A DNA stretch of 64,000 bases from Sphingomonadaceae bacterium (GTDB taxonomy: Bacteria > Pseudomonadota > Alphaproteobacteria > Sphingomonadales > Sphingomonadaceae), in contig RFZB01000001.1 of assembly GCA_009920915.1 (NCBI GenBank), forward strand, positions 2,025-66,024. Direction: 5' to 3'. The notes beneath the pieces were generated by a model that was not told the origin of the DNA, did not search any database, and saw only the letters and a list, made by a program, of their open reading frames with translations. This document shows, one piece after another, positions 1 through 64,000 of this stretch. Position numbers and translations under genes: made by a program. Within the stretch, counting starts at the first letter, position 1, and every line of letters starts with the position of its first letter.

Positions 1-950
1 TGCCAAAGGGCCGTTGCCAGCCCCACGGGGCGGGCGGTGCGGCGGGCAAAGTGCCGTTGCCAGTCTTTTGGGGTGGCGCCAGCCAGCCAGGCTTGAGCGG
101 CGCTTTCGCCACTGGCCAGCGCAATGCCATTGCCTTCACCAGCCAAGGAGGGGATCACAGCACATTGGTCTCCCAGTCGGTAAAGCCCGTCTGGGTCGTG
201 TTTCTGGTGCCAGCCATAAGGCACATTGGCGATGGCATCGATGCGGGTCCGCGCATCAAAAGCTGCCATGCGCGCGCCAAAATGAGGGTGGTCTGCCGCA
301 ATTTGCTGCAAGAGTGCTGCTGGATCACGCCCCGCGTCTGTTAACAGCGATTTGCGCAGCGCCAGACAGATATTGGCCGTGCCATCTTCTTGTAATTCAA
401 TCCCGGCATAGCCTTTGTGAAAGACGTGGAGTTCAATTGCCGTGCCAATCAAGGCGCGGACGGCTGGACTGGGAGACAGGCGGATACGCAGGCCAAGGGC
501 AGGGTCTTGGGCCAATCGAGGCCGTTCACACCCTTTTACGTCATGTTTGCCTGTGGCGAGAAAAAGCGCCGACGATTGCGCGCGCACGCTTTCAATATGG
601 CGGACGGCCACGCCTCGTTCAATTCCAGCACCACTGGCGATGGCCTGAGCCACAAGGGCGCTGTCCATGGCACGGCGTGACAGGCCATGCCCCATCTGTG
701 GTAGTGGGGCTTCTGCCACCTGCGTGCCCGCAAAAACACGCAGCTGCGTGATGGGATGGCCAGTGATCTCAATGCCCAGCCGCTTTAAGGTTGCCATTGT
801 CCGCCAGCTCACAAAGCCGCCGCACAGGGCATCGCCAACTTCGGTGTCACGCTCGAGAATCAGAGCAGGCCTGTTGCCCCGCGCCAAAGTAATGGCAGCG
901 GCACAGCCAGCCGGACCGGCGCCAATGATTATCGGATCTGTTCGACGCAT
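1..950 (-). CDS. FAD-dependent oxidoreductase/monooxygenase (geranylgeranyl-reductase-like), 3' end runs off the window
   Basis: Not in the ORF track because there is no stop codon inside the window. Manual translation from ATG 950 gives MRRTDPIIIGAGPAGCAAAITLARG (GxGxxG), LERD...DALCGGF, FLATGKHD and the second FAD motif RLGDQCAVIPSLAGEGNGIALASG. It overlaps the methyltransferase stop by 22 nt. Confidence 0.88.
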   Translation of the reverse strand, partial: MRRTDPIIIGAGPAGCAAAITLARGNRPALILERDTEVGDALCGGFVSWRTMATLKRLGIEITGHPITQLRVFAGTQVAEAPLPQMGHGLSRRAMDSALVAQAIASGAGIERGVAVRHIESVRAQSSALFLATGKHDVKGCERPRLAQDPALGLRIRLSPSPAVRALIGTAIELHVFHKGYAGIELQEDGTANICLALRKSLLTDAGRDPAALLQQIAADHPHFGARMAAFDARTRIDAIANVPYGWHQKHDPDGLYRLGDQCAVIPSLAGEGNGIALASGESAAQAWLAGATPKDWQRHFARRTARPVGLATALW

Positions 951-1615
951 AGCCGAAACGGAAATACCCGCCGGACGCGGGCGCCCGAGAGGCCAACTTC
1001 GTCCAGAATGGAGCGCCATTCCGCAGGCCGAAACGACCGCGCAATAGATAATTGCCCATCTTGGCGGACAATGGGGTGCCACCGCATGATCCGCGCCAAG
1101 AGGGGATAGCCCAGCCATGCAAAGCCGTGGCGATGAAGATCATTGATAAACCAGCCGACGCGCGCCTCAGCCGCCATAAACTGCAAAAAGGCAATCAGCT
1201 CGTCATGCTGCATATGATGCGCAACAAGGCTAGAGAGAATGACATCCCAGCCTTGCCCCGCCAAATCTTGATAATCGCCTGTCAGGTAATGAATGCCCAT
1301 GGTGTCAGGCGTTTTCGCCGCGGCTATGCCGGCGCTGCGCGCGTTAAGATCAATCCCCGTTAACGTCACAGCGATGCCATGTCGCGCGGCCCAACGGCTC
1401 AGATGGCGCAGCATATCACCGTCCCCAAAGCCGACATCCAAAATGCGCAAGGGCTGAGACTGCCGGGGCAAACGGCGGACGAAATTCATGGTCGGCCGAC
1501 GCGCGAGAGTGACACTATTCGCGTGTGCCAAATCGCCCAAAACCTGCGCATAGACTTGGGCAGGTAGCCCCGGATCATCCATTTGCTCTTCGGTGAGGGC
1601 GCGTGTTTTCAACAT
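929..1615 (-). CDS. class I SAM-dependent methyltransferase
   Basis: 228 aa with motif I ILDVGFGDG, LTGIDLN and WDVILSSLVAHH. The ATG directly follows the PKS stop (TAAATG). Confidence 0.9.
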   Translation of the reverse strand: MLKTRALTEEQMDDPGLPAQVYAQVLGDLAHANSVTLARRPTMNFVRRLPRQSQPLRILDVGFGDGDMLRHLSRWAARHGIAVTLTGIDLNARSAGIAAAKTPDTMGIHYLTGDYQDLAGQGWDVILSSLVAHHMQHDELIAFLQFMAAEARVGWFINDLHRHGFAWLGYPLLARIMRWHPIVRQDGQLSIARSFRPAEWRSILDEVGLSGARVRRVFPFRLCVEQIR

Positions 1616-2677
1616 TTAAGCGACTGTCCGAAAGCGAAACCCTTCAGCCGCCACGCCGGGACCAAAGGCTAGGGCAACGCCGCGGGTCACCGTCTGCTGC
1701 ATATATCGGGCAAGAACGAACATCAGCGTTGAGGACGACATATTCCCGCCTTCCCGCAAAATGCTGCGCGAGGCAGAGAGTTTGTCGGGATCAAGCCGTA
1801 AGCCATGTTCTACGGCGTCCAAAATAGACCGGCCACCGGCATGGACAGCCCACGCATCCACCGATTGTGGATCACCTCCGGCAAGATTGCGCACAAAGCC
1901 CTCGTCTTGCAGAGCGTGCGTAATCAGCGCTGGGACTTTGCCAGATAAGTGCATCACAAAGCCCGTATCCCCAATATCCCAGCGGATAAGGTCTGCCGAG
2001 TCCGGCAGGGTCGTGGCAAAGGGATCGTACAGGGCAAGGCCGGGCCCTTCGCCAGTCACCAAGGCCGCAGCGGCCCCATCGCCAAATTGCAGCATCGCCA
2101 ATAGGGATTCAATATCCTGCGTGGCATTGAGATGCAGGCATGATAGCTCCACTGTGACGACCAGCACTTTGGCCTTTGGCTGCGATCGGATAATGTGCAT
2201 GGCACTGCGCAGCGCTGATACCGCGGCGTAACAGCCCATAAATCCAACCAAGAGCCGTTCGACATCAGGCGAAAGGTTTAAATGGTGTGCCAAAATTTGG
2301 TCTACGCCGGGCGCGACAAAGCCTGTGCAGCTCGCCACAATGAAATGCGTAACATCGCGGACATCCGCCTTCAGCCCTTTTATGGCCTCCAGCGCCAGCG
2401 CTGGGGCATAATCGGCATACAGCGCCATCCGCGCAGCAGTGCCGGGGGGTGGACCATCGTAAAAGCCACCCGCAGAAACGGGAGAGCCGCCTTGGGGCGT
2501 GGGCGGCAAGACGGCATAGCGATGGTCAATTCCAGACCGGCTCGCCATGCGTCGAAATACAGCTTGTGCGCGCGGATCCGTAATTTGCGCTTCAGCCCAT
2601 CCAATGAAAGCCGCGTGAATATCGTGACTGGGGCGTGCAGTTGAAAGAGCCCGTATCCGGGGTAGGGCCGTCATCAC
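1616..2677 (-). CDS. type III polyketide synthase (chalcone/stilbene synthase family)
   Basis: Catalytic triad contexts are FMGCYAA (Cys), WAVHAGG (His) and GNMSS (Asn); also LQFGDGAAA and AFGPG. The start is probably GTG 2677 or ATG 2674 after GAGG; the ORF track starts at 2692. Confidence 0.93.
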   Translation of the reverse strand: MMTALPRIRALSTARPSHDIHAAFIGWAEAQITDPRAQAVFRRMASRSGIDHRYAVLPPTPQGGSPVSAGGFYDGPPPGTAARMALYADYAPALALEAIKGLKADVRDVTHFIVASCTGFVAPGVDQILAHHLNLSPDVERLLVGFMGCYAAVSALRSAMHIIRSQPKAKVLVVTVELSCLHLNATQDIESLLAMLQFGDGAAAALVTGEGPGLALYDPFATTLPDSADLIRWDIGDTGFVMHLSGKVPALITHALQDEGFVRNLAGGDPQSVDAWAVHAGGRSILDAVEHGLRLDPDKLSASRSILREGGNMSSSTLMFVLARYMQQTVTRGVALAFGPGVAAEGFRFRTVA

Positions 2678-2851
2678 TTGCGCCTCATCCATCCATCGCT
2701 GCGTGATGCAGCGTTAACTGCCTTTTATCAGGCTTATGTGCTTGGGTCACCTTCTCATCTCAGATGCTGGACATTGGTTTCAATATGGCTTGGGCCAGAC
2801 GACTGCGCCGGATCGCGCCAGAGGAGGGACCAGTCGCACGAATGACCTTAA

Positions 2852-2866
2852 TGATACCTTGTATCA
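2852..2866. promoter_or_regulatory. perfect 6-3-6 inverted repeat TGATAC-CTT-GTATCA, candidate operator between the divergent PKS operon and aminopeptidase
   Basis: The dyad is read directly from the intergenic sequence. The binding protein is unknown. Confidence 0.35.
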
Positions 2867-2927
2867 CGTCTCTCTGTGGCTAGAAGATGGAGACGCAAAC
2901 TAATCCAAAACAGGAGAGTCTATCCTC

Positions 2928-4487
2928 ATGCGCCTTCCCCTTTTGACGCTTGCTTTGGCTTCCCTTGCGGCCCCCAGCATGGCCCAGTCTGTCTCTGCCG
3001 GCTCGGGCATTGAGGCAACGGATGCCGCGAATTCGGCTGGCCGGCCCATTGGCTTTGGCACAAGCATTGCCCCTGACGGTGTTCTTGTCCTTTTAATGGC
3101 GGACGCCAGTATTCCGAACATTGGGTTAGATCCGGCCTTGTCCGCCGCCCTCAAATCTGCCGTGGACGCCGCAAAATTTGAAGGCAAGGCTGGTTCTGCC
3201 CTAACGCTGCGCGGGATGGGCAAATATGCGCGTATCCAGCTTGTCGGTGTGGCAGGTGATGCGGATGCTGTGCGCCGTATGCGCGACGCTGGTGGCAAGA
3301 TTGCGCAGGACCTTCGCGAAGAGGCTTTTGCAGTGTCAATTGCGGGCAATATCTCTTCCACTGATGCTGCGGCTTTGGCCGTCGGCTATGGGTTGGGCCA
3401 ATATCGGTTTGATCGGTATAAGGTTGCCACCAAAACAGGTCTGCCGACCCAGAAGGTCACGATTGTAACTGCCAACCCACAAGCTGCTGAGGCAGAATGG
3501 ACGGCCCGGGGTCGTGCGTTGGTTGAGGCTGTTACCTTGTCGCGTGACTTGGCAAGCGAGCCTGCGAATGTGCTGTATCCCGAAGCCTTTGTTTCGCGTG
3601 TCCGCGAGGCTTTTGCCGGCGTGGCCAATGTGAAAATAGAAGTGCTGGATGTTGCCGCCATGCAGCGGTTGAAAATGGGCTCTATTGCCGGTGTTGGTCA
3701 GGGCGCGCGTCGTCCGCCGCGGATGCTGTTGGTGGAATATACGGGTGGGCAGGGTGCCCCCCTTGCCTTGGTGGGTAAAGGCATCACCTTTGATTCCGGG
3801 GGTATTTCACTCAAGCCCGGCTCGGGCATGTGGGAAATGAAGGCGGATATGTCTGGCGCGGCCTCTGCTGTTGGGGCGGTGCTGTCACTCGCCAAATCCA
3901 ATGCGCCGGTGAATGTCGTTGCTGTTGCAGCGCTGGCGGAAAATATGCCGGGCGGCAATGCGCAGCGCCCCGGCGATGTTGTCCGCACCATGAGTGGCAA
4001 AACCATTGAGGTCCTGAACACGGATGCCGAAGGGCGTTTGGTGCTGGCTGATGCCACTGAATATGTCATCTCACGCCACAAGCCAGCCGGTGTCGTGACG
4101 ATTGCGACGCTGACAGGCGCGATTGTTCAAGCCTTGAACGATGAATATGCAGGGCTTTTCGCGCGTGATGAAGCTTTGGGCGGTGCGTTGCTTTCTGCCG
4201 CAAGCCGGACGGGTGAAGACATTTGGCGGATGCCGCTGCACAAAAACTATCTGACCGACCTAAAGTCCGACATTGCCGATATTAAGAATGTCGTCGAGGG
4301 TGGCGGACCAGGGGCCGGCATTGGCGCCACGTTCGTCGGCTATTTTGTGGACGCGGCCACGCCCTGGGCGCATCTTGATATTGCCGGTGTGAATTGGGCC
4401 GACCGGCCCGACGCAGTCACCCCCAAGGGGGCCTCTGGTTGGGGTGTCCGCATTCTGGATGACATGGTCCGTAACTGGAAAAAATAG
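2928..4487 (+). CDS. pepA: leucyl aminopeptidase, M17 family, with apparent N-terminal signal peptide
   Basis: M17 metal/catalytic motifs LVGKGITFDSGG, MKADMSGAA and NTDAEGRLVLAD. The N-terminus is MRLPLLTLALASLAAPSMAQ, with SD AGGAG upstream. Confidence 0.93.
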   Translation: MRLPLLTLALASLAAPSMAQSVSAGSGIEATDAANSAGRPIGFGTSIAPDGVLVLLMADASIPNIGLDPALSAALKSAVDAAKFEGKAGSALTLRGMGKYARIQLVGVAGDADAVRRMRDAGGKIAQDLREEAFAVSIAGNISSTDAAALAVGYGLGQYRFDRYKVATKTGLPTQKVTIVTANPQAAEAEWTARGRALVEAVTLSRDLASEPANVLYPEAFVSRVREAFAGVANVKIEVLDVAAMQRLKMGSIAGVGQGARRPPRMLLVEYTGGQGAPLALVGKGITFDSGGISLKPGSGMWEMKADMSGAASAVGAVLSLAKSNAPVNVVAVAALAENMPGGNAQRPGDVVRTMSGKTIEVLNTDAEGRLVLADATEYVISRHKPAGVVTIATLTGAIVQALNDEYAGLFARDEALGGALLSAASRTGEDIWRMPLHKNYLTDLKSDIADIKNVVEGGGPGAGIGATFVGYFVDAATPWAHLDIAGVNWADRPDAVTPKGASGWGVRILDDMVRNWKK

Positions 4488-4528
4488 CTTCTTCATCGCC
4501 CAATATTGGGCAAGAAAGCTATGGTCTT

Positions 4529-4576
4529 AAAAACCAAGCCTGCGGCGGGGCCTTCCCATCGCAGGCTTGCTTTTTA
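4529..4576. terminator. probable bidirectional intrinsic terminator
   Basis: 10-bp stem CAAGCCTGCG (4535-4544) / CGCAGGCTTG (4560-4569), with an A-run before and a T-run after, between convergent genes. A second hairpin centred on the perfect palindrome GCCCAATATTGGGC (4498-4511) precedes it. Confidence 0.8.
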
Positions 4577-4609
4577 GTTCTGTTGCAGGTCGTAATGATG
4601 CAGGATGGC

Positions 4610-6114
4610 TTACTGCCCTGCACTCCAGATGGTTTTCCCCTCTTTCACAGTCCGCATAATCTTGATGGAGCGAATGGCCTCGATAGGGGTCGTCAGCGGA
4701 TTTTTGTCTAAAATAACAAAGTCAGCCAGCATCCCTGGCTTGATCTGGCCTTTGCGTTTTTCTTCAAAAACCTGCCAAGCGGGGCCAGTTGTCAGCATAT
4801 GCAGCCCCTGCCACGCCGTCAGGCGTTGGTCTGGGCCATTGACAACACCCGTTTTCGATTGGCGCGCCATGCTGCTCCATAGCTGGGTCATGGGATCAAG
4901 CGGGGTGACGGGGGAGTCCGAGTGGTTGGACGGTTGGAGCCCCGCCTTTAATGCCGAGGCAAAGGGGCTGATAAAGCCCACTACATCTGCCGAAAAATTG
5001 CTGCGATGGATGTCTGCAAAATAATAAGTGTGGTTGCTGAAATAGGCTGGGCCAACGCCAATGCGCTGATACGCTTTTAGTTGGTCAGGGCGTTGAAACT
5101 GCGAATGGATAACAACGGGTCGCGCATCTGCTTTCTTCGTCAGGCCAAGCGTATCAAAGCCTTTAATGGCCATATCAATGGCTGCATCGCCATTGGCATG
5201 AACAAAAATTTGCCAGCCCCGGCTATGCGCGCGTGCCGCATCGGCATTGAACGCCTCTTGCGACATATTGGGTGTGCCATGCCATGGATGATGCCCATCT
5301 GGTGCGCCATTGGCATAGGGGCATGGGTAAAGCCATTGCTCGCATATCGGCGTTGCGCTTCGTCCAATGCAGCGCGGCGTTGCTCAGGCGAAAGCGGCGG
5401 GATTTTTAGGTAAACAGGGTAGGCAGCGTTTTCAAAAAATACGCCCGTAAGTTTGCCAGAGGCATCGCGCAACGTAATGCCGCCGGGGGGATTGGGCGTT
5501 GAGTCTGTAATGCCAGCGGCAGCCATTGCCGCGCTGTTGGTCACCAGCCCATGGCCCGTAAAGTGGATCAGTACGATTTTATGGTCGGGAAAGGCGGCAT
5601 CCAAATCTGCGCGCGTGATATGGCGTTTTTCCGCAAGCTTTGCGTCATCATATTGCCACGCAATCACCCACCCGCCCGGTGCAATTTGCCGCGCTTGAAT
5701 GCCCGTGCGCAGTGCCGCGATTAAACTGGGAATATCGTTAATGGGATGATCTGGGTCTTGCAGGTCAACGCCGCTGGCCACTTGCATCATCATGGCAAAG
5801 TGCGAATGTGCATCTACAAATCCGGGGAGCAGCGTGGCGCCGCCAAGATTTTGCTCTTTGGCCGCTGTGCCAGCAATTTTGCGGGCCTGTGCGACTTTGC
5901 CTGCATACACGATCTTGCCATCGCGTTCGACCACGGCGTCGACCATATTGGGGCGGTCCCCCGCCATCGTGAGAATGGGGCCGCCATACCAGAGGGTCGC
6001 GGGGGAAGATTCCACGGCTTGCGCCCATGCTGGCCCTGCAATGCTGAAAAGAAGCGCAAAACCAGCCTGATGTGCGGTACGCAGTCTTTTCGATTTTTCA
6101 AGCAATGTCGTCAT
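4610..6114 (-). pseudogene. amidohydrolase-3 (YtcJ-like) metal-dependent hydrolase, split by an internal deletion plus frameshift near 5312-5327
   Basis: The 5' ORF has a signal-like N-terminus and PGFVDAHSH and is family-like up to YASNGFTHA. A second frame then continues PYANGAPDG...MSQEAF...HANGDAAID...SNHSDSPVTP...GQIKPGMLADFVILD. The central K-x3-DG segment expected in this family is absent from both frames. Confidence 0.75.
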
Positions 6115-6200
6115 GATCGTTGGATCCCCCTCTTAAGCGAGGGGTGACGCAGGCCCGGGGTAAATGCAAGTTTGGATTGGCAATTGTCTTTGGCTTTGCC

Positions 6201-7175
6201 TCAACGGGCGTTGTCAAATTGCTTGATCAGCCAAGATCGGAATGCAGAAATGGCAGGGTCAGACAGATCATCAGCGTGTAGCTTTAGGAAATAGCCATAT
6301 CCGTCCTCAACAACGACATCATAGGGCATGACCAGCCGGCCTTCGGCAATTTCCTGGGCAAACATATGGACATCGCCCAAAAAGACGCCGCTTGCCGCCA
6401 TTGTGTATTGGGCAGCAGCCACGGCCGTATCAAATGCCACGCCATTGGCCGTGGGGATCGTTAGCCCTTGTTGCCGCACAAATGCTGACCATAAATAGTC
6501 ACGCGTTTGGCCCTCCAGCTTGATATGTAGCAATTCTTGGCTCGCCAGAAATTCTTCGAGTGTCTTATTGGCCCCAGCTTGGGCCGTGGCTGGCGAACAA
6601 AGTGGCGCGACCCGCACCATGCGCAGCAAATCTGTCACTTGGTCATCGACATGAGGTCGATCATAAACAATGGCCATGTCGAGCGCGCGCGCGGGCAGGC
6701 CAGTAACGTTGGAGCTTGAAATATCGACGCCAATATCGGGAAATTCGCGTCGAAAGTCCCCCAAAATGGGAAGAAACTGCTGTTGGAGAATGGAGGGGGG
6801 AACATGAATGCGCAGCATCCGATGCGCGGATTGATCATCTCGGATGGCATTCATGGCCTGCTCAATGCGATCCAAGCTCTTTGTAACAACAGGCAGCAAT
6901 TCCGCGCCAACTTCTGTCAAAGCCAGACGCGAGGCCTCTCGCTCAAACAATTGTTTGCCAAGCAGTTCTTCCAACGCGCTGACATGGCGGCTCATCGCGC
7001 TTTGCGACACAGACAATGCAGCCGCACCCGCCGTAAAGCTACGATGTTGCCCAACGGCTTCAAATGCACGCAGCGCATTTAAAGGAAGCCAGCGGCGATT
7101 GATCCTGCCCTTGGTGGAAATGGCGAAGCCTTTCGTTCGATGCTCGTTTTGTTGGTTACGCCATTGTCCCAACAT
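6201..7175 (-). CDS. LysR-family transcriptional regulator (GcvA/AmpR type)
   Basis: HTH LPLNALRAFEAVGQHRSFTAGAAALSVSQSAMSRHVSALEELLGKQLFER. It is divergent from the Rieske operon. Confidence 0.92.
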   Translation of the reverse strand: MLGQWRNQQNEHRTKGFAISTKGRINRRWLPLNALRAFEAVGQHRSFTAGAAALSVSQSAMSRHVSALEELLGKQLFEREASRLALTEVGAELLPVVTKSLDRIEQAMNAIRDDQSAHRMLRIHVPPSILQQQFLPILGDFRREFPDIGVDISSSNVTGLPARALDMAIVYDRPHVDDQVTDLLRMVRVAPLCSPATAQAGANKTLEEFLASQELLHIKLEGQTRDYLWSAFVRQQGLTIPTANGVAFDTAVAAAQYTMAASGVFLGDVHMFAQEIAEGRLVMPYDVVVEDGYGYFLKLHADDLSDPAISAFRSWLIKQFDNAR

Positions 7176-7186
7176 TTTGATATAGG

Positions 7187-7217
7187 GCCATGCGAAAAAT
7201 TGATTTTATCGCATGGC
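7187..7217. promoter_or_regulatory. LysR-type operator: GCCATGCGA-N13-TCGCATGGC dyad containing a T-N11-A box
   Basis: Perfect 9-bp inverted repeat with an AT-rich spacer, lying in the 84-bp gap between the divergent lysR and Rieske genes. Confidence 0.7.
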
Positions 7218-7259
7218 GCAGATGGTTCAAGCCACGGATGCAGATAAAAGGGGTGGATT

Positions 7260-8465
7260 ATGAACCTAGGGAAAATAGACGCGCTGTTTCAGGAGCGCCG
7301 TACCGGGCACACCCTTCCTCAAGCGCTGTACACCAGTCAGGATGCCTTTGAGTTCGACGTAAAGGCAATTTACGGACAGAATTGGCTGATGGCGGGCATG
7401 GAGTGTGAGCTGCCAAAATCAGGCAGTTACCTGTCCATGATGATTGGCAACTGGCCCGTCCTGATTTTGCGAGACAAGCAGGGCCACATCCGCGCCTTTC
7501 ACAATAGCTGCCGTCACCGCGGGTCGATTTTGTGTCAGCCGGGCCATGGCACGGCCCCCAAGCTGGTGTGCCCCTATCACCGCTGGACTTATGATCTGGA
7601 CGGATCCCTTTTTGCGGCAGGCCGCATGGAAGAGGATTTTGATAAATCAGCACATGGGCTGAAGCCAGTTGCCGTTGAATGTTTTGGCGGAGCGATTTTC
7701 ATCTGTCTCGCCGATAATCCGCCGCCAATTGATGAGTTTCGTGAGAAATTCTCGGCCTATGCAGCGCCCGCCAATTTTGAAAACCTGAAGCTCGCCCATG
7801 TCGACAAGCTGGTGGAATATGCCAATTGGAAGCTGGTGATGGAAAATGCGCGGGAATGTTATCACTGCGCAACGGGCCATCCGGAATTGGCGAAAACTTT
7901 CCCTGTCGGCATGTCGAAGCATTTTGACGCACATGAAGACGCGCGTGCCGAAGCCTTTGGCAAGGCGATGGACGCCAATGGCTTTCCACATGAGCCGGTT
8001 GAGGGGCATTGGTGGCAAGTCGCGCGCTTTGCGCTGAACGAAGGCTGCACCACCATGTCAGAAGATGGCAAGCCTCTGGTGAAAAAGCCTCTGTTGACGG
8101 CGAATGGCGGAAATGTGGGGTCGCTTCGCTGGGCGATTGATCCGCATTTATTTGCGCATGCCACATCTGATTATGTGTTTATGTTCAGTTGCATGCCAGT
8201 CAGCCCCACCGAAACCCATGTCTATAGCAAATGGTATGTCCACAAAGATGCCGTTGAAGGCGTGGATTATGATTTGAAAGAACTGACGGATTTGTGGCTT
8301 GTGACCAATGGTCAGGATAAAGAACTGGCCGAAAACAATCATATTGGGGTCATGAGCCCAGGCTATACGCCCGGGCCCTATTCGACCGATGCTGAAATGC
8401 TCGCCCGGCGTTTCACCGACTGGTATTGTGACACAGCCCGTGCGTATATTGATGCCCATGGCTAA
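7260..8465 (+). CDS. Rieske non-heme iron oxygenase alpha subunit #1 (GbcA/Stc2-like quaternary-amine demethylase family)
   Basis: Rieske ligands CRHRG...CPYHRW and mononuclear Fe motif ENARECYHC...HPEL. The C-terminus WYVHKDAVEGVDYD...QD is typical of betaine demethylases. Confidence 0.9.
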   Translation: MNLGKIDALFQERRTGHTLPQALYTSQDAFEFDVKAIYGQNWLMAGMECELPKSGSYLSMMIGNWPVLILRDKQGHIRAFHNSCRHRGSILCQPGHGTAPKLVCPYHRWTYDLDGSLFAAGRMEEDFDKSAHGLKPVAVECFGGAIFICLADNPPPIDEFREKFSAYAAPANFENLKLAHVDKLVEYANWKLVMENARECYHCATGHPELAKTFPVGMSKHFDAHEDARAEAFGKAMDANGFPHEPVEGHWWQVARFALNEGCTTMSEDGKPLVKKPLLTANGGNVGSLRWAIDPHLFAHATSDYVFMFSCMPVSPTETHVYSKWYVHKDAVEGVDYDLKELTDLWLVTNGQDKELAENNHIGVMSPGYTPGPYSTDAEMLARRFTDWYCDTARAYIDAHG

Positions 8466-9717
8466 GAACAAACCCAGCGACTATCGCCCTGAAACACTTG
8501 CCGTAGCCTTTGGCTATGACCCGCAGGACGGCATGGGGGCCGCTAAGCCGCCCATCTTCATGACATCCACTTTCGTCTATCCTTCGGCGCAACATGCCAA
8601 GGATGTGCATGAAGCCTATTTTGACGGCACAGGCCCCCTGGTTGGGGAAACCAACCATATTTATTCGCGCCTTGGCCATCCTGGGCTCGATTTTCTTGAA
8701 ACGCGGCTGGCGGCAATTGATGGGGCAGAGGCCGCTGTTGCCTATTGCAGTGGCATGGCCGCGCATTCCAGCATCGCGCTGTCTTATGTTCGCAGTGGCG
8801 ACAGCGTTTTGCATGGCCGGCCAATTTATGGCGGCGTTGATGTATTGTATAACACCATCATGGCGCAATTTGGCGCGCACGCCCAATCCTATCTGGATGG
8901 CACGGATGAGGCCGGTGTTCGTGCTGCTGCCCAAGCGGCAATGGCCAAAGGGCCATTAAAGCTGATTATTGCTGAAACCCCTGCCAACCCAACGGCCGCG
9001 ATTGTTGATCTCGACTTGATGGTGAGAATTGCGGACGAAGTGGGCGAAAAACAGGGGCATCGTCCGCTGGTTGTTGTAGATAACACGCTGCTTGGGCCAT
9101 TTGCGCAGCGGCCCATTGAACATGGCGTTGATCTGTGTCTGACGTCGCTGACCAAACATTGTGGCGGGCATAGTGATCTTTTGGCGGGCGGGATTTCTGG
9201 CCGAAAAGAGTTGATTGAGCCATTGCGCCTCTTGCGCACGACATGGGGCAATCATCTTGATCCCTATACGTCTTGGCTGGTGCTGCGTTCGCTGGAATCA
9301 GTGGCTGTCCGCACCGAGCGGGCGATGAGCAACGCGCGTGCTGTGGCCACCTATTTACGGGATCATCCCAAAGTTGCGGGCGTGACCTTCCTTGGCTTTC
9401 TGCCCGAAGGGTCGCGGCAGCGCGCGGTTTATGATCGGCAGTGCAAGGCCGCTGGCTCCACCTTTTCCTTCCATCTTCATGGCGGCGAGGCAGAAGCCTT
9501 TCGCATGCTAGACAAATTGCAACTGATGAAAGTTGCTGTCAGCCTTGGTGGGTCTGAAACGCTGATTTGCCATTCGGCAAGCACAACGCATTACGCCGTG
9601 CCGCGTGAGCAGCGGCTGGCAGGAGGAATTACTGATGGCACGATGCGGCTATCAGTGGGGCTGGAACATGTCGACGATCTGATCGCGGATCTCGCACAGG
9701 CATTGGAAGCGGTGTAA
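8458..9717 (+). CDS. PLP-dependent gamma-lyase (methionine gamma-lyase / cystathionine gamma-synthase family)
   Basis: Motifs KPPIFMTSTF, YSRLGHP, SGMAA, ETPANPT, VVDNT, PLP lysine SLTKHCGGHSD, AVSLGG and MRLSVGLE. The start is taken as ATG 8458, overlapping the Rieske stop. Confidence 0.9.
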   Translation: MAKNKPSDYRPETLAVAFGYDPQDGMGAAKPPIFMTSTFVYPSAQHAKDVHEAYFDGTGPLVGETNHIYSRLGHPGLDFLETRLAAIDGAEAAVAYCSGMAAHSSIALSYVRSGDSVLHGRPIYGGVDVLYNTIMAQFGAHAQSYLDGTDEAGVRAAAQAAMAKGPLKLIIAETPANPTAAIVDLDLMVRIADEVGEKQGHRPLVVVDNTLLGPFAQRPIEHGVDLCLTSLTKHCGGHSDLLAGGISGRKELIEPLRLLRTTWGNHLDPYTSWLVLRSLESVAVRTERAMSNARAVATYLRDHPKVAGVTFLGFLPEGSRQRAVYDRQCKAAGSTFSFHLHGGEAEAFRMLDKLQLMKVAVSLGGSETLICHSASTTHYAVPREQRLAGGITDGTMRLSVGLEHVDDLIADLAQALEAV

Positions 9718-11180
9718 TGGAACTGAATTTCAACGGAACCGATTTGTGCGCGGTCAACGGCACGCGCAGTGCGCCTGAGGCCCGGTATGACCTTGTTGTC
9801 GTGGGGGCAGGACCCAGCGGGATTGCGGCTGCCATTGATGGGGCTGCGGCTGGCCAATCTGTGCTGCTGGTTGATGAAAACCCAGTATCGGGCTGGTTGA
9901 TGGGCAATGATACGCCGCTCTATTTCGGCGGGCGCATGACCTCTGCAACCCAGAATAGTGACCGCATGTTGGAAGCCATTTTCATGAGCATGCCGGACCT
10001 GGAATCTGCCATGGAGGCTGGCGTTGAGCTGCTGCTCGGCACGACTGCTTGGGGCGTCTATCGCAATGGGCCGGGCGTAAACAGCCTGCCGGACCAAGTT
10101 GTTGGCTTGGCAGACCGTGATCGGTCTTGGATGGTCGGCTTTAAAAAGATTGTGATTGCAACGGGCGCGCGCGATTTAGCTATTGCGTTTCCGGGCTGGA
10201 ACCAGCCGGGTGTCATGGGCGCGGCGGCGCTGACCATGTTGTTGACGCGCTATGATGCCTTTGCTGGACGGCGCTTGCTGATTTTGGGCAGTCATGATTT
10301 GGCGCTGGAAACCGCGCTTCTCGCCTTGGACAAGGGGCTGGAAGTCGCTGGCTTGGTGGAAGTGCGCGATGCACCCCAAGGCTCTGCCGCGCTGGTTGAA
10401 AAGCTGGCAGCAGCAGGCGTTGCCATTCATTGCGGGCAGAGCATCAAGGCGACCAAAGGCGGGCTGGATGGCGTTGAAGGTGCAACGCTGACCGACGGGA
10501 CGGACTTTGTCTGCGACACGATCTGCGTTGCAATTGGCTTGGTGCCGTCAATCGAACTGGTCGATGCCATGCATGGGGCACGTACGCTTAATGCCCAGCG
10601 CGGCGGCTATATCCCTGCGGGCGAGCCGAATGTCATCACTGTGGGGGATTGCGCTGGGTTGGCGGACACGGGCTTTGACCATGTGGCCTATCGGATGGAC
10701 TGGGTGCGCGCGGCGCTGAAGACCAATGCGCCAGACACCATCATCTGCCAATGCGAAGAGGTGACGCTTGCTGATTTGATTGGCGTGCAGCCGCCGCAGT
10801 ACCTGGATCGTCCTCCAGCCATTCAGGCACGGTCGCTTGATACGTTGCTGCAGGATGGCCCGGCCAACCCGGATCAAATCAAGCGGTTGACGCGCTCTGG
10901 CATGGGGGTGTGTCAGGGTCGGCGGTGCCGCGATCAGGTGGCCATGTTGCTCGCAATCGAGTCCGACAAGCCGTTCGGCACGATCCCGCTGGCGACGCAC
11001 CGCGCGCCGGTCCGTCCGCTGCCGCTCAAAATTCTGGCGGAATGGGATGAGCCTGCCGCCATGGATGCCGCCTGGGATGTTTGGTTTGGCATTCCAACAC
11101 AATGGGTGCCCGTGGAAGATATCGGCACACCACAAGAAGATGCGCATCGCGAGATGCTCTACACGGGGATGTACAAATGA
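9717..11180 (+). CDS. FAD/NAD(P)-dependent oxidoreductase with C-terminal BFD-like [2Fe-2S] domain (HcnB / OoxA / imino-acid dehydrogenase alpha-like)
   Basis: VVGAGPSGIAA, IATGARD...FPGWNQPGVMGA, ICQCEEVT and KRLTRSGMGVCQGRRC. TAATG coupling to the upstream gene. Confidence 0.85.
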   Translation: MELNFNGTDLCAVNGTRSAPEARYDLVVVGAGPSGIAAAIDGAAAGQSVLLVDENPVSGWLMGNDTPLYFGGRMTSATQNSDRMLEAIFMSMPDLESAMEAGVELLLGTTAWGVYRNGPGVNSLPDQVVGLADRDRSWMVGFKKIVIATGARDLAIAFPGWNQPGVMGAAALTMLLTRYDAFAGRRLLILGSHDLALETALLALDKGLEVAGLVEVRDAPQGSAALVEKLAAAGVAIHCGQSIKATKGGLDGVEGATLTDGTDFVCDTICVAIGLVPSIELVDAMHGARTLNAQRGGYIPAGEPNVITVGDCAGLADTGFDHVAYRMDWVRAALKTNAPDTIICQCEEVTLADLIGVQPPQYLDRPPAIQARSLDTLLQDGPANPDQIKRLTRSGMGVCQGRRCRDQVAMLLAIESDKPFGTIPLATHRAPVRPLPLKILAEWDEPAAMDAAWDVWFGIPTQWVPVEDIGTPQEDAHREMLYTGMYK

Positions 11181-12313
11181 GCGGCTCTGAAGTCGTCATC
11201 GTTGGCGGTGGCGTTACCGGCCTGAGTGCGGGGTGGTGGCTGGCACGGTCTGGCGTCAAGGTTACCGTGCTTGATAAATTCATTGTCGGCTGGGAGGCGT
11301 CAGGCCGCAATGGCGGCGGTGCATCGCACTATTCAAGCCCCTTGTTTGATGAAGAACAGCGTATGTGGCCGCAAATGGATGAGCTGCTGGGCTATCCAAC
11401 TGAGCATCAAAAGGGCCGCATCCTGATTGCGATGACGGAGCGCCAATGGGAGCAGTATCGCTTCATTGCAGAGCGCCATACCCGGCTGAACCATCCCGTT
11501 GAGCTGCTGGATGTGAAGCAGGTGCAGGAAGCTGTGCCCTTGGCGGGCGATAACTGCTTTGGCGGTGTCCATTATAAATTTGGCGGCCATGCCAATCCGC
11601 AGCGCACCGTGCAGGCCTATGCCTGGGCGTTGCAGGATTTGGGCGGCAAGATCATTCAGCATAGCCCCGTGACAGGTTTTGAAACGGCTGGCGGGAAAGT
11701 CACTGCGGTCAAGACGGCAAATGCCACCTATGGCTGCGATGCGGTTGTTGTCGCGGCGGGCCCGCAAATTCCGCAACTTATGGCGCAATTGGGCGTGGAT
11801 GTGCCTTTGGCGGCGGCGCGCGCGGAAATGATTATTACAGAGCCTGCGCCGATGATGCCGCTGGGCGGAGTTGACGGGCATAAAATTTATGGTCGTCAAA
11901 CCTTGCGTGGCAATTTGGCCTATGGCGGCGGTCCGCATGAATGGCTTGATGTCGATGCGACTGGCCCTGCCGCGCGTCCGTCCACGCCTTTGGCACGCAA
12001 TCTGGCCAAACGTTTGGCAGAATTGCTGCCCAAGGCGGCGCATCTCAATGTGATCCGCAGCTGGGCAGGCGTCATCGAAAACTCACCCGATGGCCGCCCG
12101 ATTATTGATCGGCTGACCAGCCCGGACAATGTTGTTGTCGCATCGATGTCGAGCGTAGGCTTTGGCCTATCGCCCGCTTCGGGCCATGCAATCCGTGATT
12201 TAGTGATTGATGGCAAATGCTCCTTTGCGGACATTGATATTCTAAAGCTGTCGCGCTTTGACGGGTTGGAAAAGGATTGGCGCGAAAAGCGCGGGTGGAT
12301 GCCCATCGCATGA
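11177..12313 (+). CDS. DAO-family FAD-dependent oxidoreductase (HcnC / OoxB-like amino/imino-acid dehydrogenase subunit)
   Basis: IVGGGVTGLS, ASGRNGGG, RSWAGVIENSPDGRPII and GFGLSPASG. ATGA overlap at 11177-11180. Confidence 0.87.
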   Translation: MSGSEVVIVGGGVTGLSAGWWLARSGVKVTVLDKFIVGWEASGRNGGGASHYSSPLFDEEQRMWPQMDELLGYPTEHQKGRILIAMTERQWEQYRFIAERHTRLNHPVELLDVKQVQEAVPLAGDNCFGGVHYKFGGHANPQRTVQAYAWALQDLGGKIIQHSPVTGFETAGGKVTAVKTANATYGCDAVVVAAGPQIPQLMAQLGVDVPLAAARAEMIITEPAPMMPLGGVDGHKIYGRQTLRGNLAYGGGPHEWLDVDATGPAARPSTPLARNLAKRLAELLPKAAHLNVIRSWAGVIENSPDGRPIIDRLTSPDNVVVASMSSVGFGLSPASGHAIRDLVIDGKCSFADIDILKLSRFDGLEKDWREKRGWMPIA

Positions 12314-13566
12314 GCCGATATTCCGCGTTCAGCCTGTTGCGCGGGGCCTTTAACGGTCAATCGCACTGGAAGCCTGCCTGGCGTCATCCCGACCCCAAGC
12401 CGCATTATGACATCATCATCATCGGTGGTGGCGGGCACGGGCTGGCAACGGCCTATTATCTGGCCAAGGTGCACGGGTTGCGCAATATCGCCGTGCTTGA
12501 AAAAGGCTGGATTGGCGGCGGCAATACCGGGCGGAATACAACGATTGTGCGGTCCAATTACCGTCAGGATGCGCTGCACAACTTCTTCGAATTCGGGTTG
12601 AAGCTGTGGCACGGCCTCAGCGATGATCTGAATTACAATGTGATGTTTAGCCCGCGCGGCGCGCTGACGCTGGGCCATAGCGATGCTGATATGGTGACGC
12701 TTGCGCAGCGTGGCGATGCGATGCGCTGTGACGGAATTGATGCCGAGTTGCTGACGCGCGATCAGGTGGCAAAGCTAGAGCCTTTGCTCGATATGTCACG
12801 CACGGCCCGCTTCCCGATTGAAGGCGGATTGATCCAGCGGCGGGGTGGTTCCGCGCGGCATGATGCTGTCGCCTGGGGCTATGCGCGTGGGGCGGACAGC
12901 TTGGGCGTGGACATCATCCAAAAATGCGAAGTGACGGGCTTTGTGCGGGATGGCGATGCCATTGTTGGCGTGGAAACAACGCGCGGGCGCATTGGGGCAG
13001 GGCGCGTGGGCATTTGCGTGGCCGGGCATAGTGGCCATGTGGCCGGTTTGGCGGGACTGCGCTTGCCCATTGAATCGCAGACCTTGCAGGCCATGGTGAC
13101 GGAAGGCGTCAAGCCGATGATCAACACTGTGATCATGACGCAGGCGCTCCATTGCTATATCAGCCAATCAGATAAGGGCGGCATCGTCTTTGGTGGCGAT
13201 CCTGATAATTGGCCCAGCTACGCGCAGCGCGGCAATCCGATGATTATGGAAAATGCGGTGGCCCAAGGCTTGGCCCTTGTGCCTGCTCTGTCGCGCCTTC
13301 GTATGCTGCGCACATGGAGCGGGGTGACGGATATGAGCTTTGATGGCTCTCCCATCATTGGTGAAACGCCGCTGCCGAACCTCTATCTCAACGGCGGCTG
13401 GTGCTATGGCGGCTTTAAGGCGACGCCTGCTTCGGGCTGGACCTATGCCCACACGCTGGCGACCGGCAAGCCGCACCCGCTGAACGCGCCCTTTTCGCTC
13501 GATCGGTTTGAACGTGGGGCGACAATTGATGAAACAGGGAGCGGCCCGATGCCGAGTAGCCGCTAA
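12310..13566 (+). CDS. soxB: heterotetrameric sarcosine oxidase family beta subunit (copy 1)
   Basis: [35 protein letters not shown] (the covalent-FMN His context) and GGFKATP. ATGA start at 12310. Confidence 0.9.
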   Translation: MSRYSAFSLLRGAFNGQSHWKPAWRHPDPKPHYDIIIIGGGGHGLATAYYLAKVHGLRNIAVLEKGWIGGGNTGRNTTIVRSNYRQDALHNFFEFGLKLWHGLSDDLNYNVMFSPRGALTLGHSDADMVTLAQRGDAMRCDGIDAELLTRDQVAKLEPLLDMSRTARFPIEGGLIQRRGGSARHDAVAWGYARGADSLGVDIIQKCEVTGFVRDGDAIVGVETTRGRIGAGRVGICVAGHSGHVAGLAGLRLPIESQTLQAMVTEGVKPMINTVIMTQALHCYISQSDKGGIVFGGDPDNWPSYAQRGNPMIMENAVAQGLALVPALSRLRMLRTWSGVTDMSFDGSPIIGETPLPNLYLNGGWCYGGFKATPASGWTYAHTLATGKPHPLNAPFSLDRFERGATIDETGSGPMPSSR

Positions 13567-13829
13567 TGATGCAGATTGCTTGCCCGCATTGCGGGTCCCG
13601 CGCACAGCAAGAATTTATGTATGAACGCACGGTCGATTCCGTGGTTCCTCTTGATGCGCCAACCGATAAGGCCATGGCGGCGCTGTTCACCCGCACCAAT
13701 CCGCGCGGGCCGGACGATGAAATTTGGCGGCATACCTATGGCTGCCGGGCGTGGATGGTGGTGACTCGCCATCGCGTGACGCACGAGATTACCGCCGTTC
13801 GAGCTGTTGGGCCGGAGGTGCTGCCATGA
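13566..13829 (+). CDS. soxD: sarcosine oxidase family delta subunit (copy 1)
   Basis: Zn ligands CPHC...WRHTYGC, 87 aa, located between soxB and soxA. Confidence 0.9.
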   Translation: MMQIACPHCGSRAQQEFMYERTVDSVVPLDAPTDKAMAALFTRTNPRGPDDEIWRHTYGCRAWMVVTRHRVTHEITAVRAVGPEVLP

Positions 13830-16609
13830 CAGCCCCACGCAGAGCCGCCAAGGCAGCAACACTCAACTTCACTTTTGATGGCAAAGCCTATCGCGCTGTG
13901 CCGGGCGAGACGCTGGCTGCGGCTTTGCTCGCCAATGGCGTGAAACTGGTTGGCCGCAGTTTTAAATATCACCGCCCGCGCGGCATTATGACTGCAGGCG
14001 TGGAAGAGCCCAATGCGCTCGTCACCGTTGGGGAAGGCGGGCGGCGTGAGCCCAATACACGGGCCACGGATGTCTTTGTGTATGACGGGCTAGTCGCGCG
14101 CAGCCAGAACCGCTGGCCAAGCTTGCGCTTTGATTTTGGATCGGTCTTTGGCCTTTTCTCAAAGGCGCTGCCTGCTGGCTTTTACTATAAAACCTTTTTC
14201 GGGTCGGCCAAGCGCTGGATGATTTATGAATATTTCATTCGCAAAGCAGCTGGGCTTGGCAATGCACCGACTGAGGCTGATCCTGATCGCTTCAGCCATC
14301 GGGCGGCCTTTTGTGATGTCCTGATTGTCGGTGGCGGGCCAGCGGGCTTGCAAGCGGCTGTAGAGGAAGCAGAGGCGGGCAAGCGGGTTATTTTGGTGGA
14401 ACAGGACGCGATTTTGGGCGCCTCCCTGATCCGTGATCCGCAAACTCTTGACGCTGGCTGGGTTGAGGCGACGGCCGCCCGTATCCGCAAAGCAGGGGGG
14501 CGAATTTTAACGCGGACCTCGGCATCAGGATATTGGGAGCATGATCTTGTTACCTTAACACAGCTATGTGTTGAGCCGGGGCAGACGGCAGAAAACAGGC
14601 TTGCACAGCGGCTGTGGCGCGTGCGCGCGGGGCGTGTGATCCTCGCGACAGGCAGCATTGAGCGGCCAATTGCCTTTGCCAATAATGATCGGCCCGGCAT
14701 TATGCTGTCACAAGCTGTGCGCACTTATATTCGGCGTTTTGGGGTCGTGCCGGGGCAACGCGCGATTATCGCGACAAATAATGATGACGCCTATGACACC
14801 GCGGATGCGTTAATTGCTGCCGGGGCCAATGTTGTGGCCGTGCTGGATGCCCGCGAGACGGCCTCTGGCAGAGCGGCACATGCGCAGGCCGCCGGCATGA
14901 CTGTGCATCTTGGCGCAGTTCCAAAAGCGGCCAAGGGCGGACGTCAGGGCGTTACAGGGCTGGTGGCCAGTGTCGCGGGGGCAACGCAAAGCTGGGCTGT
15001 TGATCTTATCGCGGTGTCCGGCGGCTTCACCCCGGTTGTGCATTTGCACCAGCAAGCGGGCGGAACGCTCAACTGGGTGGAAGAGGCGCAAGCCTTTGTT
15101 CCGGGCAGCTCTCGCCAGAACGTGACAACAATTGGGGGCGCCGCCAAGCCAGAAGCAGTGGGCGTGATGCGCCCCATTTCACAGCCTAAAAAGAGCTTCA
15201 TTGATTTTCAGAATGATGTGACGCTGGCAGATGTCGATCTGGCATGGGCCGAAGGCTATCGATCCGTAGAGCATCTAAAGCGCTATACAACGCTGGGGAT
15301 GGCCACGGATCAGGGCAAGCTGGGCAATATGGCCGCGCTTGGCAGGTTGGCGGAACAACAGGGTGTTTCGATCCCCGAAGCCGGGCTGACGACCTTTCGG
15401 CCACCGTACACGCCAGTCAGCATGGGGCTCATTGCAGGGCCGGGGGCACCGCATGGCGGCGCGCATATTCGTCGATTGGCGCTCTATGATCTTCATGCGG
15501 CCAAAGCGCCCATTTGGCAGCCGCTTGGCTATTGGTTCCGCCCGCGTGCCTATCCACAGGCGGGAGAGACACTTGCCACGGCAGCACTTCGTGAGGCGCG
15601 GGCTGTGCGCACCAGCGTTGGTATGACCGATGTGTCAACGCTGGCAAAGTTCGAAATCACTGGTCCTGATGCTGCTGCTTTTCTTGAGATTATTTGTGCG
15701 ACAAGCGTTGCAAAACTCGCCATTGGGCGCGGGCGCTATACGTTTATGCTGCGAGAAGATGGGCTGGCCTTTGATGACGGCACTGTCTGGCGTTTGGACG
15801 AAAACCGCTATCTTTTAACCAGCTCAACTGGCGGCGCCGATCGGATGGCAACGCATATCTCTTATGTGCGGCAATATCTGTGCCCGCATTTGCGTGTTTC
15901 GGCTGTGAATGTGCAGGAACATTATGCCGGGATTGCAATTGCCGGGCCGCGGGCGAAACAGGTTGTCGAAGGGCTTATCGGCCAAGATGTGCCACGCCAT
16001 ATGTCGGCCATCGCAGCGTCCATCCATGGCCTGCCCGTTCACGTTCTTGCGGCAAGCTATAGCGGGGAACGTGCTTTTGAAGTCTATTGTTCGGCCAGCG
16101 AGGCGCCCTCGATTTGGGCTGCTTGCGAGGCGGCTGTTCTGGCACAGGGCGGTTGCCTTTATGGCTTGGAAGCGATGGAGTTTTTGCGGATTGAGAAAGG
16201 CCATCTTGTTGTCGGTGGCGAAATTGACGGTCGTTTATCCCCCTATGATCTGGGCCTTGAAAAGATGCTGAACAAAGCCGGCGGATTCATTGGGGCGGCA
16301 GGCCTGGGCCGTCCTGCACTGCGGGGCAAGGGACGGCGGCAGTTGGTTGGTCTGGAAGCGATTGAGGGGAACATTCCTGAAGGGGCAATGCTTTTGTCCG
16401 CGCCAAACGCCGCGCCGCAAGGCCATGTCAGTGCCGCTGCGTTTCGTGTTTTGGAGGGCGGCTCGATTGCACTGGGCCAATTGATCAATGGCTTTGATCG
16501 CCACGGGGAAGAGATGATCGCAGCATCGCCAACACGGGGGCAATCTGCCCGCGTCCGCGTAACTCATCCGCATTTCTATGATTTGGCGGGAGAGCGCTAT
16601 CGTGACTGA
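13826..16609 (+). CDS. soxA: sarcosine oxidase family alpha subunit (copy 1, intact)
   Basis: FTFDGK...GRSFKYHRPRG, GGGPAGL, DFQNDVT, EHLKRYTTLGMATDQGK, TFRPPYTP and a C-terminal GcvT/THF domain. ATGA start at 13826. Confidence 0.9.
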   Translation: MTAPRRAAKAATLNFTFDGKAYRAVPGETLAAALLANGVKLVGRSFKYHRPRGIMTAGVEEPNALVTVGEGGRREPNTRATDVFVYDGLVARSQNRWPSLRFDFGSVFGLFSKALPAGFYYKTFFGSAKRWMIYEYFIRKAAGLGNAPTEADPDRFSHRAAFCDVLIVGGGPAGLQAAVEEAEAGKRVILVEQDAILGASLIRDPQTLDAGWVEATAARIRKAGGRILTRTSASGYWEHDLVTLTQLCVEPGQTAENRLAQRLWRVRAGRVILATGSIERPIAFANNDRPGIMLSQAVRTYIRRFGVVPGQRAIIATNNDDAYDTADALIAAGANVVAVLDARETASGRAAHAQAAGMTVHLGAVPKAAKGGRQGVTGLVASVAGATQSWAVDLIAVSGGFTPVVHLHQQAGGTLNWVEEAQAFVPGSSRQNVTTIGGAAKPEAVGVMRPISQPKKSFIDFQNDVTLADVDLAWAEGYRSVEHLKRYTTLGMATDQGKLGNMAALGRLAEQQGVSIPEAGLTTFRPPYTPVSMGLIAGPGAPHGGAHIRRLALYDLHAAKAPIWQPLGYWFRPRAYPQAGETLATAALREARAVRTSVGMTDVSTLAKFEITGPDAAAFLEIICATSVAKLAIGRGRYTFMLREDGLAFDDGTVWRLDENRYLLTSSTGGADRMATHISYVRQYLCPHLRVSAVNVQEHYAGIAIAGPRAKQVVEGLIGQDVPRHMSAIAASIHGLPVHVLAASYSGERAFEVYCSASEAPSIWAACEAAVLAQGGCLYGLEAMEFLRIEKGHLVVGGEIDGRLSPYDLGLEKMLNKAGGFIGAAGLGRPALRGKGRRQLVGLEAIEGNIPEGAMLLSAPNAAPQGHVSAAAFRVLEGGSIALGQLINGFDRHGEEMIAASPTRGQSARVRVTHPHFYDLAGERYRD

Positions 16610-17093
16610 GGTTGCTATCTCGCGCCTGCCAGAGGCCCCGCTGCATGTGGTGGAAATCTGGAGCAACCCGCAGGATGTGGCACAGCGGTTTGCCGCGGCC
16701 ATGGGCTTTGCGTTGCCCGCTATGGGCCTATCAGCCAGCAATGATCGCCTGGGTCTGATGCGGTTTGAGCCAAGTGTTTGGCTGGCTGAGGGGGATGTTT
16801 CGGGCCTTGCCGACATCTTGGCTGAAAATGGGGCGCTCACCGAAATTGGCGGGGGCGTGGTGCGCATTCGCCTGTCTGGCGCTGGTTGGCGTGCGCTTCT
16901 TATGGAGGCGGGCGTCTTTGATGCAGAAGACCCCAATTTTGGGCCGGGCTGCACCGCGGCAACCCTGATTGACCACGTCAATGTGCGGTTGCATGTCGTG
17001 GCAGAGGATGTGTGCATTGCCTATGTGCCTGCCAGCTATAGCCGCGCGTTGCTCCATTTTTGGGACGAAGCTGGCAAAACGCTGACGGCCTAA
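16602..17093 (+). CDS. soxG: sarcosine oxidase family gamma subunit (copy 1, divergent)
   Basis: Position after soxA, size about 163 aa, with features such as MRFEPSVWL and FGPGCTAATLIDHVNV. GTG start at 16602 after GGGAGA. Confidence 0.75.
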   Translation: MTEVAISRLPEAPLHVVEIWSNPQDVAQRFAAAMGFALPAMGLSASNDRLGLMRFEPSVWLAEGDVSGLADILAENGALTEIGGGVVRIRLSGAGWRALLMEAGVFDAEDPNFGPGCTAATLIDHVNVRLHVVAEDVCIAYVPASYSRALLHFWDEAGKTLTA

Positions 17094-25898: not shown

Positions 25899-28627
25899 GG
25901 AGGCGGGCTCCCTCGGCATCGTAGAAGGTCATGGAACGGACTGTTGCCACATGAGTCTTGTCGGGCATGGGAACGTAAATCTTCTGCCCCATCATGTTAT
26001 GGCCCCCAGCAACGAGCGCCAGGGCAATGGACCGGCCGAGTGTGTCGCTCCAATAGGAGGAGGTGACATGGCCAATCATGGTCATTGGGACTGGCTGGTT
26101 CAGGTCCGCCACAATCTGCGCCCCTTCTTCCAGAACGATATTGGGATCGTCGGTGAACAGGCCAACCAGCTGTTTGCGCCCGGACGCCACAAGATCGGGG
26201 CGAGCGAGCGATCTTTTGCCAACAAAATCAGCCTTTTTCTTGCCCACAGCCCAATCAAGCCCGGCATCGAATGGCGTCACAGTTCCATCGGTATCCTGCC
26301 CGACGATGATAAAGCCTTTTTCCGCGCGCAGCACGTGCATCGTCTCTGTACCATAGGGCGTGATGTCATACTCCTTCGCGGACCGCCATGTGCGGAAAAG
26401 CTTCGGGCGATAGGTCGATTCTCTCAACCAGCGGCTCTAACAGCTTGCGCGCCATCGGGCCTTGCAGGGCGATAACGGCATATTGTTCGGTCGTGCTGGT
26501 TAGCCAGACATTCAGATCGGGCCATTCGGTCTGGAGATAATCCTCCATCATGTTCAGCACGCGGGCGGCACCGCCCGTGGTGGTGGTCAGGTGGAAGCGA
26601 TCTTCCGCCAACCGCGCTGAGACACCGTCATCCGTGATGAAGCCATCTTCTTTCAGCAGCAGGCCATAGCGGCACCGGCCCGGCTCCAGCGATTTCCACG
26701 GGTTAGTATACATGCGGTTTATGAATTCCGCCGCATCAGGGCCGACAACTTCAATTTTGCCCAGTGTCGACGCATCGAAAATGCCAACCGATTGGCGCAC
26801 CGCCCGGCATTCGCGGTTGACGGCCGCGTGCATATCTTCGCCCGGCTGCGGGAAGTAGCGCGCCCGCCGCCATTGGGCGACAAGTTCAAACACGGCCCCA
26901 TTGTCTTCAGCCCAGCTGTCGATATTGGTTTTGCGTGTTGGCTGGAACAAGGCGCCCTTTGCATGGCCCGCCAAAGCGCCAAAACTTTGCGGCGTATAAG
27001 GCGGGCGGAACGTTGTCAGGCCTATCTCAGGAACAGGCCGCGCCAGTGCCGTTGAGGCAATTTGTAAGCCGTTGAGGTTGGATGTTTTGCCTTGGTCAGT
27101 CGCCATCCCATTGGTGGTGTAGCGCTTAATATGCTCAATCGACCGAAAGCCTTCTTGGATGGCAAGGCGGATGTCCTTTGCCGTCACGTCATTTTGAAAG
27201 TCCACAAACGCCTTGATCCGGCGGGGATCCTTGGGCGTGGGCAGGGCATCTATGGTGAGGCCAGAGCCAAAATCCCAATTGCCGGCGCACGCACCCACGC
27301 ACCGTACCTTTTCAGCGGGACGGGCGGGCACAAAGGCGCCAATATCTTCGCGCCAGTCCAGACTGCCCTTGCTGTGTGACCACAGATGGACAGTTGGGGT
27401 CCAGCCACCCGCCATCAGCACGGCATCACAGGGCAGGGTGGTGCGGCCTGTGCCATCGTTCGCTGCAATCTCAATCGATTGAACAGCATGGCGGCCCGTG
27501 ACGCCAATCACGCTCTGCCCAAGCCGGACTGGGATACCAAGGGCGGCCGCCTGATCGTGCAGGGGACGCGCCACCTCTGATCGCACATCAATAATCGCGG
27601 CAATGCCAACGCCAGATTGCTTGAGCAAAAAGGCATCACGCCAGCCACTATCATGGCTGGTCATCACGGCGGCAGACTGGCCCACGGCAACGCCATAGCG
27701 CACAGCAAATGTCTTGGCGGCTGAGGCCAGCATCACGCCGGGCGTATCATTGCCATCAAAAACCAAAGGCCGTTCAATAGCGCCTTGTGCCAAGATGACG
27801 TCGCCTGCGCGAATACGCCACAGCTTCTCCCGCGGCCCATGCCCCGGTTCTGATTGGTGGTCCGTCAGCCGTTCAACAGCCCCAATGAAGTTGTCGTGAA
27901 AATAACCAAAGGCCGTTGTCCGCGTGAGCAGCGTGACATTGGGGGCATCGGCAAGCGCTTGCAGGCTGCGCTCGAGCCAAGCCCAAAGGCATGGGTCGGC
28001 CAATGCGCCGCCGCCGGCTTCAGGCTGCTCATCAATCAGAATGACGCGTTTCTTGGTGCCAGCCGCCTCGAGCGCGGCATCAATACCGGCAGGCCCCGCA
28101 CCGATGATCAGCAAATCACAATGGGCATAGGTGGCCGAGTAATGATCGGGATCATCCTCTGTTGGCGGATTGCCAAGGCCCGCCATTTGGCGAATGGCAG
28201 GTTCATACAGCTTTTCCCAAAAGGATCGCGGCCACATGAAGGTCTTGTTGTAGAACCCTGCGGGGAAGAACATCCCCAGCCGGTCATTAATCGCGCCAAA
28301 ATCAAAGCGAAGCGACGGCCAGCGGTTTTGGCTGGTCGCCTTTAGCCCATGATAGGCTTCAATGCTGGTGGCGCGCAGATTGGGCGTGAAGCGGCCCGGG
28401 CCACGCGTCACAGAGATGAGGGCGTTGGGCTCTTCGCTGCCTGCTCCAACAAGGCCGCGTGGGCGGTGATATTTGAAAGACCGGCCAAAGAGTTGCACGC
28501 CATTTGCCAGCAGCGCCGAGGCCAATGTGTCGCCCTCAAAGCCCTGATAGCTTTTGCCATCAAAGGTGAACGTCAGCGGCGCCGCGCGATTGATGCGACC
28601 GCCTTGTGGTAAGCGATAGCTGGTCAT
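25891..28627 (-). pseudogene. soxA: sarcosine oxidase alpha subunit (copy 2), interrupted by an about 40-codon internal deletion plus frameshift near 26370-26377
   Basis: The 753-aa ORF is canonical SoxA up to FPHMAVREG and then stops. Another frame resumes KEYDITPYGTETMHVLRAEKG through to the normal C-terminus FYDAEGARLHV. The intervening SxxGExxxE segment, present in soxA copy 1, is missing. Confidence 0.82.
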
Positions 28628-28896
28628 TTGCGCGGTTCCCCAGCTTTATAGGTCGTCTCAAACTTATCGGTCACGGTGTCCCGCACAGCATTGAAAAAGC
28701 GGCCACAGCCATGGCTGTGCCGCCAGCGTTCATGATGCCGCCCGCGTGGATTGTTGCGAATGAACAAATAACGTTCCCACTCCGCATCGCTCATCGCGCT
28801 TGGGTCAAGCGGGCGGGCAATATGGGCCTCGCCGCCATAAGCGAATTCAATTTCGGGACGATCTTCGTCGCAATAGGGACAATGGATCAAAATCAT
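28624..28896 (-). CDS. soxD: sarcosine oxidase delta subunit (copy 2)
   Basis: MILIHCPYC...RNNPRG...WRHSHGCGRFFNAVRDTVT; start at ATG 28896. Confidence 0.93.
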   Translation of the reverse strand: MILIHCPYCDEDRPEIEFAYGGEAHIARPLDPSAMSDAEWERYLFIRNNPRGRHHERWRHSHGCGRFFNAVRDTVTDKFETTYKAGEPRK

Positions 28897-28897
28897 A

Positions 28898-30151
28898 TCA
28901 GTGCGCCACCGCTGCTGCTGCCGCTTCATCAATCAGCCGACCATTGCGGAACCGATCCAGATTGAAGGGCGCGTTGATGGGATGGGGTTCGTCTTTGGCC
29001 ATGGTGTAGGCGAGCAAGTCCCCCGCGCCCGGCGTGGCTTTGAAGCCACCTGTGCCCCAGCCGCAATTCACATACAGACCCTGAACCGGCGTTTTGCCAA
29101 GAATGGGGGAGCGATCGGGCGTCACATCGACAATGCCGCCCCATGTCCGCAGCATCCGCATCCGCCGGAAAATTGGGAAAATTTCACAGATGGCCGCCAG
29201 CGTATGTTCCACAATGTGAAGGGCGCCACGCTGGGAATAGCTGACATATTGGTCCGTTCCCGCGCCAATCACCAGCTCTCCCTTATCTGATTGGCTCATA
29301 TAGGCATGGACGGTATTGGACATGACAACGCAGGGGAAAATCGGCTTTACCGGCTCAGACACGAGCGCTTGTAGCGGATAGCTCTCCAACGGGAAGTCTA
29401 GTCCAGCCATTTGCATGATGACCGATGTGTTGCCCGCCGCCGACACCCCAATACGTTTGCAGGCAATGGACCCACGCGTTGTTTCAACGCCGGTGACAGC
29501 CCCGTCTGGTCCGCGATTAATGCCTGTAACAGCGCAATTCTGAATAACATCAACGCCCAAGGCCGCAGCCGCACGTGCATAGCCCCACGCCACAGTATCG
29601 TGGCGCGCGGTGCCGCCGCGCCGTTGCAGCGCTGCGCCCAGCACGGGATAGCGGGCATCAGGTGAGATGTTGAGCGGCGGGCAATAGGCTTTGGCCTCTT
29701 CGGGTGTCAGCCATTCATTGTCGACGCCATTTAGGCGATTGGCATGAATATGCCGCTTAAAGCTTTGAATATCATGCACATTGTGCGCGAGCATCATGAC
29801 GCCGCGCTTGGAATACATGGTGTTGTAATTCAGCTCTTGGCTCAGCCCATCCCACAGTTTGACCGCGTGATCATAAAGATGCGCGCTTTCATCATAGAGA
29901 TAATTGGATCGGATGATCGTGGTATTGCGGCCTGTATTGCCGCCGCCAATCCAGCCTTTTTCGAGCACCGCGACCTTTGTAATCCCGTATTTTTTGGCGA
30001 GATAATAGGCAGCACCCAGGCCATGACCGCCGCCGCCCACAATGATGGCGTCATAGGCAGGCTTAGGGGCAGCGTCGGGCCATTGTTCGGGCCAATCTTT
30101 ATGGCCATTGAGAGCCTTTGCGATGAGGCTGATCGCGCTAAACCGTGTCAT
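28898..30151 (-). CDS. soxB: sarcosine oxidase beta subunit (copy 2, canonical-looking)
   Basis: [35 protein letters not shown] and [14 protein letters not shown]. Confidence 0.93.
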
Positions 30152-30471
30152 GCCTTGGCTCCTGCCAGCGGCGTATATGTGATCAACATTCTACACCCGT
30201 TCTTACTGCCGGCCCGGTGCAGGGTGCCTGGCATACGCAGGACAAAATCGCCCGGACCATAGCTTGCGTCATCATCAAAGAAATCGCCCTCAAGCACATA
30301 AATTTGCTCAATTTCATCATGCGCGTGCAACAGACCTAAAGGGCCGGGTTCGGCCTTTAGGATCATCGTGCGATAGCCCCGTGGGTCATCAATCAGCGAC
30401 AAAGTGTCGCTGCCCGCGGGCCATGCGCCGGCAGGAATTTTGAGTGACCCATGAGGCGGCAGATGCGCCAT
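30148..30471 (-). CDS. small cupin-domain protein (ChrR-like cupin)
   Basis: 107 aa with cupin motifs [16 protein letters not shown] and [12 protein letters not shown]. Coupled to the genes on both sides (TAATG and ATGA). Confidence 0.8.
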
Positions 30472-31718
30472 TAGGACGCCTTGGTCAGCGCGGCTTTTGC
30501 GCGGTCCACATAAAAATCTTTGAAATCTTCAACCAGCTTTTCTTCCACGGCATAGCTGCCGGGGCGATAGCCATCGGTTGAAATGCCGCGGTGATTGATG
30601 GCGGAAAAATGCCCGTCCTGCTCATTTGTCCGCCGCCAAAGCGCCGCCAGATGGTCTGAATCATAATCCACGCCTTCCACTGCGTCTTCATGGACAAGCC
30701 AACTGGTGCGCAACAGCGTCTTATCTGCGGCCACGGGGGTCAGCGAGAAGGTGACGACATGATCGCAGCAGAAATGGCTCCAGCTATTGGGTTGGGTCCA
30801 GACGGACAGGCTAGAGCTTTCTGGCACTGAGAAGGGGCCAATCAGCTTTTTGCAGGCCAGCTTGCCATCAATGGATTGGGTTACCGCGCCATTGGCAAGC
30901 GGCAGGCGCGCCATGCGGTGCCACCAGCCATCGGGAAACTCAATCAAATCACGGAAAATGCCCATATCTTTCCACTGGGCGCGCTTTGCCTCCACCATGG
31001 CGTCGAATGCGCGGTCATCAACAACATCTTCCTCGCCATCTTCAGGCAGGCCTTTGCCAAAGCCATAGGTGCCCAGCACGCTGATCAATTCCGGGTGACC
31101 GCCATCGCAGTGATAGCATTCCCGGTTGTTTTCCATAACCAGCTTCCAATTGGCGTCTTCGATGTAATTATCCTGCACTGCGACTTTGCAGCGCTCCAGA
31201 TCATAGACGGCAATTTGGTCAACAATGTCGGCTTTTACCCGGTCAATTGGCGGGGGATTATCATCCATGCAGATAAAGATCATGCCGCCCAGATTTTCCA
31301 GCGCGACAGGGGCAAGGCCATTGTCCTTTTTGTCAAAGCCCTCTGGCATCCCGCGTGCGGCGAGCAATGCGCCATCTAGGCCATAGCTCCATTGGTGATA
31401 GGGACAGGTGAGGCGCGGCGTGCGGCCCCGCTGCTCCTCACAAATCCGCGCGCCACGGTGGCGGCAGCTGTTCCAAAAGGCACGCACTTCATTGTCCCGC
31501 CCGCGCACAATGATGATGGAGTTGTGTGCAACTTCAAACAGGAAATAATCGCCCGGATTTTTCACATGCGCGACAGTGCAGGCGTAAAGCCAAACTGACT
31601 TTAGCATCACCTGCGTGTCGAATTTGAACGCCTCTTCGCTGACATACAGGTCGCGGGGGAGAGTCATTCCCTTGCGGTTCTGGTTCAGCAACTGAGCAAT
31701 TGGTTCAAAGCGGGACAT
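30471..31718 (-). CDS. Rieske oxygenase alpha subunit #2 (GbcA-like, probable glycine betaine demethylase)
   Basis: CRHRG...CPYHQW, ENNRECYHC...HPEL and WLVHEDAVEGVDYD...EQD. It lies in an operon with a DMG dehydrogenase-like gene, soxBDAG and betA. Confidence 0.9.
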   Translation of the reverse strand: MSRFEPIAQLLNQNRKGMTLPRDLYVSEEAFKFDTQVMLKSVWLYACTVAHVKNPGDYFLFEVAHNSIIIVRGRDNEVRAFWNSCRHRGARICEEQRGRTPRLTCPYHQWSYGLDGALLAARGMPEGFDKKDNGLAPVALENLGGMIFICMDDNPPPIDRVKADIVDQIAVYDLERCKVAVQDNYIEDANWKLVMENNRECYHCDGGHPELISVLGTYGFGKGLPEDGEEDVVDDRAFDAMVEAKRAQWKDMGIFRDLIEFPDGWWHRMARLPLANGAVTQSIDGKLACKKLIGPFSVPESSSLSVWTQPNSWSHFCCDHVVTFSLTPVAADKTLLRTSWLVHEDAVEGVDYDSDHLAALWRRTNEQDGHFSAINHRGISTDGYRPGSYAVEEKLVEDFKDFYVDRAKAALTKAS

Positions 31719-31723
31719 AGGCC

Positions 31724-34231
31724 TTAGCTCCTGAGCGCGGTGTTATCCGGGTCAAAGGGTGAATCAGGAATGATTGTTGCCCGATGCAGCGTGCCGAGAA
31801 TGGCAATGTCAAACTCGGCGCCTTCAACCGCAAGCTCGGGCCGGATCATCGCCAGCGCCAGGCTTTTGCCAACGCGCCAGCCATAGCCACCCGAGGTTGC
31901 ACGCCCAACAATCTCGCCATTTTGATAAATCGCTTCTGATCCGCGCGCATCGGCGTCGGTCACGCCATGGACTTCCAGAGTGACCAGCTTGTTGGCGGCC
32001 CCTTTGGCTTGCCATGCCAGCAGAGCATCCTTGCCATAAAAGTCGGGCTTTTTAAGGCTGATGAAGCGATCAAGCCCGCTTTCATAGGCGGAATATTCGA
32101 TCGAAAGCTCTCTTGGGATGAGTTTATAGCTCTTTTCCAGAGCCATGGAGGTCATCGCGCGGATGCCGAAGGGCTTAATGTTAAATTCTGCGCCGGCCTC
32201 CATCAAAAGGTCGAAGATATAGTTTTGCATTTCAATGGGATGGTGGATTTCCCAGCCAAGTTCACCAATGAAGTTAACACGCAGGGCATCAACTTGTGCC
32301 ACGCCAAGGCTGATCCTTTGGCCCGTCAGCCATGGGAATGCGGCGTTAGATAGATCTGCATCTGTAATCTTTTGCAGCGTGTCGCGCGCGCGCGGGCCTG
32401 CCAGCACCAGCACGCCCATCGCCGTGGTTAGCCGTTCAAAATTGACGGAGCCATCACGCGGCATCGCCTTTTTGAGATAATCATGGTCATGCCGTTCATA
32501 CGCGCCTGCGGAGACAAGGTAATAACGCTGCGGTGCGACCTTATAGACAGTAAATTCGCTGCGCACGCCGCCCTTGGACGTCAGCAAATAAGACAAGGTG
32601 ACGCGGCCGACTTTCTTAGGCACGGCATTGGTCAGCAGGCCATCCAGCCAGCTTTCCGCGCCGGGGCCAGAAATTTCGCACTTGGCAAAGGCACTCATAT
32701 CCTGAATGCCAACATTTTCAGTAACATGGCGGCATTCATTGCCAACATGTTCGAAGTAATTGGACCGGCGGAACGACCATTTTTCGCGGATCGCTTCACC
32801 CGGCACAACGGGGTGATTGTCGTTCAACAGAACGTCCGGTTTGTTGAGGTCAGCGGCAGTGAGTTCATAGCCCGGTGGGGCGAACCAATTTGGCCGCTCC
32901 CAGCCAAAGACCGAGCCGAAAACAGCGCCCAGCGCCTTCATCCGGTCATAGCAAGGGGTGCGGCGCAGCGCCCGGGCTACTTCACGCTCTTCATCAGGAT
33001 AATGGACGGTGAAGACCTTGGCATAGGCTTCCTCATTTTTCTTAATGAGATAGCCACGGCCCGCATAATCGCCAAAGCGCCGGGGGTCGACGCCCATCAT
33101 ATCAATGCTGGGTTCGCCTTCGACAATCCAGTGGGCCAATTGCCATCCCGCGCCGCCGGCTGCCGTGACGCCAAAGCTATGGCCTTCATTGAGCCAGAAA
33201 TTCTTAAGGCCCCAGGCCGGGCCAACAATGGGGGACCCATCCGGCGTATAGGCAATGGCCCCGTTATAAACTTTCTTGATGCCCACTTCGCCAAAGGCGG
33301 GCACGCGGTTCATAGCGGCCAGAACATAAGGCTCTAGTCGTTCCAGCGCATCGGGGAAAAGCTCATATTCGCTATTGGCAGCGGGGCCATCGACGTAACA
33401 AGCAGGTGCACCAACTTCATAGGGGCCAAGCAACAGGCCGCCCGCTTCTTCGCGCATATAATAGCTGGCGTCAGATTCCCGCAAAACCCCCATTTCCGGC
33501 AGGCCTTGCTTTTTGCGCTCCATGATAGCCGGGTGTTGTTCCGTCACGATATATTGGTGCTCAACGGGGATCACGGGAATATCGAGGCCCACCATCGCGC
33601 CGGTCTGGCGCGCGAAATTGCCGGAACAGGAAATGACGTGCTCGCACACAATATCGCCTTGATCCGTTGAGACGCACCATTCGCCATTGGGCAGCTGGGT
33701 GATCGCGGTGACCGTTGTGTTGCGGTAAATTGTTGCCCCGCGTTGCCGTGCGCCCTTGGCCAGCGCCTGCGTCAAGTCCGCGGGCTGAATATAGCCATCC
33801 TGCGGATGCTGGATTGCGCCGATAACGCCATCCGTATTGCACAAGGGCCAAATGTCTTTGACCTGCTCAGGCGTTAAAAAGTTGACATCGACGCCAATGG
33901 TGCGGGCAACCCCGGCATAATAATGATATTCATCCAGCCGATCCTGCGTAGTCGCCAAGCGGATATTGGTAACTTGCGAAAACCCGACATTAAGGCCAGT
34001 TTCTTCCTCAAGGCTGGGGTAGAGGCCGACGGAATATTGGTGCAGTTTGCCGACAGAATAGCTGAGATTGAAAAGAGGGAGCAATCCCGCCGCGTGCCAA
34101 GTTGAGCCAGAGGTGAGTTCTTTCCGCTCAAGCAGGACAACGTCGCTCCATCCCATTTTTGCAAGGTGATAGAGCGTACTGACGCCCACTACGCCGCCGC
34201 CAATAACCACTGCCCGCGCTGTCGATTTCAT
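31724..34231 (-). CDS. FAD-dependent GcvT-domain dehydrogenase #1 (dimethylglycine dehydrogenase-like)
   Basis: VIGGGVVG, LTSGSTWHAAG (flavinylated His context), YTPDG, FGWERPNWF and C-terminal GcvT domain RVNFIGELGWEIH. Start at ATG 34231. Confidence 0.9.
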   Translation of the reverse strand: MKSTARAVVIGGGVVGVSTLYHLAKMGWSDVVLLERKELTSGSTWHAAGLLPLFNLSYSVGKLHQYSVGLYPSLEEETGLNVGFSQVTNIRLATTQDRLDEYHYYAGVARTIGVDVNFLTPEQVKDIWPLCNTDGVIGAIQHPQDGYIQPADLTQALAKGARQRGATIYRNTTVTAITQLPNGEWCVSTDQGDIVCEHVISCSGNFARQTGAMVGLDIPVIPVEHQYIVTEQHPAIMERKKQGLPEMGVLRESDASYYMREEAGGLLLGPYEVGAPACYVDGPAANSEYELFPDALERLEPYVLAAMNRVPAFGEVGIKKVYNGAIAYTPDGSPIVGPAWGLKNFWLNEGHSFGVTAAGGAGWQLAHWIVEGEPSIDMMGVDPRRFGDYAGRGYLIKKNEEAYAKVFTVHYPDEEREVARALRRTPCYDRMKALGAVFGSVFGWERPNWFAPPGYELTAADLNKPDVLLNDNHPVVPGEAIREKWSFRRSNYFEHVGNECRHVTENVGIQDMSAFAKCEISGPGAESWLDGLLTNAVPKKVGRVTLSYLLTSKGGVRSEFTVYKVAPQRYYLVSAGAYERHDHDYLKKAMPRDGSVNFERLTTAMGVLVLAGPRARDTLQKITDADLSNAAFPWLTGQRISLGVAQVDALRVNFIGELGWEIHHPIEMQNYIFDLLMEAGAEFNIKPFGIRAMTSMALEKSYKLIPRELSIEYSAYESGLDRFISLKKPDFYGKDALLAWQAKGAANKLVTLEVHGVTDADARGSEAIYQNGEIVGRATSGGYGWRVGKSLALAMIRPELAVEGAEFDIAILGTLHRATIIPDSPFDPDNTALRS

Positions 34232-34323
34232 AACCACTGCCTAACCGATCCAAATTGCATCGTGATTGGCCCGCTATGTCAGCCGACGCTATGGTTCGAC
34301 AACTCTGGGCGCGCACCCAAGCC

Positions 34324-34356
34324 AATATATAAGACAATCTTATGTATTATATAAGC
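34324..34356. promoter_or_regulatory. AT-rich LysR-type operator AATATATAAGA-CAA-TCTTATGTATT plus an adjacent ATAAG half-site, upstream of the choline/betaine operon
   Basis: 10 of 11 bp dyad with a TAAGA-N3-TCTTA (T-N11-A) core, about 90-120 bp upstream of the dehydrogenase start. Confidence 0.55.
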
Positions 34357-34380
34357 AATAACAAATTTGGGGGACGACCC

Positions 34381-36720
34381 TTAGAGGAAGAGTTCAGCCA
34401 TGGCATCAAATATGGCATCCGCATCCAGCCGATAGACGCTGTAGAGATCTGGCAAATCGCCCGTCTGGCCAAAGCTGGATATGCCCAAGGGGCTGACGCG
34501 CATACCGCGCACCGAACCCAGCCAAGACAGCGCTGCGGGAGAGCCGTCAATCACCGTGACCAGCCCTGCATCAGGGGCCAAATCAGCTAAGAGCTGCTCA
34601 ATATGGCTAGGCCCAGCTGTCGTCTCAGTCCAGCGTGCGGCGTGCCGGGCAGACCAGTCCCCATGGAGCAAGTCGGGCGACGTCACATTCATCAGCCCAA
34701 TGCCGGGAAGATCATCTGCCAGCTGCTCCCACGCGCTTAACACTTCTGGCGCGATGGCCCCGGTAAAGATGATGGCTGCCTTTGCCCCTTGGCGGGGTGC
34801 CCGCAGCCAATAGGCTCCCTTCAGTGCATCGGCCTGCCAATCGTCATTCTCGCGCGCAATTTGCGGGATAACGCGTGTGCTTAAGCGCAAATAGACTGAG
34901 CTTCCGTCGGGCTTTTGCAAATGTTCAAAGGCCCAGCGCATGGTCAGCGCAACTTCATCGGCCCAGGCCGGTTCAAAATAGACAAGATTTGGCTGGCCCA
35001 TGCCAATTAGCGGCGTGTTGATGGATTGGTGGGCGCCGCCCTCTGGGCCAAGCGTTAGGCCAGATGGGGTGCCCACAAGCAAAAAGCGTGCATCCGAATA
35101 ACAGCCATAGTTCAAGGCATCTAAGCCGCGCGCAATAAAGGGGTCATACACAGTGCCCACCGGGATCAGCCGTGTCCCGAAATGAGGCCCCGCCAAGCCA
35201 AGCGAGGTGAGGGCGAGGAAGAAGTTATTTTCTGCAATGCCCAATTCAATATGCTGGCCGGCAGCGTGCCCATCCCATTTTTGGGCAGATGGAATTTTGG
35301 CCTCGCGAAAGACGTCAATCACTTCTGACCGCCGAAACAGGCCACGCTGGTTCACAAATGCGCCAAGATTGGTGGTCTGCGTCACATCGGGTGCCGTGGT
35401 GACGATGCGATCTGCCAGCGGCTCTCCTGACTTGGCCAGCTCTAACAGAATATTCCCAAAGGCGGCCTGAGTGGACTGCGTCTCGCCCGATGGTGCTGGC
35501 AGGGCGGCCGGCACTGGGATGGGGGCTGAGCTTTGGTCACCCGCGCGCTTATTGGCGAGTGGGCTGCGATCAACAAACGCCTTAAGTCGTGCAGCTTGAT
35601 TGTCCCCAATCCCGCCAAAAGGATCCCATTCTGCGCCTTTGGGAATGCCAAGGCTTTCGCGCAATTGTTCAATCTGGCCGGGGTTCATCATGCCGCTGTG
35701 ATTGTCTTTATGCCCAGCCAGCGGCAGGCCGTACCCTTTCACAGTATAAGCGATGAACAGAGTAGGGCGGTCATCCTGAGCGGCATCAAAGGCGTCAATT
35801 AAGGTTTCAATGCAATGGCCGCCCAAATTTGTCATCAAATGGGCAAGACCTGCGTCGTCAAAGCTTTCAATTAACTTGCGGGCACGGGCATTGCCGCCGA
35901 TATCAGCCATTAATCGCGCACGCCACGCGGCGCCGCCTTGATAGGTGAGCGCTGCAAATTCGGCATTGGGGCAATTGTCGATCCAGTCCGAAATCGCCTG
36001 CCCGCCCGGTTTATCAAAAATCTCTCGCTGCAACTTTCCGCTTTTCAGCGTGACAACGCGCCAGCCACAGGTCTCAAAAATATCGTCAAAGCGCCGAAAC
36101 ATGCGGTCGGCTGTCGTGCTGTCGAGGGATTGGCGGTTATAGTCCACCACCCACCAGCAGTTGCGAATATCATGCTTATAGCCCTCAATCAGGCATTCAT
36201 AGATATTGCCTTCGTCCAACTCGGCATCGCCCATCAGGGCAATCATGCGTCCGGCATCGCTTTCTGCCATCTGACCATGGGCAATCAGATAGTCTTGCAC
36301 CAGGCTTGAAAAGGCTGTGATTGCAACGCCCAGCCCCACAGACCCAGTCGAAAAATCGACGGGGATGTTGTCCTTGGTGCGCGAAGGATAGCTTTGCGCG
36401 CCGCCAAGAGCACGAAAACGCTGCAATTTTTCGAAAGACTGGTTGCCCAAAAGATAATGGATTGCCTGCAGCACGGGGCCAGCGTGCGGCTTCACTGCCA
36501 CCTTATCTTGCGGGCGCAGCGCATGAAAATAGAGCGCTGCCATAATCGCGGTCATCGATGAGCAGCTGGCTTGATGCCCGCCGACTTTCAGCCCGTCACG
36601 CTTTTCACGAATGTGATTGGCATTGTGCACGGTCCACGCTGACAGCCAGCGCAGGCGCGTGTCGAGCGTTTCAATGGTTTCAATCAATTCCGCGCGCGCG
36701 TCTGCCACCAATTGTGCCAT
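34381..36720 (-). CDS. ThDP-dependent 2-oxoacid dehydrogenase E1, homodimeric AceE/MdeB-like (transketolase-like fold)
   Basis: KVGGHQASCSS, DFSTGSVGLG, ThDP motif MGDAELDEGNIYE...DYNRQSLD, HIELGIAENN, YDPFIARG and EGGAHQS. Divergent from an Lrp regulator, as with mdeB/mdeR. Confidence 0.85.
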   Translation of the reverse strand: MAQLVADARAELIETIETLDTRLRWLSAWTVHNANHIREKRDGLKVGGHQASCSSMTAIMAALYFHALRPQDKVAVKPHAGPVLQAIHYLLGNQSFEKLQRFRALGGAQSYPSRTKDNIPVDFSTGSVGLGVAITAFSSLVQDYLIAHGQMAESDAGRMIALMGDAELDEGNIYECLIEGYKHDIRNCWWVVDYNRQSLDSTTADRMFRRFDDIFETCGWRVVTLKSGKLQREIFDKPGGQAISDWIDNCPNAEFAALTYQGGAAWRARLMADIGGNARARKLIESFDDAGLAHLMTNLGGHCIETLIDAFDAAQDDRPTLFIAYTVKGYGLPLAGHKDNHSGMMNPGQIEQLRESLGIPKGAEWDPFGGIGDNQAARLKAFVDRSPLANKRAGDQSSAPIPVPAALPAPSGETQSTQAAFGNILLELAKSGEPLADRIVTTAPDVTQTTNLGAFVNQRGLFRRSEVIDVFREAKIPSAQKWDGHAAGQHIELGIAENNFFLALTSLGLAGPHFGTRLIPVGTVYDPFIARGLDALNYGCYSDARFLLVGTPSGLTLGPEGGAHQSINTPLIGMGQPNLVYFEPAWADEVALTMRWAFEHLQKPDGSSVYLRLSTRVIPQIARENDDWQADALKGAYWLRAPRQGAKAAIIFTGAIAPEVLSAWEQLADDLPGIGLMNVTSPDLLHGDWSARHAARWTETTAGPSHIEQLLADLAPDAGLVTVIDGSPAALSWLGSVRGMRVSPLGISSFGQTGDLPDLYSVYRLDADAIFDAMAELFL

Positions 36721-36844
36721 CGACCGACTCCCTAATACGTGGCTGTGATACCGAGAAGATGGCCGGCATGTCCTTGCAATTTGGATCGTGATATGATGAT
36801 GTAATGGCAGAAATAGTCTATATCACGTGAAAGATTAGCAGAAA

Positions 36845-37330
36845 ATGCCAATGCAGCCACTAGACGCCATTGATCGTAAGATTTTGGATGCCGTTCAAGT
36901 CAATGGGCGCATCACCAATCAAGAATTGGCCGATCAAGTCGGGCTTTCCCCCAGCCCATGCCTGCGTCGGGTGCGTCAGTTGGAGGCAGATGAGGTCATC
37001 TCTCAATATGTTGCGCTGGTAAATCCGGCGGCCTTGGGGCTGAATGTGACGGCCTTTGTTCGCGTTCGGTTGGATCAGCAGGATGACCGGCATCTCGATG
37101 CTTTTGAAGCCGCAATTTCTGAATTTCCTGAGGTTATGGAATGTTATTTGATGACCGGAGAAGCAGATTATCAGCTGCGTATCTTGGTCCGCTCTCTCAC
37201 TGAGTTTGAGGATTTTTTGCGCTATCGCCTGACGCGCGTTCCTGGCGTTGCCAATGTCACAACCAGCTTTGCCCTACGCCCCGTCATTTACAAGACGTCG
37301 CTTCCAACGCTAGATCAGGTTTCAAGTTAA
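36845..37330 (+). CDS. Lrp/AsnC-family transcriptional regulator
   Basis: LDAIDRKIL...GRITNQELADQVGLSPSPCLRRVRQLE and PEVMECYLMTGEADYQL. Confidence 0.95.
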   Translation: MPMQPLDAIDRKILDAVQVNGRITNQELADQVGLSPSPCLRRVRQLEADEVISQYVALVNPAALGLNVTAFVRVRLDQQDDRHLDAFEAAISEFPEVMECYLMTGEADYQLRILVRSLTEFEDFLRYRLTRVPGVANVTTSFALRPVIYKTSLPTLDQVSS

Positions 37331-37357
37331 CAAGAACACTAAACAAGGGGCGGTGGG

Positions 37358-38740
37358 ATGGCAAAATCAGGGCTGGTGGATCGTGTGGATCCGGTGCCAA
37401 CACAAGAGTTGAGCCGAAGCCTGAAGGCACGCCATGTTTCGATGATTACCTTTGGGGGCATCATTGGCGCGGGGCTTTTTGTCGGATCCTCCACAGCCAT
37501 TAGCGCCATTGGGCCGGCTGCTGTTCTTAGTTATGCGCTTGCAGGGTTTCTGGTCCTGCTGGTCATGCGCATGATCTCTGAAATGGCAATGGCGCTGCCG
37601 GGATTGCAGACATTTCCTGATTTTGCACGCGCGGGCGTTGGCAATTGGGCAGGTTTCCTTGTGGGCTGGCTCTATTGGTATTTTTGGGTTGTCGTGATTG
37701 CGATTGAGGCAATTGCGGGGGCCAAGATTATTCATGGCTGGTTGCCGCAATATGAGGTGTGGGAAATTGGCGTCACATTAATGGCCGTGCTGACGGGCAT
37801 TAATCTGATGTCGGCGCGCTCATATGGTGAGTTTGAATTCTGGTTTGCGTCCACAAAAGTCGTTGCCATCTTGGTCTTCATTCTTGTGGCCGCTGCCTAT
37901 GCCTTTGGATTAACGTCGCCTACTGGGCCGACATTTTCCAACCTGACCGCGCATGGCGGCTTTGCCCCGGCCGGAATTGCGGCGATTTTTGCAGGCGTTG
38001 CGACGACGATTTTCTCCTTATGCGGGGCAGAAATTGCGACCTTGGCTGCCGCTGAGTCAGACGAAGGCAAGCAGACAATCGCCCGGATGACGATTTCTGT
38101 CTCTGTGCGAATTCTTGTCTTCTTCGTCCTGTCCATTTTGATGATTGTGTCGGTGGTTCCTTGGACGGACATTGAAGTTGGCGTGTCCCCATTTGCCCAT
38201 GCGCTTCGGGTGATGGGCTACCCTTCGGCGGATCTTATCATGAACGCCATTGTTCTGGTTGCTGTTCTTTCCTGCCTGAATTCAGGGATTTACATCACAT
38301 CGCGGGCAATGTTCGGCTTGGCGCAAAATGGCGATGCGCCCCAGTCTTGCGTTGTCCTAAGCCGCTCGCGCGTGCCGGCACGGGCAATTTTGATCGCCAG
38401 TCTGTTCAGCTATGGTGCCTTGGCGGCCTCTGTTCTGGCACCTGACCGCGTGTTCAATTTCTTGGTGACGTCATCTGGCGCAATCATGTTGTTTATCTAT
38501 TTGATTATCGCGTTCGCGCAGTTGCGCCTGCGGGCCCGATTTGAAGCAGAGGACCCGTCGGCCCTTCACATCCGTATGTGGCTCTATCCCTATGGAACAT
38601 GGGCGGCGATGGCAGGCATGGCCGGTGTTCTGCTGCTGATGGGCCTCTCAGACGTGCACGCGAGCGAGCTTTGGGCCAGTGTCCTTGTGGCGACAGGGTT
38701 CTTGCTTGCTTATGCGGTAAAGAAGCGCGCCCAAGCCTAG
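37358..38740 (+). CDS. APC-family amino acid permease (GabP-like)
   Basis: LKARHVSMITFGGIIGAGLFVGS, GWLYWYFW, FGEFEFWFA-like YGEFEFWFASTKV and LSCLNSGIY. Confidence 0.9.
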   Translation: MAKSGLVDRVDPVPTQELSRSLKARHVSMITFGGIIGAGLFVGSSTAISAIGPAAVLSYALAGFLVLLVMRMISEMAMALPGLQTFPDFARAGVGNWAGFLVGWLYWYFWVVVIAIEAIAGAKIIHGWLPQYEVWEIGVTLMAVLTGINLMSARSYGEFEFWFASTKVVAILVFILVAAAYAFGLTSPTGPTFSNLTAHGGFAPAGIAAIFAGVATTIFSLCGAEIATLAAAESDEGKQTIARMTISVSVRILVFFVLSILMIVSVVPWTDIEVGVSPFAHALRVMGYPSADLIMNAIVLVAVLSCLNSGIYITSRAMFGLAQNGDAPQSCVVLSRSRVPARAILIASLFSYGALAASVLAPDRVFNFLVTSSGAIMLFIYLIIAFAQLRLRARFEAEDPSALHIRMWLYPYGTWAAMAGMAGVLLLMGLSDVHASELWASVLVATGFLLAYAVKKRAQA

Positions 38741-38839
38741 AAACACACGCAGAATTTTTCCGATCGCCATATTCTTTTTAATGGCGCGATACGCGGTCGC
38801 CCCTGCATAAGTGCGTCCGGAGTATATCGGAGCAGAGAC

Positions 38840-40156
38840 ATGACTTTAGGAAATGATCCGCTGGCTGCCTTGTGGATGCCATTCACTGCCAACCGCGCCT
38901 TCAAGGCGCAGCCGCGCCAGCTGGTCGCTGCCAAGGACATGCATTATGAAAGCGCTGATGGCCGGCAGATTCTGGACGGCACCGCGGGATTGTGGGCGGT
39001 CAATGCGGGCCATTGCCGCCCGTCCATTGTCGAGGCCATTCAGAAAACAGCTGCAGAGCTAGATTATGCACCGCCCTTTCAATTGGGGCATCCTTTGTCG
39101 TTTGAACTGGCCCGCCGCATTGCAGCGTTGATGCCGCAAGGCTTGGACCGCATCTTTTTCACCAATTCAGGGTCTGAGTCAGTTGATACGGCGCTGAAGA
39201 TTGCGTTGGCCTATCAGCGCGCCCGGGGTGAGGGCACGCGGACGCGCCTGATTGGGCGTGAACGTGGCTATAATGGCGTTGGTTTTGGTGGCATTTCCGT
39301 GGGCGGCATCGTCAATAATCGTCGCCAATTTGGGACGCTGCTGACAGGGGTGGATCATCTGCCCCACACGCATAATCTTGCGCATAATGCCTTTTCAAAG
39401 GGCCAGCCGCTTTGGGGCGCCCATTTGGCGGATACGCTTGAGTCCATCATTGCCCTGCATGGCGCCGAAACAATTGCCGCGGTTATTGTAGAGCCAATGG
39501 CAGGATCTACTGGGGTGCTTGTTCCGCCCGTGGGTTATCTTGAAAAGCTAAGAGAAATTACAACAAAACACGGCATCGTATTGATTTTTGACGAAGTTAT
39601 TACCGGATATGGCCGTGTTGGGGGGGCAACCGCCTCTGGAACGCTGGGCGTAACGCCGGACATTATTACGATGGCCAAGGGTTTAACCAACGCCGCGGTA
39701 CCCATGGGGGCCGTTGCCGTGAGCCGGCATATTCATGACGGGGTTGTTGAGGGCGCAGCAGACGGGATTGAGCTGTTCCATGGGTATACTTATTCAGGCC
39801 ACCCGCTTGCCGCAGCCGCGGGCATTGCGACGCTGGACCTCTATCAATCTGAGGGAATTTTTGAACATGCCCAGTCGCTCCACAGCTATTGGCAAGAGGC
39901 TGTTCACAGCCTGCAGGGCCGCCGGCACATTATCGACGTGCGTAACATGGGGATTGTCGCTGGGATTGAGCTAGATCCGCGTCCGGGTGCGCCCACCAAA
40001 CGGGCCATGGAGCTGTTCCATAAATGTTTTGATGCCGGCCTGTTGGTGCGCGCCACGGGAGACATTATTGCTCTATCGCCGCCACTCATCCTGCAAAAAG
40101 CGCATATTGATGAAATGGTTGGCCGCATCGCCGACATTGTCGAAACGATCGATTAA
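38840..40156 (+). CDS. class III omega-amino acid:pyruvate aminotransferase (beta-alanine/pyruvate type)
   Basis: LWMPFTANR, FFTNSGSESVDTALKIA, IVEPMAGSTG, IFDEVITGYGR, PLP lysine TMAKGLTN and HGYTYSGHP. Confidence 0.92.
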   Translation: MTLGNDPLAALWMPFTANRAFKAQPRQLVAAKDMHYESADGRQILDGTAGLWAVNAGHCRPSIVEAIQKTAAELDYAPPFQLGHPLSFELARRIAALMPQGLDRIFFTNSGSESVDTALKIALAYQRARGEGTRTRLIGRERGYNGVGFGGISVGGIVNNRRQFGTLLTGVDHLPHTHNLAHNAFSKGQPLWGAHLADTLESIIALHGAETIAAVIVEPMAGSTGVLVPPVGYLEKLREITTKHGIVLIFDEVITGYGRVGGATASGTLGVTPDIITMAKGLTNAAVPMGAVAVSRHIHDGVVEGAADGIELFHGYTYSGHPLAAAAGIATLDLYQSEGIFEHAQSLHSYWQEAVHSLQGRRHIIDVRNMGIVAGIELDPRPGAPTKRAMELFHKCFDAGLLVRATGDIIALSPPLILQKAHIDEMVGRIADIVETID

Positions 40157-40165
40157 AGATCAGGG

Positions 40166-40202
40166 GAGGGGCGGACGCCGCTACGTTCGCCTCTTTTTTT
40201 CT
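40166..40202 (+). terminator. intrinsic terminator after the aminotransferase
   Basis: Imperfect GC stem GAGGGGCGGACG / CGTTCGCCTC followed by a long T-run. Confidence 0.7.
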
Positions 40203-40209
40203 TGCGACG

Positions 40210-41292
40210 TTAGAGTGTCAGCACAATCTTGCCGACATGGCGCTTGCTAAGAAAGGTGGTCTGCGCCTCAACAATATCGGCCAAATCATAAGTCGCAGCG
40301 ATACAGGGCTTTATCTCGCTCTGTTCAATTGCATGGATAAGGTTCGGAAATATCTCAGGGGTTAAGACCGTACAGCCGAACAGTTGAAGATCTTTCAGAT
40401 ACAGCGTTCGTAAGTCGAGGTCGACCATGGGGCCAGATATTGCCCCGGCAATGCCATAGCGCCCGCCAGGCTTGAGGCAGTTGAGAATAGAGCCAAAGCG
40501 GGGTCCACCAACGCAATCAACCGCCGCATCAAGCGAAGAGGCGCCAAAAATGCGGTCAATATCCGCATCTCGATCAATCACATGATCCGCACCTAAGGCC
40601 TTTACAGTTGAGGCTTTTTCACCGCCGACCATAGCAATCACCTCGGCACCGCGTCGTTTGGCAAGCTGGACAGCCGCTGACCCAACACCACCGGAGGCGC
40701 CCGTTACCAACACGCGATCTCCCTGGCCAAGCGAAATGCGGGTCAGCATGTTTTCGGCAGCAGAATAGGCGCATGGGAAACTTGCAAGATCAACGTCACT
40801 GAGCGCACTGGTAATGGCATGGGCGAAGCGGGCGGGCACGCGCGCATATTCCGCAAAGGCGCCATCGACTTCTGACCCAAAATATTGGACGTCAAAGCCT
40901 GCATCAGTCCGGAAAACAGGCTCTACAAGAACACGTTCTCCAACCCGTTTAGCGTCAATATTCTGACCAACGGCCACAATATACCCGCAGGCATCCGCCC
41001 CTTGAATGCGCGGGACATGGAACGGTGTGCCAGACCAGCCATCATCTTTGGCGCCGGCCAGTCCGGTCGCTGCGCCGCTTTCTGTTGGCGCCGCAACGGC
41101 CTTGGAATACCAGCCGATGCGGGTGTTGATATCGGTATTGTTGACGCCCGCTGCGGCGACCCGGATCAACACATCATCTGGGCCGCAGTGCGGCACGGGG
41201 ACATCGTGTCGCAATTCCAGCCTTTCATAGCCGCCATGGCCAGTCAGGACGACTGCACGCATGGTGGCGGGCAGGGGGCGTGCGCCAGTCAC
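40210..41292 (-). CDS. medium-chain dehydrogenase/reductase (alcohol dehydrogenase / quinone oxidoreductase-like, catalytic-Zn ligands not evident)
   Basis: MRAVVLTGHGG, AAAGVNNTDINTRIG, IQGADACG, VLVTGASGGVGSAAVQLAK and GKIVL. The start is uncertain (GTG 41292, ATG 41262 or ATG 41328). Confidence 0.87.
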   Translation of the reverse strand: MTGARPLPATMRAVVLTGHGGYERLELRHDVPVPHCGPDDVLIRVAAAGVNNTDINTRIGWYSKAVAAPTESGAATGLAGAKDDGWSGTPFHVPRIQGADACGYIVAVGQNIDAKRVGERVLVEPVFRTDAGFDVQYFGSEVDGAFAEYARVPARFAHAITSALSDVDLASFPCAYSAAENMLTRISLGQGDRVLVTGASGGVGSAAVQLAKRRGAEVIAMVGGEKASTVKALGADHVIDRDADIDRIFGASSLDAAVDCVGGPRFGSILNCLKPGGRYGIAGAISGPMVDLDLRTLYLKDLQLFGCTVLTPEIFPNLIHAIEQSEIKPCIAATYDLADIVEAQTTFLSKRHVGKIVLTL

Positions 41293-41297
41293 GCCGA

Positions 41298-42539
41298 TTA
41301 GGTCACGGGGAACTGGTTGAGATACCATTTTTGGAAGTTCATGACGCTGCCTTCCTGATCTGAATAGCGGCCCGGGCGATAGCGGCTCGACTTGATCCCC
41401 GTTTGGTTGTTTTCAGTGATGATTTTGTCTTGCGTTGTAGTGGCGTGATAACCCCAAATCATTTTCTCGATATCGACTTGATCTTCCGTCGCATCGCCAT
41501 TGACCAGCCAAATCATCTCAACATCGGTTTCCAACGCCCCACGCGGCGTGAACTGGAACAGAATTGCAAAATGGTCGTCTGCGACAATTTGGCTGAAGGG
41601 GCTAAAGCTTAGATGCATCCGGCCGCCATCTGGCGCCGTCCGCTTCCCCATCAACGGGGCAGGAGCAGTGCCATCTTGGGTTTCCGACGCGCGGCCTTCC
41701 TTATTCATCCGCTGCATCAGGAGGCGGAGATGGCTGCTGTCAGGCGCTTCATCAATTGTGCCGATCGGACGACCCAGCGCGGCGGCTTTCTCCTCCCATG
41801 CCTTCACCTTGGGCGCGAAATTGGCAATGGCGTCTGCAGGCCCGGAACTGGGGCCAGCGCCAACCGCTACCAGCGTTTCCGGCGCGTGCATCGAACAAAA
41901 TTCGGGGTGCGACGGCACGCAGTGATAGCATTCAAAGAAATTCTCGACGACCAGCTTCCAATTCGCGGTCGTCGGATAACTTCCGGCATAGGCAATGCGG
42001 GCATTGTCCATTCCCTGATAGGCAAGGATTGGGCCCATATCCCCAAAGGTTGCGTCAAAGTCATCCGGTTCATCCTCGCTCATATTCACAAAGATGAGCC
42101 CGTGGAAAACGCGAACATGGCAGGCAAACAGGCTGTTTTCAGCCTTGTTAAAATCTTCAGGCATGAGCCGTGCTGAAATCAGCGACCCGTCCAGCCCAAA
42201 GGTCCAGGCGTGATAGGGGCAGACCAGCCGTGGTGCATTGCCGCTTTCGGCTGAACACAGCGTCGATCCGCGATGCCGGCAAACATTAAAGAAAGCGCGG
42301 ACACTGTCATCATTTTCGCGGATGACGATGATCTGTTCAGCACCAACTTTGAACAGGAAATAATCCCCCTTATTGGGAATGCGCGAGACGTGCCCGGCCA
42401 CCAGCCATTTACGGCTGATGACATGCTCCATATCAGCCTTGAACACCGCATCGCTGACGTAAAATTCCTGATCAAAGCTGTAGCCAATTTTTACATTGGC
42501 AATCAGGCGGCGCATCATTTCTGTCTGGGCGTCGGTCAT
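41298..42539 (-). CDS. Rieske oxygenase alpha subunit #3 (quaternary-amine oxygenase family)
   Basis: NVCRHRG...CPYHAW, ENFFECYHCVPSHPEF and C-terminal TTTQD. TAATG coupling to the upstream dehydrogenase. Confidence 0.9.
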   Translation of the reverse strand: MTDAQTEMMRRLIANVKIGYSFDQEFYVSDAVFKADMEHVISRKWLVAGHVSRIPNKGDYFLFKVGAEQIIVIRENDDSVRAFFNVCRHRGSTLCSAESGNAPRLVCPYHAWTFGLDGSLISARLMPEDFNKAENSLFACHVRVFHGLIFVNMSEDEPDDFDATFGDMGPILAYQGMDNARIAYAGSYPTTANWKLVVENFFECYHCVPSHPEFCSMHAPETLVAVGAGPSSGPADAIANFAPKVKAWEEKAAALGRPIGTIDEAPDSSHLRLLMQRMNKEGRASETQDGTAPAPLMGKRTAPDGGRMHLSFSPFSQIVADDHFAILFQFTPRGALETDVEMIWLVNGDATEDQVDIEKMIWGYHATTTQDKIITENNQTGIKSSRYRPGRYSDQEGSVMNFQKWYLNQFPVT

Positions 42540-44983
42540 TAGATTTTGATCCGTGCATTAGAGGGGTCGTAGAGCGGTTTCAGCGAAGCCGTGGCAGGAT
42601 AGCGCACGCCGGCAATTTCAATCTCAAAGTCATCAGCACCAATTGGACCAACGACACCGCCGTCTGGGTCCGTCACATAGCCCAAGCCACAGGCAGCCCC
42701 CAGGCCATGCGCATACATGCCAGAGCGAATATAGCCGACAATGCGATCGCCCTTCCAAATGGGCTCATTATGGTAGAGCATGGGCTCTGGCGACTTCAGA
42801 AGGAACTGCACAAGGCGCTGTTTCAGCCCGTCTTCTTTCTGCTTGAGGAGCGCTTCTCGGCCAATAAACCCGCCGGGCTTATCCATCCGCACAGCAAAGC
42901 CAAGCCCAGCTTCGAGCGGCGTATCTTCATCCGTGATGTCATGGCCCCAATGGCGATAGGCCTTTTCCATGCGCAGGGCATTTAAGGCATGATAGCCGCA
43001 ATGTTTCAAGCCAAAGGCTGCCCCGGCCGCCACGATTTCGTCGTACACGCCCGTCATAAACTCTGTGGGAATATATAATTCCCAACCAAGTTCCCCAACA
43101 TAGGTGATGCGCGACGCGCGCAAGATGGCATAGCCTAATTCAATTTCTTGGCTGGTGCCAAAGGGGAAGGCCTCGTTTGACAGATCATTGGGGCAAATGG
43201 ATTGCAGCAAGTCGCGCGCCTTTGGCCCCATGATGGAAATCACGCCCATAGCGGACGAGATGTTCGTCGCAATCGCGTGCGCATCATCGGGAATATGACG
43301 TTTCAGCCAGTTAAAGTCTCGGATTTCGGTCTCGGCGCCCGTGACGATCAAATAGGCTGTCTCAGACAGGCGCGTGACTGTTAAATCGGCCTCAATGCCC
43401 CCTTTGTCGTTCAACCACTGCGTATAGACCAGCTTGCCAACAGGTACGTCGACGTCATTGGCGCAAATGCGGTTCAGCACCGTGCAGGCATCGCGCCCTT
43501 CCAGCCGGAATTTGGCGAAAGAGCTTTGATCGAATAGGCCAACAGCTTCGCGAACCGCTTTGCACTCGGCCGCATTCGCTTCAAACCAATTTTGACGGCC
43601 ATAGCTATATTCATATTTGGGCGTTGTGCCGGGCGTTGCATACCAATTTGGCCGTTCCCAGCCAAAGGCTTCGCCATGGCAGGCCCCTGCAGCCACCAGA
43701 CGGTCATGAATGGCGGATCGACGCACGCCGCGCGCCGTTTCATATTGTTTGAACGGGTAATGGGTTGCGTAAAGCAGGCCGAGGCTTTCTGTCACACGTT
43801 CGCGCAGATATTTCCGGTTGATTTGGAACGGCATATTGCGCCGAATGTCGACTGTCCAAAGGTCGGCAGGGGGCATGCCATCGCGGATCCAATCGGCCAT
43901 CACCTTGCCAACACCGCCTGCCGATTGCAGGCCAATCGAATTCAAGCCAGCGGCAACGAAACAGCCCTTTAGCTCCGGGCTTTCCCCCAAATGATACCGG
44001 ACATCGGGCGTAAAGCTCTCTGGCCCGCAGAAGAATTTTTGAATCCCTGCATTTTCCAGCGCAGGCACGCGCCGCATGGCATCCATCAACAACGGTTCAA
44101 AATGCTCAAAGCTGCCGGCAATTTCGTCAAAGCAAAAATCTTCGGAAATGCCATCCATGCCCCAAGGCCGGGCATTGGGCTCAAAGGCGCCCACCAGCAG
44201 CTTGCCCGCATCATATTTGTAATAGCCGCAATAATCATAATCACGCAGCACGGGCAGGGTGGGGTCAATCCCCTCCACACCTTCAAACAGCACATAATAA
44301 TGTTCGCACGCATGGAGCGGGGCCGCGACGCCCACGCTGGCTGCCAGATCGCGCGTCCACATGCCGCCGCAAATGACGACATAATCGGCATCAATGGCAC
44401 CATATTCGGTATCAACGCCCGTCACCCGATCGCCATTGTGGCGAATGCGTGTGACCTTGGTGTTTTCAAAGATCTGGGCGCCGCCGGTGCGCGCGCCCTT
44501 GGCCAGTGCTTGGGTGATATCTACGGCATTGGCATAGCCATCGCTTGGAATGTGGATGCCGCCAACGACATCCTCCACATTCACAATTGGCGCGAGGGAT
44601 TTAATCTCATCTGCTGTCACAACATGAACAGGCAGATCAAAGACTTTCGCCATCGACGCGCTGCGCTTTAACTCTTCAAACCGTTCCGCATTGGTCGCCA
44701 TCGAGATGGAGCCGCATTGCCGATAGCCCGTGGCTTGGCCCGTTTCCGCTTCCAGCCCGCGATACAGCTCGCCCGTATATTTGGCGAGCTTGGTCATATT
44801 GATCGAGGTGCGCAGCTGGCCAACCAGCCCGGCGGCGTGCCACGTTGTGCCGCTGGTCAGCTGTTTGCGTTCCAGCAGGACGACATCATCCCAACCGATT
44901 TTGGTCAGGTGATAGGCAATGGAACACCCGATGACCCCGCCACCGATGATGACGACCCGCGCCTTTTTGGGAAGTTCACTCAT
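42539..44983 (-). CDS. FAD-dependent GcvT-domain dehydrogenase #2 (sarcosine dehydrogenase-like)
   Basis: IIGGGVIG, LTSGTTWHAAG, GPESFTPD, GWERPNWY and RITYVGELGWELY. Confidence 0.9.
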   Translation of the reverse strand: MSELPKKARVVIIGGGVIGCSIAYHLTKIGWDDVVLLERKQLTSGTTWHAAGLVGQLRTSINMTKLAKYTGELYRGLEAETGQATGYRQCGSISMATNAERFEELKRSASMAKVFDLPVHVVTADEIKSLAPIVNVEDVVGGIHIPSDGYANAVDITQALAKGARTGGAQIFENTKVTRIRHNGDRVTGVDTEYGAIDADYVVICGGMWTRDLAASVGVAAPLHACEHYYVLFEGVEGIDPTLPVLRDYDYCGYYKYDAGKLLVGAFEPNARPWGMDGISEDFCFDEIAGSFEHFEPLLMDAMRRVPALENAGIQKFFCGPESFTPDVRYHLGESPELKGCFVAAGLNSIGLQSAGGVGKVMADWIRDGMPPADLWTVDIRRNMPFQINRKYLRERVTESLGLLYATHYPFKQYETARGVRRSAIHDRLVAAGACHGEAFGWERPNWYATPGTTPKYEYSYGRQNWFEANAAECKAVREAVGLFDQSSFAKFRLEGRDACTVLNRICANDVDVPVGKLVYTQWLNDKGGIEADLTVTRLSETAYLIVTGAETEIRDFNWLKRHIPDDAHAIATNISSAMGVISIMGPKARDLLQSICPNDLSNEAFPFGTSQEIELGYAILRASRITYVGELGWELYIPTEFMTGVYDEIVAAGAAFGLKHCGYHALNALRMEKAYRHWGHDITDEDTPLEAGLGFAVRMDKPGGFIGREALLKQKEDGLKQRLVQFLLKSPEPMLYHNEPIWKGDRIVGYIRSGMYAHGLGAACGLGYVTDPDGGVVGPIGADDFEIEIAGVRYPATASLKPLYDPSNARIKI

Positions 44984-44987
44984 CAGA

Positions 44988-47402
44988 TTAGACCTTCATC
45001 TTTGCATTGTCGGGGTCATAAACCGGGGCTGCAAGCACCGTGGCGCGTTTGCGCTGGCCCTGTAACATGATGTCAAATTGCACACCGGGCTCTGCGTGAT
45101 CGAGTGGTACGCACGCAAAAAACAGGCTTTTACCCGTGCGATAGCCATAGCCGCCCGAGGTTGTCAGGCCGATACACGCCTCGCCCACCAAGCACGGCTC
45201 TGCGCCGCGTGGGTCCACAGTGTCAGCGTCGACTTCACCATAGACAATCCGGAAGCGTTCCGGCGCATCCAGAGTGGCCTGCTTGCCGACAAAATCGTCC
45301 TTTTTCATCGCTATAAAGCGTTTCATATCAGCTTCGACCATCGTGAGCTCATTGGTTAGTTCAGACCCCCAGGCTTTATAGCCCTTTTCCATGCGCATCG
45401 CGTTGAGCGCGTAGAGGCCAATATTGGTCAGCCCAAGGTCTTGGCCTGCCGCCCATAGTGCATCGTAAAGGGTTGGCAGATCCTCCATTCGCGCATGAAG
45501 TTCCCAGCCCAATTCACCGACATAGGAAACGCGCAGCGCCCTTAAAAATACACCCGCAACCGTAATTTCTTGGCCACTAAGCCACCGAAAACCCTCATTG
45601 CTCAGATCAGCGTCTGTGAGGCGCGCCAACAGATCTCGCGATTTTGGGCCGCTGAGAACCAAGACGCCCAAATCCATTGTACGGTTGCTGAAGGTAACGT
45701 TTTCATCGGGGAGTTGGGATTGGACCATCCAGTCCCAATCCCGCTGCTCGGCCGCTGCGGCAGACAGGCAGTAAAAATGATCATCTGCCATCCGCGTCAC
45801 AGTCATTTCGCCCTGAATGCGGCCCCGCGCGGACAAGGGATGCACCAATGCAACGCCCCCCTGTTTGGTTGGCATCCGGTTTGCGCAGATGCGGTTGAGG
45901 AAACGTTCCGCATCTGGCCCCGTCACGTCATATTTGGCGAACCCAGACAGGTCGATAATGCCAACATTTTCGGCCACGGCCTTGACCTCGTCCGCCACCA
46001 CCTCAAACACATTGGTGCGGTGATAACCGCCTTCTTCGGATCGCCCATCCAGCGAGAACCATTTTGGCCGTTCCCAGCCATAGGTCTCGCCATAAACTGC
46101 GCCTGCTTCGCCCAACCGCTGATAGAGCGGGCTGGTCTTTTGCGGGCGGCCATCAGGTTCTTCTTCACCCGGCAGGCGCGTGGTAAAGGTCATTCGGTAA
46201 TCGAGGAACACTTTTTCCCGGCTATAGGCTTCATCAGCATAGGGGCCATAACGGCGCGGGTCGAACTCAGCCATGTTGATGTCGGCATCGCCATAGACCA
46301 TCCATTGCGCCAGATATCTGCCGGATCCGCCGCCCTGCGCGATGCCAAAGGACGTCCCGCAGCAATGCCAGAAATTCTTGAGGCCGGCGGCCGGGCCAAG
46401 CAGGGGGCCGCCATCTGGCGTATGGGGGATGGCGCCGTTGACGATACGCCGAATGCCAACTTCGCCAAAGACGGGCATCCGCTCAATAGCGCGTTCCAGC
46501 CATTTGGAAATGCGATCCAGATCATCAATGAACAGCTCGCTCGTCGACTCCCATTCAGGCATGCCCTTGGGTGCCCAGGCTTCCGCTAAACCGGTGTTCT
46601 CATAGACGCCAATCAGGCCACTCTTCTGTTCTTGCCGGAAATAGCCCGAGACATAGGGGCAGCGCATGACGGGAATTTCCTCATCCCGCTCTAAAAAGGC
46701 GGGAATAGGATCCGTGACGATATAATGGTGCTCCATATTGGTGACAGGAATATCAATCCCTGCCATTTGAGCGACTTGCCGGGCATAGCAGCCCGCAGCG
46801 TTGACCACGATTTCGGCCCGTACAACGCCCTTTTCGGTGGCAACATCCCATTCACCGGAGGGCAATTGCGTGAGGCCTGTGACGCGGTTCTTCCGAACAA
46901 TGGTGGCGCCCATTTGCTTTGCTCCAATGGCCAGCGCATTGCAGATGCCAGAGGGGTCGGCATGGCCATCCCCCGTTGTCCGCCCGCCCGCAATAACGCC
47001 TTCTGTTGTCACAAACGGGTTTATCCGCCGGATTTCCTCAGGCGGAATAATTTCCATGTCGAAACCGACAATCTTTGAAAATCCGTGGATATAGCGCAGC
47101 CATGCCAATTCCCGCTCATTGGTCGCAAAGCGGATGCCGCCCGATTTGTGCCAGCTGACATATTGGCCAGTCAGACTTTCAAGCTGGGGATATAGTTCGT
47201 TGCTGTACGCATGAATTTTGGCGAGATTGAAACTGCCTGTGATGCTCGGGCATTGGCCAGCTGCGTGCCAGGTTGATCCCGATGTCAACTCATCCTTTTC
47301 AATGAGCATGCAATCGGTCCAGCCGAGTTCAGCAAGGTGGTAGAGCAGGGATGCGCCCATGATCCCGCCGCCGATGATTACAACCCGTGCTGAAGTTTGC
47401 AT
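44988..47402 (-). CDS. FAD-dependent GcvT-domain dehydrogenase #3 (dimethylglycine dehydrogenase-like)
   Basis: IIGGGIMG, LTSGSTWHAAG, HTPDGGP, GWERPKWF and RVSYVGELGWELH. Confidence 0.9.
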   Translation of the reverse strand: MQTSARVVIIGGGIMGASLLYHLAELGWTDCMLIEKDELTSGSTWHAAGQCPSITGSFNLAKIHAYSNELYPQLESLTGQYVSWHKSGGIRFATNERELAWLRYIHGFSKIVGFDMEIIPPEEIRRINPFVTTEGVIAGGRTTGDGHADPSGICNALAIGAKQMGATIVRKNRVTGLTQLPSGEWDVATEKGVVRAEIVVNAAGCYARQVAQMAGIDIPVTNMEHHYIVTDPIPAFLERDEEIPVMRCPYVSGYFRQEQKSGLIGVYENTGLAEAWAPKGMPEWESTSELFIDDLDRISKWLERAIERMPVFGEVGIRRIVNGAIPHTPDGGPLLGPAAGLKNFWHCCGTSFGIAQGGGSGRYLAQWMVYGDADINMAEFDPRRYGPYADEAYSREKVFLDYRMTFTTRLPGEEEPDGRPQKTSPLYQRLGEAGAVYGETYGWERPKWFSLDGRSEEGGYHRTNVFEVVADEVKAVAENVGIIDLSGFAKYDVTGPDAERFLNRICANRMPTKQGGVALVHPLSARGRIQGEMTVTRMADDHFYCLSAAAAEQRDWDWMVQSQLPDENVTFSNRTMDLGVLVLSGPKSRDLLARLTDADLSNEGFRWLSGQEITVAGVFLRALRVSYVGELGWELHARMEDLPTLYDALWAAGQDLGLTNIGLYALNAMRMEKGYKAWGSELTNELTMVEADMKRFIAMKKDDFVGKQATLDAPERFRIVYGEVDADTVDPRGAEPCLVGEACIGLTTSGGYGYRTGKSLFFACVPLDHAEPGVQFDIMLQGQRKRATVLAAPVYDPDNAKMKV

Positions 47403-47566
47403 GGTGCCGTCCGATCCTCATACCTGTTTAAACTTGACCATAAGCGGTCGCGACGAGCCCCGACAAATTTTGATTATGCCTGCATTGGTTCAAAAAATTT
47501 TCGGATCGCACGACCAACGGCCTGCTACGGGCTTAATTTACGGATGATTTATAGAGGTGTGAATAC

Positions 47567-48331
47567 ATGAAGACAGCCATAGTCACGGGCGCGGCACAAG
47601 GCGTAGGGCTGGTAACGGCGCGACTGCTTGGCCAAAAGGGCCATCATGTCGTGATGACGGACGTCCAACCGCTTGCAGCACAAGCCGCAGCGCTGTCTTC
47701 AGAGGGGCTTAGCGTCTCGCACCTGTCGGGGGATGTTTCCTCGGAAAGCTTTGTCGCGGATCTCGCAGCGAAGGTCGCGGCGGACCATGGCGGTGCAGAT
47801 ATTCTGATCAATAATGCCGGGATTAGCCTGATTTGTCCGGCTGAAGAGACGAGTTTTGATCAGTGGCAGCGGGTTATGGCAATTAATCTGGCTGGCCCAT
47901 TCCTCTTAAGCAAAGCCTTTGGCCTGCAAATGCTGGCCAAGGGCAAGGGGAGCATCGTCAACATTGCCTCTATTGCAGGGCTGCGAGGGGTGATCCATCG
48001 GACAGCCTATAATGCCTCGAAACATGGGTTGATCGGCATGACGCGGACATTGGCCGCGGAGTGGGGCGGGCGCGGTGTGCGGGTGAATGCTGTGTGTCCG
48101 GGCTGGATCAAGACGGAAATGGACGTGGCCGACCAAGGGTCTGGAGCTTATGGCGATGCGGACATCATCAATCGCGTGCCCATGGCACGTTTTGCCAAAC
48201 CCGAAGATGTGGCCGCTGCCATTGCATTTTTGGCTGATGATGGGGGCTTTGTGAATGGCGTGACTTTGCCGGTGGATGGCGGCTGGACTGCCGATGCCAG
48301 TTGGGATGCATTGCGCCTCAAAGCACGCTAG
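47567..48331 (+). CDS. classical short-chain dehydrogenase/reductase
   Basis: TGAAQGVG, INNAG, SIVNIAS, catalytic YNASK and VNAVCPGWIKT. Confidence 0.93.
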   Translation: MKTAIVTGAAQGVGLVTARLLGQKGHHVVMTDVQPLAAQAAALSSEGLSVSHLSGDVSSESFVADLAAKVAADHGGADILINNAGISLICPAEETSFDQWQRVMAINLAGPFLLSKAFGLQMLAKGKGSIVNIASIAGLRGVIHRTAYNASKHGLIGMTRTLAAEWGGRGVRVNAVCPGWIKTEMDVADQGSGAYGDADIINRVPMARFAKPEDVAAAIAFLADDGGFVNGVTLPVDGGWTADASWDALRLKAR

Positions 48332-48336
48332 CCGCC

Positions 48337-48376
48337 GGAAAAAATTTTCACCCCTGCCGCCAAATTTTTCATTTGT
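48337..48376 (+). promoter_or_regulatory. tandem LysR-type operator (site ending TTCAC, then site ending TTCAT 21 bp later) upstream of the beta-HAD/ALDH pair
   Basis: 24 of 40 gapless identity by hand alignment to the reverse complement of 62371-62410, including an identical TTCATTTGT. Confidence 0.55.
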
Positions 48377-48435
48377 GGAAAGACTGGCCAGTCGGGTTAA
48401 CCGAATGACTTGGCAAAATTGAGGGAAATGCACGG

Positions 48436-49389
48436 ATGAAGATCGGTTTTATCGGCCTTGGCAATGTTGGTGGCAAGCTCGCCGGCAGCTTGATCCGCAA
48501 CGGCCATGACGTAACAGTGCGCGATCTCGATCCAGCGCTGGTGGCAGATTATGTAGGTCGCGGCGCTAAATCCGCAGCATCCCCGCGTGAGTTGGGCGAA
48601 GCGGTGGACATCATCATCACTTGCTTGCCCTCGCCAGCGGCCAGCGCGGCTGTTGCCGAAGGGGAAGATGGCTTTCTTCAGATCATGCGCCCCGGCCAGG
48701 TCTGGATGGAAATGAGCACGACCGATTATGAGGAAGTGATCCGCCTTGGTGCGCTGGTTGAGGCGCGCGGCGCGATGTTCATGGAATGCCCGGTTTCCGG
48801 TGGGTGTCACCGTGCGGACACCGGCAATATTGCCATTTTTGCAGGCGGGCCTCGCGCCGCTTTTGAGTATGTTTTGCCGGTATTGACGACCATGGGCCGG
48901 CGCATTTTGCACACCGGAGACTTGGGCACGGCATCACAGTTGAAGGTGATGACCAACTATTTGTGCACGGTCCACCTCGTCGCGCTGGCTGAAGCGTTGA
49001 CGACCTGCAAGGCCATTGGCCTGGATATGAACACAACGTATGAGGCGATTAAAATCTCGTCCGGCAACAGCTTTGTTCACGAGACAGAGAGCCAGGTTAT
49101 CCTGAACGGCAGCCGCGATATCAACTTCACCATGGATTTGGTCTCAAAGGACATCGGTCTGTTCGATAAGATTGCACAAGGTGCTGGCGTTCCCGTCGAA
49201 ATGTCGCCGCTGATTGTGCGCCTGTTTAAGGAAGCTGAGGCGGCGTACGGCCCCCGGGAATTTTCACCCAATATCATCCGCCGGTATGAAGAGCCGCTGG
49301 GGATTAAGGTTCTCGGCACCGGCTTTCCTGCACAAATGGTTGATGATGAGCCTGAAGAGCCGGGCTATGAGGTCGTCCCCAAACGCTAA
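48436..49389 (+). CDS. NAD(P)-dependent oxidoreductase, beta-hydroxyacid dehydrogenase (3-hydroxyisobutyrate DH) family
   Basis: GFIGLGNVG, EMSTT, ECPVSGG and catalytic-Lys context QLKVMTNY. Confidence 0.9.
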   Translation: MKIGFIGLGNVGGKLAGSLIRNGHDVTVRDLDPALVADYVGRGAKSAASPRELGEAVDIIITCLPSPAASAAVAEGEDGFLQIMRPGQVWMEMSTTDYEEVIRLGALVEARGAMFMECPVSGGCHRADTGNIAIFAGGPRAAFEYVLPVLTTMGRRILHTGDLGTASQLKVMTNYLCTVHLVALAEALTTCKAIGLDMNTTYEAIKISSGNSFVHETESQVILNGSRDINFTMDLVSKDIGLFDKIAQGAGVPVEMSPLIVRLFKEAEAAYGPREFSPNIIRRYEEPLGIKVLGTGFPAQMVDDEPEEPGYEVVPKR

Positions 49390-49407
49390 ACGGGTAAAGG
49401 CGGCGTT

Positions 49408-50913
49408 ATGACCACCATGTCGATTGATTATGCCGGTTGGCAAGCACGGGCCGCTGCGCTGTCCGTTGACGCAGGCCTATTCATTGAGGGCCAATCTTGC
49501 GCCGCGCAGGATGGCGCCGTCATAGAGGCCATTAATCCCGCAAATGGCGTCAAAATTGCGGAAATGGCGTGTGGCAGTGCCGCAGATATTGACCGTGCTG
49601 TCGCGTCCGCCAAGCAGGCGTGGGAAGATGGCCGTTGGCGGTATCTAACGCCGCGCACCCGAATGGACATTTTTCGGCGTTGGGCAGACCTTGTTGAAGC
49701 CCATGCACTAGACCTTGCACTGATGGAAACGGTGACAATGGGGAAACCCATTACCGATGCCCTCACCATTGATCTGCCGGAAAGCCTTGTCACCATTCGC
49801 TATTTTGGAGAGGCGATCGACAAAGTCTCGGGCAGCGTGACAAATAGCCCGCAGGACGCCCTGCATATGGTGATGCGCGAACCCTTGGGGGTGGTGGGCG
49901 CAATTTCCCCATGGAATTATCCGCTGTTAATGGCAGCTTGGAAGGTGGCTCCGGCACTTGCGGCGGGCAATTGCGTTGTCCTAAAGCCTTCGGAAAAGGC
50001 CGCCCTTTCGTGCATCCGCTTGGCCCAGCTTTTTGTCGAAGCTGGCGGCCCTGCCGGTGTTTTCAATGTTGTTGTGGGCTATGGCCAAGATGCGGGCAGG
50101 GCGCTTGCCCTCCACCCGGATGTTGCCAAGATCAGCTTCACAGGCTCAACCGGCGTTGGCAAGCAGCTGATGATCTATGCCGGTGAGAGCAATTTGAAGC
50201 GCGTTTCGCTGGAGACTGGCGGCAAAAGCCCGCAGATCTTCATGCCTGATCTGCAAGACCTGAACACCGCAGTTGACCGCGCCATCATGGGCATTTTCGA
50301 CAATGCAGGCCAAGTCTGCAATGCAGGATCGCGCCTGTTGGTCCATGCGGACCTTCATGATGCTTTTGTTGACCGCTTTGTTGAGCGTGCAGCCAGCCTT
50401 TATGCGCCGGGTGATCCGCTGGATCCGGCGACCAGCCTTGGCCCCGTGGTCAGCCATACGCACCAGCATTCCGTTCTTGGGCATATCATGCGCGGCATGG
50501 CAGATGGTGCGGCACTTGCCTTGGGCGGCGCAGCAGACGCGGCGCGGCCTGCAGGCGCCTATGTGCAACCCACACTCTTCACGGGGGTAACGCCCGATAT
50601 GGCCATTGGGCGTGACGAAATTTTTGGGCCTGTGGCAGCGCTCTTCCGATTTGAGCGCGAAGAAGAGGCCATCGCGCTTGCCAATGACTCTGTCTATGGC
50701 CTTGCCGCGAGCGTTTGGACGTCTGATGTCCGGCAGGCACATCGCATGGTGAAGGCGCTTGAGGCTGGTGTTGTGTGGGTCAATTGTTTCGGCGATGGCG
50801 ATATGACTCAGCCCTTTGGGGGCTATAAACAGTCAGGCAATACGCGCGACAAATCGTTGGAATGCCTTGCAGGGTATATGCAGTCCAAGTCAGCCTGGCT
50901 CAACCTCGCCTGA
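49408..50913 (+). CDS. NAD-dependent aldehyde dehydrogenase (PuuC-like)
   Basis: ISPWNYP, LKPSE, FTGSTGVG, LETGGKSP, catalytic NAGQVCNAGSRL and EIFGPV. Confidence 0.93.
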   Translation: MTTMSIDYAGWQARAAALSVDAGLFIEGQSCAAQDGAVIEAINPANGVKIAEMACGSAADIDRAVASAKQAWEDGRWRYLTPRTRMDIFRRWADLVEAHALDLALMETVTMGKPITDALTIDLPESLVTIRYFGEAIDKVSGSVTNSPQDALHMVMREPLGVVGAISPWNYPLLMAAWKVAPALAAGNCVVLKPSEKAALSCIRLAQLFVEAGGPAGVFNVVVGYGQDAGRALALHPDVAKISFTGSTGVGKQLMIYAGESNLKRVSLETGGKSPQIFMPDLQDLNTAVDRAIMGIFDNAGQVCNAGSRLLVHADLHDAFVDRFVERAASLYAPGDPLDPATSLGPVVSHTHQHSVLGHIMRGMADGAALALGGAADAARPAGAYVQPTLFTGVTPDMAIGRDEIFGPVAALFRFEREEEAIALANDSVYGLAASVWTSDVRQAHRMVKALEAGVVWVNCFGDGDMTQPFGGYKQSGNTRDKSLECLAGYMQSKSAWLNLA

Positions 50914-51834
50914 TTTGCGCGCGTCGGCAACATTGCGGACCACCCAGTCCATGAAGGTCCGGATGCGCAAGTTTTCCCTCATGTCTTTGCGGCAGATAAG
51001 GCCCCAGGCGCCGGGGCAGAGGGCCTTGTGTGAAATTGGCTGAACCAAGCGGCCTGTGGCAAGGTCTTGTTCAACAAAGGGGCCATTGACCAAGGCAATG
51101 CCTTCGCCATTTAGGGCCATTTCCAGCGCGACGGCCAGTGTGTCGACCATGAGAAATGGCGCCGCAGGCTGAAAGGTGCCGCCCGCTGATGTGACCCAAG
51201 TTTCCCAGTTTTGAACCTCGGTATAGATGGCGACCAGAGGCTGCGCCATCAGCGCGTCAATGGTGACGGGAGTGTCAATTTTGGCCAGAAAGTCTGGGCT
51301 GCACACGGGGTAAAGTGCATAATCAAACAGCGGTTCCCAATGATATTTCGCCGGGTTGGGCAAGTCTTCGCAATAGACCAACCCAACATCTGCATGAACA
51401 TCATCAAAATCCCAATCGACGGCGCAGGTGCTTAGCGTCAGTTTGACTTCGGGATGGTCATGCAAAAATTGTGGCACGCGCTTGGCCAGCCAGCGGATAG
51501 AGGCTGTGACATAGGTCTGCACGCGCAACGGTTTATCCAATGCAGTGCGGTGGACCGCCTCAACGCCTTCCAAAAGAGATTCAAAAGCGCTGCGAACATA
51601 GGGGTAAAGAACACGGCCTGCCTCTGTTGACACAATATGGCGGCCTTCTTGCGCGAACAAAGTGACCCCCAGTGCCTCTTCAATCAACTGGACTTGATGG
51701 CTGACAGCGGGGTGCGTCAGGCAAAGCTCGTCCGCGGCTTCACGAATGCTTTGATGCCGGGTTGCTGCCTCAAAACCGCGAAGTGCCTTTAACGGCGGCA
51801 GTTTTCTAAGTTCGATTTTGTTCTGCACCATCAT
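50890..51834 (-). CDS. LysR-family transcriptional regulator (GcvA type)
   Basis: LPPLKALRGFEAATRHQSIREAADELCLTHPAVSHQVQLIEEALGVTLF. Confidence 0.92.
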   Translation of the reverse strand: MMVQNKIELRKLPPLKALRGFEAATRHQSIREAADELCLTHPAVSHQVQLIEEALGVTLFAQEGRHIVSTEAGRVLYPYVRSAFESLLEGVEAVHRTALDKPLRVQTYVTASIRWLAKRVPQFLHDHPEVKLTLSTCAVDWDFDDVHADVGLVYCEDLPNPAKYHWEPLFDYALYPVCSPDFLAKIDTPVTIDALMAQPLVAIYTEVQNWETWVTSAGGTFQPAAPFLMVDTLAVALEMALNGEGIALVNGPFVEQDLATGRLVQPISHKALCPGAWGLICRKDMRENLRIRTFMDWVVRNVADARKSGEVEPG

Positions 51835-51875
51835 CCTCCCGGCATATGATGCAAGGCTAATCGCTGTTCGGCAAC

Positions 51876-51892
51876 CGGTAAATTAAATTCAC
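51876..51892. promoter_or_regulatory. LysR box GTAAATTAAATTCAC (T-N11-A) upstream of the GcvA-type regulator
   Basis: CGGTAAATTAAATT (14 bp) is identical at 51876-51889 and 62394-62407. Confidence 0.6.
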
Positions 51893-53517
51893 GCTTTGTC
51901 GGCGCGATCCTCTAAGATCATGGCAGCTGCTTTTTCTGCAACCATCACCGTCGGCGCGTTGATGTTGCCCGAAGTAATGGTCGGGAAAATCGACGCATCA
52001 ACCACACGAAGGCCCTGAACGCCGTAAACCCGCAATCTGGTGTCAACGACGGCCGTTTTGGGGTCATTGCCCATCATGCAAGTTGAGGTTGGGTGATAAA
52101 CTGTATCTGCCCGCTGCCGAAAATCTTCCAAAAACGCGTCATCCCCTTGCAAATGGGCGCCGGGCACCAGCTCTTGCGTAATGATATCAGCCAAGGGGGA
52201 GGTGCGCGCCAAGGCACGCAGCATACGGGTGCCAGCAATTGCCTCCTCAATATCCAGCTGCGTGGTCAAATAATTCGGCTGGATGCTGGGATATTCAAAA
52301 GGATCCGCAGATTTCAGGTGAATCCAGCCTCGGCTGGTCGGTCGGCAGCTATTGAACGACAGCAAAAACGCGGAAAATGGGTCAGGATTCAACAGCTTTC
52401 GTTCAGACAGCGGAGTTCCGGTGTAGCTGACCGGGCTGAAATAAAGCTGCAGATTGACGCGAGGCGCGTCTGGATGGCTGCGGACAAACCCGCCTCCTTG
52501 ATTGACGCTCATGGAAAGGGGGCCGCCGCGATCCCAAAGATAGCGCAGGCCAGCCTTAATTTTGCCTGTCAAGGGTCGCAGTTCATCATTCAGGGTCGGC
52601 ACTGATGTTTTGTAGAAATAGCTAACGGCCAGATGATCCTGCATATTCTGGCCTACAGCCGGTGCATCGCTGAGAACCTCAATGCCCAAAGACTTGAGAT
52701 GGTCTGCTCGCCCAATCCCCGAAAGATTGAGCAATTGGGGCGAGTTGATGGATCCGCCTGAAAGGATGATTTCTGACCTTGCCCAAACCTGTTTGAGCGA
52801 GGTGCCGTGGCGATATTCCACGCCAATGGCGCGCTTGCCCTCAAATAAAATGCGCGTTGCATGGCTTTTCGTGCGCAACGTTACGTGGCCGTTGCGCAGG
52901 GCCGGGCGAAGATATTCATTAGCCGTTGAGGCGCGGCGCCCTTTGCGCGTGTTGATTTGATAAATGCCAACGCCTTCACCATCAGGCGCATTAAGATCAG
53001 GCGCAAAGGGAAGGTGGAGGGCCTTGCCCGCTGCGATAAATGTCTGACACAGCGGATGTGCATGGGCGCTGATGTCTGTCACATGCTGCGGCCCGCCCGC
53101 GCCGTGATAGGCGCTTTCGCCCAGATCATGATCTTCGGCTTGTTTGAAATAGGGAAGAACATCGTTCCAACCCCACCCAGCATTGCCAAGCGCCGCCCAA
53201 TCGTCAAAATCATGCGGCTGGCCCCGCACATGGACCATCGCATTGATCGAGCCAGAGCCGCCAATAACCTTACCACGCGGCCAATAGCTTTCTCGGCCCC
53301 CCAGGCCGGGGACGGCCTCAGTATCGTACATCCAATTGATTTTACGATCAAAAAAGGTTCGGCCATAGCCAATTGGCAGTTGAATCCAGACAGTCTGATC
53401 TGAGCCACCTGCTTCCAACAGCAAGACGCGCGTCTTGCCATCTGCCGACAGGCGATTGGCAAGCACACAGCCTGCGGTGCCAGCACCGACAATGACATAG
53501 TCGAACGTTTCGGTCAT
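51889..53517 (-). CDS. GMC-family flavin oxidoreductase (choline-dehydrogenase-like paralog, different substrate likely)
   Basis: IVGAGTAGCVLANRLS, PRGKVIGGSGSIN, VGQNMQDHL, YHPTSTCMMG and GNINAPTVMVAEK. It lacks the BetA-typical QAHVG segment. Confidence 0.9.
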   Translation of the reverse strand: MTETFDYVIVGAGTAGCVLANRLSADGKTRVLLLEAGGSDQTVWIQLPIGYGRTFFDRKINWMYDTEAVPGLGGRESYWPRGKVIGGSGSINAMVHVRGQPHDFDDWAALGNAGWGWNDVLPYFKQAEDHDLGESAYHGAGGPQHVTDISAHAHPLCQTFIAAGKALHLPFAPDLNAPDGEGVGIYQINTRKGRRASTANEYLRPALRNGHVTLRTKSHATRILFEGKRAIGVEYRHGTSLKQVWARSEIILSGGSINSPQLLNLSGIGRADHLKSLGIEVLSDAPAVGQNMQDHLAVSYFYKTSVPTLNDELRPLTGKIKAGLRYLWDRGGPLSMSVNQGGGFVRSHPDAPRVNLQLYFSPVSYTGTPLSERKLLNPDPFSAFLLSFNSCRPTSRGWIHLKSADPFEYPSIQPNYLTTQLDIEEAIAGTRMLRALARTSPLADIITQELVPGAHLQGDDAFLEDFRQRADTVYHPTSTCMMGNDPKTAVVDTRLRVYGVQGLRVVDASIFPTITSGNINAPTVMVAEKAAAMILEDRADKA

Positions 53518-54701
53518 TGAACTGGGTGCTGTGTCATCTCGAGGTGCAGCATCGTGCCCGTATAGGGATTTGCGCGGGCAACCTCTTCATTCAGTTCTAC
53601 GCCAAGGCCCGGTGCGGTTGGGGGGATGACATGGCCATTCTCAAACTGGATCGGCGTCTTTAAAATTTCACTGTGGAAACCGCCCCAATCCTCAATGCTC
53701 TCTAGGATCAAGAAATTGGGAGAACAGGTCGCAATCTGGATATTGGCCGCGCCGACAATTGGCCCGCAGTATAAATGCGGCGCAATCTGCGCATGATATA
53801 CTTCAGCCATGCCGGCGATTTTCTTGGCTTCTAAAATGCCGCCAACGCGCCCCAAATTCATCTGAAGGATGGCAGCACCCCCCGCCTTTAAAAGGCGAGC
53901 AAAATCATATTTCGTGGTCAGCCGTTCCCCCGTTGCAATGGGAATGCTGGTGCCGCGGGCAACTTTGGCCATTTCTTCGGGAGCATCGGGCGGCACAGGC
54001 TCTTCCAGCCACAGCGGATCATAAGGCTCAAGCCGCTTGGCAAGACGAATGGCACCCGCCGCCGTCATTTGCCCATGCGTGCCGAAAAGCAGATCCGCCT
54101 TATTGCCAACCGCGGCGCGCAGTTGCTTACAGAAACGTTCAGACAGATCGAGCGCCTCTAGCGACAATTGGCGCCCATCAAACGCAGAATAAGGGCCGGC
54201 TGGATCAAATTTCAGCGCCGTAAAGCCCTGTGACAGGTAAAGCGCGGCCCGTTCGGCTGCCAAATCGGGATCATGATAGACATCCGTTTTGTCGCCCGGT
54301 CGCGGATAGATATAGGTGTAGGACCGAAGCCGCTCATGCACCTGCCCACCCAATAGCTTGTAGACAGGTTGATTGGCAGCTTTGCCCACAATGTCCCAGC
54401 AGGCCATTTCCAGAGCCGACAATACGCCCATGAGTGTCAGGTCTGGGTGTTGCGTAAACCCGCTTGAGTACACGCGCCGCCATATGGACTCGATATTGTG
54501 CGGATCATGCCCAGCCAAATAGCGAGCAAAAACATCCTCGATCATCTTCGCGACCAGATGCGGCTCAAATGGCACGCAATAGGCTTCACCCACGCCAGAT
54601 AGGCCATCATCGGTCGTCATTTTGACGAACACGAAATAGCGGCCACCGAAATGGGGCGGGGGATTACCAACAACAAAGGTTTCGATATCAGTCAGCTTCA
54701 T
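53514..54701 (-). CDS. enolase-superfamily enzyme, mandelate racemase / acid-sugar dehydratase (DgoD-like) subgroup
   Basis: GVGE, ALKFDP, metal-ligand contexts THGQ / WLEEP / TGERL, and general-acid/base APHLYCG. Start at ATG 54701. Confidence 0.9.
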   Translation of the reverse strand: MKLTDIETFVVGNPPPHFGGRYFVFVKMTTDDGLSGVGEAYCVPFEPHLVAKMIEDVFARYLAGHDPHNIESIWRRVYSSGFTQHPDLTLMGVLSALEMACWDIVGKAANQPVYKLLGGQVHERLRSYTYIYPRPGDKTDVYHDPDLAAERAALYLSQGFTALKFDPAGPYSAFDGRQLSLEALDLSERFCKQLRAAVGNKADLLFGTHGQMTAAGAIRLAKRLEPYDPLWLEEPVPPDAPEEMAKVARGTSIPIATGERLTTKYDFARLLKAGGAAILQMNLGRVGGILEAKKIAGMAEVYHAQIAPHLYCGPIVGAANIQIATCSPNFLILESIEDWGGFHSEILKTPIQFENGHVIPPTAPGLGVELNEEVARANPYTGTMLHLEMTQHPVQ

Positions 54702-56136
54702 GCTGGATAAACCCATTGATAACTTTGATTTCTAGGAAGTCGTGAAGGCCAAAAACGCCCCATTCACGGCCATTGCCTGATTGTTTATACCCCCCAAAGG
54801 GAGAGCAATAATCTTGCCCGGCGCCATTGAGGTAAATGCTGCCAGCACGAATTTTGCGCGCGACGCGGCGTGCGCGTTCTAAATCGCCAGACTGAATATA
54901 GCCGGCAAGGCCATAGGGCGTGTCATTCGCAATGCGAACTGCCTCCGCCTCATCCTGAAAAGGAATCATCACCAGCACAGGCCCAAAGATTTCTTCCTGC
55001 GCAATCGTCATCTTATTGTGCACATGGGCAAAGATTGTTGGCTTTACATAATAGCCACGGTCAAAGCCCTCGGCGCGCCCAAGGCCACCCGCCACAAGAT
55101 GTGCGCCTTCATCAATGCCAGCTTTGATCAGCGCCTGAATCTTATCAAATTGTGCTTTGCTGACTACGGGGCCTAGATGTGGCCCTTTTTCCATGGGATC
55201 GCCCAGCGTCACACCCGCCGCAACGCGGGCTGCAATTTCAACTGCGGCGTCATAGGCTGACGCCTCGACCAGCATTCGGGTTGGCGCATTGCAGGATTGG
55301 CCTGTGTTGCCGAAACAGTGCAGGATACCGCGGGTCACAGCAGCGTCCAGCCCGGCATCGGCAAAAATGATATTGGCCGATTTGCCGCCAAGCTCTTGAG
55401 AAACACGTTTTACCGTGTCTGCCGCAGATTTCGCGATTTGGATCCCGGCGCGTGTTGACCCAGTAAAGGACACCATATCCACGTCTGGGTGGCCGGTCAG
55501 GGCATCACCGATCATGGCGCCTGTGCCATGAACCATGTTGAAGACGCCAGTTGGAAAGCCTGCCTCGTCGATAAACTCGGCAAAAAGCTGGGCCGAAAGC
55601 GGCGAAATTTCGCTGGGTTTCAGCACCATCGTGCACCCCGCAACAAGTGCGGGCCCGATTTTCGCTGCGAGTTGATTGATAGGCCAGTTCCAAGGCGTAA
55701 TCAGCACGCAGACGCCCACAGCTTCATAGGTTAGATTGCCAGTTGAGCCGATTGGGCTGTCCCAATTCATGCTGCGTGCAGCGCGGACGGTTTCCTTCAA
55801 ATGCCCCGGGCCGCATTCCGCCTGTGCGTTGAACGACAGATCATAAGGGGCGCCCATTTCCGTTGAAATGGCTGAGACCATTTCGTCATAGCGCCGCTCA
55901 AAAATGCCGATCAGCTTTTCAACAAGCGCGAGCCTGTTCTCAAGTGGCAGTGCGGAATAGGCATCAAAGGCGGCGCGGGCGGCCTGAACGGCACGGTCCA
56001 CATCGTCAGGCCCGCATAAGGCAATGATCGCGCAAGGCTCTTCCGTTGCGGGGTTAATCGCCTCAAGCGTTTGCGTTGAAGTTAGCGGCGCAACCCACTG
56101 TCCATTAATGTAGGATTTTAGGGGTGTATCAAACAT
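54688..56136 (-). CDS. NAD-dependent aldehyde dehydrogenase
   Basis: ITPWNWP, LKPSE, FTGSTRAG, QELGGKS, catalytic NTGQSCNAPTR and EEIFGPV. Start at ATG 56136, overlapping the MFS stop. Confidence 0.93.
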   Translation of the reverse strand: MFDTPLKSYINGQWVAPLTSTQTLEAINPATEEPCAIIALCGPDDVDRAVQAARAAFDAYSALPLENRLALVEKLIGIFERRYDEMVSAISTEMGAPYDLSFNAQAECGPGHLKETVRAARSMNWDSPIGSTGNLTYEAVGVCVLITPWNWPINQLAAKIGPALVAGCTMVLKPSEISPLSAQLFAEFIDEAGFPTGVFNMVHGTGAMIGDALTGHPDVDMVSFTGSTRAGIQIAKSAADTVKRVSQELGGKSANIIFADAGLDAAVTRGILHCFGNTGQSCNAPTRMLVEASAYDAAVEIAARVAAGVTLGDPMEKGPHLGPVVSKAQFDKIQALIKAGIDEGAHLVAGGLGRAEGFDRGYYVKPTIFAHVHNKMTIAQEEIFGPVLVMIPFQDEAEAVRIANDTPYGLAGYIQSGDLERARRVARKIRAGSIYLNGAGQDYCSPFGGYKQSGNGREWGVFGLHDFLEIKVINGFIQHEAD

Positions 56137-57427
56137 AGCCAACTGCCCGCTTCTGATCTTCAATGATGTATTTTTCAGCCCGCCAATAATGCCAAGCCGC
56201 CCAGAAGCCGCTGGGTGCAAGGATTAGCTGCGCCAGACGCAGTGAGTCTGCATCTGCGCCCGCCGGACCAGCAAAATAATCACTCAACGCCCCGACAAGG
56301 CCGGGCGCCACGATCAGATTTAGGACATTAGCAATCAGCAAAGAGATGGCAATTGCCATGGCCCGCATATTGGGGGCTGCCAAATTCTGGCACAGCGCCA
56401 TTGCAGGGCCAATATAGAAATAGATGGTTGGGATGAACAGCCACCACATAATCTTCGCAACGGCCAAGTCATGCGTCCAATAGGCATAGAAGGAAGGCAG
56501 CGTTCCCAATGCGGTGACCACAGCCAACAGCCGGGCGATGCGGCGCGGGTCAGCATAGCTGGGCCGCGCAACAACCCAAGCGGTCACCAGCGATGCCCCA
56601 ATGCCGCCGATGAGGTAAATTTCCCCCAGCAAACGGCCTGCTTCCCCTTCATTCATGCCATAGGTCCGCTGCAGGAAGAGGGGGGTGAACCACATCAAGC
56701 CCCAGCCCCAAAAGGCAGACAAGCCCGCGCCCATCATGCCATGAACGGCGGATTTCTGAGACCAGAGAAACTTGAGTGTTTCCATTACAGTAGCCGCTTT
56801 GTCTCCCGAAACAGCGTCGAGCCGGCCACGTTTGGGTTCTTTAATGGTCACGAGAATGATGACAGCTAGGATGATGCCAGGAATGCCCAGAACCAAAAAG
56901 GCCGAGCGCCAGCCATGATTGGTCGATACAAGGCCCGCAATGTCTGAGCCCAGCCATGCCCCAATAGGCGCGCCTAAGGCGAAAATTGTCATTGCCATTG
57001 AACGACGATCAGCTGGAAAATAATCGGCAATAATGGAGTTGCAGGCCGGGGTGCCGCCGGCTTCGCCCACGCCCACGCCAATGCGCGCCAGTAACAGGTC
57101 AAAATAGCCCCGTGTGTACCCCGTCAGCGCTGTCATGGCGGACCATGCAGCAACCGAGGCCGCCAGCAGCTTTTTCCGGTTGGTCCGGTCTGTCAGCCAG
57201 GACAGGGGTATGCCCATGATGACGTAAAAGAGCGCCAATGGAATGCCGAGTGACGCGGCGCCAGTATCGCTTAAATTGAGTTCTTCGCTAATTGGTCCCA
57301 ACAATGTGGAGAGGACATAACGATCTGCAATGCTAATCGTATAGACAAGCATCATGATGAAAAGGACATACCAGCGCTGGCCCAGCGTTGATACGGTGTC
57401 GGCGTCTACAGGATTTTGAGTTGCCAT
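56129..57427 (-). CDS. MFS transporter, spinster-like
   Basis: ADRYVLSTLLGPI, DRTNRKKLLA, RIGVGVGEAGGTP, IADYFPADRR and HGWRSAF. Confidence 0.9.
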   Translation of the reverse strand: MATQNPVDADTVSTLGQRWYVLFIMMLVYTISIADRYVLSTLLGPISEELNLSDTGAASLGIPLALFYVIMGIPLSWLTDRTNRKKLLAASVAAWSAMTALTGYTRGYFDLLLARIGVGVGEAGGTPACNSIIADYFPADRRSMAMTIFALGAPIGAWLGSDIAGLVSTNHGWRSAFLVLGIPGIILAVIILVTIKEPKRGRLDAVSGDKAATVMETLKFLWSQKSAVHGMMGAGLSAFWGWGLMWFTPLFLQRTYGMNEGEAGRLLGEIYLIGGIGASLVTAWVVARPSYADPRRIARLLAVVTALGTLPSFYAYWTHDLAVAKIMWWLFIPTIYFYIGPAMALCQNLAAPNMRAMAIAISLLIANVLNLIVAPGLVGALSDYFAGPAGADADSLRLAQLILAPSGFWAAWHYWRAEKYIIEDQKRAVGYV

Positions 57428-57441
57428 TATTTACCCTCTCA

Positions 57442-59466
57442 TCATCGTGCCAATTCCGGCCCTAAAACGTCGCGTAATGGGTCAAGATATGGCGAGAAAT
57501 TTTCCCACTGATCGACGCCGCTGCGGAACAGTGGCTGGCGCACTTGCTCAGAACTGGCGGTGCGGACAGCGCGTTCAGTCTGGTGGAAGTTGATGCAGGC
57601 TTCTTCAAAGTCGAGGCCACAGAAATCAAGCACGCGGCGCACCTGCGTTTCCAAATCATCAACAACGTCTTCATACTGAACTTTGAGGACCTTGCCGGGC
57701 AGAACCTTGTCCCAATGATCCATCAGCGCGACATAGTCTTTGTAATAATGGCCAATTTCCTCAAGGCCGTAGGTGAATTCCTGCCCCTCGGCGAACAATT
57801 GTTTAAACCCAGAAAAGCAGCAGCCCATTGCACTGCGACGCGCATCAATGATTTTTGCATTGGGCAGGATCATGTGGATCAGGCCAATATGCCGAAAATT
57901 ATTGGGCATTTTATCAATGAAAAAGGGCTTGTTGGTTTTGCGGTGAATGCGCGTGTCGCGCAAATAGGCTTCGCCAAAGGCCCGAAGGTCGTCGCGCGAC
58001 AATTCGTTGAGATTGGCGGGATAACGCGCTTCTTCTCCAACGCGACGTCGGCCATCCAGCTTGTGCGCAAGGGCCAGAATATTTGGCAACTCCATCGTGC
58101 CTTCCACTTGGCTATGCGAAGCCAGAATTTGCTCTAGCAACGTAGAGCCTGCGCGTGGCAAGCCGAGAATGAAAATGGGGTCCTGCGCTGCAAACCCTGC
58201 GCCGGCCGTATCTGCAAAGAGTTGCGGTGTGCAATGTTCAATCTGCAGACCAATTTCCTTGGAAATCTTCCGCCAATCATACCCAACTTCATCACGTTTT
58301 AGGCGGTTGCCGCGCTCATAATAGTCAAAGGATGTGGCATAATCCCCGCTATCTTCCAGCGCTTTGCCAATGGCGAAGCACAGATGATAGCGATCGACGA
58401 GCTGGGTGGTCGCCTGATCTTCAATGTCGCGCATCTTCGACACGAGGCCCGCGTCAAAGCGATAGGTTTTCAGGTTGGCAAGGCTCCAATACGCGTCGCC
58501 AAAATCGGGGCGGACACGATAGGCTTGGCTATAGGCCTCAATGGCTTCTTGCTGGCGCCCCGTCGTTTTCAGCGCATGGCCCAATGTCAGGTGTACGCTG
58601 GGATTGCCAGGTTGGGCTGCGGCAATAGTCTTATAAATAGACAGCGCTTCATCAAAATTCCCAACGCCCAAGCTCTGATTGGCATAGAGCATTTCAACTT
58701 GCGGATTTTCTGGGTCGTTTTCACGCAGGATTTTAGCTTGTTCGAGGGCCTGCGCAAATTTCTGCCGACTTTGCAGGACTGTTACATAATCAAAGCGGGC
58801 GCCGGGGTTTTCGGGCTCAAGCTCGACTGCGGATTCCAAAAGAAACTCGGCCTCGTCCAGCACGTTAAACTGTGTGCCAATCTGCGCCAGAAGCCGCATG
58901 GCTTCGACATGGTGCCCATGCGTCTGCAAAAAGGCGCGGCACAGCTTTTCCGCCCGCAAGAAACGGCCTTCTTCAATAAGGCTGGCAACTGTCAACAACT
59001 CAGGGGGAAGGGCGCTCCAATATTCGCTCTGAATCTCGGCAAATTCGGCTGCTGCGGTGCGGCCTGCCGCGCGATTGAGGCGCGCAAGCATGTTCCAGCT
59101 GGCGAGCAAGGCGCGATTATGGGCCACTGCATTTTGATAGGCCATCAAAGCGGCAGTGCTATCGCCCATGTCTCTGAGGCAATGGCCCTGTTCCTGATGG
59201 GCACGGCCATTTGCGGGGTTGATGGAGATTAGGCGCTTAACTGTTGCAAGCGCCTCAGCAAATTTACGCTGCGTGCGTTGAGAAACGGCAAGAATGTACA
59301 GCGCATCGCGATTGTCAGGCTGGTCGGCCAAGAGCTGCTGGCAGAGCGTTTCTGACTCTTTGGCTTGCCCCTTTTGCAGCATCTCGCGCGCTTTGGCTGC
59401 GATGGCATCGCTATCAAGGGGGGTAACCGTAACGTTCATGGCCTGCAAATCCTTATCTTGCGGCAA
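57442..59466 (-). CDS. TPR-repeat-containing sulfotransferase-family protein
   Basis: N-terminal helical TPR-like repeats, then PIFILGLPRAGSTLLEQIL (5'-PSB loop), FIDKMPNNF, DARRSAMGCCFS and TASSEQVRQP. Start at 59466 or 59439. Confidence 0.9.
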   Translation of the reverse strand: MPQDKDLQAMNVTVTPLDSDAIAAKAREMLQKGQAKESETLCQQLLADQPDNRDALYILAVSQRTQRKFAEALATVKRLISINPANGRAHQEQGHCLRDMGDSTAALMAYQNAVAHNRALLASWNMLARLNRAAGRTAAAEFAEIQSEYWSALPPELLTVASLIEEGRFLRAEKLCRAFLQTHGHHVEAMRLLAQIGTQFNVLDEAEFLLESAVELEPENPGARFDYVTVLQSRQKFAQALEQAKILRENDPENPQVEMLYANQSLGVGNFDEALSIYKTIAAAQPGNPSVHLTLGHALKTTGRQQEAIEAYSQAYRVRPDFGDAYWSLANLKTYRFDAGLVSKMRDIEDQATTQLVDRYHLCFAIGKALEDSGDYATSFDYYERGNRLKRDEVGYDWRKISKEIGLQIEHCTPQLFADTAGAGFAAQDPIFILGLPRAGSTLLEQILASHSQVEGTMELPNILALAHKLDGRRRVGEEARYPANLNELSRDDLRAFGEAYLRDTRIHRKTNKPFFIDKMPNNFRHIGLIHMILPNAKIIDARRSAMGCCFSGFKQLFAEGQEFTYGLEEIGHYYKDYVALMDHWDKVLPGKVLKVQYEDVVDDLETQVRRVLDFCGLDFEEACINFHQTERAVRTASSEQVRQPLFRSGVDQWENFSPYLDPLRDVLGPELAR

Positions 59467-59540
59467 ATTCTACGAAGATATGAGTGCCAAAGTAAGGACG
59501 TTCGTGTGACGATGTCAGTCTAAAAATATCTGGCAGTGTA

Positions 59541-59579
59541 GAAAAGAAAAATCCCGCCCCATTTTTGGTGGGGCGGGAT
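59541..59579 (-). terminator. intrinsic terminator after the TonB-dependent receptor
   Basis: 11-bp stem ATCCCGCCCCA (59551-59561) / TGGGGCGGGAT (59569-59579) followed on the minus strand by TTTTTCTTTTC. Confidence 0.85.
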
Positions 59580-59590
59580 CTATCAGATGC

Positions 59591-62260
59591 TTACATCTTG
59601 TAAGACAAGCGCAGGCCGATCGTCCTTGGGCGTGACGTGGTCACGCGCAATTCACCATCATTGCCGCTCTTGAAGAGCTCCGGCTTGGCGTTGGTCATGT
59701 TTTCGCCAAACAGCTCAATCGTCCAATTGTCACGGCCAGCGCCAATGGCGGCATTGACCATGGTATAGGCCTTTTGGTCTTCCGACGCACGAACCGGAAC
59801 GATCACGTCACCCGGCTTCACAGTTACGCCGTTATAAACAACGGGAACCTGTGCGACATAACCCAAATGGGCGTTGAAGGTCGGGAACTTGATGTCAACA
59901 TTGTCAAACACCGTTGAGATGCTCTTGCCGACATAGTTCACGCCAGCCTGCACATAAGGACGCAGGCCCGAGGTGGTTTCCCACTCATAACGACCGCGAA
60001 TATTGCCCTGGAATTTGGGGCTCAGCGCAAGCGGGCTGCCAACGGGGCGAAGAACTGAGGCGTTCTTGAGCCATTTTGTCAGCTTCGAGTCATTATAAGA
60101 GAATGCGGAATTGATCGTGAACTCGGGCGTTGCACGCCAAGTCACATCACCTTCAAGACCGCGGATCCGGGCGTTTGTGAAGTTCGTCGTGAACGTCTGG
60201 TTAGAGATGTTCTGATCGAAAATCGTCTGCTGAATGTTCGTCCAATCAATTTGATAGGCCGCAAAATTCAGCTGCATCCGACGATTAAGCAGCGGGAATT
60301 TACCGCCGATTTCATAGTTCTTCACTTCATCCGGAACATAATATTTCAGGCCGTCGCACGCCGCAGTTGTGGCGTTACACGGCTTGCGGTTGAACCCGCC
60401 CGGACGGAAGCCTTCCGAATAGGTTGCATAGACCAGCCCGCCATTGTCGAGCTTGTAGGTCACGTTCCCCTTGAAGATGAAGCCATTATATTTGGCAGGC
60501 GACAGGCCCTTCAACGTCTGGCGAAGATCAGCCGAGATGTTGTAGGTCCGCGGCGGATTTGCACCTGCCGTATAGGTTCCCGTTGCCGGGTTATACACAG
60601 CGCGTGAACCACCAAAGCTACCATTTGACGAACCAACCATTGAGGCCTTTTCGTCATAATAACGTGCACCACCGGCGACCGTCAGCTTTTCCGGAATAAG
60701 GTCGTAAGATACTTCGCCATAGGCGGCCATCTGACGGTCTTTGCGTACGACATCGTTGAAGAAGCCAACTTTGACCGGCTTTACGCCGCCATCAAGCGGT
60801 TGGACCGAAGGATTGGCCGAACGCGGATAGATGAAGCCAGCGGCTGTCTGGAGATACGACCAATCGGTGTTATCTTCGAGACGCAGATCGTCATAGAACA
60901 AGCCAGCCGTTGTCCGGAACCGGTTTTCTGCTGGCGACGTAACGCGAAACTCTTGCGTGAAACGCTTGGTTTTGTTGCGTACCGAATAGCTCTTATTGGG
61001 AGCATAGCAGGTCTTGCCGATGTTTCCGTTGTAAGCGGCCGTGTAATAAACACCGCGATCGCACTCATAATATGGCAGATAGAGGCCGATATTGGAGTAA
61101 GATGCATAATCCGCCACCTGACGGGCATCATGCTTCAAGAACGACCCTGTATAGATCATGTCCAAGGTGCCGAGACGGCCATTCACCGTCCACGTCGTTT
61201 CCGAGAACTTATCTTTCAACTTGTTGGCGCCAAACTGTGTGACCTTCATCGGGCCAACAGCGGGCTCATAATCAAACACGCCATCCGTATCGAGCTGCTG
61301 GCGCATGTGCATCAGGTCAATCGACCAATCATCATTCACTTGATAGGTCGCAGCGATGCGGCCGCCAGAATAGGTGGCGTCGTTGTAGTTATTCTCAACA
61401 AACGCATCGTTGTTGATCGTCTGACGGGTCGGTGCAACATAGGTTGAGCCGGTGCAGTTCACGACACCCGTACAAGACTGGATCGCGCGCAGAACGAGCA
61501 GCGGGTTACCTGTTGGCAACTTGCCGGCAACGCCCACATTGCCATTGAACGGCATCTGATAGGTCGCAGCGACGTTATCAATGTACCCGCCCTGACGGTC
61601 CGAATAGGCGACCAAGCGGATCGCGAACTTGTCCTTGATGACAGGAATGTTCACAAAGCCATTAACGCCTGTGCTTTCTTCGCCACCCTTGGTGAACGAG
61701 TGGCTCGTGTTCACGCCAACGCCAAAATCGCTGAGATTCGGCTTGTTGGTGATGTAACGAATGGCGCCGCCCATTGCGCTGGCGCCGAACAAGGTGCCCT
61801 GCGGCCCCGCCAGCACTTCGACGCGCTGAAGGTCTACCGCGTACACATCAAGGTTACGGCCAACGAGCGATGCCGGCGCGTCATTCACATAAAGCGCGAC
61901 GCTGGGGCTGACCCCGGCGGTCCCGTTAATCTGAATGCCTGCAGTGTCCGTTGAAAGGCCACGAATATAGATTGAGGATGTGCCAGGGCCACGCGATGCC
62001 GCGCGAACATTAGGCAGATATTCGACAAGATCGTCAAAGTTCGCGACGTTCAAGCTCGAGAGGCTGTCGCCACTCAAAGCTTGGATTGCCAGCGGCACCT
62101 TGTTGATGGCTTCTTCACGACGCGTAGCCGTCACAACGATGTCGGGAATCGCACCATCGTCGCTTGTTGCGTTGCTATCCTGCGCAAAGGCTGGGCCGCT
62201 GCCCGCGCCAAATGCGGCAAGAACGATTGTCGCTGTTGATAATTTTAGTAGTGCTTTCAA
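59591..62260 (-). CDS. TonB-dependent outer-membrane receptor
   Basis: TTG start after AAGGGAGA, signal peptide ending AFAQ, TonB box DIVVTATRR, plug motifs IYIRG and VEVLAGPQGTLFGA, and a beta-barrel C-terminus PRTIGLRLSYKM. Confidence 0.95.
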   Translation of the reverse strand: MKALLKLSTATIVLAAFGAGSGPAFAQDSNATSDDGAIPDIVVTATRREEAINKVPLAIQALSGDSLSSLNVANFDDLVEYLPNVRAASRGPGTSSIYIRGLSTDTAGIQINGTAGVSPSVALYVNDAPASLVGRNLDVYAVDLQRVEVLAGPQGTLFGASAMGGAIRYITNKPNLSDFGVGVNTSHSFTKGGEESTGVNGFVNIPVIKDKFAIRLVAYSDRQGGYIDNVAATYQMPFNGNVGVAGKLPTGNPLLVLRAIQSCTGVVNCTGSTYVAPTRQTINNDAFVENNYNDATYSGGRIAATYQVNDDWSIDLMHMRQQLDTDGVFDYEPAVGPMKVTQFGANKLKDKFSETTWTVNGRLGTLDMIYTGSFLKHDARQVADYASYSNIGLYLPYYECDRGVYYTAAYNGNIGKTCYAPNKSYSVRNKTKRFTQEFRVTSPAENRFRTTAGLFYDDLRLEDNTDWSYLQTAAGFIYPRSANPSVQPLDGGVKPVKVGFFNDVVRKDRQMAAYGEVSYDLIPEKLTVAGGARYYDEKASMVGSSNGSFGGSRAVYNPATGTYTAGANPPRTYNISADLRQTLKGLSPAKYNGFIFKGNVTYKLDNGGLVYATYSEGFRPGGFNRKPCNATTAACDGLKYYVPDEVKNYEIGGKFPLLNRRMQLNFAAYQIDWTNIQQTIFDQNISNQTFTTNFTNARIRGLEGDVTWRATPEFTINSAFSYNDSKLTKWLKNASVLRPVGSPLALSPKFQGNIRGRYEWETTSGLRPYVQAGVNYVGKSISTVFDNVDIKFPTFNAHLGYVAQVPVVYNGVTVKPGDVIVPVRASEDQKAYTMVNAAIGAGRDNWTIELFGENMTNAKPELFKSGNDGELRVTTSRPRTIGLRLSYKM

Positions 62261-62370
62261 AGCCTCTCTCCCCTTTTAATCAGACCGCCTATCTACACGA
62301 TACACGGCAATCCCACACGCGATAGTTTATTTTTATCCAGAGTCAGACGTGAAGCCCGATCCGAGGGCCA

Positions 62371-62410
62371 ACAAATGAAGATTTTTTTGACAACGGTAAA
62401 TTAAATTACT
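62371..62410 (-). promoter_or_regulatory. tandem LysR-type operator upstream of the TonB receptor (divergent from purU)
   Basis: The minus strand reads AGTAATTTAATTTACC...AAAAAAATCTTCATTTGT. It shares a 14-mer with 51876 and 21-bp site spacing with 48337. Confidence 0.6.
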
Positions 62411-62530
62411 TCGGCAATCACGATATCTTCAGCCACCAATTAGATGACCTAATGCGGGGTTCTGAGCGTTGGAAATCCGGCAATGAGATAGGTAGTCGAA
62501 TAAAAAAAGAATTTTAATCGGGGGAGCCTC

Positions 62531-63388
62531 ATGGCGACAGATGCAGATTTTGTCCTGCTGATTTCAAGCGATGACCGCAAAGGTATTGTTGCGGCAGTCG
62601 CAAATTCGATTGTGAGCCAGGACTGCAACATCGTTGAAAGCGCGCAATTTGGCGATGCGTCAACGGGTCGCTTTTTCATGCGCGTGGCGTTTAGCGTCCC
62701 TGCCGGCATGACTTTGGATATGTTTTCAGAGGTTTTTCTGCCGGTCGCGACAGCTTTCCGGCTTGATTGGCGCGTTCATGATCTGAGCCACAAGCTGCGC
62801 GCTATGATCATGGTCAGCCAAGGCGGGCATTGCCTGAACGACTTGCTGTATCGGACATCAACCAACAGGTTGCGGATTGACGTTACCAGCATCGTTTCAA
62901 ACCATCTGACATGGCAACGCCGGGCCGACCATGAAGGGGTGCCTTTCCATCATCTTCCAATTACGCCCGAGAACAAGCTTGAGCAGGAAGCCAAGCTATT
63001 GGCGATGGTGGAAGAGCAGCAGGTCGATCTGATTATTTTGGCGCGCTATATGCAGGTTCTATCAGACCAGCTTTGCCAGAAGTTAGATGGTCGCGTGATT
63101 AACATTCACCACAGCTTTTTGCCTGGGTTTAAAGGGGCTAAACCCTATCACCGGGCGCATGAGCGCGGCGTAAAAATGGTCGGCGCAACAGCGCATTATG
63201 TAACGGCAGATTTGGACGAGGGGCCAATCATCACCCAAGACGTGTCCGTTGTTGACCACGCAGACACCGTGGATGATTTGATTGCACAGGGCCAAGATAC
63301 CGAAAGCCGGGTTTTGGCGCGGGCTGTGAAGCTGCACAGCGAGCATCGGGTCCTGCTGAATGGCAACCGAACCGTTATCTTTAAATAG
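62531..63388 (+). CDS. purU: formyltetrahydrofolate deformylase
   Basis: N-terminal ACT domain DRKGIVAAV...FFMRV, VSQGGHCLNDLL, LARYMQVLS, INIHHSFLPGFKGAKPY and GATAHYVTADLDEGPII. Confidence 0.96.
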   Translation: MATDADFVLLISSDDRKGIVAAVANSIVSQDCNIVESAQFGDASTGRFFMRVAFSVPAGMTLDMFSEVFLPVATAFRLDWRVHDLSHKLRAMIMVSQGGHCLNDLLYRTSTNRLRIDVTSIVSNHLTWQRRADHEGVPFHHLPITPENKLEQEAKLLAMVEEQQVDLIILARYMQVLSDQLCQKLDGRVINIHHSFLPGFKGAKPYHRAHERGVKMVGATAHYVTADLDEGPIITQDVSVVDHADTVDDLIAQGQDTESRVLARAVKLHSEHRVLLNGNRTVIFK

Positions 63389-63397
63389 GAGGCGCTG

Positions 63398-63895
63398 GTG
63401 TCACGAGAGCATCAAATGATGGCCTCGCTGGCGGACTTTGGCGTGGCTGTGGCGGTTCATGAACATGAGGCGGTCTACACGGTTGAGGAGAGCGCTGTCC
63501 TTCATGCAGAAATTGCGGGGGATCACACAAAAAATCTCTTCTTGAAGGACGCAGGCGGGGCGTTTTGGCTGGTGACAGCGCCGCATGATAAGCGTGTAGA
63601 CTTGAAAGCGCTTCCTGCCGTCATGGGATCAAAAAAGCTTAGCTTTGGCAAGGCGGAAGATATGGAGCGGCTATTGGGTGTGACACCAGGCTCGGTAACC
63701 CCGCTCGCAGCGTTTAATGACCAAGAGGCAAAGGTAAGGGTGGTCCTCGATCGTCCCTTGGCGGTGTCTGGCTGCATGAATGTGCATCCGCTGCGCAATA
63801 CAGCCACGCTAAGCATTGCCGGGCCAGATTTGATCAAGTTTTTGGCCAAGCACCAGCATGAGGTGTTGGTTGTTGATGTGCCAGAGCCTCAATAA
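63398..63895 (+). CDS. YbaK/ProX-superfamily aminoacyl-tRNA trans-editing domain (PrdX / ProXp-ala-like)
   Basis: HEAVYTVEE, HTKNLFLKD, LSFG...LLGVTPGSVTPLA and NVHPLRNTAT. GTG start after GGAGG, 9 bp after purU. Confidence 0.9.
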   Translation: MSREHQMMASLADFGVAVAVHEHEAVYTVEESAVLHAEIAGDHTKNLFLKDAGGAFWLVTAPHDKRVDLKALPAVMGSKKLSFGKAEDMERLLGVTPGSVTPLAAFNDQEAKVRVVLDRPLAVSGCMNVHPLRNTATLSIAGPDLIKFLAKHQHEVLVVDVPEPQ

Positions 63896-64000
63896 TGTGG
63901 CCACGCTATTGGATGGACGTTGTCGGCGTGGCTGTGTTAGCCCATTGGCTGGACTAACGAAGCCATAAATATCTGCAGATTCTTGAAGTTAAAGATAAGG

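Follow-up and report, generated by a model that had tools for sequence, protein, structure and literature searches.

A conserved multi-module gene island for N-methylated compounds in freshwater Sphingomonadaceae

We describe a gene island of about 56 kb (7260-63388) that carries three separate demethylation enzyme sets for betaine-type compounds within the 64,000-nt stretch of DNA analyzed here (the window). The multi-module nature of the island, put forward in the initial annotation, is real. The island is also conserved: Chakrabartia sp. contig JBJTNW010000007.1, from a second species, is syntenic with all of it, and parts of it are seen again in some 80 species. We give roughly even odds to the broader interpretation, in which freshwater Sphingomonadaceae conserve the region as a catabolic supercluster that breaks down methylated ammonium compounds in three parallel cascades.

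Results

Gene calls based on the open-reading frame (ORF) list and on NCBIfam and Pfam profile searches confirmed the previously listed gene content (Rieske and FAD+GcvT enzymes, soxBDAG sets, betA, BCCT, purU and additional enzymes) and, exactly or nearly, its placement (Table 1). What is shown directly comprises these gene identities and, as reported below, the conservation and linkage of the genes, the pocket signatures of the encoded enzymes and transcription in situ. Paralogs within the island share 32-52% identity. No Rieske reductase was found within the 64,000-nt window, and no glycerol or fatty-acid catabolic genes were found linked to the island.

A2 has relatives at 83-96% identity in 80 GTDB species. 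Almost all are Sphingomonadales MAGs recovered from glacier streams, rivers and lakes; cultured Sphingorhabdus and Chakrabartia also have them, the cultured carriers being Sphingorhabdus lacus, S. contaminans, S. profundilacus and Chakrabartia godavariana. The LysR1-to-soxG block was found in the related loci compared wherever the flank permits. The source organism is a freshwater (river and lake) Sphingomonadaceae (Chakrabartia/Sphingorhabdus); it is not a marine organism, and the algae-associated marine habitat implied at first gives way to freshwater carriers. Module A, the esterase with LysR2, the permease with AptA, Module D and the TonB-dependent receptor (TBDR) are all present in four river metatranscriptomes, with by far the highest depth for the TBDR (13-46, versus 0-8 for the rest of the island). 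In these runs A1 and A2 do have depth and the E1-like gene has essentially none, which counts weakly against a joint role of E1 with Module A because depths were taken from contigs.

Table 1. Features of the island and of its left flank
Feature	Coordinates	Strand	Evidence
LysR1, regulator divergent from Module A	6201..7175	-	Pfam LysR family
A1, group V Rieske oxygenase, Ala at CntA-Y203 position	7260..8465	+	GbcA model 423 bits
A2, Cys/Met-family PLP enzyme, PRK07049 subfamily (proposed gamma-lyase)	8452..9717	+	
A3, FAD/NAD(P) oxidoreductase, SoxA A3 domain and BFD-like 2Fe-2S domain	9717..11180	+	Pfam
A4, DAO-family flavoprotein, A3 partner	11177..12313	+	Pfam DAO
soxB set A	12310..13566	+	TIGR01373 667 bits (cut-off 529)
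soxD set A	13566..13829	+	87-aa ORF, CPHCG motif
soxA-like alpha subunit set A	13826..16609	+	TIGR01372 997 bits, below cut-off (1164)
soxG-like subunit set A	16578..17093	+	TIGR01375 41.5 bits, below cut-off; placed after soxA
Exported alpha/beta-hydrolase, cutinase/PETase/lipase-like carboxylesterase	17090..18397	-	Pfam PETase, PAF-AH_p_II
LysR2, overlaps esterase start	18369..19367	-	NCBIfam LysR
MFS transporter 1	19442..20761	-	Weak MFS matches; Pfam MFS_1 in relatives
FAD-dependent oxidoreductase PF12831, overlaps betA end	20783..22165	-	Pfam 294 bits
betA, choline dehydrogenase	22144..23811	-	TIGR01810 835 bits (cut-off 732)
BCCT transporter	23808..25373	-	TIGR00842 422 bits (cut-off 408)
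soxG set B	25392..25919	-	TIGR01375 96.8 bits
soxA set B, split by deletion	25891..28627	-	soxA model
soxD set B	28624..28932	-	CPYCDE motif ORF; Pfam SoxD
soxB set B	28898..30151	-	TIGR01373 715 bits (cut-off 529)
Small cupin (ChrR-like)	30148..30471	-	Pfam Cupin_7
Rieske B, GbcA/Stc2 type, Asn203	30471..31718	-	GbcA model 411 bits
FAD+GcvT dehydrogenase, DMGDH-like	31724..34237	-	DAO, FAO_M, GCV_T, GCV_T_C domains
Divergent homodimeric-type TPP E1-like enzyme	34381..36720	-	aceE model 154 bits, far below cut-off (860)
Lrp/AsnC regulator	36845..37330	+	NCBIfam Lrp
APC amino-acid permease, GABA-permease-like	37358..38740	+	TIGR01773 484 bits, below cut-off (678)
Omega-aminotransferase AptA	38840..40156	+	NF052567 720 bits (cut-off 500)
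MDR/Zn-ADH-family oxidoreductase, coupled to Rieske C	40210..41328	-	Pfam ADH_N, ADH_zinc_N
Rieske C, Phe203	41298..42539	-	GbcA model 290 bits
FAD+GcvT dehydrogenase C2	42539..44983	-	NCBIfam, Pfam
FAD+GcvT dehydrogenase C1	44988..47402	-	NCBIfam, Pfam
SDR oxidoreductase	47567..48331	+	NCBIfam
HIBADH-family dehydrogenase	48436..49389	+	TIGR01692 170 bits, below cut-off
Aldehyde dehydrogenase, amino-aldehyde type (PuuC/BADH-like)	49408..50913	+	PuuC 564, BADH 489 bits, both below cut-off
LysR3, GcvA-like	50890..51834	-	NCBIfam
GMC oxidoreductase, betA paralogue	51889..53517	-	betA model 464 bits, below cut-off (732)
Enolase-superfamily enzyme, uncharacterised subgroup	53514..54716	-	DgoD model 257 bits, below cut-off (311)
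Aldehyde dehydrogenase of cassette	54688..56220	-	NCBIfam
MFS transporter 2	56129..57427	-	NCBIfam
TPR and sulfotransferase-domain protein	57442..59466	-	Pfam Sulfotransfer_3, TPR
TonB-dependent receptor	59591..62260	-	NCBIfam
purU, formyl-THF deformylase	62531..63388	+	TIGR00655 323 bits (cut-off 286)

The three Rieske enzymes match the GbcA model with E-values of 1e-127 (A1), 1e-123 (Rieske B) and 1e-87 (Rieske C), all below its equivalog cut-off of 670 bits, and share 32-41% pairwise identity. Position 203 (Y203 of CntA) is a substrate-orienting residue that separates CntA-type from GbcA/Stc2-type enzymes (PMC7948474). It is Ala in 46 and Gly in 26 A1 orthologues, Asn in Rieske B, as in Stc2, 3n0q and Paracoccus GbcA, and Phe in all 120 Rieske C orthologues (Tyr in CntA). 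The surrounding motif reads ENARECYHC in A1, whose nearest structures are 3n0q and Stc2; ENNRECYHC in Rieske B, identical to that of Stc2, 3n0q and Paracoccus GbcA; and ENFFECYHC in Rieske C, versus DNYMECYHC in CntA. The paralogs are deeply divergent, each orthogroup keeps its own position-203 residue, the modules come with different accessory genes and, in other genomes, they are found separately from one another. On these grounds the extra modules very probably act on substrates other than glycine betaine, as had been proposed.

Five genes (LysR-Rieske-PLP-A3-A4, the last two encoding flavoproteins) form a Module A core conserved in four lineages; it recurs on N. capsulatum plasmid NZ_CP140001.1 and in three metagenomic lineages, whose PLP enzymes are 97%, 85% and 58% identical to that of N. 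capsulatum. LysR1 is conserved beside the Rieske gene in each of the four core lineages and in 73 related loci. Neighboring genes from A1 through soxG overlap by 1-32 nt, and A2 belongs integrally to the core, to which it is translationally coupled. A2 exceeds the cut-off of the PRK07049 model (508 versus 504 bits). Its best PDB matches are the uncharacterized 5ijg and 7swh, with methionine gamma-lyases reaching only ~250 bits, and it presents a CGS/CGL-like YGG where these lyases have YGC, keeping the catalytic PLP Lys and Arg. In Rhizobium plasmids the subfamily occurs alone and is annotated mdeA. The soxBDAG set of Module A (12310-17093(+)) has a SoxA subunit 44% identical to that of the second set (30151-25392(-)), and its soxD is recognized by Pfam SoxD in conspecific contigs.

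Genes of one-carbon metabolism recur around the core: in 44 loci the fdsGBA/fdhD formate dehydrogenase precedes LysR1 on its upstream side, 13 loci have S-(hydroxymethyl)glutathione dehydrogenase, and purU adjoins LysR1/Module A in five. The E1-like gene is beside or within the core in four species, adjoining LysR1/Module A in L075, L076 and L081 and lying inside Module A in L080. A TBDR is adjacent to the core in L080, L089, L108 and N. capsulatum, and a TPR-sulfotransferase homologue adjoins both TBDR and core in L108 and in L080.

None of the Module A core homologues has an experimentally assigned function. The flavoprotein A3 matches the SoxA alpha N-domain, rubredoxin reductase and PDH1 alpha in the PDB, and A4 has a median identity of 96% across 80 loci. 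In the betaine clusters of Paracoccus and Ancylobacter, A3/A4 orthologues follow gbcAB (in Paracoccus, with 40% identity for A3 and 60% for A4), and Paracoccus GbcA, the genetically implicated enzyme, is no closer to Rieske B (43%) than to A1 (44%). Since these clusters combine a Rieske enzyme and A3/A4 with glycine-betaine-type ABC transporters and contain no PLP enzyme, Module A could be no more than another route for glycine betaine.

Module B would itself perform the ordinary conversion of choline to glycine betaine and glycine, through BCCT, BetA, the Asn203 Rieske enzyme, the DMGDH-like dehydrogenase and SoxBDAG. The gene set that led to the description of a single operon (34231-17090) as complete for this route is present, but the operon contains no betB. 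A 125-bp deletion at ~26372/26373, in this record only, splits soxA of set B into two ORFs covering soxA model positions 3-~760 and 832-996; three public contigs, otherwise 100% identical, have an uninterrupted gene (953 aa), and river RNA contigs carry the undeleted form.

The N-terminus of the esterase is signal-peptide-like, and Ser211 (GYSQGG), Asp294 and His325 are invariant among 34 homologues. Its AF2 model (pLDDT 80) has PETases, cutinases, a lipase and a feruloyl esterase as top Foldseek matches (E ~1e-14), giving the enzyme a cutinase/lipase fold alongside its Ser-Asp-His triad. Three lineages have homologues close to the core, each in a different arrangement; those of L107 and L108 are PETase-like (45-47% identity). 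The N. capsulatum operon encodes a non-homologous CocE/NonD hydrolase, and the esterase is missing from some genomes (L026, L060, L061 and L077). Its physical coupling in the window is to LysR2 and the choline-side string of genes, not to Module A. LysR2 follows soxG of set A in ~40 loci, and in some genomes stands directly beside BCCT or Module B.

In Module C, dehydrogenase C1 is 41% identical to the FAD+GcvT enzyme of Module B, the MDR oxidoreductase is kept after Rieske C in three loci (L090-L092), the permease also adjoins the module in L092, and the HIBADH-family gene is conserved opposite it. Phe203 of Rieske C is a CntA/OxyBAC-like pi-cation signature; since an aromatic residue at this position marks the C-N-cleaving clade, this enzyme might release an amine rather than demethylate.

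Two family labels were not upheld. The supposed MdeB-like E1 scores only 112 bits against E. coli E1, and its sequence indicates only a remote AceE relationship. The supposed DgoD-like enolase falls short of that family and best matches PDB 4e5t (623 bits), followed by 4e4u, 3t4w, 3rcy and 4j3z, all unnamed MR/MLE proteins. Module D (GMC, enolase-superfamily enzyme, ALDH and MFS) forms a cassette of its own, with a wide distribution. Its GMC/ALDH/enolase genes occur without Module A in Ensifer, Burkholderia/Caballeronia and Leisingera. GMC and enolase stand as a pair in Ensifer, Caballeronia and Leisingera, and none of the other core lineages has the cassette beside its core. The GMC oxidoreductase is 41% identical to BetA, and the ALDH 55% identical to that of the Ensifer cassette.

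Discussion

We infer substrates, step order and ether cleavage from the gene content described above. Each cascade would open with a group V Rieske monooxygenase, the first methyl group leaving as formaldehyde, and continue with two flavoprotein N-demethylases; methylene-THF would come from these flavoproteins in Modules B and C, and in Module A from the Sox step. PurU would dispose of C1 units, as would the adjacent NAD-formate dehydrogenase in most relatives and glutathione-formaldehyde dehydrogenase in some.

On the demethylation reading, Module C (Phe203 Rieske, two FAD+GcvT enzymes and MDR) would act on a betaine without an alpha-carboxylate, with beta-alanine betaine, gamma-butyrobetaine or a related omega-betaine as candidates. 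The HIBADH/SDR enzymes and the amino-aldehyde-type ALDH may form this betaine from an amino-alcohol, and the APC permease and AptA would handle the resulting omega-amino acid.

Module A (LysR1, Ala/Gly203 Rieske, PLP enzyme, A3/A4 and a SoxBDAG set of its own) most likely uses an alpha-amino-acid betaine, the demethylated skeleton of which would be converted by A2 gamma-elimination (or beta-elimination) to a 2-oxo acid, then oxidized by the divergent TPP E1. The PLP lyase in the core, the E1 adjacency, the esterase homologues and TBDRs near the core and the frequent neighboring formate and formaldehyde dehydrogenases provide circumstantial sequence evidence for a substrate that is an alpha-betaine in ester form, built on a homoserine-type skeleton; DGTS and homoserine betaine are examples. 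The most probable substrate would be N,N,N-trimethylhomoserine, free or as the O-glyceryl ether remaining after the exported esterase deacylates DGTS. By analogy with the action of cystathionine gamma-synthases on O-acyl-homoserines, A2 itself may break this ether, yielding glycerol, 2-oxobutyrate and NH3. The alternative first suggested, ether cleavage by the GMC, ALDH and enolase of Module D, is less economical than direct PLP gamma-elimination and gains no support from a self-contained cassette. The chemistry of Module D would be oxidation of an alcohol to an acid, then elimination.

The proposal of betaine-lipid head-group catabolism is thus retained in part: the Module A core, the esterase and the E1 linkage fit it, but none of the features is specific to betaine lipids. 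Similarly, the passage from gamma-lyase to E1 agrees with the integral position of the PLP enzyme and with E1 adjacency in four species, but not with the remoteness of the E1 from AceE. The fate of trimethylhomoserine has been stated as not known (bioRxiv 10.1101/2021.03.10.434842), and the literature searched contained no bacterial DGTS head-group pathway. If the proposed reading is correct, the Module A route would cover trimethylhomoserine, a head group of betaine lipids in algae and plants.

Gene content and organization

The island encodes, with high confidence, three Rieske-initiated three-step N-demethylation cascades accompanied by genes for C1 disposal. ORF calling and searches against NCBIfam and Pfam recovered every gene named in the initial annotation, and an Rfam scan found no riboswitch or other RNA family. 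The first cascade, Module A, opens with a Rieske oxygenase (A1), a Cys/Met-family PLP enzyme (A2), a FAD/NAD(P) protein (A3) and a DAO flavoprotein (A4), and its consecutive genes overlap by 1-32 nt, which indicates a single operon.

Positions and content of the features in the window (TBDR, TonB-dependent receptor)
Feature	Position	Strand	Content and context
Biosynthetic cluster	1-2692	-	Small; type III polyketide synthase (DpgA-like, weak match), methyltransferase, FAD monooxygenase-like gene; upstream of island
M17 leucyl aminopeptidase	2928-4487		Upstream of island
Amidohydrolase	4610-6114	-	Amidohydro_3
LysR1	6201-7175		Divergent from Module A
Module A	7260-17093	+	A1, A2, A3, A4, soxB, soxD, soxA-like, soxG-like
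Minus-strand string	34237-17090	-	Module B (FAD+GcvT dehydrogenase, Rieske B, small cupin, soxB, soxD, soxA, soxG), then BCCT, betA, PF12831 flavoprotein, MFS transporter, LysR2, alpha/beta-hydrolase
betA	22144-23811		
E1-like TPP enzyme (E1)	34381-36720	-	Faces plus-strand Lrp regulator, APC permease and AptA
Module C	47402-40210	-	Two FAD+GcvT dehydrogenases, Rieske C, MDR/Zn-ADH-type protein; opposite: SDR, HIBADH-family dehydrogenase, amino-aldehyde-type ALDH
LysR3 and Module D	62260-51889	-	Module D: TBDR, TPR+sulfotransferase protein, MFS, ALDH, enolase-superfamily enzyme, GMC oxidoreductase
Second GMC protein (GMC oxidoreductase of Module D)	51889-53517		
TPR+sulfotransferase-domain protein	57442-59466		Beside TBDR
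TBDR	59591-62260		
purU	62531-63388		

Several functional labels had to be narrowed. The E1-like enzyme, previously called MdeB-like, scores 154 bits on TIGR00759 (cut-off 860) and 112 bits against E. coli E1, and Pfam recognizes its TPP- and pyrimidine-binding domains only. The enolase-superfamily enzyme of Module D, previously called DgoD-like, scores 257 bits on PRK14017 (cut-off 311), its nearest relatives being unnamed structures (4e5t at 623 bits). The betA product exceeds the TIGR01810 equivalog cut-off of 732 (835 bits) and the second GMC protein falls under it (464 bits); the omega-aminotransferase AptA scores 720 bits on NF052567, above the cut-off of 500.

Module B and record-specific deletions

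Module B is predicted to be the ordinary choline and glycine betaine route. The claim that this operon already supplies the full route holds for betA, Rieske B, the dimethylglycine dehydrogenase (DMGDH)-like enzyme and the sox genes, and fails for betB, which is absent from the choline gene string of the window. Both sox sets keep the B-D-A-G gene order; SoxB scores 667 bits in Module A and 715 bits in Module B (cut-off 529), the SoxA-like protein of Module A reaches 997 bits against a cut-off of 1164, and both SoxG proteins fall under their cut-off.

The Module B soxA gene appears split through a frameshift at codon 752 of 953, caused by 125 bp missing at ~26372/26373 relative to otherwise 100% identical public contigs (L093-L095). 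Similarly, 225 bp are missing at ~5321 relative to conspecific contigs (L001-L003), dividing the 576-aa amidohydrolase gene into two ORFs. Neither deletion has flanking microhomology, and three river RNA runs contain loose ends at 5321. Since conspecific contigs and river RNA contigs carry the undeleted forms, the deletions belong to this record and not to the species, and species-level pseudogenization of soxA is ruled out. Both lengths are divisible by 25, a possible sign that the record contains an artefact. For 42-64 kb the conspecific contigs found were only 2.5 kb long, too short for a check on small indels. Two minor population variants were also seen: river RNA contigs carry an extra T after 54707, at the overlap of the ALDH and enolase genes, and ~65 bp at the betA/BCCT junction (23854-23918) are present in the window and in L093 and absent from L094, a contig of a metagenome-assembled genome (MAG).

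Rieske oxygenases and their pocket signatures

All three Rieske proteins align with the motifs CRHRG...CPYH and E-C-Y-H-C-x3-H, and thus possess the features of the Rieske cluster, the mononuclear-iron histidines and the bridging Glu. Each matches the GbcA model over its full length (E 1e-87 to 1e-127) and misses its NCBIfam equivalog cut-off of 670 bits (A1 423, Rieske B 411, Rieske C 290), and the nearest solved structures to all three are Stc2 of Sinorhizobium meliloti (PDB 3vca) and 3n0q, at 239-364 bits. Paralogs within the island are divergent, with identities of 32-41% among the Rieske proteins, 34-41% among the FAD+GcvT dehydrogenases, 52% for SoxB and 44% for SoxA.

Group-V Rieske oxygenases split by the amino acid that corresponds to CntA Tyr203: an aromatic side chain provides a pi-cation hold on the trimethylammonium group in the C-N-cleaving or chain-hydroxylating clade of CntA, choline monooxygenase and OxyBAC, and Asn is found in the demethylases GbcA, BmoA and Stc2, where the alpha-carboxylate of the substrate is bound to the iron (PMC7948474). 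At this position CntA has Tyr (DNYMECYHC), and Stc2, 3n0q, Paracoccus GbcA and Rieske B share the group Vb signature Asn203 (ENNRECYHC). A1 has Ala (ENARECYHC; 46 Ala and 26 Gly among its orthologues), and Rieske C has a Va-type Phe (ENFFECYHC), invariant in 120 of 120 orthologues among the matches listed. These three conserved and differing signatures are good evidence, at the level of sequence, that the oxygenases would bind their substrates in three different modes. Together with the low identity among paralogs, they support the earlier proposal that the island serves several N-methylated substrates.

Rieske C shares its aromatic Phe at the pi-cation site with OxyBAC (PMC7948474). Only its N-terminal half aligns with CntA (157 bits), the protein is nearer overall to Stc2 and 3n0q, and it has no accompanying CntB. 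The aromatic residue makes C-N cleavage conceivable; the two DMGDH-like demethylases that follow Rieske C argue for demethylation over trimethylamine release. Taken with Phe203, these two enzymes, the APC permease, AptA and the amino-aldehyde-type ALDH suggest an omega-betaine as the substrate of Module C, such as beta-alanine betaine or gamma-butyrobetaine, or their amino-alcohol precursors.

A tblastn search with Paracoccus GbcB against the whole window gave no match better than E=0.8, and no ferredoxin or FNR domain protein occurs among the annotated genes of the window. Shared Rieske reductases encoded away from the oxygenase genes are common in sphingomonads. Either such a reductase is encoded elsewhere, or the electrons come from A3, by way of its Pyr_redox_2 and BFD-like 2Fe-2S domains. 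A3 (487 aa, with a SoxA A3 domain in addition) and A4 (378 aa, DAO) match in subunit size and domains the two-subunit amine dehydrogenases OoxAB, HcnBC, PDH1 and D-hydroxyproline dehydrogenase, and the PDH1 alpha subunit (1y56_A) is a remote match of A3 (49-57 bits). A3 is equally close to rubredoxin and putidaredoxin reductases, so that passing electrons to the Rieske protein could be its role instead, or an additional one; similarity to PDB entries does not separate an amine-dehydrogenase alpha subunit from a ferredoxin reductase.

Host range and conservation

Exact protein matches to the locus were found in two MAGs (GCA_009928105.1 and GCA_009923275.1) and in several metagenome assemblies. 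Relatives of A2 with 83-96% identity occur in at least 80 GTDB species, almost all of them Sphingomonadales of lakes, rivers and glacier-fed streams, and cultured carriers include Sphingorhabdus lacus, S. contaminans, S. wooponensis, S. profundilacus and Chakrabartia godavariana. These habitats identify the host as a freshwater member of the Sphingomonadaceae and, together with the riverine RNA runs, rule out a marine origin.

The block from LysR1 to soxG is present in every one of the 80 loci whose flank is long enough to show it. Its commonest additional neighbours are the genes for NAD-formate dehydrogenase, fdsGBA with fdhD (44 loci); S-(hydroxymethyl)glutathione dehydrogenase lies nearby in 13 loci and homocysteine S-methyltransferase in 8, and purU recurs, a set of C1-disposal neighbours that fits oxidative demethylation. 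Conservation within the operon is uneven across the 80 species, with median identities of 96% for A4, 87% for A2, 72% for A1 and 66% for the SoxG-like protein. A 142-kb Chakrabartia contig (L090, L010) preserves the whole island in synteny, and the modules are repeatedly linked among genomes in varying order. In one comparison locus (L080) the MFS, TPR and TBDR genes of Module D and purU directly precede LysR1. The E1-like gene lies between A4 and soxB in the same locus and adjoins LysR1 in three Novosphingobium MAGs. As the best 120 matches of each protein search are mostly near-identical sphingomonads, phylogenetic breadth was drawn from a plasmid collection and one metagenome scan.

On a plasmid of Novosphingobium capsulatum, genes for LysR, the Rieske protein, the PLP enzyme (72% identity), A3 and A4 are followed by those for a CocE/NonD hydrolase, a LysR and a TBDR, with no sox genes beside them. 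With the PLP enzyme of N. capsulatum as query, the metagenome scan located this core in three further lineages. One contig (L107) encodes a CocE/NonD hydrolase, a PQQ dehydrogenase and, 5 kb off, a 45%-identical homologue of the window esterase; a second (L108) has the order esterase homologue (47% identity), TPR/sulfotransferase protein, TBDR, LysR, core; and a third group (L110-L114) has an Opp/Dpp-type ABC transporter upstream of the core and an extra DAO flavoprotein downstream. The conserved unit is thus the five-gene core LysR-Rieske-PLP-A3-A4.

Orthologues of A3 and A4 (40% and 60% identity) also follow gbcA-gbcB on plasmid 1 of Paracoccus denitrificans, and occur on an Ancylobacter plasmid; both loci are surrounded by glycine-betaine-type ABC transporters and contain no PLP enzyme. 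Genetic evidence is available for the Paracoccus gbcAB genes, whose mutant has only a modest glycine betaine phenotype (bioRxiv 10.1101/2023.12.12.567942), so that the true substrate of that cluster (L101; P. denitrificans PD1222 plasmid 1, 387650-413170) may be something else. There, gbcAB and the uncharacterized A3/A4 orthologues are accompanied by a GlxA regulator, and MmgE/PrpD, acyl-CoA ligase, acyl-CoA dehydrogenase and C-N hydrolase genes lie around them.

Exported esterase and TonB-dependent receptor

The esterase of the island has a catalytic triad (Ser211 in GYSQGG, Asp294 and His325) that is invariant across homologues, and an N-terminus that, judged by eye, resembles a signal peptide. 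Its AlphaFold model (pLDDT 80) finds PETases, cutinases, a Streptomyces lipase and a feruloyl esterase as best Foldseek matches (E ~1e-14), and the protein is therefore a predicted exported carboxylesterase of the cutinase/PETase/lipase type. Together with LysR2, it follows the Module A block in about 45 of the 80 loci. Among the lineages of the core, exported esterases of this family lie near it in three, in three arrangements, and TBDRs recur. In the second metagenomic contig, the TPR/sulfotransferase homologue (L108:2264-3697) lying between the esterase homologue and the TBDR, directly upstream of the core, is 42% identical to the protein of the window.

Candidate substrate of Module A

A2 belongs to the PRK07049 'cystathionine gamma-synthase family protein' group (508 bits, above the NCBIfam cut-off of 504), and its nearest structures, 5ijg and 7swh, are both uncharacterized. 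It conserves the PLP-binding Lys and the carboxylate-binding Arg, and has IYGG where Citrobacter methionine gamma-lyase (MGL) bears residue 115. It is a member of the Cys/Met PLP family, and a canonical MGL is ruled out by the score on the MGL model (TIGR01328, 340 bits against a cut-off of 550) and by the missing Cys115/116 of the YGC motif. Matches to A2 at 36-38% identity on roseobacter and Salmonella plasmids are true MGLs and hence uninformative.

Substrates of this family have to be alpha-amino acids that bear a leaving group in beta or gamma position, and the product is a 2-oxo acid, which E1 could oxidize. Of the trimethylated alpha-amino acids that occur in nature, the evident candidate for Module A is trimethylhomoserine. 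Most of it is contained in DGTS, an ether lipid of green algae, mosses, fungi and phosphorus-starved bacteria, and it also serves as the main osmolyte of Trichodesmium. In many algae, mosses, fungi and phosphorus-starved bacteria, betaine lipids take the place of phospholipids. On this reading the lipid would be deacylated outside the cell by the exported cutinase-like esterase and the head group imported and N-demethylated three times. The glyceryl-homoserine ether, or free homoserine, would then be split by PLP-dependent gamma-elimination into glycerol, 2-oxobutyrate and ammonia, and 2-oxobutyrate would proceed to propionyl-CoA. The participants would be LysR1, the Rieske protein with Ala/Gly203, the PLP enzyme of PRK07049 type, the A3/A4 pair and the second SoxBDAG. 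Since cystathionine gamma-synthases are known to remove O-acyl groups from homoserine, an O-glyceryl-homoserine lyase is chemically reasonable.

What is informative here is the PLP enzyme inside the operon, the recurrence of E1, of an exported esterase and of a TonB receptor, and the small side chain at position 203. These facts make a role in betaine-lipid use plausible for Module A, the one part of the island to which this putative function of the earlier proposal can be attached. We advance Module A tentatively as a candidate pathway for homoserine or DGTS head groups; that it constitutes, with the exported esterase, the TonB receptor and the divergent E1, the first catabolic pathway for trimethylhomoserine and DGTS head groups is rather doubtful.

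A real if minority possibility is that the island is an ordinary set of operons for common free quaternary amines and has nothing to do with lipids: Module B would serve choline and glycine betaine, Module C carnitine, gamma-butyrobetaine or beta-alanine betaine, and Module A some other free alpha-betaine, for instance proline betaine or a comparable osmolyte of plants or algae. The esterase, the TBDR and Module D would then be unrelated neighbours, and the modules would be clustered only because sphingomonads gather catabolic genes. Every enzyme type in the island is indeed known from betaine catabolism, the A3/A4 and GbcA-like genes of Paracoccus and Ancylobacter are found together with betaine ABC transporters, the Module D cassette stands alone in Ensifer and Caballeronia, some Module A loci have no esterase, and gene order between modules varies. 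This explanation nevertheless leaves unaccounted for a Cys/Met PLP lyase that is translationally coupled within the operon and conserved at 83-96% identity, the repeated joining of E1 to the core, and the appearance of esterase homologues near the core in three lineages and three arrangements; free osmolyte betaines are also a less obvious resource in rivers and lakes.

Module A might also be a second route from glycine betaine to glycine, with a GbcA-like Rieske protein taking the first step and A3/A4 acting as dimethylglycine dehydrogenase ahead of SoxBDAG, and the PLP enzyme and E1 forming an MdeA/MdeB-like side branch that disposes of methionine arising from homocysteine methylation. The 44% identity of A1 to Paracoccus GbcA and the 60% identity of A4 to its downstream neighbour agree with such a route, as do the homocysteine S-methyltransferase near Module A in 8 loci, the annotation of rhizobial A2 relatives as methionine gamma-lyase, and the Lrp regulator beside E1, which occupies the place of MdeR in the mde operon of P. 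putida. It is made improbable by the low MGL score of A2 and its lack of the typical MGL Cys, by Ala/Gly at position 203 of A1 in place of the Asn of all characterized glycine and proline betaine demethylases, by a Rieske route that consumes no homocysteine, and by N. capsulatum, which keeps Rieske, PLP, A3 and A4 without sox genes beside them.

Modules C and D in other genomes

In another genome (L092), Module C and the APC permease lie directly beside a sox set, at a locus that has no Rieske B, E1, Lrp or AptA. Module D has the weakest link to the rest of the island, and its proposed part in betaine-lipid use is unlikely. In Ensifer and Caballeronia/Burkholderia the GMC-enolase pair makes up, with ALDH and MFS genes, a LysR-regulated cassette that stands by itself (enolase identity 64-67%), and the pair also occurs in Leisingera, the only one of the lineages examined in which it abuts a Rieske gene and a large flavoprotein. 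On the L. thetidis plasmid pBMJM1_1 (189-204 kb; L102/L105) the pair lies back to back with a Rieske gene (Tyr at 203), a 691-aa flavoprotein and an ABC transporter, with a cystathionine gamma-lyase and a TPP enzyme within 6 kb, a possible analogous pathway in a marine roseobacter, although this plasmid is crowded with catabolic genes and proximity on it is weak as evidence.

The initial annotation had all extra modules cooperate on betaine lipids: after deacylation by the esterase, GMC, ALDH and enolase would oxidize the glyceryl ether and open it by beta-elimination, Module A would yield 2-oxobutyrate from homoserine betaine, and Module C with the omega-transaminase would take DGTA and beta-alanine betaine. 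This chemistry is plausible, two species have all four modules in synteny, in L080 Module A directly adjoins purU and the MFS, TPR-protein and TBDR genes of Module D, and in Leisingera the GMC-enolase pair is beside a Rieske gene and an N-demethylase-like flavoprotein. We consider the scheme very unlikely, since GMC and enolase are absent from the other three core lineages and their cassette is common without the core, Module C occurs without the neighbours of Module A in L092, the Leisingera plasmid is weak as evidence, and direct cleavage of the ether by the PLP enzyme is simpler and would make the detour through Module D unnecessary.

Transcription in rivers

Words of Module A are present in more than 20 riverine metatranscriptomes. 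Contigs from four river RNA runs were mapped onto the island, contig depth being a poor measure of expression. By far the highest depth was that of the TonB receptor (9-46, against 0-8 for all other island genes). Depth was 2-8 for A1 and A2, 0-5 for the esterase with LysR2, 0.2-7 for the APC permease and AptA, 0-6 for the Module D genes and 0-3 for Modules B and C, and about 0 for E1 and for the first MFS gene (MFS1), the PF12831 flavoprotein, betA and BCCT. These data show transcription and no more; they speak mildly against one long 17-kb operon and mildly against tight co-expression of E1 and A2.

Discussion

The closest comparison systems are the clusters that join GbcAB or BmoAB with DMG dehydrogenase and SoxBDAG (P. 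denitrificans plasmid 1 Pden_4896-4909, Pseudomonas and Chromohalobacter). Like them, the island combines group-V Rieske proteins, flavoprotein demethylases, genes of the heterotetrameric sarcosine oxidase type and purU, and would have formaldehyde and formate to dispose of. Unlike them, it contains three divergent cascades and no GbcB/BmoB reductase, has regulators of LysR and Lrp types with no GbdR or GlxA, resides in a freshwater sphingomonad, includes a PLP lyase inside one cascade, and is linked to an exported esterase, a TBDR and an E1-like enzyme. The stepwise demethylation of an alpha-betaine to an amino acid would be common to the island and the stachydrine and hydroxyproline-betaine systems, Stc2 and HpbB1C1/HpbA of Paracoccus; the island differs from these in having no proline-type downstream enzyme, epimerase or StcD-like OYE-flavoprotein, in carrying Asn203 in Rieske B only, and in the Cys/Met PLP enzyme of Module A, which has no role with proline.

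A further parallel is mdeAB of Pseudomonas putida, which pairs a methionine gamma-lyase and an E1 homologue with the Lrp-type regulator MdeR. The shared elements are a gamma-lyase-type Cys/Met PLP enzyme, a homodimeric E1-type TPP enzyme, an Lrp regulator and 2-oxobutyrate as expected intermediate. In the island, by contrast, A2 lacks the MGL Cys and falls below the cut-off, E1 is far from the AceE type, and the two genes are 25 kb apart.

The literature searched describes no bacterial pathway for DGTS head groups or homoserine betaine, contains no paper linking a Rieske oxygenase, a gamma-lyase and sarcosine oxidase, and reports no aerobic route by which gamma-butyrobetaine or beta-alanine betaine is demethylated stepwise; the fate of trimethylhomoserine has been stated to be unknown (bioRxiv preprint 10.1101/2021.03.10.434842). 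The analysis also draws attention to three conserved gene sets: the A3/A4 pair beside gbcAB, the PRK07049 PLP subfamily and the GMC-enolase-ALDH cassette. The known scope of group-V Rieske oxygenases is widened by a freshwater lineage that maintains three demethylation cascades, each begun by a Rieske protein with a pocket signature of its own. For the question of how bacteria recycle the carbon and nitrogen of betaine lipids and trimethylhomoserine, the island provides concrete candidate genes that are carried by several cultured strains and transcribed in rivers.

What the first reader, a model, noticed from the sequence alone, without database searches (positions are those of the whole stretch)
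7260..17093. Eight-gene coupled operon placing a PLP gamma-lyase among N-demethylases
Seen: Rieske, gamma-lyase, HcnB-like, HcnC-like and soxBDAG genes, with every junction overlapping (8 nt, TAATG, ATGA, ATGA, TAATG, ATGA, 8 nt). Known: methionine gamma-lyase-family enzymes need a free primary alpha-amine for the PLP Schiff base, and they eliminate gamma-substituents of methionine or O-substituted homoserine to give 2-oxobutyrate. Inference: the substrate is a methylated C4 amino acid with a gamma-leaving group, such as N,N,N-trimethylhomoserine, its O-glyceryl ether, or S-methylmethionine, which must be demethylated first. This gene combination is not the known gbc, stc/hpb, cnt or mgd arrangement.
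Basis: partly seen in the sequence, partly recalled or inferred. Interest (0 to 1): 0.75.

Follow-up and report, generated by a model that had tools for sequence, protein, structure and literature searches.

The report
Betaine demethylation operon with PLP lyase
Freshwater Sphingomonadales carry a conserved, transcribed eight-gene operon that joins three different N-demethylases to a PLP lyase of unknown function; it probably degrades a trimethylated amino acid other than glycine betaine, perhaps homoserine betaine from algal betaine lipids, but no substrate has been tested.

Summary
Eight same-strand genes (7260-17093) overlap at all seven junctions exactly as described. They encode a group V Rieske oxygenase, a Cys/Met-family PLP enzyme, a two-subunit SoxA/SoxB-like flavoprotein ("HcnB/HcnC-like") and a divergent SoxBDAG. 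A divergent LysR gene with a dyad operator lies upstream.

The order is not unique to this genome. It recurs in about 85 species-level Sphingomonadales genomes. River metatranscriptome contigs span four of its junctions. HcnC-like is 97-98% identical in protein at about 80% DNA identity, which indicates strong purifying selection.

The lyase lacks the methionine gamma-lyase signature residues. Its clade occurs only inside this operon.

The same window also holds a separate canonical choline/glycine-betaine route and a third "Rieske + two flavin demethylases" module. The operon is therefore a paralogous pathway for another substrate.

Best reading: three N-demethylations unmask an alpha-amine, and the PLP enzyme then eliminates a side-chain substituent. 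Homoserine betaine or the DGTS head group fits best, but this is inference only. I found no paper describing such a pathway. Verdict: a real operon, a new variant of betaine catabolism, with the substrate unproven.

The parts
6201..7175 (-). Divergently transcribed LysR-family regulator (GcvA-like)
   Evidence: Pfam HTH_1 + LysR_substrate. NCBIfam GcvA subfamily 202 bits, below the cut-off of 288. Present at the same place in 67 of the related loci.
7190..7214 (.). Interrupted dyad ATGCGA-N13-TCGCAT in the 84-nt regulator/operon intergenic region; candidate LysR operator
   Evidence: Read directly from the sequence. Function is inferred from the usual LysR T-N11-A type sites; binding was not tested.
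7260..8465 (+). Group V Rieske non-heme iron oxygenase (quaternary-ammonium N-demethylase type), alpha subunit only
   Evidence: Pfam Rieske + Ring_hydroxyl_A. NCBIfam GbcA 423 bits, below the cut-off of 670. Best PDB matches are 3n0q and Stc2 (3vca). CxH...CxxH, the His-His iron site, the Cys-X-X-Cys pair and the Trp353 equivalent are all present. There is a 3-residue deletion at Stc2 V222-G224.
8458..9717 (+). PLP-dependent Cys/Met-metabolism family enzyme (PRK07049 subfamily), putative gamma-lyase
   Evidence: PF01053 at 317 bits. NCBIfam PRK07049 508 bits against a cut-off of 504; methionine gamma-lyase TIGR01328 340 bits, below 549.7. Closest structures are 5ijg and 7swh, which have no assigned function. 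Catalytic Lys, Asp, Tyr and Arg are kept; the MGL Cys is Gly and the Lys-Asp is Thr-Thr.
9717..11180 (+). FAD/NAD(P)-binding subunit with a BFD-like [2Fe-2S] motif (SoxA N-terminal half / HcnB / OoxA type)
   Evidence: Pfam Pyr_redox_2, SO_alpha_A3, Fer2_BFD. Best PDB matches are SoxA 2gag_A and PDH1 alpha 1y56_A. Invariant C344-x-C346...C399-x4-C404 in four homologues.
11177..12313 (+). DAO-family flavoprotein subunit (SoxB / HcnC / proline dehydrogenase beta type)
   Evidence: PF01266 at 217 bits. Best PDB matches are 1y56_B and SoxB. 59-62% identical to the gene that lies two genes downstream of gbcA in Paracoccus and Ancylobacter. 97-98% protein identity at 80-83% DNA identity across genera.
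12310..13566 (+). SoxB paralogue (beta subunit of heterotetrameric sarcosine-oxidase family enzyme)
   Evidence: TIGR01373 667 bits, above the cut-off of 529. About 54% identical to Corynebacterium SoxB, with the FMN-linking His context (ARHD) kept. 52% identical to the second soxB in the window.
13566..13829 (+). SoxD paralogue (delta subunit)
   Evidence: PF04267 at 76 bits. TIGR01374 78.7 bits, below the cut-off of 116.5.
13826..16609 (+). SoxA paralogue (alpha subunit with folate-binding GcvT domain)
   Evidence: Pfam Fer2_4, SO_alpha_A3, GCV_T, GCV_T_C. TIGR01372 997 bits, below the cut-off of 1164. 44% identical to the second soxA in the window.
16602..17093 (+). SoxG paralogue (gamma subunit), very divergent
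   Evidence: TIGR01375 41.7 bits, below the cut-off of 144; no Pfam hit. Position and 8-nt overlap are conserved in relatives.
17090..18397 (-). Convergent exported alpha/beta hydrolase (cutinase/lipase-like); a possible but unproven accessory esterase
   Evidence: Weak Pfam PETase / PAF-AH hits. Weak PDB hits to cutinases and lipases. N-terminal signal-like sequence and GYSQG nucleophile elbow. Its 3' end overlaps the soxG stop by 4 nt. Found beside the operon in 40 related loci.

Best explanation
**What it is.** A LysR-controlled catabolic operon for an N-methylated, most likely N,N,N-trimethylated, alpha-amino acid that is not glycine betaine.

**Proposed order of events**
1. The group V Rieske oxygenase removes the first methyl group from the quaternary nitrogen as formaldehyde. 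Its electrons would come from a reductase encoded elsewhere in the genome.
2. The two-subunit SoxA/SoxB-like flavoprotein (hcnB/hcnC-like, no folate domain) oxidises the tertiary amine to the secondary amine.
3. The divergent SoxBDAG paralogue removes the last methyl group and passes it to tetrahydrofolate.
4. With the alpha-amine now free, the PLP enzyme forms its Schiff base and eliminates a side-chain substituent, most likely at the gamma carbon. The products would be 2-oxobutyrate, ammonia and the leaving group.

**Candidate substrate.** The best-fitting candidates are homoserine betaine or glyceryl-trimethylhomoserine, the deacylated head group of the algal betaine lipid DGTS. For the latter the leaving group would be glycerol.

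**Shown here:** gene identities, translational coupling, conservation, transcription, and paralogy with a separate glycine-betaine set.

**Inferred:** the order of the steps, the substrate, and gamma- rather than beta-elimination.

**My probabilities:** general scheme about 0.6; a homoserine-betaine-type substrate about 0.3.
For: **Enzyme count and repeated pattern.** The operon has three chemically distinct N-demethylase systems plus one PLP enzyme, all translationally coupled. The same window contains two further 'Rieske + two flavin demethylase' modules. One of them sits with BetA, a BCCT transporter and a canonical SoxBDAG, and so already covers choline and glycine betaine. That canonical soxA is intact in natural populations.

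**Rieske.** It carries group V quaternary-ammonium features and is 352 bits to stachydrine demethylase Stc2.

**hcnB/hcnC-like pair.** Homologues lie directly downstream of the gbcA and gbcB-like genes Pden_4897/4896 in Paracoccus, and close to a Rieske plus reductase pair in Ancylobacter. This fits a role as a demethylase partner of such oxygenases.

**Lyase.** It keeps every catalytic residue but lacks the methionine gamma-lyase specificity residues. Its clade is one cluster at 50% identity among 1.8 billion representatives; the next clusters are at 46% or less. Every locus long enough to show it has this lyase inside this operon.

**Conservation.** The operon is conserved down to 72% lyase identity and 53% SoxA identity. 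hcnC-like is 97-98% identical in protein at 80-83% DNA identity.

**Transcription.** River metatranscriptome contigs cover the operon and span four junctions.

**Neighbours.** In 43 related loci the neighbours are formate dehydrogenase genes and a Zn-dependent alcohol dehydrogenase, which fits formaldehyde-releasing demethylation.

**Established knowledge.** The Cys/Met PLP family cleaves C-O bonds of O-substituted homoserines, for example canavanine gamma-lyase (PMC9533460). DGTS is a major lipid of freshwater algae.
Against: - No enzyme or growth data exist for any gene of this operon.
- No dedicated transporter, glycerol-utilisation gene or homoserine-related gene lies in the operon.
- No reductase for the Rieske protein is encoded anywhere in the 64-kb window.
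- Homoserine itself would not need a lyase, because cells can route it to threonine.
- A Novosphingobium subgroup lacks soxBDAG in the cluster, so three dedicated demethylases are not always present together. Stc2 is reported to perform two successive demethylations (PMC10952381), which may compensate.
- The exported hydrolase next door is convergent. It may be linked only by shared ancestry among close relatives.
- The PRK07049 subfamily has no characterised member, so even gamma-elimination is an assumption.
Confidence: 0.45

Rival explanations
1. The same demethylate-then-eliminate scheme applies, but to a different methylated amino acid. Examples are a sulfur-containing one (N-methylated methionine or homocysteine derivative) or a beta-substituted one (serine, cysteine or threonine betaine). 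In the beta-substituted case the PLP enzyme would act as a beta-lyase.
For: The Cys/Met PLP family includes both beta- and gamma-lyases (one search lists both among the homologues). The position matching human cystathionine gamma-lyase Glu339 is Val, as in methionine gamma-lyases, so the distal pocket is hydrophobic. A homocysteine S-methyltransferase gene lies a few kb upstream in 7 related loci.
Against: To my knowledge, N-trimethylated methionine or cysteine are not known as abundant natural products. Threonine and serine are normally degraded by other PLP fold types. There are no sulfur-handling genes in the operon.
Confidence: 0.2
2. The operon is a second glycine betaine to dimethylglycine to sarcosine to glycine pathway. 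The PLP enzyme would be an accessory enzyme, for example removing methionine or homocysteine, or serving C1/amino-acid balance. It would not be the terminal step.
For: The Rieske protein's best NCBIfam hit is GbcA. SoxB passes the family cut-off. The hcnB/hcnC-like homologues in Paracoccus lie next to genes that contribute to growth on glycine betaine. Sox operons elsewhere often carry accessory PLP enzymes such as GlyA; this last point is from my own knowledge.
Against: - The GbcA score of 423 is far below the equivalog cut-off of 670, and SoxD, SoxA and SoxG are all below their cut-offs.
- A complete canonical set (BetA, BCCT, Rieske, DAO-GcvT dehydrogenase, SoxBDAG) already exists 8-17 kb away and is intact in populations.
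- The lyase is wedged between the Rieske and hcnB genes with overlapping codons, and its clade exists only in this context.
Confidence: 0.15
3. The hcnB-like protein (FAD/NAD(P)-binding with a [2Fe-2S] motif) is the missing reductase of the Rieske oxygenase and not part of an amine dehydrogenase. The operon would then encode only two or fewer flavin demethylation steps.
For: No GbcB-type reductase is present in the window. hcnB-like has a Pyr_redox_2 fold and an invariant four-Cys BFD-like motif. Glutathione-reductase-type reductases serve other Rieske oxygenases; this is from my own knowledge.
Against: In Paracoccus and Ancylobacter the hcnB-like gene co-occurs with a dedicated GbcB-like reductase. 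The other two Rieske genes in the window also lack an adjacent reductase, which points to a shared one elsewhere. hcnB-like and hcnC-like are always adjacent, like SoxA/SoxB or PDH1 alpha/beta pairs.
Confidence: 0.1
4. The lyase acts first, on a free alpha-amino acid whose gamma-substituent is itself a methylated betaine-like group. The three demethylases then degrade the released group.
For: Gene order alone does not fix reaction order. The lyase is the second gene and lies in the more highly covered 5' part of the operon in RNA contigs.
Against: I know of no natural compound of this kind. Group V Rieske enzymes and Sox-type enzymes act on N-methylated amino acids or betaines with their own carboxylate, which would require a two-amino-acid conjugate.
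Confidence: 0.05

Closest known systems
Glycine betaine catabolism: GbcAB/BmoAB, DgcAB or DMGDH, and SoxBDAG (Pseudomonas, Chromohalobacter, Paracoccus)
   Same: A group V Rieske oxygenase is followed by flavin demethylases and a heterotetrameric SoxBDAG. The logic is three stepwise N-demethylations. A transcription factor gene lies next to the genes.
   Different: - The Rieske protein is below the GbcA equivalog threshold (423 against 670) and has no adjacent GbcB reductase.
- The middle enzyme is a SoxA/SoxB-like two-subunit protein, not DgcAB or DMGDH.
- SoxD, SoxA and SoxG are below their family thresholds.
- A PLP Cys/Met-family enzyme is inserted between the Rieske and flavoprotein genes.
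- A canonical glycine betaine set exists separately in the same window.
Stachydrine / hydroxyproline betaine catabolism: Stc2 or HpbB1C1 plus HpbA (Sinorhizobium, Paracoccus; PMC3950512)
   Same: The closest solved functional relative of the Rieske protein is Stc2 (3vca, 352 bits). A LysR regulator sits next to the Rieske gene. The pathway goes from betaine through a demethylated amino acid to a dedicated terminal enzyme (PutA in that case).
   Different: There is no HpbD epimerase, no HpbC reductase and no HpbA-type demethylase. The substrate-contacting loop around Stc2 Ala223 carries a 3-residue deletion. The terminal enzyme is a PLP lyase and not proline dehydrogenase.
Methionine gamma-lyase, cystathionine gamma-lyase and canavanine gamma-lyase (PF01053 family)
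   Same: Same fold and same catalytic residues: the PLP lysine, the Asp at the pyridine N, the stacking Tyr and the carboxylate-binding Arg. Canavanine gamma-lyase shows that this family cleaves C-O bonds of O-substituted homoserine (PMC9533460).
   Different: - It belongs to the uncharacterised PRK07049 subfamily; its nearest structures, 5ijg and 7swh, have no assigned function.
- The MGL Cys116 is Gly and the Lys240-Asp241 pair is Thr-Thr.
- It scores below all methionine gamma-lyase equivalog cut-offs.
- Canavanine gamma-lyase is reported as closest to Clostridium MGL 5DX5, which places it in a different subfamily.
HcnBC, opine oxidase OoxAB, and archaeal proline dehydrogenase PDH1 alpha/beta
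   Same: A two-subunit architecture: a Pyr_redox_2-type subunit with a small Fe-S motif plus a DAO-family catalytic subunit. These enzymes oxidise a C-N bond of an amino acid or secondary amine.
   Different: Sequence similarity is modest (about 100 bits to 1y56_B and 57 bits to SoxA). There is no HcnA-like third subunit gene. The context is betaine demethylation and not cyanogenesis or opine use.
N-methylglutamate dehydrogenase MgdABCD (methylamine utilisation)
   Same: It is a SoxBDAG homologue that demethylates an N-methyl amino acid with a real side chain, which shows the family is not restricted to sarcosine. This point is from my own knowledge.
   Different: No gmaS or mgsABC genes are nearby. 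Membership was not tested, because no model for Mgd was available in the libraries used.

Membership tests
Glycine betaine monooxygenase GbcA/BmoA (NCBIfam NF058607 equivalog) | Whole-protein score at or above the curated equivalog cut-off (670 bits) | tested here: not met
   423.5 bits. The two other Rieske genes in the window score 411 and 290 bits.
Glycine betaine monooxygenase GbcA/BmoA | Adjacent GbcB/BmoB-type flavin/[2Fe-2S] reductase gene | tested here: not met
   No reductase gene in the operon. tblastn with the Paracoccus GbcB-like protein finds nothing in the 64-kb window at E<=1e-5.
Group V Rieske oxygenases (quaternary ammonium substrates) | Rieske CxH...CxxH, a 2-His-1-carboxylate iron site, and the Cys-X-X-Cys pair beside the iron site that PMC10952381 describes in some members of the group | tested here: met
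   The alignment to Stc2 shows CRHRG...CPYH, RECYHCATGHP (Cys-X-X-Cys) and the conserved Asp region. The features are as described in PMC10952381.
Methionine gamma-lyase (TIGR01328 / NF005695) | Score above the equivalog cut-off, plus the MGL-specific Cys116 and Lys240/Asp241 (P. putida numbering; residue roles from my own knowledge) | tested here: not met
   340 bits against a cut-off of 549.7, and 311 bits against 666. The alignment to Citrobacter MGL shows Gly at the Cys position and Thr-Thr at the Lys-Asp position.
PRK07049 'cystathionine gamma-synthase family protein' (NCBIfam NF005455) | Score at or above the curated cut-off (504 bits) | tested here: met
   508.1 bits, only just above the cut-off. 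The family has no assigned reaction.
PLP fold-type I Cys/Met metabolism enzymes (PF01053) | Schiff-base Lys, Asp at the pyridine N, stacking Tyr, carboxylate-binding Arg | tested here: met
   SLTKH (Lys), VVDNT (Asp), IYGG (Tyr) and MRLSVGLE (Arg) align with the corresponding MGL residues.
Heterotetrameric sarcosine oxidase SoxBDAG | Four genes in the order B-D-A-G, with a folate-binding GcvT domain in SoxA | tested here: met
   Gene order and Pfam domains.
Heterotetrameric sarcosine oxidase SoxBDAG | All four subunits above the NCBIfam family cut-offs | tested here: not met
   SoxB 667 bits, above 529. SoxD 78.7 bits, below 116.5. SoxA 997 bits, below 1164. SoxG 41.7 bits, below 144. It is 36-52% identical to the second sox set in the window, with no detectable SoxG similarity.
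Heterotetrameric sarcosine oxidase SoxBDAG | Sarcosine as substrate | not testable with these tools
   Needs an enzyme assay.
HcnBC / opine oxidase / PDH1-type two-subunit amine dehydrogenases | Adjacent Pyr_redox_2 subunit with a Cys-rich [2Fe-2S] motif and a DAO-family subunit | tested here: met
   Pfam domains. PDB neighbours 1y56_A/B and 2gag_A/B. Invariant CxC...Cx4C.
Stachydrine demethylase Stc2 / HpbB | Substrate-contacting residues Ala223 and Trp353 (PMC10952381) and a partner reductase | tested here: inconclusive
   The Trp353 equivalent is kept. The V222-A223-G224 stretch is deleted. No reductase gene is nearby.

The most novel reading that the evidence does not exclude
The operon is the first bacterial pathway for the head group of betaine lipids (DGTS) or for free homoserine betaine.

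Under this reading, an exported esterase would free glyceryl-trimethylhomoserine. Three different demethylases would strip the quaternary nitrogen. A new PLP O-alkylhomoserine gamma-lyase would then break the ether bond, giving glycerol, 2-oxobutyrate and ammonia.

This would define the function of the uncharacterised PRK07049-type lyase clade. It would also give the SoxA/SoxB-like 'HcnBC' pair a role as a general tertiary-amine demethylase partner of group V Rieske oxygenases.
Probability: 0.25. Interest if true: 0.8.

Novelty: new variant of a known kind. Interest (0 to 1): 0.6.

Why it matters
**Ecology.** Betaine lipids and homoserine betaine are large pools of carbon and nitrogen in phosphorus-poor waters. 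I found no paper describing how bacteria degrade them. This operon is present at near identity in many lake, river and estuary metagenomes and is transcribed in rivers. It is therefore a concrete, testable candidate.

**Enzymology, whatever the substrate.**
- The operon would assign a first function to a PLP lyase subfamily that has two orphan crystal structures.
- It would do the same for a SoxA/SoxB-like flavoprotein pair that also accompanies gbcAB-like genes in Paracoccus.
- It shows how one genome keeps three parallel 'Rieske plus two flavoenzyme' demethylation modules with different terminal enzymes.

Tried and rejected
1. **Canavanine gamma-lyase as a characterised relative of the lyase.** Rejected. 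The paper reports Clostridium MGL 5DX5 as the closest structure of that enzyme. Ours is closest to 5ijg and 7swh, so they belong to different subfamilies.

2. **Looking for distant lyase relatives with the same context.**
   - The search for homologous proteins returned only proteins at 86% identity or more.
   - The representative search showed one cluster at 50% identity, then a drop to 46%.
   - A 48%-identical Rhizobium homologue that I inspected stands alone, with no demethylase genes nearby.
   - An Oligoflexales homologue at 40-43% identity has no operon genes nearby.
   - The lyase-in-operon arrangement is therefore confined to Sphingomonadales.

3. **Is the operon's Sox the only working sarcosine oxidase here?** The second soxA is frameshifted in the window. 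Rejected, because four metagenomes carry 125 extra bases at that point, so the gene is intact in populations.

4. **Is the high conservation of hcnC-like due to recent recombination?** Rejected. DNA identity is only 80-83%, so this is purifying selection.

5. **CocE/NonD hydrolases as a shared clue.** The hydrolases near the module in N. capsulatum and Ancylobacter are only 24% identical and are not orthologues.

6. **Literature searches.** Searches for homoserine betaine or DGTS catabolism, and for Rieske + gamma-lyase + sarcosine oxidase, found nothing relevant.

7. **Steps not run.** I did not run structure prediction. It would only have recovered the orphan structures 5ijg and 7swh and could not identify the substrate.

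Full report
**1. Observation**

- Rieske 7260-8465 and lyase from ATG 8458: 8-nt overlap.
- TAATG at 9717.
- ATGA at 11177-11180 and at 12310-12313.
- TAATG at 13566.
- ATGA at 13826-13829.
- soxG from GTG 16602: 8-nt overlap.

Pfam and NCBIfam confirm the gene identities.

A LysR (GcvA-like) gene is transcribed divergently at 6201-7175. The 84-nt intergenic region holds a perfect interrupted dyad, ATGCGA-N13-TCGCAT, at 7190-7214. Promoter-like and terminator-like matches inside the array are no more frequent than in shuffled sequence. The anatomy is that of a single translationally coupled operon.

**2. The operon is real, conserved and expressed**

A scan of one genome per species returned 80 loci. 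Most records are labelled Sphingomonadales (Chakrabartia, Sphingorhabdus, Novosphingobium); a few MAGs carry broader or other labels. Their lyases are 83-96% identical to ours. Every locus long enough shows LysR, then Rieske-lyase-hcnB-hcnC-soxBDAG with the same spacing.

A second scan, seeded with the 72%-identical Novosphingobium capsulatum lyase, added six more loci.
- N. aerophilum and an uncultured relative have the full eight genes. Their SoxA identity to ours is only 53-60%.
- N. capsulatum, N. rhizosphaerae and N. pokkalii carry a CocE/NonD hydrolase where soxBDAG would be.

The invariant core is therefore Rieske-lyase-hcnB-hcnC. The eight-gene form is the common and probably older state.

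Selection on the genes is strong. HcnC-like is 97-98% identical in protein at only 80-83% DNA identity.

The operon sequence occurs at near identity in many freshwater, estuary and plankton metagenomes. It is colinear with their contigs, with no indels.

Contigs from river metatranscriptomes cover the operon. They span the Rieske/lyase, lyase/hcnB, hcnB/hcnC and soxA/soxG junctions. The caveat is that such libraries can contain DNA.

**3. The proteins**

*Rieske oxygenase.* It is a group V (quaternary ammonium) enzyme.
- It has both metal sites, the Cys-X-X-Cys pair and the Trp353 equivalent of Stc2.
- Its best solved relatives are 3n0q and stachydrine demethylase Stc2.
- It scores 423 bits on the GbcA equivalog model, whose cut-off is 670.
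- It has a 3-residue deletion at the Stc2 loop that contacts the product.

*Lyase.*
- It keeps the PLP lysine, the Asp, the stacking Tyr and the carboxylate-binding Arg.
- It has Gly where methionine gamma-lyases have Cys, and Thr-Thr where they have Lys-Asp.
- It falls below every methionine gamma-lyase cut-off and just reaches the uncharacterised PRK07049 model, at 508 bits against 504.
- Its nearest structures, 5ijg and 7swh, have no assigned function.
- Among 1.8 billion representative proteins its clade is a single cluster at 50% identity. The next clusters are 46% identical or less.
- A 48%-identical Rhizobium homologue that I inspected stands alone, with no demethylase genes nearby.

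*The 'HcnB/HcnC-like' pair.*
- It is best described as a SoxA/SoxB-like or PDH1-like alpha/beta flavoprotein without a folate domain.
- It has an invariant four-cysteine motif.
- Homologues (hcnC 59-62% identical) lie beside a Rieske gene and a GbcB-like reductase gene in Paracoccus denitrificans (Pden_4897/4896) and in Ancylobacter. Betaine ABC transporter genes are nearby.
- The Paracoccus Rieske/reductase pair contributes to growth on glycine betaine. The flavoprotein pair next to it has not been studied.

*The Sox set.* It is a divergent paralogue. Only SoxB passes its family cut-off.

**4. Context that bears on the interpretation**

The window is an island of methylated-amine catabolism.
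- *A canonical choline/glycine-betaine route on the minus strand:* BetA (22144-23811), a BCCT transporter (23808-25373), a second soxBDAG (25392-30151), a second GbcA-like Rieske (30471-31718) and a DAO-GcvT dehydrogenase (31724-34237).
- *A third module:* Rieske (41298-42539) plus two DAO-GcvT enzymes (42539-47402). It lies near an omega-aminotransferase and a GABA-permease-like gene.

Three times, then, one Rieske oxygenase is teamed with two flavin demethylases. That is the number of steps needed to strip a trimethylammonium group, and each module has a different follow-up enzyme.

None of the three Rieske genes has a reductase gene in the window. A shared reductase elsewhere is therefore likely.

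The second soxA appears frameshifted in the window. Four metagenomes carry 125 extra bases at that point, so the canonical enzyme is intact in nature. This removes the idea that the operon's Sox must serve glycine betaine.

In 43 related loci the upstream neighbours are formate dehydrogenase genes, fdhD, mobA and a Zn-dependent alcohol dehydrogenase. This fits formaldehyde-releasing chemistry.

**5. Mechanism**

The most economical reading has four steps.
1. The Rieske enzyme takes the quaternary amine to a tertiary amine.
2. The SoxAB-like pair takes it to a secondary amine.
3. SoxBDAG takes it to a primary amine.
4. Only then can the PLP enzyme bind the substrate and eliminate a side-chain substituent.

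What is shown: the parts, their coupling, their conservation and their transcription. What is inferred: the order of steps, gamma- rather than beta-elimination, and the substrate.

Homoserine betaine or glyceryl-trimethylhomoserine (the DGTS head group) fits the chemistry.
- The PLP family cleaves C-O bonds of O-substituted homoserine, as canavanine gamma-lyase does (PMC9533460).
- The carriers are freshwater bacteria.
- The neighbouring exported cutinase/lipase-like hydrolase could deacylate a lipid. It is convergent and may be only a syntenic neighbour.

I put the general scheme at about 0.6 and a homoserine-betaine-type substrate at about 0.3.

The rivals I considered are:
- a different methylated amino acid;
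- a redundant glycine betaine pathway with an accessory lyase;
- hcnB-like acting as the Rieske reductase;
- the lyase acting first.

**6. Comparison with known systems and novelty**

The operon works like the gbc/dgc/sox and stc/hpb betaine pathways, but it fails the membership tests for GbcA, methionine gamma-lyase and three of the four Sox subunits. It also adds an enzyme type that none of those pathways contains. Searches of the paper library found no description of this arrangement, nor of homoserine betaine or DGTS head-group catabolism.

I rate it a new variant of a known kind. It is of good interest because it is abundant, expressed and directly testable in cultured carriers such as Chakrabartia godavariana, Sphingorhabdus species and Novosphingobium aerophilum.

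Noticed in passing
window 26372/26373 (second soxA, 25903-28627, minus strand): The second, canonical soxA is split over two reading frames in the window. Contigs from four independent metagenomes carry 125 extra bases exactly here. The window therefore has a 125-nt deletion or an assembly gap, and the gene is intact in natural populations.
   Followed up: yes
window ~5321 (Amidohydro_3 gene, ORFs 4610-5266 and 5140-6114, minus strand): The amidohydrolase gene is split into two overlapping ORFs. Metagenome contigs from three runs carry about 225 extra bases at position 5321. This is a second place where the window is shorter than the population sequence.
   Followed up: partly
window 22144-34237, minus strand: A full canonical choline/glycine-betaine route: BetA, a BCCT transporter, soxGADB, a GbcA-like Rieske and a DAO-GcvT (dimethylglycine-dehydrogenase-like) gene. 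All are on one strand, in one long same-strand run that continues down to 17090.
   Followed up: partly
window 37358-47402: A third betaine-type module: a Rieske gene (41298-42539) and two DAO-GcvT dehydrogenase genes (42539-47402), lying near an AptA-type omega-aminotransferase and a GABA-permease-like gene. This suggests catabolism of an omega-amino-acid betaine such as beta-alanine betaine or gamma-butyrobetaine.
   Followed up: no
whole window: Three group V Rieske oxygenase genes are present, but there is no GbcB/CntB-type reductase gene anywhere in the 64 kb. The electron donor must be encoded elsewhere and is probably shared.
   Followed up: partly
window 11177-12313, and L005, L013, L019, L021, L037, L050: The hcnC-like protein is 97-98% identical between genomes whose DNA is only 80-83% identical in this gene, and whose Rieske proteins are about 71% identical. 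This is unusually strong purifying selection compared with its operon neighbours.
   Followed up: yes
window 34381-36720 (minus strand); L076 13851-16301; L062 933-3305: A 779-aa transketolase/E1-like thiamine-diphosphate protein. It is only distantly like AceE. It lies at the head of the canonical betaine gene run in the window. Its 73%-identical orthologue is inserted, in opposite orientation, between hcnC and soxB in L076. A protein of the same family lies next to the LysR gene in L062 and three other loci. Its role is unknown; it could handle a 2-oxoacid or formaldehyde.
   Followed up: partly
L005 398-7764 and 42 other loci: In most Sphingorhabdus-type loci the operon's upstream neighbours are NAD-linked formate dehydrogenase genes (Nuo51-like and molybdopterin subunits), mobA, fdhD and a Zn-dependent alcohol dehydrogenase. 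In the window these are replaced by pepA, the amidohydrolase gene and other genes.
   Followed up: partly
L081 16106-18043 (Novosphingobium capsulatum plasmid) and L085-L088: In N. capsulatum, N. rhizosphaerae and N. pokkalii a CocE/NonD family hydrolase with a signal-like N-terminus follows hcnC in place of soxBDAG. In N. capsulatum strain HAMBI_0103 and in N. rhizosphaerae the cluster lies on a large plasmid.
   Followed up: partly
window 13257-13302 (soxB of the operon): Eight substitutions within 46 nt separate the window from all four metagenomes examined. Seven are at third codon positions. This looks like a short recombination tract.
   Followed up: partly
window 929-2692, minus strand: A type III polyketide synthase gene (chalcone/stilbene synthase family) followed by a SAM-dependent methyltransferase gene. 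Probably a small alkylresorcinol- or pyrone-type biosynthetic pair, unrelated to the operon.
   Followed up: no
window 57442-59466 (minus strand) and 62531-63388 (plus strand): A TPR-repeat protein fused to a sulfotransferase domain lies next to a TonB-dependent receptor gene. A Formyl_trans_N-domain (PurU-like) gene lies at the end of the window, which would fit the C1 load of the island.
   Followed up: no

What the first reader, a model, noticed from the sequence alone, without database searches (positions are those of the whole stretch)
30471..44983. Repeated 'GcvT flavo-dehydrogenase -> Rieske alpha' coupling with no Rieske reductase in 64 kb
Seen: Rieske #2 starts 5 bp after dehydrogenase #1, Rieske #3 overlaps dehydrogenase #2 (TAATG), and Rieske #1 is co-operonic with an FAD/[2Fe-2S] protein. 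No FNR/ferredoxin reductase (GbcB/CntB/Stc4 type) or ETF gene is present. Known: these oxygenases need a reductase, and DMG/sarcosine dehydrogenases need an electron acceptor. Inference: either one reductase elsewhere serves all three, or electrons from the dehydrogenase demethylation steps drive the oxygenase step directly, making a self-sufficient demethylation loop.
Basis: partly seen in the sequence, partly recalled or inferred. Interest (0 to 1): 0.65.

Follow-up and report, generated by a model that had tools for sequence, protein, structure and literature searches.

The report
Betaine demethylation operons lacking Rieske reductase
A freshwater sphingomonad carries three operons that each pair one iron-sulfur (Rieske) oxygenase with two flavin enzymes to strip the three methyl groups off choline-type betaines, and the oxygenases' usual electron-donor gene is missing nearby, most likely because it sits elsewhere in the genome.

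Summary
Three GbcA/Stc2-type Rieske oxygenase genes lie at 7260-8465, 30471-31718 and 41298-42539. No PDR/FNR-type reductase, GR-type ferredoxin reductase, ferredoxin or ETF gene is detectable in the 64 kb window or in about 15 kb of flanks.

The absence extends across the clade. In 228 related loci (3.47 Mb; Sphingomonadales, Caulobacteraceae and others) there are no reductase hits. By contrast, 78 of 80 GbcB-type reductase genes from other Proteobacteria sit directly beside a GbcA-family oxygenase gene.

The repeated dehydrogenase-Rieske adjacency is best read as pathway logic. Each module has one Rieske enzyme for the quaternary N-methyl group and two flavoprotein demethylases for the tertiary and secondary amines. 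The module at 20783-36720 is a choline/glycine-betaine to glycine operon (betA, BCCT, DMGDH, gbcA-like, soxBDAG).

The most likely electron source is an unlinked, shared reductase, as documented for sphingomonad oxygenases. I could not confirm this genome-wide. Direct dehydrogenase-to-Rieske electron flow has no support: the dehydrogenases are covalent-FAD enzymes with no Fe-S domain. It is not excluded.

The result is a moderately interesting variant of a known system.

The parts
7260..8465 (+). R1: Group V (GbcA/Stc2-type) Rieske oxygenase alpha subunit, 401 aa
   Evidence: Rieske motif; NF058607 GbcA 423.5 bits, below the 670 cutoff; 44% identical to Paracoccus GbcA; CYHC motif.
8452..9717 (+). 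PLP enzyme of the cystathionine gamma-synthase family. Its start overlaps the R1 stop.
   Evidence: PF01053; NF005455 507.9 bits against a 504 cutoff; start taken from the gene call in L180; conserved after R1 in most of 80 loci.
9717..11180 (+). OoxA/HcnB-like flavoprotein with four conserved Cys (probable BFD-type [2Fe-2S]).
   Evidence: Pyr_redox_2 and SO_alpha_A3 hits, with Fer2_BFD below threshold; 40% identical to Pden_4898; PDB neighbours are the SoxA alpha subunit and PH1363, with rubredoxin and putidaredoxin reductases more distant; second Rossmann motif degenerate.
11177..12313 (+). OoxB-like DAO-family amine dehydrogenase subunit
   Evidence: 59% identical to Pden_4899; soxB and ThiO family hits.
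12310..17093 (+). soxB1-soxD1-soxA1-soxG1: first heterotetrameric sarcosine-oxidase-type set
   Evidence: Pfam DAO, Fer2_4, SO_alpha_A3 and GCV_T; SoxD-like ORF at 13566-13829.
20783..25373 (-). BCCT transporter (23808-25373), choline dehydrogenase BetA (22144-23811) and a PF12831 flavoprotein (20783-22165)
   Evidence: TIGR01810 betA 835 bits against a 732 cutoff; BCCT subfamily model passed; Pfam.
25392..30471 (-). cupin_7 (30148-30471), soxB2 (28898-30151), soxD2 (28624-28896), soxA2 (25891-28627, broken by a 125-bp deletion at 26372/26373) and soxG2 (25392-25898)
   Evidence: Pfam; comparison with L001-L009.
30471..31718 (-). R2: Group V Rieske oxygenase alpha subunit, probably the oxygenase of a glycine betaine monooxygenase
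   Evidence: NF058607 411 bits, below cutoff; E=1e-91 to Stc2 (3VCA); operon context; dN/dS about 0.05; fragments present in river metatranscriptomes.
31724..34237 (-). DH1: dimethylglycine-dehydrogenase-type flavoenzyme (DAO + FAO_M + GCV_T + GCV_T_C). The start is probably the ATG at 34231.
   Evidence: Pfam; E=1e-180 to rat and human DMGDH; TWHAAG motif.
34381..36720 (-). TPP-dependent E1/transketolase-like enzyme of unknown role, at the head of the operon
   Evidence: Present in only part of the relatives.
36845..40156 (+). AsnC regulator, amino-acid permease and omega-aminotransferase AptA, transcribed divergently
   Evidence: Pfam; NF052567 720 bits against a 500 cutoff.
40210..41328 (-). 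MDR (Zn-ADH/quinone-oxidoreductase-like) NAD(P)-dependent enzyme whose start overlaps the end of R3
41298..42539 (-). R3: divergent Group V Rieske oxygenase alpha subunit, substrate unknown
   Evidence: NF058607 290 bits; 32-34% identical to R1 and R2; the closest plasmid homologue (Mesorhizobium, 42%) has a PDR/VanB reductase gene directly upstream.
42539..47402 (-). DH2 (42539-44983) and DH3 (44988-47402): two further DMGDH/SARDH-type dehydrogenases upstream of R3
   Evidence: Pfam; TWHAAG motif; order DH3-DH2-R3 kept in about 60 loci.
47567..50913 (+). SDR, 3-hydroxyisobutyrate-dehydrogenase-like enzyme and aldehyde dehydrogenase, transcribed divergently from DH3
62531..63388 (+). purU (formyl-THF deformylase), which links the demethylations to C1 oxidation. 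NAD-dependent formate dehydrogenase genes lie just beyond the window.
   Evidence: Pfam; right-flank gene calls.

Best explanation
The window is a methylated-amine (betaine) catabolic island of a freshwater Sphingomonadaceae bacterium. It holds three parallel modules.

In each module, a Group V Rieske monooxygenase alpha subunit (R1, R2, R3) hydroxylates a methyl group on the quaternary nitrogen. A flavin amine dehydrogenase cannot attack that nitrogen because it has no lone pair. Two flavoprotein demethylases then remove the remaining two methyl groups:
- DH1 plus SoxBDAG with R2
- OoxAB plus SoxBDAG with R1
- DH3 plus DH2 with R3

The dehydrogenase-Rieske adjacency is therefore ordinary clustering of consecutive pathway steps with translational coupling. 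The R2 module is choline -> glycine betaine -> dimethylglycine -> sarcosine -> glycine.

The Rieske enzymes most likely receive NAD(P)H-derived electrons from a reductase, with or without a ferredoxin, that is encoded elsewhere and shared among them. The dehydrogenases most likely hand their electrons to the housekeeping ETF. NADH would be regenerated by C1 oxidation (purU, then the formate dehydrogenase next to the window).

Shown: gene content, junctions, conservation, purifying selection, presence of operon fragments in metatranscriptome runs, and the local absence of reductase genes. Inferred: substrates, the remote reductase, and ETF use.
For: BetA and AptA pass their curated cutoffs. DH1 matches mammalian DMGDH at E=1e-180. 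R2 matches Stc2 at E=1e-91.

The cores are conserved: DH1-R2-(cupin)-soxBDAG-BCCT in about 70 species loci, R1-PLP-OoxA-OoxB-soxBDAG in 80 loci, and DH3-DH2-R3 in about 60 loci. Novosphingobium has the variant ALDH (possible betB)-betA-DH1-R2-soxBDAG.

The same 1 Rieske + 2 flavoprotein pattern recurs with different flavoproteins. A Yoonia plasmid carries a 2-ER/OYE-type enzyme and a DMGDH-like gene near the alpha gene, and a Leisingera plasmid has a 2-ER/OYE-type gene abutting it.

dN/dS is about 0.05 for R2 and 0.07 for R3. River metatranscriptome runs hold contigs at least 99% identical, one of which spans the DH1/R2 junction.

Characterised or close relatives have a reductase gene directly adjacent: Paracoccus gbcAB (genetics in bioRxiv 10.1101/2023.12.12.567942), S. 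meliloti stc4, Cereibacter, and Mesorhizobium PDR/VanB next to an R3-like alpha gene. So the enzyme class needs one.

Sphingomonads are documented to share unlinked electron-transfer components. In R. wittichii RW1, benAB lacks benC and uses the plasmid-borne RedA2/Fdx3 (PMC12319509).

Pathway-level NADH recycling for a Rieske system is documented for TsaMBCD (PMC10579966).
Against: No reductase was actually found. There is none in the window, none in 9 kb to the right or 5.6 kb to the left, and none in 228 related loci covering 3.47 Mb.

A GbcB-profile scan of species genomes saturated, and its best 80 hits contained no sphingomonad. Whether these genomes hold any suitable reductase therefore remains untested.

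All three Rieske proteins score below the NCBIfam GbcA equivalog cutoff, so substrate assignments rest on context only.
Confidence: 0.75

Rival explanations
1. An in-island Fe-S flavoprotein replaces the missing reductase. The OoxA-like protein (9717-11180; FAD plus a probable [2Fe-2S] cluster) would reduce the Rieske centre of R1, and perhaps of R2 and R3. The electrons would come either from NAD(P)H or from substrate oxidised by its partner OoxB.
For: OoxA and OoxB follow R1 in nearly all of the 80 loci. In the most distant loci R1 is followed directly by OoxA-OoxB. Four Cys (CxC...Cx4C) are invariant in the nine OoxA homologues aligned and are absent from SoxA. OoxA is distantly related to rubredoxin and putidaredoxin reductases (E=1e-12 to 5e-7). 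No other reductase lies near R1 in any locus.
Against: In Paracoccus the orthologous pair sits beside a bona fide gbcB, so there it is not a substitute for the reductase. Its best structural relatives are the SoxA alpha subunit and the PH1363 chain of 1Y56, which I take to be the proline dehydrogenase alpha subunit; these belong to amine dehydrogenase complexes. The second dinucleotide-binding motif is degenerate in the window protein (LGSHDLA against GxGxxG) and is not conserved across the family. R2 and R3 operons in other genomes lack OoxA.
Confidence: 0.08
2. Electrons released by the GcvT-type dehydrogenases (DH1, DH2, DH3) pass directly, or through ETF, to the adjacent Rieske oxygenase. 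The result would be an NADH-independent, self-sufficient demethylation loop.
For: The adjacency is tight, translationally coupled and strictly conserved. No reductase gene is ever nearby. The stoichiometry would balance: 2 electrons are needed and 2 x 2 electrons are released.
Against: All three dehydrogenases have the SG[ST]TWHAAG motif, which I take from textbook knowledge to be the covalent-FAD site of mammalian DMGDH/SARDH. They have no Cys cluster or extra domain that could carry an Fe-S relay. From general knowledge rather than measurement here, covalent-flavin amine dehydrogenases and ETF operate near 0 mV or above, whereas Rieske centres of oxygenases sit near -150 mV, so the transfer would be uphill. 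R1 has no GcvT dehydrogenase beside it, so the coupling is not general. Homologous alpha subunits elsewhere use PDR/GbcB reductases. No precedent was found in the papers read.
Confidence: 0.03
3. Peroxide shunt. H2O2 made by the oxidase-type flavoenzymes of the same operon (SoxBDAG) would drive the Rieske mononuclear iron without any reductase.
For: [quoted passage not shown] R1, R2 and R3 all carry the Group V CYHC motif. Sox genes are co-operonic with R1 and R2.
Against: From general knowledge, shunt reactions of Rieske oxygenases are slow and poorly catalytic. The R3 operon has no Sox oxidase. Free H2O2 as an obligatory intermediate would be wasteful and toxic.
Confidence: 0.02
4. The Rieske genes are decaying remnants that no longer need a partner.
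For: No reductase gene is nearby. The window carries two gene-breaking deletions, in soxA2 and in an amidohydrolase gene.
Against: All metal-ligand motifs are intact. dN/dS is 0.05-0.07 across dozens of species. Metatranscriptome runs hold fragments of the operon. The deletions are private to this window's source and do not touch the Rieske genes.
Confidence: 0.01

Closest known systems
Paracoccus denitrificans glycine betaine cluster: gbcA-gbcB (Pden_4896/4897), Pden_4898/4899, soxBDAG, folD, purU
   Same: The Rieske alpha subunit is 43-44% identical to R1 and R2. An OoxA-like (40%) and an OoxB-like (59%) pair lie downstream. SoxBDAG and purU are nearby. Genetics link gbcAB to growth on glycine betaine (bioRxiv 10.1101/2023.12.12.567942).
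   Different: Paracoccus has the reductase gene gbcB immediately after gbcA. In the window a PLP (cystathionine-gamma-synthase family) gene occupies that position and no gbcB exists anywhere in the 64 kb.
GbcAB / BmoAB glycine betaine monooxygenase (Pseudomonas, Chromohalobacter) and CntAB/YeaWX carnitine monooxygenase
   Same: They belong to the same Group V Rieske class, with the CxH/CxxH cluster, the CYHC motif and an alpha-only oxygenase. The substrates are quaternary ammonium compounds (PMC10952381).
   Different: Those are two-gene systems with an adjacent reductase; 78 of 80 GbcB loci show an alpha gene directly adjacent. Here 0 of 228 loci have a reductase gene within 10 kb. The window proteins fall below the GbcA equivalog cutoff.
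Stachydrine / hydroxyproline-betaine pathways (S. meliloti Stc2-Stc3-Stc4; Hpb genes of Paracoccus and Pelagibaca)
   Same: The logic is the same: a Rieske enzyme removes the first methyl from the betaine and a flavoprotein demethylase removes the next. Stc2 is the closest solved structure to R2. An MR_MLE/GMC/LysR cluster like the one beside the R3-like alpha gene on the Leisingera plasmid is present at 50890-54716.
   Different: Those pathways use an OYE/2-ER-type second demethylase and a Stc4/HpbC reductase (PMC11759058). The window uses DMGDH-type and Sox-type enzymes and has no Stc4.
Rhizorhabdus wittichii RW1 benzoate dioxygenase BenAB with unlinked RedA2/Fdx3
   Same: It is a sphingomonad oxygenase whose usual adjacent reductase gene (benC) is missing. 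It works with shared electron-transfer proteins encoded elsewhere (PMC12319509).
   Different: It is an aromatic-ring dioxygenase (alpha-beta) using a GR-type reductase plus a ferredoxin. Whether Group V alpha-only enzymes can use such partners is untested.
TsaMBCD pathway (Comamonas): NADH recycling for a Rieske oxygenase
   Same: Downstream dehydrogenases of the same operon regenerate the reducing equivalents that the Rieske step consumes (PMC10579966).
   Different: The recycling runs through free NADH and a dedicated reductase (TsaB), not through direct protein-to-protein electron transfer.

Membership tests
Group V Rieske non-heme iron oxygenases (GbcA/Stc2/CntA type) | Rieske [2Fe-2S] ligands CxH...CxxH in an N-terminal PF00355 domain | tested here: met
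   CRHRG...CPYH is present in R1, R2 and R3. PF00355 hits.
Group V Rieske non-heme iron oxygenases (GbcA/Stc2/CntA type) | Catalytic PF00848 domain with His-His iron ligands and the Group V Cys-x-x-Cys pair next to them | tested here: met
   The sequence E-C-Y-H-C-x3-H-P-E is present in all three. PF00848 hits. The motif is described in PMC10952381.
Group V Rieske non-heme iron oxygenases (GbcA/Stc2/CntA type) | Closest solved structures are Stc2 and CntA rather than aromatic-ring dioxygenases | tested here: met
   For R2: 3VCA at 1.7e-91 and 6Y8J at 1.7e-35, against 1e-26 or weaker for aromatic-ring enzymes. R1 and R3 were not searched.
Glycine betaine monooxygenase oxygenase subunit GbcA (NCBIfam NF058607 equivalog) | Score at or above the curated cutoff of 670 bits | tested here: not met
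   Scores are 423.5 (R1), 411.2 (R2) and 290.5 (R3) bits. They are relatives, not certified equivalogs.
Two-component Rieske monooxygenase system (oxygenase plus cognate reductase) | A PDR/FNR-type (GbcB/CntB/Stc4) or GR-type reductase gene beside or near the oxygenase gene | tested here: not met
   None in the window, in its flanks, or in 228 related loci. The positive control detected 80 of 80.
Two-component Rieske monooxygenase system (oxygenase plus cognate reductase) | A compatible reductase somewhere in the same genome | not testable with these tools
Whole genomes cannot be fetched.
Dimethylglycine/sarcosine dehydrogenase family (THF-dependent, covalent FAD) | DAO + FAO_M + GCV_T + GCV_T_C domain architecture | tested here: met
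   Present in DH1, DH2 and DH3. DH1 matches rat and human DMGDH at E=1e-180.
Dimethylglycine/sarcosine dehydrogenase family (THF-dependent, covalent FAD) | Histidine of the covalent flavinylation site (SG[ST]TWHAAG) | tested here: met
   The motif lies at residues 44-52 of all three. Assigning this motif to the flavinylation site rests on my knowledge of the mammalian enzymes.
Dimethylglycine/sarcosine dehydrogenase family (THF-dependent, covalent FAD) | ETF as electron acceptor | not testable with these tools
   No ETF gene is found in the window or in 2.6 Mb of related loci. ETF is normally a housekeeping gene located elsewhere.
Heterotetrameric sarcosine oxidase (SoxBDAG) | Four subunit genes in the order beta, delta, alpha, gamma | tested here: met
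   There are two sets. soxA2 of this window is frameshifted by a 125-bp deletion.

The most novel reading that the evidence does not exclude
In this large freshwater alphaproteobacterial clade the Group V Rieske N-demethylases do not use a classical NAD(P)H reductase. Instead they would be fed by the flavoprotein demethylation steps of the same operon. The most plausible route is through the conserved OoxA [2Fe-2S] flavoprotein for R1. Other routes are ETF or the DMGDH-type enzymes, or H2O2 made by SoxBDAG. Any of these would give a redox-self-contained demethylation cascade.
Probability: 0.1. Interest if true: 0.8.

Novelty: new variant of a known kind. Interest (0 to 1): 0.38.

Why it matters
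Glycine betaine and related betaines are major labile carbon and nitrogen sources in fresh water. The operons described here are conserved in dozens of abundant Sphingomonadales and Caulobacteraceae lineages, and river metatranscriptome runs hold their fragments.

If the reductase is simply remote, the finding mainly improves annotation in three ways. It provides a gbcB-less DMGDH-gbcA-soxBDAG operon as a marker of betaine catabolism. It adds two sister modules for betaines that are still unknown. It warns against inferring absence of the pathway from absence of gbcB.

If no classical reductase exists in these genomes, this would be the first Rieske oxygenase powered by a downstream step of its own pathway. 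That would interest both enzymologists and biocatalysis groups.

Tried and rejected
- An exact 40-mer from R2 found nothing in the species genome collection. The organism is represented there only by relatives at up to 97% protein identity.
Its best 80 hits were Rhizobiales, Rhodobacterales and Pseudomonas, so it could not show whether sphingomonads have gbcB elsewhere.
- Sphingomonad plasmid hits to GbcB turned out to be about 636-aa proteins annotated only as 2Fe-2S-binding, sitting among metal-resistance genes. The Sphingopyxis PDR/VanB hit belongs to a P450 cluster. Neither was usable as a sphingomonad GbcB seed.
- Scans with R1 and R3 were made in the hope that some relative retained an adjacent reductase. 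None did.
- A weak ferredoxin-reductase-like hit in L040 is dihydrolipoamide dehydrogenase, next to an E2 gene.
- I first suspected frameshifts in an MFS gene at 56130-57428. That gap came from my own greedy ORF choice and the gene is intact.
- An exact-protein look-up of the type III PKS gene failed because I chose the wrong start codon. The M17 peptidase look-up gave the left flank instead.
- Structure prediction was not used.

Full report
**What is in the window.** Domain scans of every long ORF show a betaine and methylamine catabolic island. A search for the Rieske motif CxH...CxxH finds exactly three genes: R1 at 7260-8465 (+), R2 at 30471-31718 (-) and R3 at 41298-42539 (-). All three have PF00355 plus PF00848. 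All three hit the NCBIfam glycine-betaine-monooxygenase oxygenase model NF058607, at 423, 411 and 290 bits, which is below its 670-bit cutoff. All three carry the E-C-Y-H-C-x3-H-P-E motif with the Cys pair typical of Group V Rieske oxygenases acting on quaternary amines (PMC10952381). R2's closest solved structures are stachydrine demethylase Stc2 and two uncharacterised relatives (E about 1e-91), followed by carnitine oxygenase CntA.

DH1 (31724-34237; DAO + FAO_M + GCV_T + GCV_T_C) ends in TAA, followed by GGCCT and then the ATG of R2. DH2 (42539-44983) and R3 share TAATG. A third dehydrogenase, DH3 (44988-47402), lies 4 nt upstream of DH2. R2's stop overlaps a small cupin gene, and R1's stop overlaps a PLP-enzyme gene. 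Two genes after R1 lies a 487-aa flavoprotein (9717-11180) with four Cys (C344xC346...C399x4C404) and a sub-threshold BFD [2Fe-2S] hit.

**No reductase, ferredoxin or ETF is present.**
- tblastn with E. coli YeaX and Paracoccus GbcB finds nothing better than E=1 in the window.
- A profile built from six PDR/GbcB/Stc4 reductases, and one from their ferredoxin domain, finds nothing below E=0.7 in any six-frame segment of at least 40 aa.
- GR-type ferredoxin reductases and Rieske- or plant-type ferredoxins match only weakly, to OoxA and SoxA.
- ETF subunits give no hit.
- Near-identical metagenome contigs extend the view in both directions. To the right, 9 kb holds a Zn-ADH, NAD-dependent formate dehydrogenase fdsGBACD and molybdenum-cofactor genes. 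To the left, 5.6 kb holds housekeeping genes. Neither side has a reductase.

**Organism and conservation.** The window belongs to a freshwater Sphingomonadaceae lineage close to Chakrabartia and Sphingorhabdus. It is widespread in freshwater, river and estuary metagenomes.
- The core DH1-R2-(cupin)-soxB-soxD-soxA-soxG-BCCT is kept in essentially all of about 70 species-level loci. Some Novosphingobium loci have ALDH-betA directly upstream.
- R1-PLP-OoxA-OoxB-soxBDAG is kept in 80 loci spanning Sphingomonadales, Caulobacteraceae and Acetobacteraceae MAGs.
- DH3-DH2-R3-(MDR) is kept in about 60 loci.
- Across these 228 loci (3.47 Mb) the reductase and ferredoxin-domain profiles give zero hits at E<=1e-3. 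The same reductase profile detects 80 of 80 control loci.
- R2, DH1 and R3 are under strong purifying selection, with dN/dS of 0.04-0.07 (dS is near saturation, so the values are approximate).
- River metatranscriptome runs contain fragments of the R2 operon at 99% identity or more, including a contig across the DH1/R2 junction. DNA carry-over cannot be excluded.

**What is normal for this enzyme class.**
- In Paracoccus denitrificans, gbcA is followed immediately by gbcB. Genetics tie this pair to growth on glycine betaine (bioRxiv 10.1101/2023.12.12.567942).
- The same holds for S. meliloti (alpha gene followed by stc4) and Cereibacter.
- The closest plasmid homologue of R3 (Mesorhizobium, 42%) has a PDR/VanB reductase gene directly upstream.
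- Of 80 GbcB-type reductase loci from Rhizobiales, Rhodobacterales and Pseudomonas, 78 have a GbcA-family alpha gene directly adjacent.
- Local absence of the reductase is therefore a genuine, lineage-wide departure from the norm. It is not unique, however: Leisingera and Yoonia plasmids also lack a reductase gene within 9 kb of their R3-like genes.

**Why the dehydrogenase sits next to the Rieske gene.** Each module contains one Rieske enzyme and two flavoprotein amine demethylases:
- R2 + DH1 + SoxB2D2A2G2
- R1 + OoxAB + SoxB1D1A1G1
- R3 + DH3 + DH2

A trimethylammonium group has three methyls. The quaternary nitrogen cannot be oxidised by a flavin amine dehydrogenase and needs C-H hydroxylation. 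The resulting tertiary and secondary amines are classic substrates of DMGDH-type, Sox-type and OoxAB-type enzymes (established biochemistry).

In the R2 module the assignments fit step by step. BetA passes its equivalog cutoff (835 against 732 bits) and a BCCT transporter is present. DH1 matches mammalian dimethylglycine dehydrogenase at E=1e-180, and a SoxBDAG set follows. This reads as choline -> glycine betaine -> dimethylglycine -> sarcosine -> glycine.

The same 1 + 2 pattern appears on a Yoonia plasmid, which carries an OYE/2-ER-type enzyme and a DMGDH-like gene near the alpha gene. On a Leisingera plasmid an OYE/2-ER-type gene abuts the alpha gene. The repeated coupling is therefore explained by pathway clustering and does not by itself call for electron coupling.

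**Where the electrons most likely come from.** Sphingomonads are known to scatter and share electron-transfer components among oxygenases. In R. wittichii RW1, benAB lacks the usual benC and works with RedA2/Fdx3 encoded on a plasmid (PMC12319509). By analogy, one unlinked reductase, with or without a ferredoxin, probably serves R1, R2 and R3.

NADH supply is plausible within the island. purU lies at 62531-63388 and an NAD-dependent formate dehydrogenase sits just beyond the window. They would oxidise the C1 units released. This resembles the NADH-recycling logic shown for TsaMBCD (PMC10579966).

I could not verify a remote reductase.

**The exotic branch.** All three GcvT dehydrogenases have the SG[ST]TWHAAG site, which I take to be the covalent-FAD site of DMGDH/SARDH. 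They have no Fe-S motif or extra domain. From general knowledge, such enzymes and ETF work at potentials well above those of oxygenase Rieske centres. R1 has no GcvT dehydrogenase next to it. Direct transfer is therefore unsupported, though not excluded.

The best in-island candidate donor is OoxA. Its four Cys are invariant in the nine homologues aligned, and it accompanies R1 in nearly all of the 80 loci. Three points count against it:
- In Paracoccus it coexists with gbcB.
- Its nearest structural relatives are subunits of amine dehydrogenase complexes.
- Its second nucleotide-binding motif is degenerate in this organism.

A further speculative route is the peroxide shunt reported for CntA (PMC10952381), fed by H2O2 from SoxBDAG.

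**Verdict.** The unconventional half has no positive evidence. The system is a gbcB-less variant of known betaine demethylation clusters, with two sister modules of unknown substrate.

Noticed in passing
window 26372/26373 (inside soxA2, 25891-28627, minus strand): The window lacks 125 bp that are present in at least six other assemblies (99.9% and about 90% relatives). The loss frameshifts soxA2 to 753 aa instead of 953. A contig from a metatranscriptome run also continues into the missing segment. No flanking direct repeat is visible.
   Followed up: yes
window ~5321 (inside the amidohydrolase gene, 4610-6114, minus strand): A second private deletion of 226 bp, relative to four near-identical assemblies, truncates a 576-aa Amidohydro_3 protein. 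Two out-of-frame deletions in one window suggest either assembly artefacts or real pseudogenisation in the source genome.
   Followed up: partly
window 7260-17093; loci L184-L263: The operon R1 - PLP (cystathionine-gamma-synthase family) - OoxA - OoxB - soxBDAG is conserved in 80 loci across several alphaproteobacterial families. Its substrate is unknown. The PLP gamma-family enzyme hints at a gamma-substituted amino-acid betaine.
   Followed up: partly
window 34381-36720: A 779-aa TPP-dependent E1/transketolase-like enzyme heads the R2 operon here. In several Sphingomonas genomes it sits next to the R1 operon instead (for example L229, L231, L237-L242). Its role in betaine catabolism is unexplained.
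   Followed up: no
window 30148-30471: A 107-aa ChrR-type cupin (PF12973) is translationally coupled between R2 and soxB2. It was detected in roughly half of the related loci that cover that position. Its function is unknown.
   Followed up: no
window 50890-62260; L179; L217-L225: The cluster LysR - GMC oxidoreductase - MR_MLE enolase-superfamily enzyme - aldehyde dehydrogenase - MFS - TPR-sulfotransferase - TonB receptor resembles the genes beside an R3-like oxygenase on a Leisingera plasmid. In Novosphingobium it lies beside the R1 operon. It may be a hydroxyproline-betaine-type epimerase branch.
   Followed up: no
beyond window end (L168-L171, about +0.1 to +9 kb): A Zn-ADH, NAD-dependent formate dehydrogenase fdsGBACD, fdhD and molybdenum-cofactor biosynthesis genes follow purU and ybaK. 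They would complete C1 oxidation to CO2 next to the demethylation island.
   Followed up: partly
window 1-2692 and left flank (L180): A type III polyketide synthase, a methyltransferase and a FAD_binding_3 protein form a small cluster unrelated to the finding. It may make an alkylresorcinol-type product.
   Followed up: no
L178 (Yoonia plasmid), L179 (Leisingera plasmid): R3-like oxygenase genes there sit next to OYE/2-ER-type (Oxidored_FMN + Pyr_redox_2) demethylase-like genes. In Leisingera the stop and start overlap. No PDR reductase gene lies within 9 kb, so orphan Group V alpha genes are not confined to sphingomonads.
   Followed up: partly

What the first reader, a model, noticed from the sequence alone, without database searches (positions are those of the whole stretch)
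51889..62260. TonB receptor - sulfotransferase - spinster MFS - ALDH - enolase-superfamily - GMC: an orphan uptake-and-cleavage pathway
Seen: six co-directional genes; the last five are separated by 14 bp or overlap, and a terminator follows the receptor. Known: GMC + ALDH convert a primary alcohol to a carboxylate, and DgoD-like enolase-superfamily enzymes abstract the alpha-proton of such acids and eliminate the beta-substituent. TonB-dependent uptake implies a scarce or bulky substrate. Inference: the substrate is a hydroxylated quaternary amine. A 3-O-substituted glycerol (deacylated betaine lipid) would be oxidised to the glycerate ether and cleaved to pyruvate plus the free betaine. The K-x-D motif (LKFDP) argues against the K-x-K type HpbD betaine epimerase.
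Basis: partly seen in the sequence, partly recalled or inferred. Interest (0 to 1): 0.7.

Follow-up and report, generated by a model that had tools for sequence, protein, structure and literature searches.

The report
Orphan alcohol-to-acid cleavage operon, betaine island
A river bacterium carries a conserved, expressed gene set that probably takes up a hydroxylated compound, oxidises it to an acid and splits it with an uncharacterised enolase-family enzyme, beside genes that strip methyl groups from amines; the substrate is still unknown.

Summary
Six co-directional minus-strand genes are present: TonB receptor, TPR-sulfotransferase, spinster-like MFS, ALDH, enolase-superfamily protein (ENOL) and GMC oxidoreductase. 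A 13-bp-stem terminator follows the receptor. The other five genes are joined by a 14-bp gap or by overlaps, and a LysR gene follows.

ENOL is not a standard galactonate dehydratase and not an HpbD-type epimerase. It belongs to an uncharacterised family (about 75% identical to structural-genomics entry 4E5T) with an invariant K-F-D / G-T-H signature, in which the first metal-binding Asp of DgoD is Gly. The GMC is a BetA paralogue that lacks the choline-binding Glu; a true BetA lies elsewhere in the window.

The core of GMC (or Zn-ADH), ALDH and ENOL, often with a HIBADH-like dehydrogenase, recurs in freshwater, marine and soil Proteobacteria. It sits next to N-demethylation genes in at least four arrangements, and next to a sulfoquinovose cluster in Ensifer.

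Best reading (about 0.4): a –CH2OH is oxidised to a 2-hydroxy acid, then beta-elimination yields pyruvate and a released head group. Sulfolactate is the main rival.

The parts
59591..62260 (-). TonB-dependent outer-membrane receptor (889 aa), its own transcription unit
   Evidence: Plug + barrel domains. Signal peptide ending AFA/QD and a TonB-box-like DIVVTA. Contig depth 15-45 in river metatranscriptomes, against 1-6 for the downstream genes.
59549..59581 (-). Intrinsic-terminator-like hairpin after the receptor gene
   Evidence: 13-bp stem with 8 G-C pairs, followed by TTTTTCTTTTC. RNA contig depth drops here.
57442..59439 (-). Cytoplasmic TPR + Sulfotransfer_3 protein (665 aa from ATG 59439)
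   Evidence: Sulfotransfer_3 at 171.7 bits plus TPR repeats. No signal peptide, and a PSB-like loop GLPRAGSTLL. Its identity covaries with the receptor's (r = 0.93 over 38 loci).
56129..57427 (-). Spinster-like MFS inner-membrane transporter (432 aa)
   Evidence: MFS_1. Best PDB hit is HnSpns 6E8J at 1.4e-43, then SPNS2 and SPNS1. Orthologues at 48-58% identity sit next to ENOL in Gammaproteobacteria.
54688..56136 (-). Aldehyde dehydrogenase ALDH1 (482 aa)
   Evidence: Aldedh at 505 bits. Below every NCBIfam cut-off; BADH scores 421 against 669. 38% identical to E. coli BetB. Start codon.
53514..54701 (-). Enolase-superfamily enzyme ENOL (395 aa), an uncharacterised K-F-D / G-T-H family
   Evidence: MR_MLE_N + MR_MLE_C. 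623 bits to 4E5T and 595 bits to 4E4U, both structural-genomics entries without a named function. 38% identical to DgoD, with D183 replaced by G and D258 by N. The signature is invariant in 136 sequences.
51889..53517 (-). GMC flavoprotein alcohol dehydrogenase/oxidase, a BetA paralogue
   Evidence: GMC_oxred_N/C. 556 bits against the 605-bit cut-off for choline dehydrogenase. QDHLA instead of QDHLE. Best PDB hit is the chloramphenicol oxidase 8B7S.
50890..51834 (-). GcvA-type LysR regulator with its own promoter-like element
   Evidence: HTH_1 + LysR_substrate. GcvA subfamily at 225 bits. The spacer TTTAATTTACC[AG]GT...GCTA is conserved across loci.
47567..50913 (+). Divergent operon: SDR (47567-48331), HIBADH-like beta-hydroxyacid dehydrogenase (48436-49389), ALDH2 (49408-50913)
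   Evidence: Domains. The HIBADH-like gene is 85-96% identical across sphingomonad loci and lies in the same operon as ENOL in marine loci.
40210..47402 (-). Operon of two DAO+GCV_T N-demethylase-type enzymes (44988-47402, 42539-44983), a GbcA-like Rieske oxygenase (41298-42539) and an MDR/Zn-ADH-family reductase (40210-41328)
   Evidence: Domains. Synteny with ENOL in most sphingomonad loci. Homologues of the MDR protein lie near ENOL in Ensifer, Roseovarius, Caulobacteraceae and a gammaproteobacterium.
62531..63388 (+). PurU, formyltetrahydrofolate deformylase, divergent from the receptor gene
   Evidence: 395 bits against a 223-bit cut-off. Conserved at this position in most sphingomonad loci.
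62394..62404 (-). Shared cis element T[AT]AATTTAC[CG]G upstream of the receptor gene
   Evidence: One of only three matches in the 64-kb window, each upstream of and co-oriented with a unit of this locus. It is an exact 13-mer copy of the lysR site.
51876..51886 (-). The same cis element, 52 bp upstream of lysR
47533..47543 (+). The same cis element, 34 bp upstream of the SDR-HIBADH-ALDH2 operon

Best explanation
This is one regulated catabolic locus for a hydroxylated compound whose breakdown feeds methylated-amine metabolism.

Proposed steps:
1. The TonB receptor takes the compound across the outer membrane, and the spinster-like MFS takes it across the inner membrane.
2. The BetA-paralogue GMC enzyme and ALDH1 oxidise a primary alcohol next to a secondary alcohol (a glyceryl-type end) to a 2-hydroxy acid.
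3. ENOL, a DgoD-derived enolase-superfamily enzyme with a remodelled active site, abstracts the alpha-proton and eliminates the substituent on the beta-carbon. This gives enol-pyruvate and the released group.
4. In this bacterium the released group is most likely a choline- or betaine-bearing head group, such as phosphocholine from glycerophosphocholine or a betaine alcohol from a deacylated betaine lipid.
5. The neighbouring SDR / HIBADH-like / ALDH2 operon and the Rieske + two DAO-GCV_T demethylases then process that group, and PurU recycles tetrahydrofolate.

Shown: gene content, operon structure, conservation, expression in rivers, and non-membership of ENOL and the GMC in their named families.

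Inferred: every chemical step and the substrate.
For: Gene structure and coupling.

Conserved synteny of MFS-ALDH-ENOL-GMC-LysR with the HIBADH-like gene in about 60 freshwater alpha- and gammaproteobacterial loci. The core LysR/GMC-ENOL-ALDH(-HIBADH) also occurs in marine Rhodobacterales and Stappiaceae, in Rhizobiaceae plasmids and in Pseudomonas, Burkholderia, Caballeronia and Dyella.

An alcohol-oxidising partner is constant. It is a GMC in 32 of 59 distant loci, and a class-III-like Zn-ADH sits directly upstream of ENOL in others.

In soil bacteria the ALDH is AldA-type, the lactaldehyde/glycolaldehyde dehydrogenase model, at 527 bits against a 500-bit cut-off. That points to a 2-hydroxy-aldehyde intermediate.

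ENOL keeps DgoD's H185, E209, E235, H285 and E310 equivalents, so the alpha-proton-abstraction and elimination machinery is largely present.

There are precedents for the logic. TaoA (a CDH-like GMC) and TaoB (an ALDH) oxidise an amino-polyol to a hydroxy-amino acid, with PurU/FolD in the cluster (PMC10848231). DauA (an ALDH) and DauB (an enolase-superfamily enzyme) open a C3-O ether beta to the carboxylate (PMC5698469); DauB's structure 5OLC matches ENOL at 7.8e-38.

The amine link recurs in independent arrangements:
- Rieske + 2 DAO-GCV_T + PurU here.
- DAO-GCV_T + MttB-family methyltransferase + cobalamin genes next to Zn-ADH-ENOL in SAR116-like loci, and DAO-GCV_T/MttB in a gammaproteobacterium.
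- Rieske + FAD oxidoreductase + ABC transporter beside GMC-ENOL on Leisingera plasmids.

A shared cis element upstream of the receptor gene, lysR and the SDR-HIBADH operon suggests one regulon.

Spinster relatives carry lysophosphatidylcholine and sphingosine-1-phosphate in animals (my own knowledge; similarity).

The whole locus is transcribed in river metatranscriptomes.
Against: - No experiment or paper assigns a function to this ENOL family.
- The first metal ligand of DgoD (D183) is Gly and the dyad Asp is Asn, so the chemistry may differ from a DgoD-like elimination.
- Orthologous operons in Pseudomonas and Burkholderia have no amine genes and a different MFS.
- In Ensifer adhaerens the module adjoins a complete sulfo-ED-type sulfoquinovose cluster, which points to a sulfonate or a sulfoquinovosyl-glycerol.
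- No phosphatase, lipase or glycerophosphodiesterase was seen in the locus.
- The window is one large methylamine island with three Rieske oxygenases, three DAO-GCV_T genes and two SoxAB-like sets. Adjacency within sphingomonads alone would therefore be weak evidence.
- The role of the strongly conserved HIBADH-like enzyme is not explained cleanly.
- The cis element was defined after seeing the sites, so its statistics are inflated.
Confidence: 0.4

Rival explanations
1. A C3-sulfonate pathway. Dihydroxypropanesulfonate (DHPS) is imported and oxidised by the GMC (or the YihU-like HIBADH enzyme) to sulfolactaldehyde, then by the ALDH to 3-sulfolactate. ENOL acts as an enolase-superfamily sulfolactate sulfo-lyase, giving pyruvate and sulfite. 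It would be a non-homologous replacement of SuyAB.
For: On an Ensifer adhaerens plasmid the LysR/GMC-ENOL-ALDH-MFS-HIBADH module lies directly after a full sulfo-ED-type set: ABC transporter, IlvD-family dehydratase, HpcH-type aldolase, SMP-30 lactonase, SDR, GH31 alpha-glucosidase, TauE/SafE exporter and GabD-like dehydrogenase.

Every conserved component gets a role. AldA-type lactaldehyde dehydrogenases suit sulfo-lactaldehyde. The HIBADH family includes sulfolactaldehyde reductase, with 147 bits to PRK15461 and 115 bits to 6SM7. The conserved Arg21 and His/Arg17 in the extended lid loop of ENOL could bind an anionic sulfonate (inference). A thiamine-diphosphate enzyme lies next to the module on Leisingera plasmids. 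The module is common in marine Rhodobacterales, which are known DHPS users (my own knowledge).
Against: The sulfo-ED adjacency was seen in one lineage only. No sulfite exporter or sulfite dehydrogenase was found in the window or in the sphingomonad loci. This model does not explain the repeated adjacency to N-demethylation genes. The TauE gene in Ensifer belongs to the sulfo-ED operon itself.
Confidence: 0.18
2. ENOL acts directly on a betaine-type acid. It would be either a trimethylamine- or amine-eliminating lyase (as methylaspartate ammonia-lyase does within the same superfamily) on a beta-ammonio acid made by GMC + ALDH, or an epimerase playing the part of HpbD.
For: The methylamine context. 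Asp166 replaces the second Lys/Asn of the K-x-K position, and an aromatic-rich lid (F18, Y22, F23, W339, F342) is conserved; these could hold a cationic group (inference). HpbD is a precedent for an enolase-superfamily enzyme in betaine catabolism (PMC3950512 appears; details from my own knowledge).
Against: The closest relatives are GalD/ManD-type dehydratases, not HpbD; relatives of that group such as 4H1Z score only 5e-32. The module occurs without any amine genes in soil bacteria. No trimethylamine-oxidation genes are in the window. The cluster GMC lacks the Glu that binds a trimethylammonium next to the alcohol.
Confidence: 0.12
3. An ordinary small polyol / acid-sugar route. A polyol such as glycerol, or a tetritol, is oxidised to glycerate or a tetronate, which ENOL dehydrates to pyruvate or a 2-keto-3-deoxy acid. 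The HIBADH-like enzyme, the SDR and ALDH2 finish the pathway. The amine genes are only neighbours.
For: 38% identity to DgoD, and best family matches to gluconate/galactonate dehydratases. The HIBADH-like enzyme resembles tartronate-semialdehyde reductase and L-threonate dehydrogenase. AldA-type and glyceraldehyde-dehydrogenase-like scores for the ALDH. The stand-alone operon in soil bacteria.
Against: ENOL is below the curated cut-offs of all dehydratase models. The D183 and D258 equivalents are lost in all 136 members. There are no kinase or aldolase partners of KDG-type pathways. Five solved structures have no assigned activity; to my knowledge such targets were screened on acid-sugar libraries, but I could not check this here. 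The repeated amine context also argues against it.
Confidence: 0.12
4. Not one pathway. The GMC and ALDH1 are a second choline-to-glycine-betaine route, ENOL has an unrelated role, and the receptor/sulfotransferase cassette is an independent insertion.
For: GMC and ALDH1 have their best family scores to BetA and BADH models. The receptor/sulfotransferase pair has been exchanged as a unit in 10 loci and is absent from marine and soil versions.
Against: A bona fide BetA (892 bits against 605) sits beside a BCCT transporter elsewhere in the window. The cluster GMC lacks the QDHLE Glu. ENOL overlaps both of its neighbours translationally, and the GMC-ENOL pair is kept across classes. A shared cis element ties the receptor gene to the rest of the locus.
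Confidence: 0.08

Closest known systems
D-galactonate dehydratase DgoD (E. coli) and the GalD/ManD branch of the enolase superfamily
   Same: Two-domain fold. 38% identity. The equivalents of H185, E209, E235, H285 and E310 are kept. The likely chemistry is alpha-proton abstraction followed by beta-elimination.
   Different: D183 is replaced by Gly, D258 by Asn (mostly), and K-L-N by K-F-D. The lid loop carries an 8-residue insertion. The score is below the family cut-off. There are no dgoK/dgoA partners.
Structural-genomics proteins 4E5T (Labrenzia), 4E4U, 3T4W, 3RCY, 4J3Z
   Same: The same family: 448-623 bits over the full length. The Labrenzia gene sits in the same LysR/GMC-ALDH-ENOL arrangement.
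   Different: None has a named function, so they give a fold but no activity.
DauA/DauB (3,6-anhydro-D-galactose dehydrogenase + 3,6-anhydro-D-galactonate cycloisomerase) and the Vibrio AHG pathway
   Same: An ALDH makes the acid, and an enolase-superfamily enzyme then breaks a C3-O ether bond beta to the carboxylate (PMC5698469). 5OLC matches ENOL at 7.8e-38.
   Different: DauB keeps the canonical Asp/Glu/Glu metal ligands and a Lys/His pair. Its substrate is a sugar acid, and there is no GMC step.
TRIS pathway TaoA/TaoB (PMC10848231)
   Same: A choline-dehydrogenase-like GMC outside the true CDH clade, together with an ALDH, converts a –CH2OH of a polyol to a carboxylate. PurU-type folate recycling is present in the locus.
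   Different: The later steps use a hydroxymethyltransferase and a PLP D-serine dehydratase, not an enolase-superfamily enzyme.
HpbD hydroxyproline-betaine 2-epimerase pathway
   Same: An enolase-superfamily enzyme embedded among Rieske and flavin N-demethylases.
   Different: It has a K-x-K motif and belongs to a different branch. ENOL's best matches are dehydratases. There are no proline-type downstream genes.
Sphingopyxis peg operon for polyethylene glycol (from memory, not tested here)
   Same: A TonB receptor, a permease, a GMC alcohol dehydrogenase and an ALDH in one sphingomonad operon.
   Different: No enolase-superfamily enzyme. It has an acyl-CoA ligase and an AraC regulator.
SuyAB sulfolactate sulfo-lyase / HpsN DHPS pathway (from memory)
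   Same: It would give the same overall conversion if the sulfonate rival is right.
   Different: Unrelated protein families.

Membership tests
Enolase superfamily | N-terminal capping domain plus a C-terminal barrel domain | tested here: met
   MR_MLE_N at 65 bits and MR_MLE_C at 211 bits. Full-length matches to solved members.
Enolase superfamily | Three acidic metal ligands at the ends of barrel strands 3, 4 and 5 | tested here: not met
   The strand-4 and strand-5 Glu residues are kept (E233/E234, E259). The strand-3 Asp (DgoD D183) is Gly207 in all 136 members. Whether Asp166 of K-F-D substitutes for it could not be tested without coordinates.
D-galactonate dehydratase (DgoD) | Score above the curated family cut-off | tested here: not met
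   NF010624 at 257 bits against a 311-bit cut-off; NF040790 at 264 against 750.
D-galactonate dehydratase (DgoD) | His285-Asp258 dyad and the His185 general acid | tested here: inconclusive
   Both His residues are kept (H309, H209). The dyad Asp is Asn in 116, Ala in 14 and Asp in 6 of 136 sequences.
D-galactonate dehydratase (DgoD) | Operon with KDG-type kinase and aldolase | tested here: not met
   None in the window or in about 230 related loci. Compare the E. coli dgo operon.
HpbD betaine epimerase | K-x-K motif and close sequence relationship | tested here: not met
   K-F-D is invariant. No HpbD-named structure is among the 60 best PDB matches shown; the enolase-superfamily entry 4H1Z scores 5e-32, against 1e-186 for 4E5T.
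Choline dehydrogenase BetA | Score above cut-off, and the Glu of the QDHLE motif | tested here: not met
   556 bits against 605, and 464 against 732. QDHLA/G in cluster orthologues, QDHLE in E. coli BetA and in the window's true BetA. The role of the Glu is taken from 10.1101/2022.09.18.508450.
Betaine-aldehyde dehydrogenase BetB (ALDH1) | Score above cut-off | tested here: not met
   421 bits against 669, and 379 against 593. 38% identical to E. coli BetB.
TonB-dependent receptor | Signal peptide, TonB box, plug and 22-strand barrel domains | tested here: met
Spinster-like MFS | Closest solved relatives are spinster proteins | tested here: met
   6E8J at 1.4e-43 and SPNS2 at 1e-19, against DgoT at 1.8e-12. 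The substrate was not tested.
PAPS-dependent sulfotransferase | Sulfotransferase domain with a 5'-phosphosulfate-binding loop | tested here: met
   Sulfotransfer_3 at 171.7 bits. The loop GLPRAGSTLL is read directly from the sequence. Activity and acceptor were not tested.
HIBADH / beta-hydroxyacid dehydrogenase | NAD_binding_2 + NAD_binding_11 domains; a named subfamily | tested here: inconclusive
   The domains are present. The protein is below the cut-off of every named subfamily (HIBADH, L-threonate DH, tartronate-semialdehyde reductase, sulfolactaldehyde reductase).

The most novel reading that the evidence does not exclude
The GMC-ALDH-ENOL module is a hydrolase-independent, oxidative way to strip the glycerol from deacylated membrane-lipid head groups. 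The free –CH2OH of the glyceryl end is oxidised to a carboxylate. A new enolase-superfamily lyase, which lacks the canonical first metal ligand, then expels the head group as the beta-leaving group and leaves pyruvate. The head group would be phosphocholine or a betaine alcohol in freshwater sphingomonads and sulfoquinovose in Ensifer. This would be a widespread, expressed route in freshwater, marine and soil Proteobacteria that links lipid turnover to methylamine and sulfonate cycling.
Probability: 0.22. Interest if true: 0.8.

Novelty: new variant of a known kind. Interest (0 to 1): 0.6.

Why it matters
The ENOL family is large, highly conserved (61-99% identity across classes) and transcribed in rivers. 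It has five crystal structures, yet no function has been assigned to it in the curated family models or in the searchable literature. Its operon partners give a concrete, cheap set of substrates to test.

If the elimination model is right, it adds a new reaction type and a new active-site variant to the enolase superfamily. It would also reveal a route by which abundant planktonic bacteria harvest carbon and methyl groups (or sulfur) from lipid head groups or C3 sulfonates.

If the enzyme turns out to be a plain dehydratase, the locus is still a well-defined case of a BetA paralogue that automatic annotation would call choline dehydrogenase.

Tried and rejected
- **Literature.** Nine full-text searches found no functional assignment. 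They covered the PDB codes, enolase superfamily combined with choline/betaine/Rieske/GMC/sulfolactate/isoserine/glycerophosphocholine, homoserine betaine catabolism, and TonB receptor + sulfotransferase.
- **CmO.** The GMC's best solved relative, chloramphenicol oxidase (8B7S), sits in a different cluster (pnbAB) and says nothing about the native substrate.
- **Choline route.** Reading the cluster GMC and ALDH1 as the choline-to-glycine-betaine route was rejected. A true BetA with a BCCT transporter is elsewhere in the window, and the Glu of the QDHLE motif is missing.
- **HpbD-type epimerase.** Rejected.
- **Cis element.** The strict motif is not conserved beyond close relatives. Only the spacer upstream of lysR keeps a promoter-like TTTACC...GCTA pattern, so no cross-genome regulon could be drawn.
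- **Ruegeria pomeroyi.** The megaplasmid homologue (55% identity) has no GMC or ALDH partner and was set aside as a probable paralogue.
- **Sulfo-ED search.** Homologues of the Ensifer sulfo-ED proteins and TauE were sought in all fetched loci and in the window. None was found outside the Ensifer lineage.
- **OlsA-like acyltransferase.** One lies between the HIBADH-like gene and the SDR in many sphingomonad loci. It was considered as a lipid clue, but it is absent from the window and below its family cut-off.
- **Structure prediction.** Not run. The tool returns no coordinates, so it could not settle whether Asp166 binds the metal.

Full report
**Observation**

ORF listing and domain scans confirm six co-directional minus-strand genes at 51889-62260:
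- a TonB-dependent receptor (Plug + barrel; signal peptide and TonB-box-like stretch);
- a TPR + Sulfotransfer_3 protein;
- an MFS transporter;
- an aldehyde dehydrogenase (ALDH1);
- an enolase-superfamily protein (ENOL);
- a GMC flavoprotein.

Reading the junctions corrects three start codons. ALDH1 starts at ATG 56136 and overlaps the MFS stop by 8 bp. ENOL starts at ATG 54701, giving 395 aa like all homologues, and overlaps the ALDH1 stop by 14 bp. The sulfotransferase probably starts at ATG 59439. ENOL and GMC share an ATGA overlap, and the sulfotransferase and MFS are 14 bp apart.

A 13-bp-stem hairpin with a T-run follows the receptor gene. In three river metatranscriptomes the assembled-contig depth over the receptor is 15-45, against 1-6 over the downstream genes. 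This is a rough measure, but it fits an attenuating terminator. A GcvA-type LysR gene follows GMC on the same strand.

**Surroundings**

The locus is the right-hand part of a large methylated-amine island.
- Divergent from lysR lies an operon of an SDR, a HIBADH-like beta-hydroxyacid dehydrogenase and a second ALDH.
- Next to that, on the minus strand, are two DAO+GCV_T enzymes (dimethylglycine/sarcosine-dehydrogenase type), a GbcA-like Rieske oxygenase and an MDR-family reductase.
- PurU is divergent from the receptor.
- Further left are a third DAO+GCV_T gene, two more Rieske oxygenases, two SoxA/SoxB-like pairs, and a bona fide BetA (892 bits against a cut-off of 605) beside a BCCT transporter.

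An 11-base element, T[AT]AATTTAC[CG]G, occurs exactly three times in the 64 kb. Each copy lies upstream of, and is co-oriented with, a unit of this locus: the receptor gene, lysR and the SDR-HIBADH operon. Base composition predicts about 0.06 matches, but the pattern was defined after seeing the sites. It suggests common control and ties the receptor to the enzymes.

**The enolase-family enzyme**

ENOL is about 75% identical to 4E5T (Labrenzia) and also matches 4E4U, 3T4W, 3RCY and 4J3Z. All are structural-genomics entries named only as family members. It falls below the curated cut-offs of every dehydratase model.

It was aligned to an authentic E. coli DgoD sequence fetched from MG1655 at 38% identity.
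- Kept: the equivalents of H185, E209, E235, H285 and E310.
- Changed: the first metal ligand D183 becomes Gly, the dyad Asp D258 becomes Asn, and K-L-N becomes K-F-D.
- Added: an eight-residue insertion in the lid loop.

Across 136 distinct family members at 61-99% identity, K164, F165, G207, H209, E233/234, E259, H309 and E334 are invariant, and D166 and T208 each differ in a single sequence. Position 282 is Asn in 116, Ala in 14 and Asp in 6. The family is therefore a distinct active-site variant within the GalD branch, not a routine galactonate dehydratase and not an HpbD-type K-x-K epimerase.

**The GMC and the ALDH**

The GMC scores 556 bits against the choline dehydrogenase subfamily model, below the 605-bit cut-off, and is 39% identical to E. 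coli BetA. In an alignment with both BetAs, the cluster GMC and its orthologues from a sphingomonad, Labrenzia and Ruegeria carry QDHL[A/G] where the BetAs have QDHLE. The corresponding Glu of choline oxidase binds the trimethylammonium group, according to the CmO preprint.

The best solved relative of the GMC is that chloramphenicol oxidase, which oxidises a primary alcohol to a carboxylate. ALDH1 is below all family cut-offs.

**Conservation**

Three scans of one-genome-per-species contigs and one scan of plasmids gave about 230 loci.

- Freshwater sphingomonads, Caulobacteraceae and several Gammaproteobacteria keep the order (receptor-sulfotransferase-)MFS-ALDH1-ENOL-GMC-LysR. The HIBADH-like gene is divergent and usually followed by the DAO-GCV_T pair.
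- Marine Stappiaceae and Rhodobacterales, and Rhizobiaceae plasmids, have LysR/GMC-ENOL-ALDH, often with the HIBADH-like gene in the same operon.
- Pseudomonas, Burkholderia, Paraburkholderia, Caballeronia and Dyella have LysR, an AldA-type ALDH (527 bits against 500), a different MFS, ENOL and GMC.
- Among 59 loci whose ENOL is under 80% identical to the window's, a GMC is nearby in 32, a LysR in 29, an ALDH in 22 and a HIBADH-like gene in 18.
- Where the GMC is missing, a class-III-like Zn-ADH often sits directly upstream of ENOL.

The constant theme is an alcohol dehydrogenase, an aldehyde dehydrogenase and ENOL.

**Context clues to the substrate**

N-demethylation genes adjoin ENOL in independent arrangements:
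- Rieske + DAO-GCV_T in sphingomonads and Caulobacteraceae;
- DAO-GCV_T + MttB-family methyltransferase + cobalamin lower-ligand genes in SAR116-like loci;
- DAO-GCV_T and MttB in a gammaproteobacterium;
- a Rieske oxygenase, a 691-aa FAD oxidoreductase and an ABC transporter on Leisingera plasmids.

Against a universal amine link, the soil operons have no such neighbours. On an Ensifer adhaerens plasmid the module follows a complete sulfo-ED-type sulfoquinovose cluster that includes a GH31 glucosidase and a TauE exporter. That adjacency was not seen in any other fetched locus.

The AldA-type ALDH points to a 2-hydroxy-aldehyde intermediate. The MFS in the window is spinster-like. Animal spinster proteins carry lysophosphatidylcholine and sphingosine-1-phosphate (my own knowledge).

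**Mechanism proposed**

The most economical reading covers all contexts. A terminal –CH2OH next to a secondary alcohol is oxidised by GMC (or Zn-ADH) and ALDH to a 2-hydroxy acid. ENOL then removes the alpha-proton and expels the substituent on C3, leaving enol-pyruvate.

Two precedents exist for parts of this scheme. TaoA/TaoB show the GMC + ALDH step on a polyol. DauA/DauB show an ALDH followed by an enolase-superfamily enzyme that breaks a C3-O bond.

The leaving group would differ with context. Here it would be a choline- or betaine-bearing group, which explains the demethylases and PurU. In the rival model it would be sulfonate, as sulfite, from DHPS-derived sulfolactate. The conserved Arg21 and His/Arg17 in the lid loop would suit an anionic phosphodiester or sulfonate (inference).

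The HIBADH-like enzyme may oxidise or reduce the same diol/aldehyde pair, as sulfolactaldehyde reductase does in its family. Alternatively it may act on the released hydroxy-acid. This point is unresolved.

I put 0.4 on the head-group elimination model for this locus, 0.18 on the sulfolactate version, 0.12 on direct action on a betaine acid, 0.12 on an ordinary polyol or acid-sugar route, and 0.08 on unrelated neighbours.

**The receptor/sulfotransferase pair**

The sulfotransferase has no signal peptide and keeps a PSB-like loop, so it is cytoplasmic. Over 38 loci its identity to the window's copy tracks that of the receptor (r = 0.93), but not that of the MFS or ENOL (r about 0.3-0.4).

In 10 loci a paralogous receptor/sulfotransferase pair (about 34% and 49% identity) occupies the same slot, while the MFS (70%) and ENOL (88%) stay orthologous. 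The pair is thus an exchangeable cassette of unknown logic. It is absent from the marine and soil versions of the module.

**Verdict**

The feature is a real, conserved and expressed pathway built around an uncharacterised enolase-superfamily variant. It is directly testable with proteins that already have structures.

Noticed in passing
window 57442-62260; loci L005-L068: The TonB receptor and the cytoplasmic TPR-sulfotransferase behave as a co-inherited cassette. Their identities covary (r = 0.93). In 10 genomes the pair has been swapped for a paralogous pair while the neighbouring MFS and ENOL remain orthologous. I found no literature on this pairing.
   Followed up: partly
window 17090-25373 (minus strand): A separate choline-type operon: BCCT transporter, a bona fide BetA (892 bits), a PF12831 FAD oxidoreductase, an MFS, a LysR and a 435-aa PET-hydrolase-like alpha/beta hydrolase. 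No BetB is adjacent.
   Followed up: partly
window 7260-16609 (plus strand): A third GbcA-like Rieske oxygenase (423 bits) is followed by a cystathionine-gamma-synthase-family PLP enzyme (508 bits against a 504-bit cut-off), FAD/DAO oxidoreductases and a 961-aa SoxA-like protein. This could be a demethylation route ending in a homoserine- or methionine-type amino acid.
   Followed up: no
window 4610-6114: Two overlapping minus-strand ORFs (218 and 324 aa) match the C-terminal and N-terminal halves of Amidohydro_3. This may be a frameshifted or split amidohydrolase gene.
   Followed up: no
window 26366-28627: A SoxA-like protein of 753 aa whose GCV_T match stops at profile position 170 of 255, at the protein's end. 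Its paralogue is 961 aa, so this copy may be truncated.
   Followed up: no
window 929-2692: A type III polyketide synthase (chalcone/stilbene synthase domains) next to a SAM methyltransferase, at the left edge of the amine island.
   Followed up: no
window 34381-40156: A 779-aa transketolase/E1-like protein, an Lrp/AsnC regulator, an amino-acid permease and an omega-aminotransferase that scores 720 bits to the Caulobacter AptA model. This may be beta-alanine or omega-amino-acid handling beside the demethylases.
   Followed up: no
L005 13835-14617; L007 14884-17712 and many sphingomonad loci: An OlsA-like lyso-lipid acyltransferase (146 bits, below cut-off) lies between the HIBADH-like gene and the SDR or demethylase genes. 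In L007 a CN-hydrolase and a GNAT accompany it. It is absent from the window.
   Followed up: partly
L234 (Ensifer adhaerens plasmid NZ_CP118612.1, 60571-73239): A complete sulfo-ED-type sulfoquinovose gene set lies immediately upstream of the LysR/GMC-ENOL-ALDH-MFS-HIBADH module.
   Followed up: partly
window 47533-47543, 51876-51886, 62394-62404: A shared 11-base element upstream of three transcription units. Two of the copies share an exact 13-mer. In other genomes only the lysR-proximal copy is recognisable, as a promoter-like TTTACC...GCTA.
   Followed up: partly
window 53000-60500: The sequence is held almost whole (90-99% of sampled words) in 20 freshwater, estuary, aquatic and marine-plankton metagenome runs from several studies. 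The organism is therefore a widespread planktonic sphingomonad. The closest genome is a river MAG with 99% protein identity for ENOL.
   Followed up: partly
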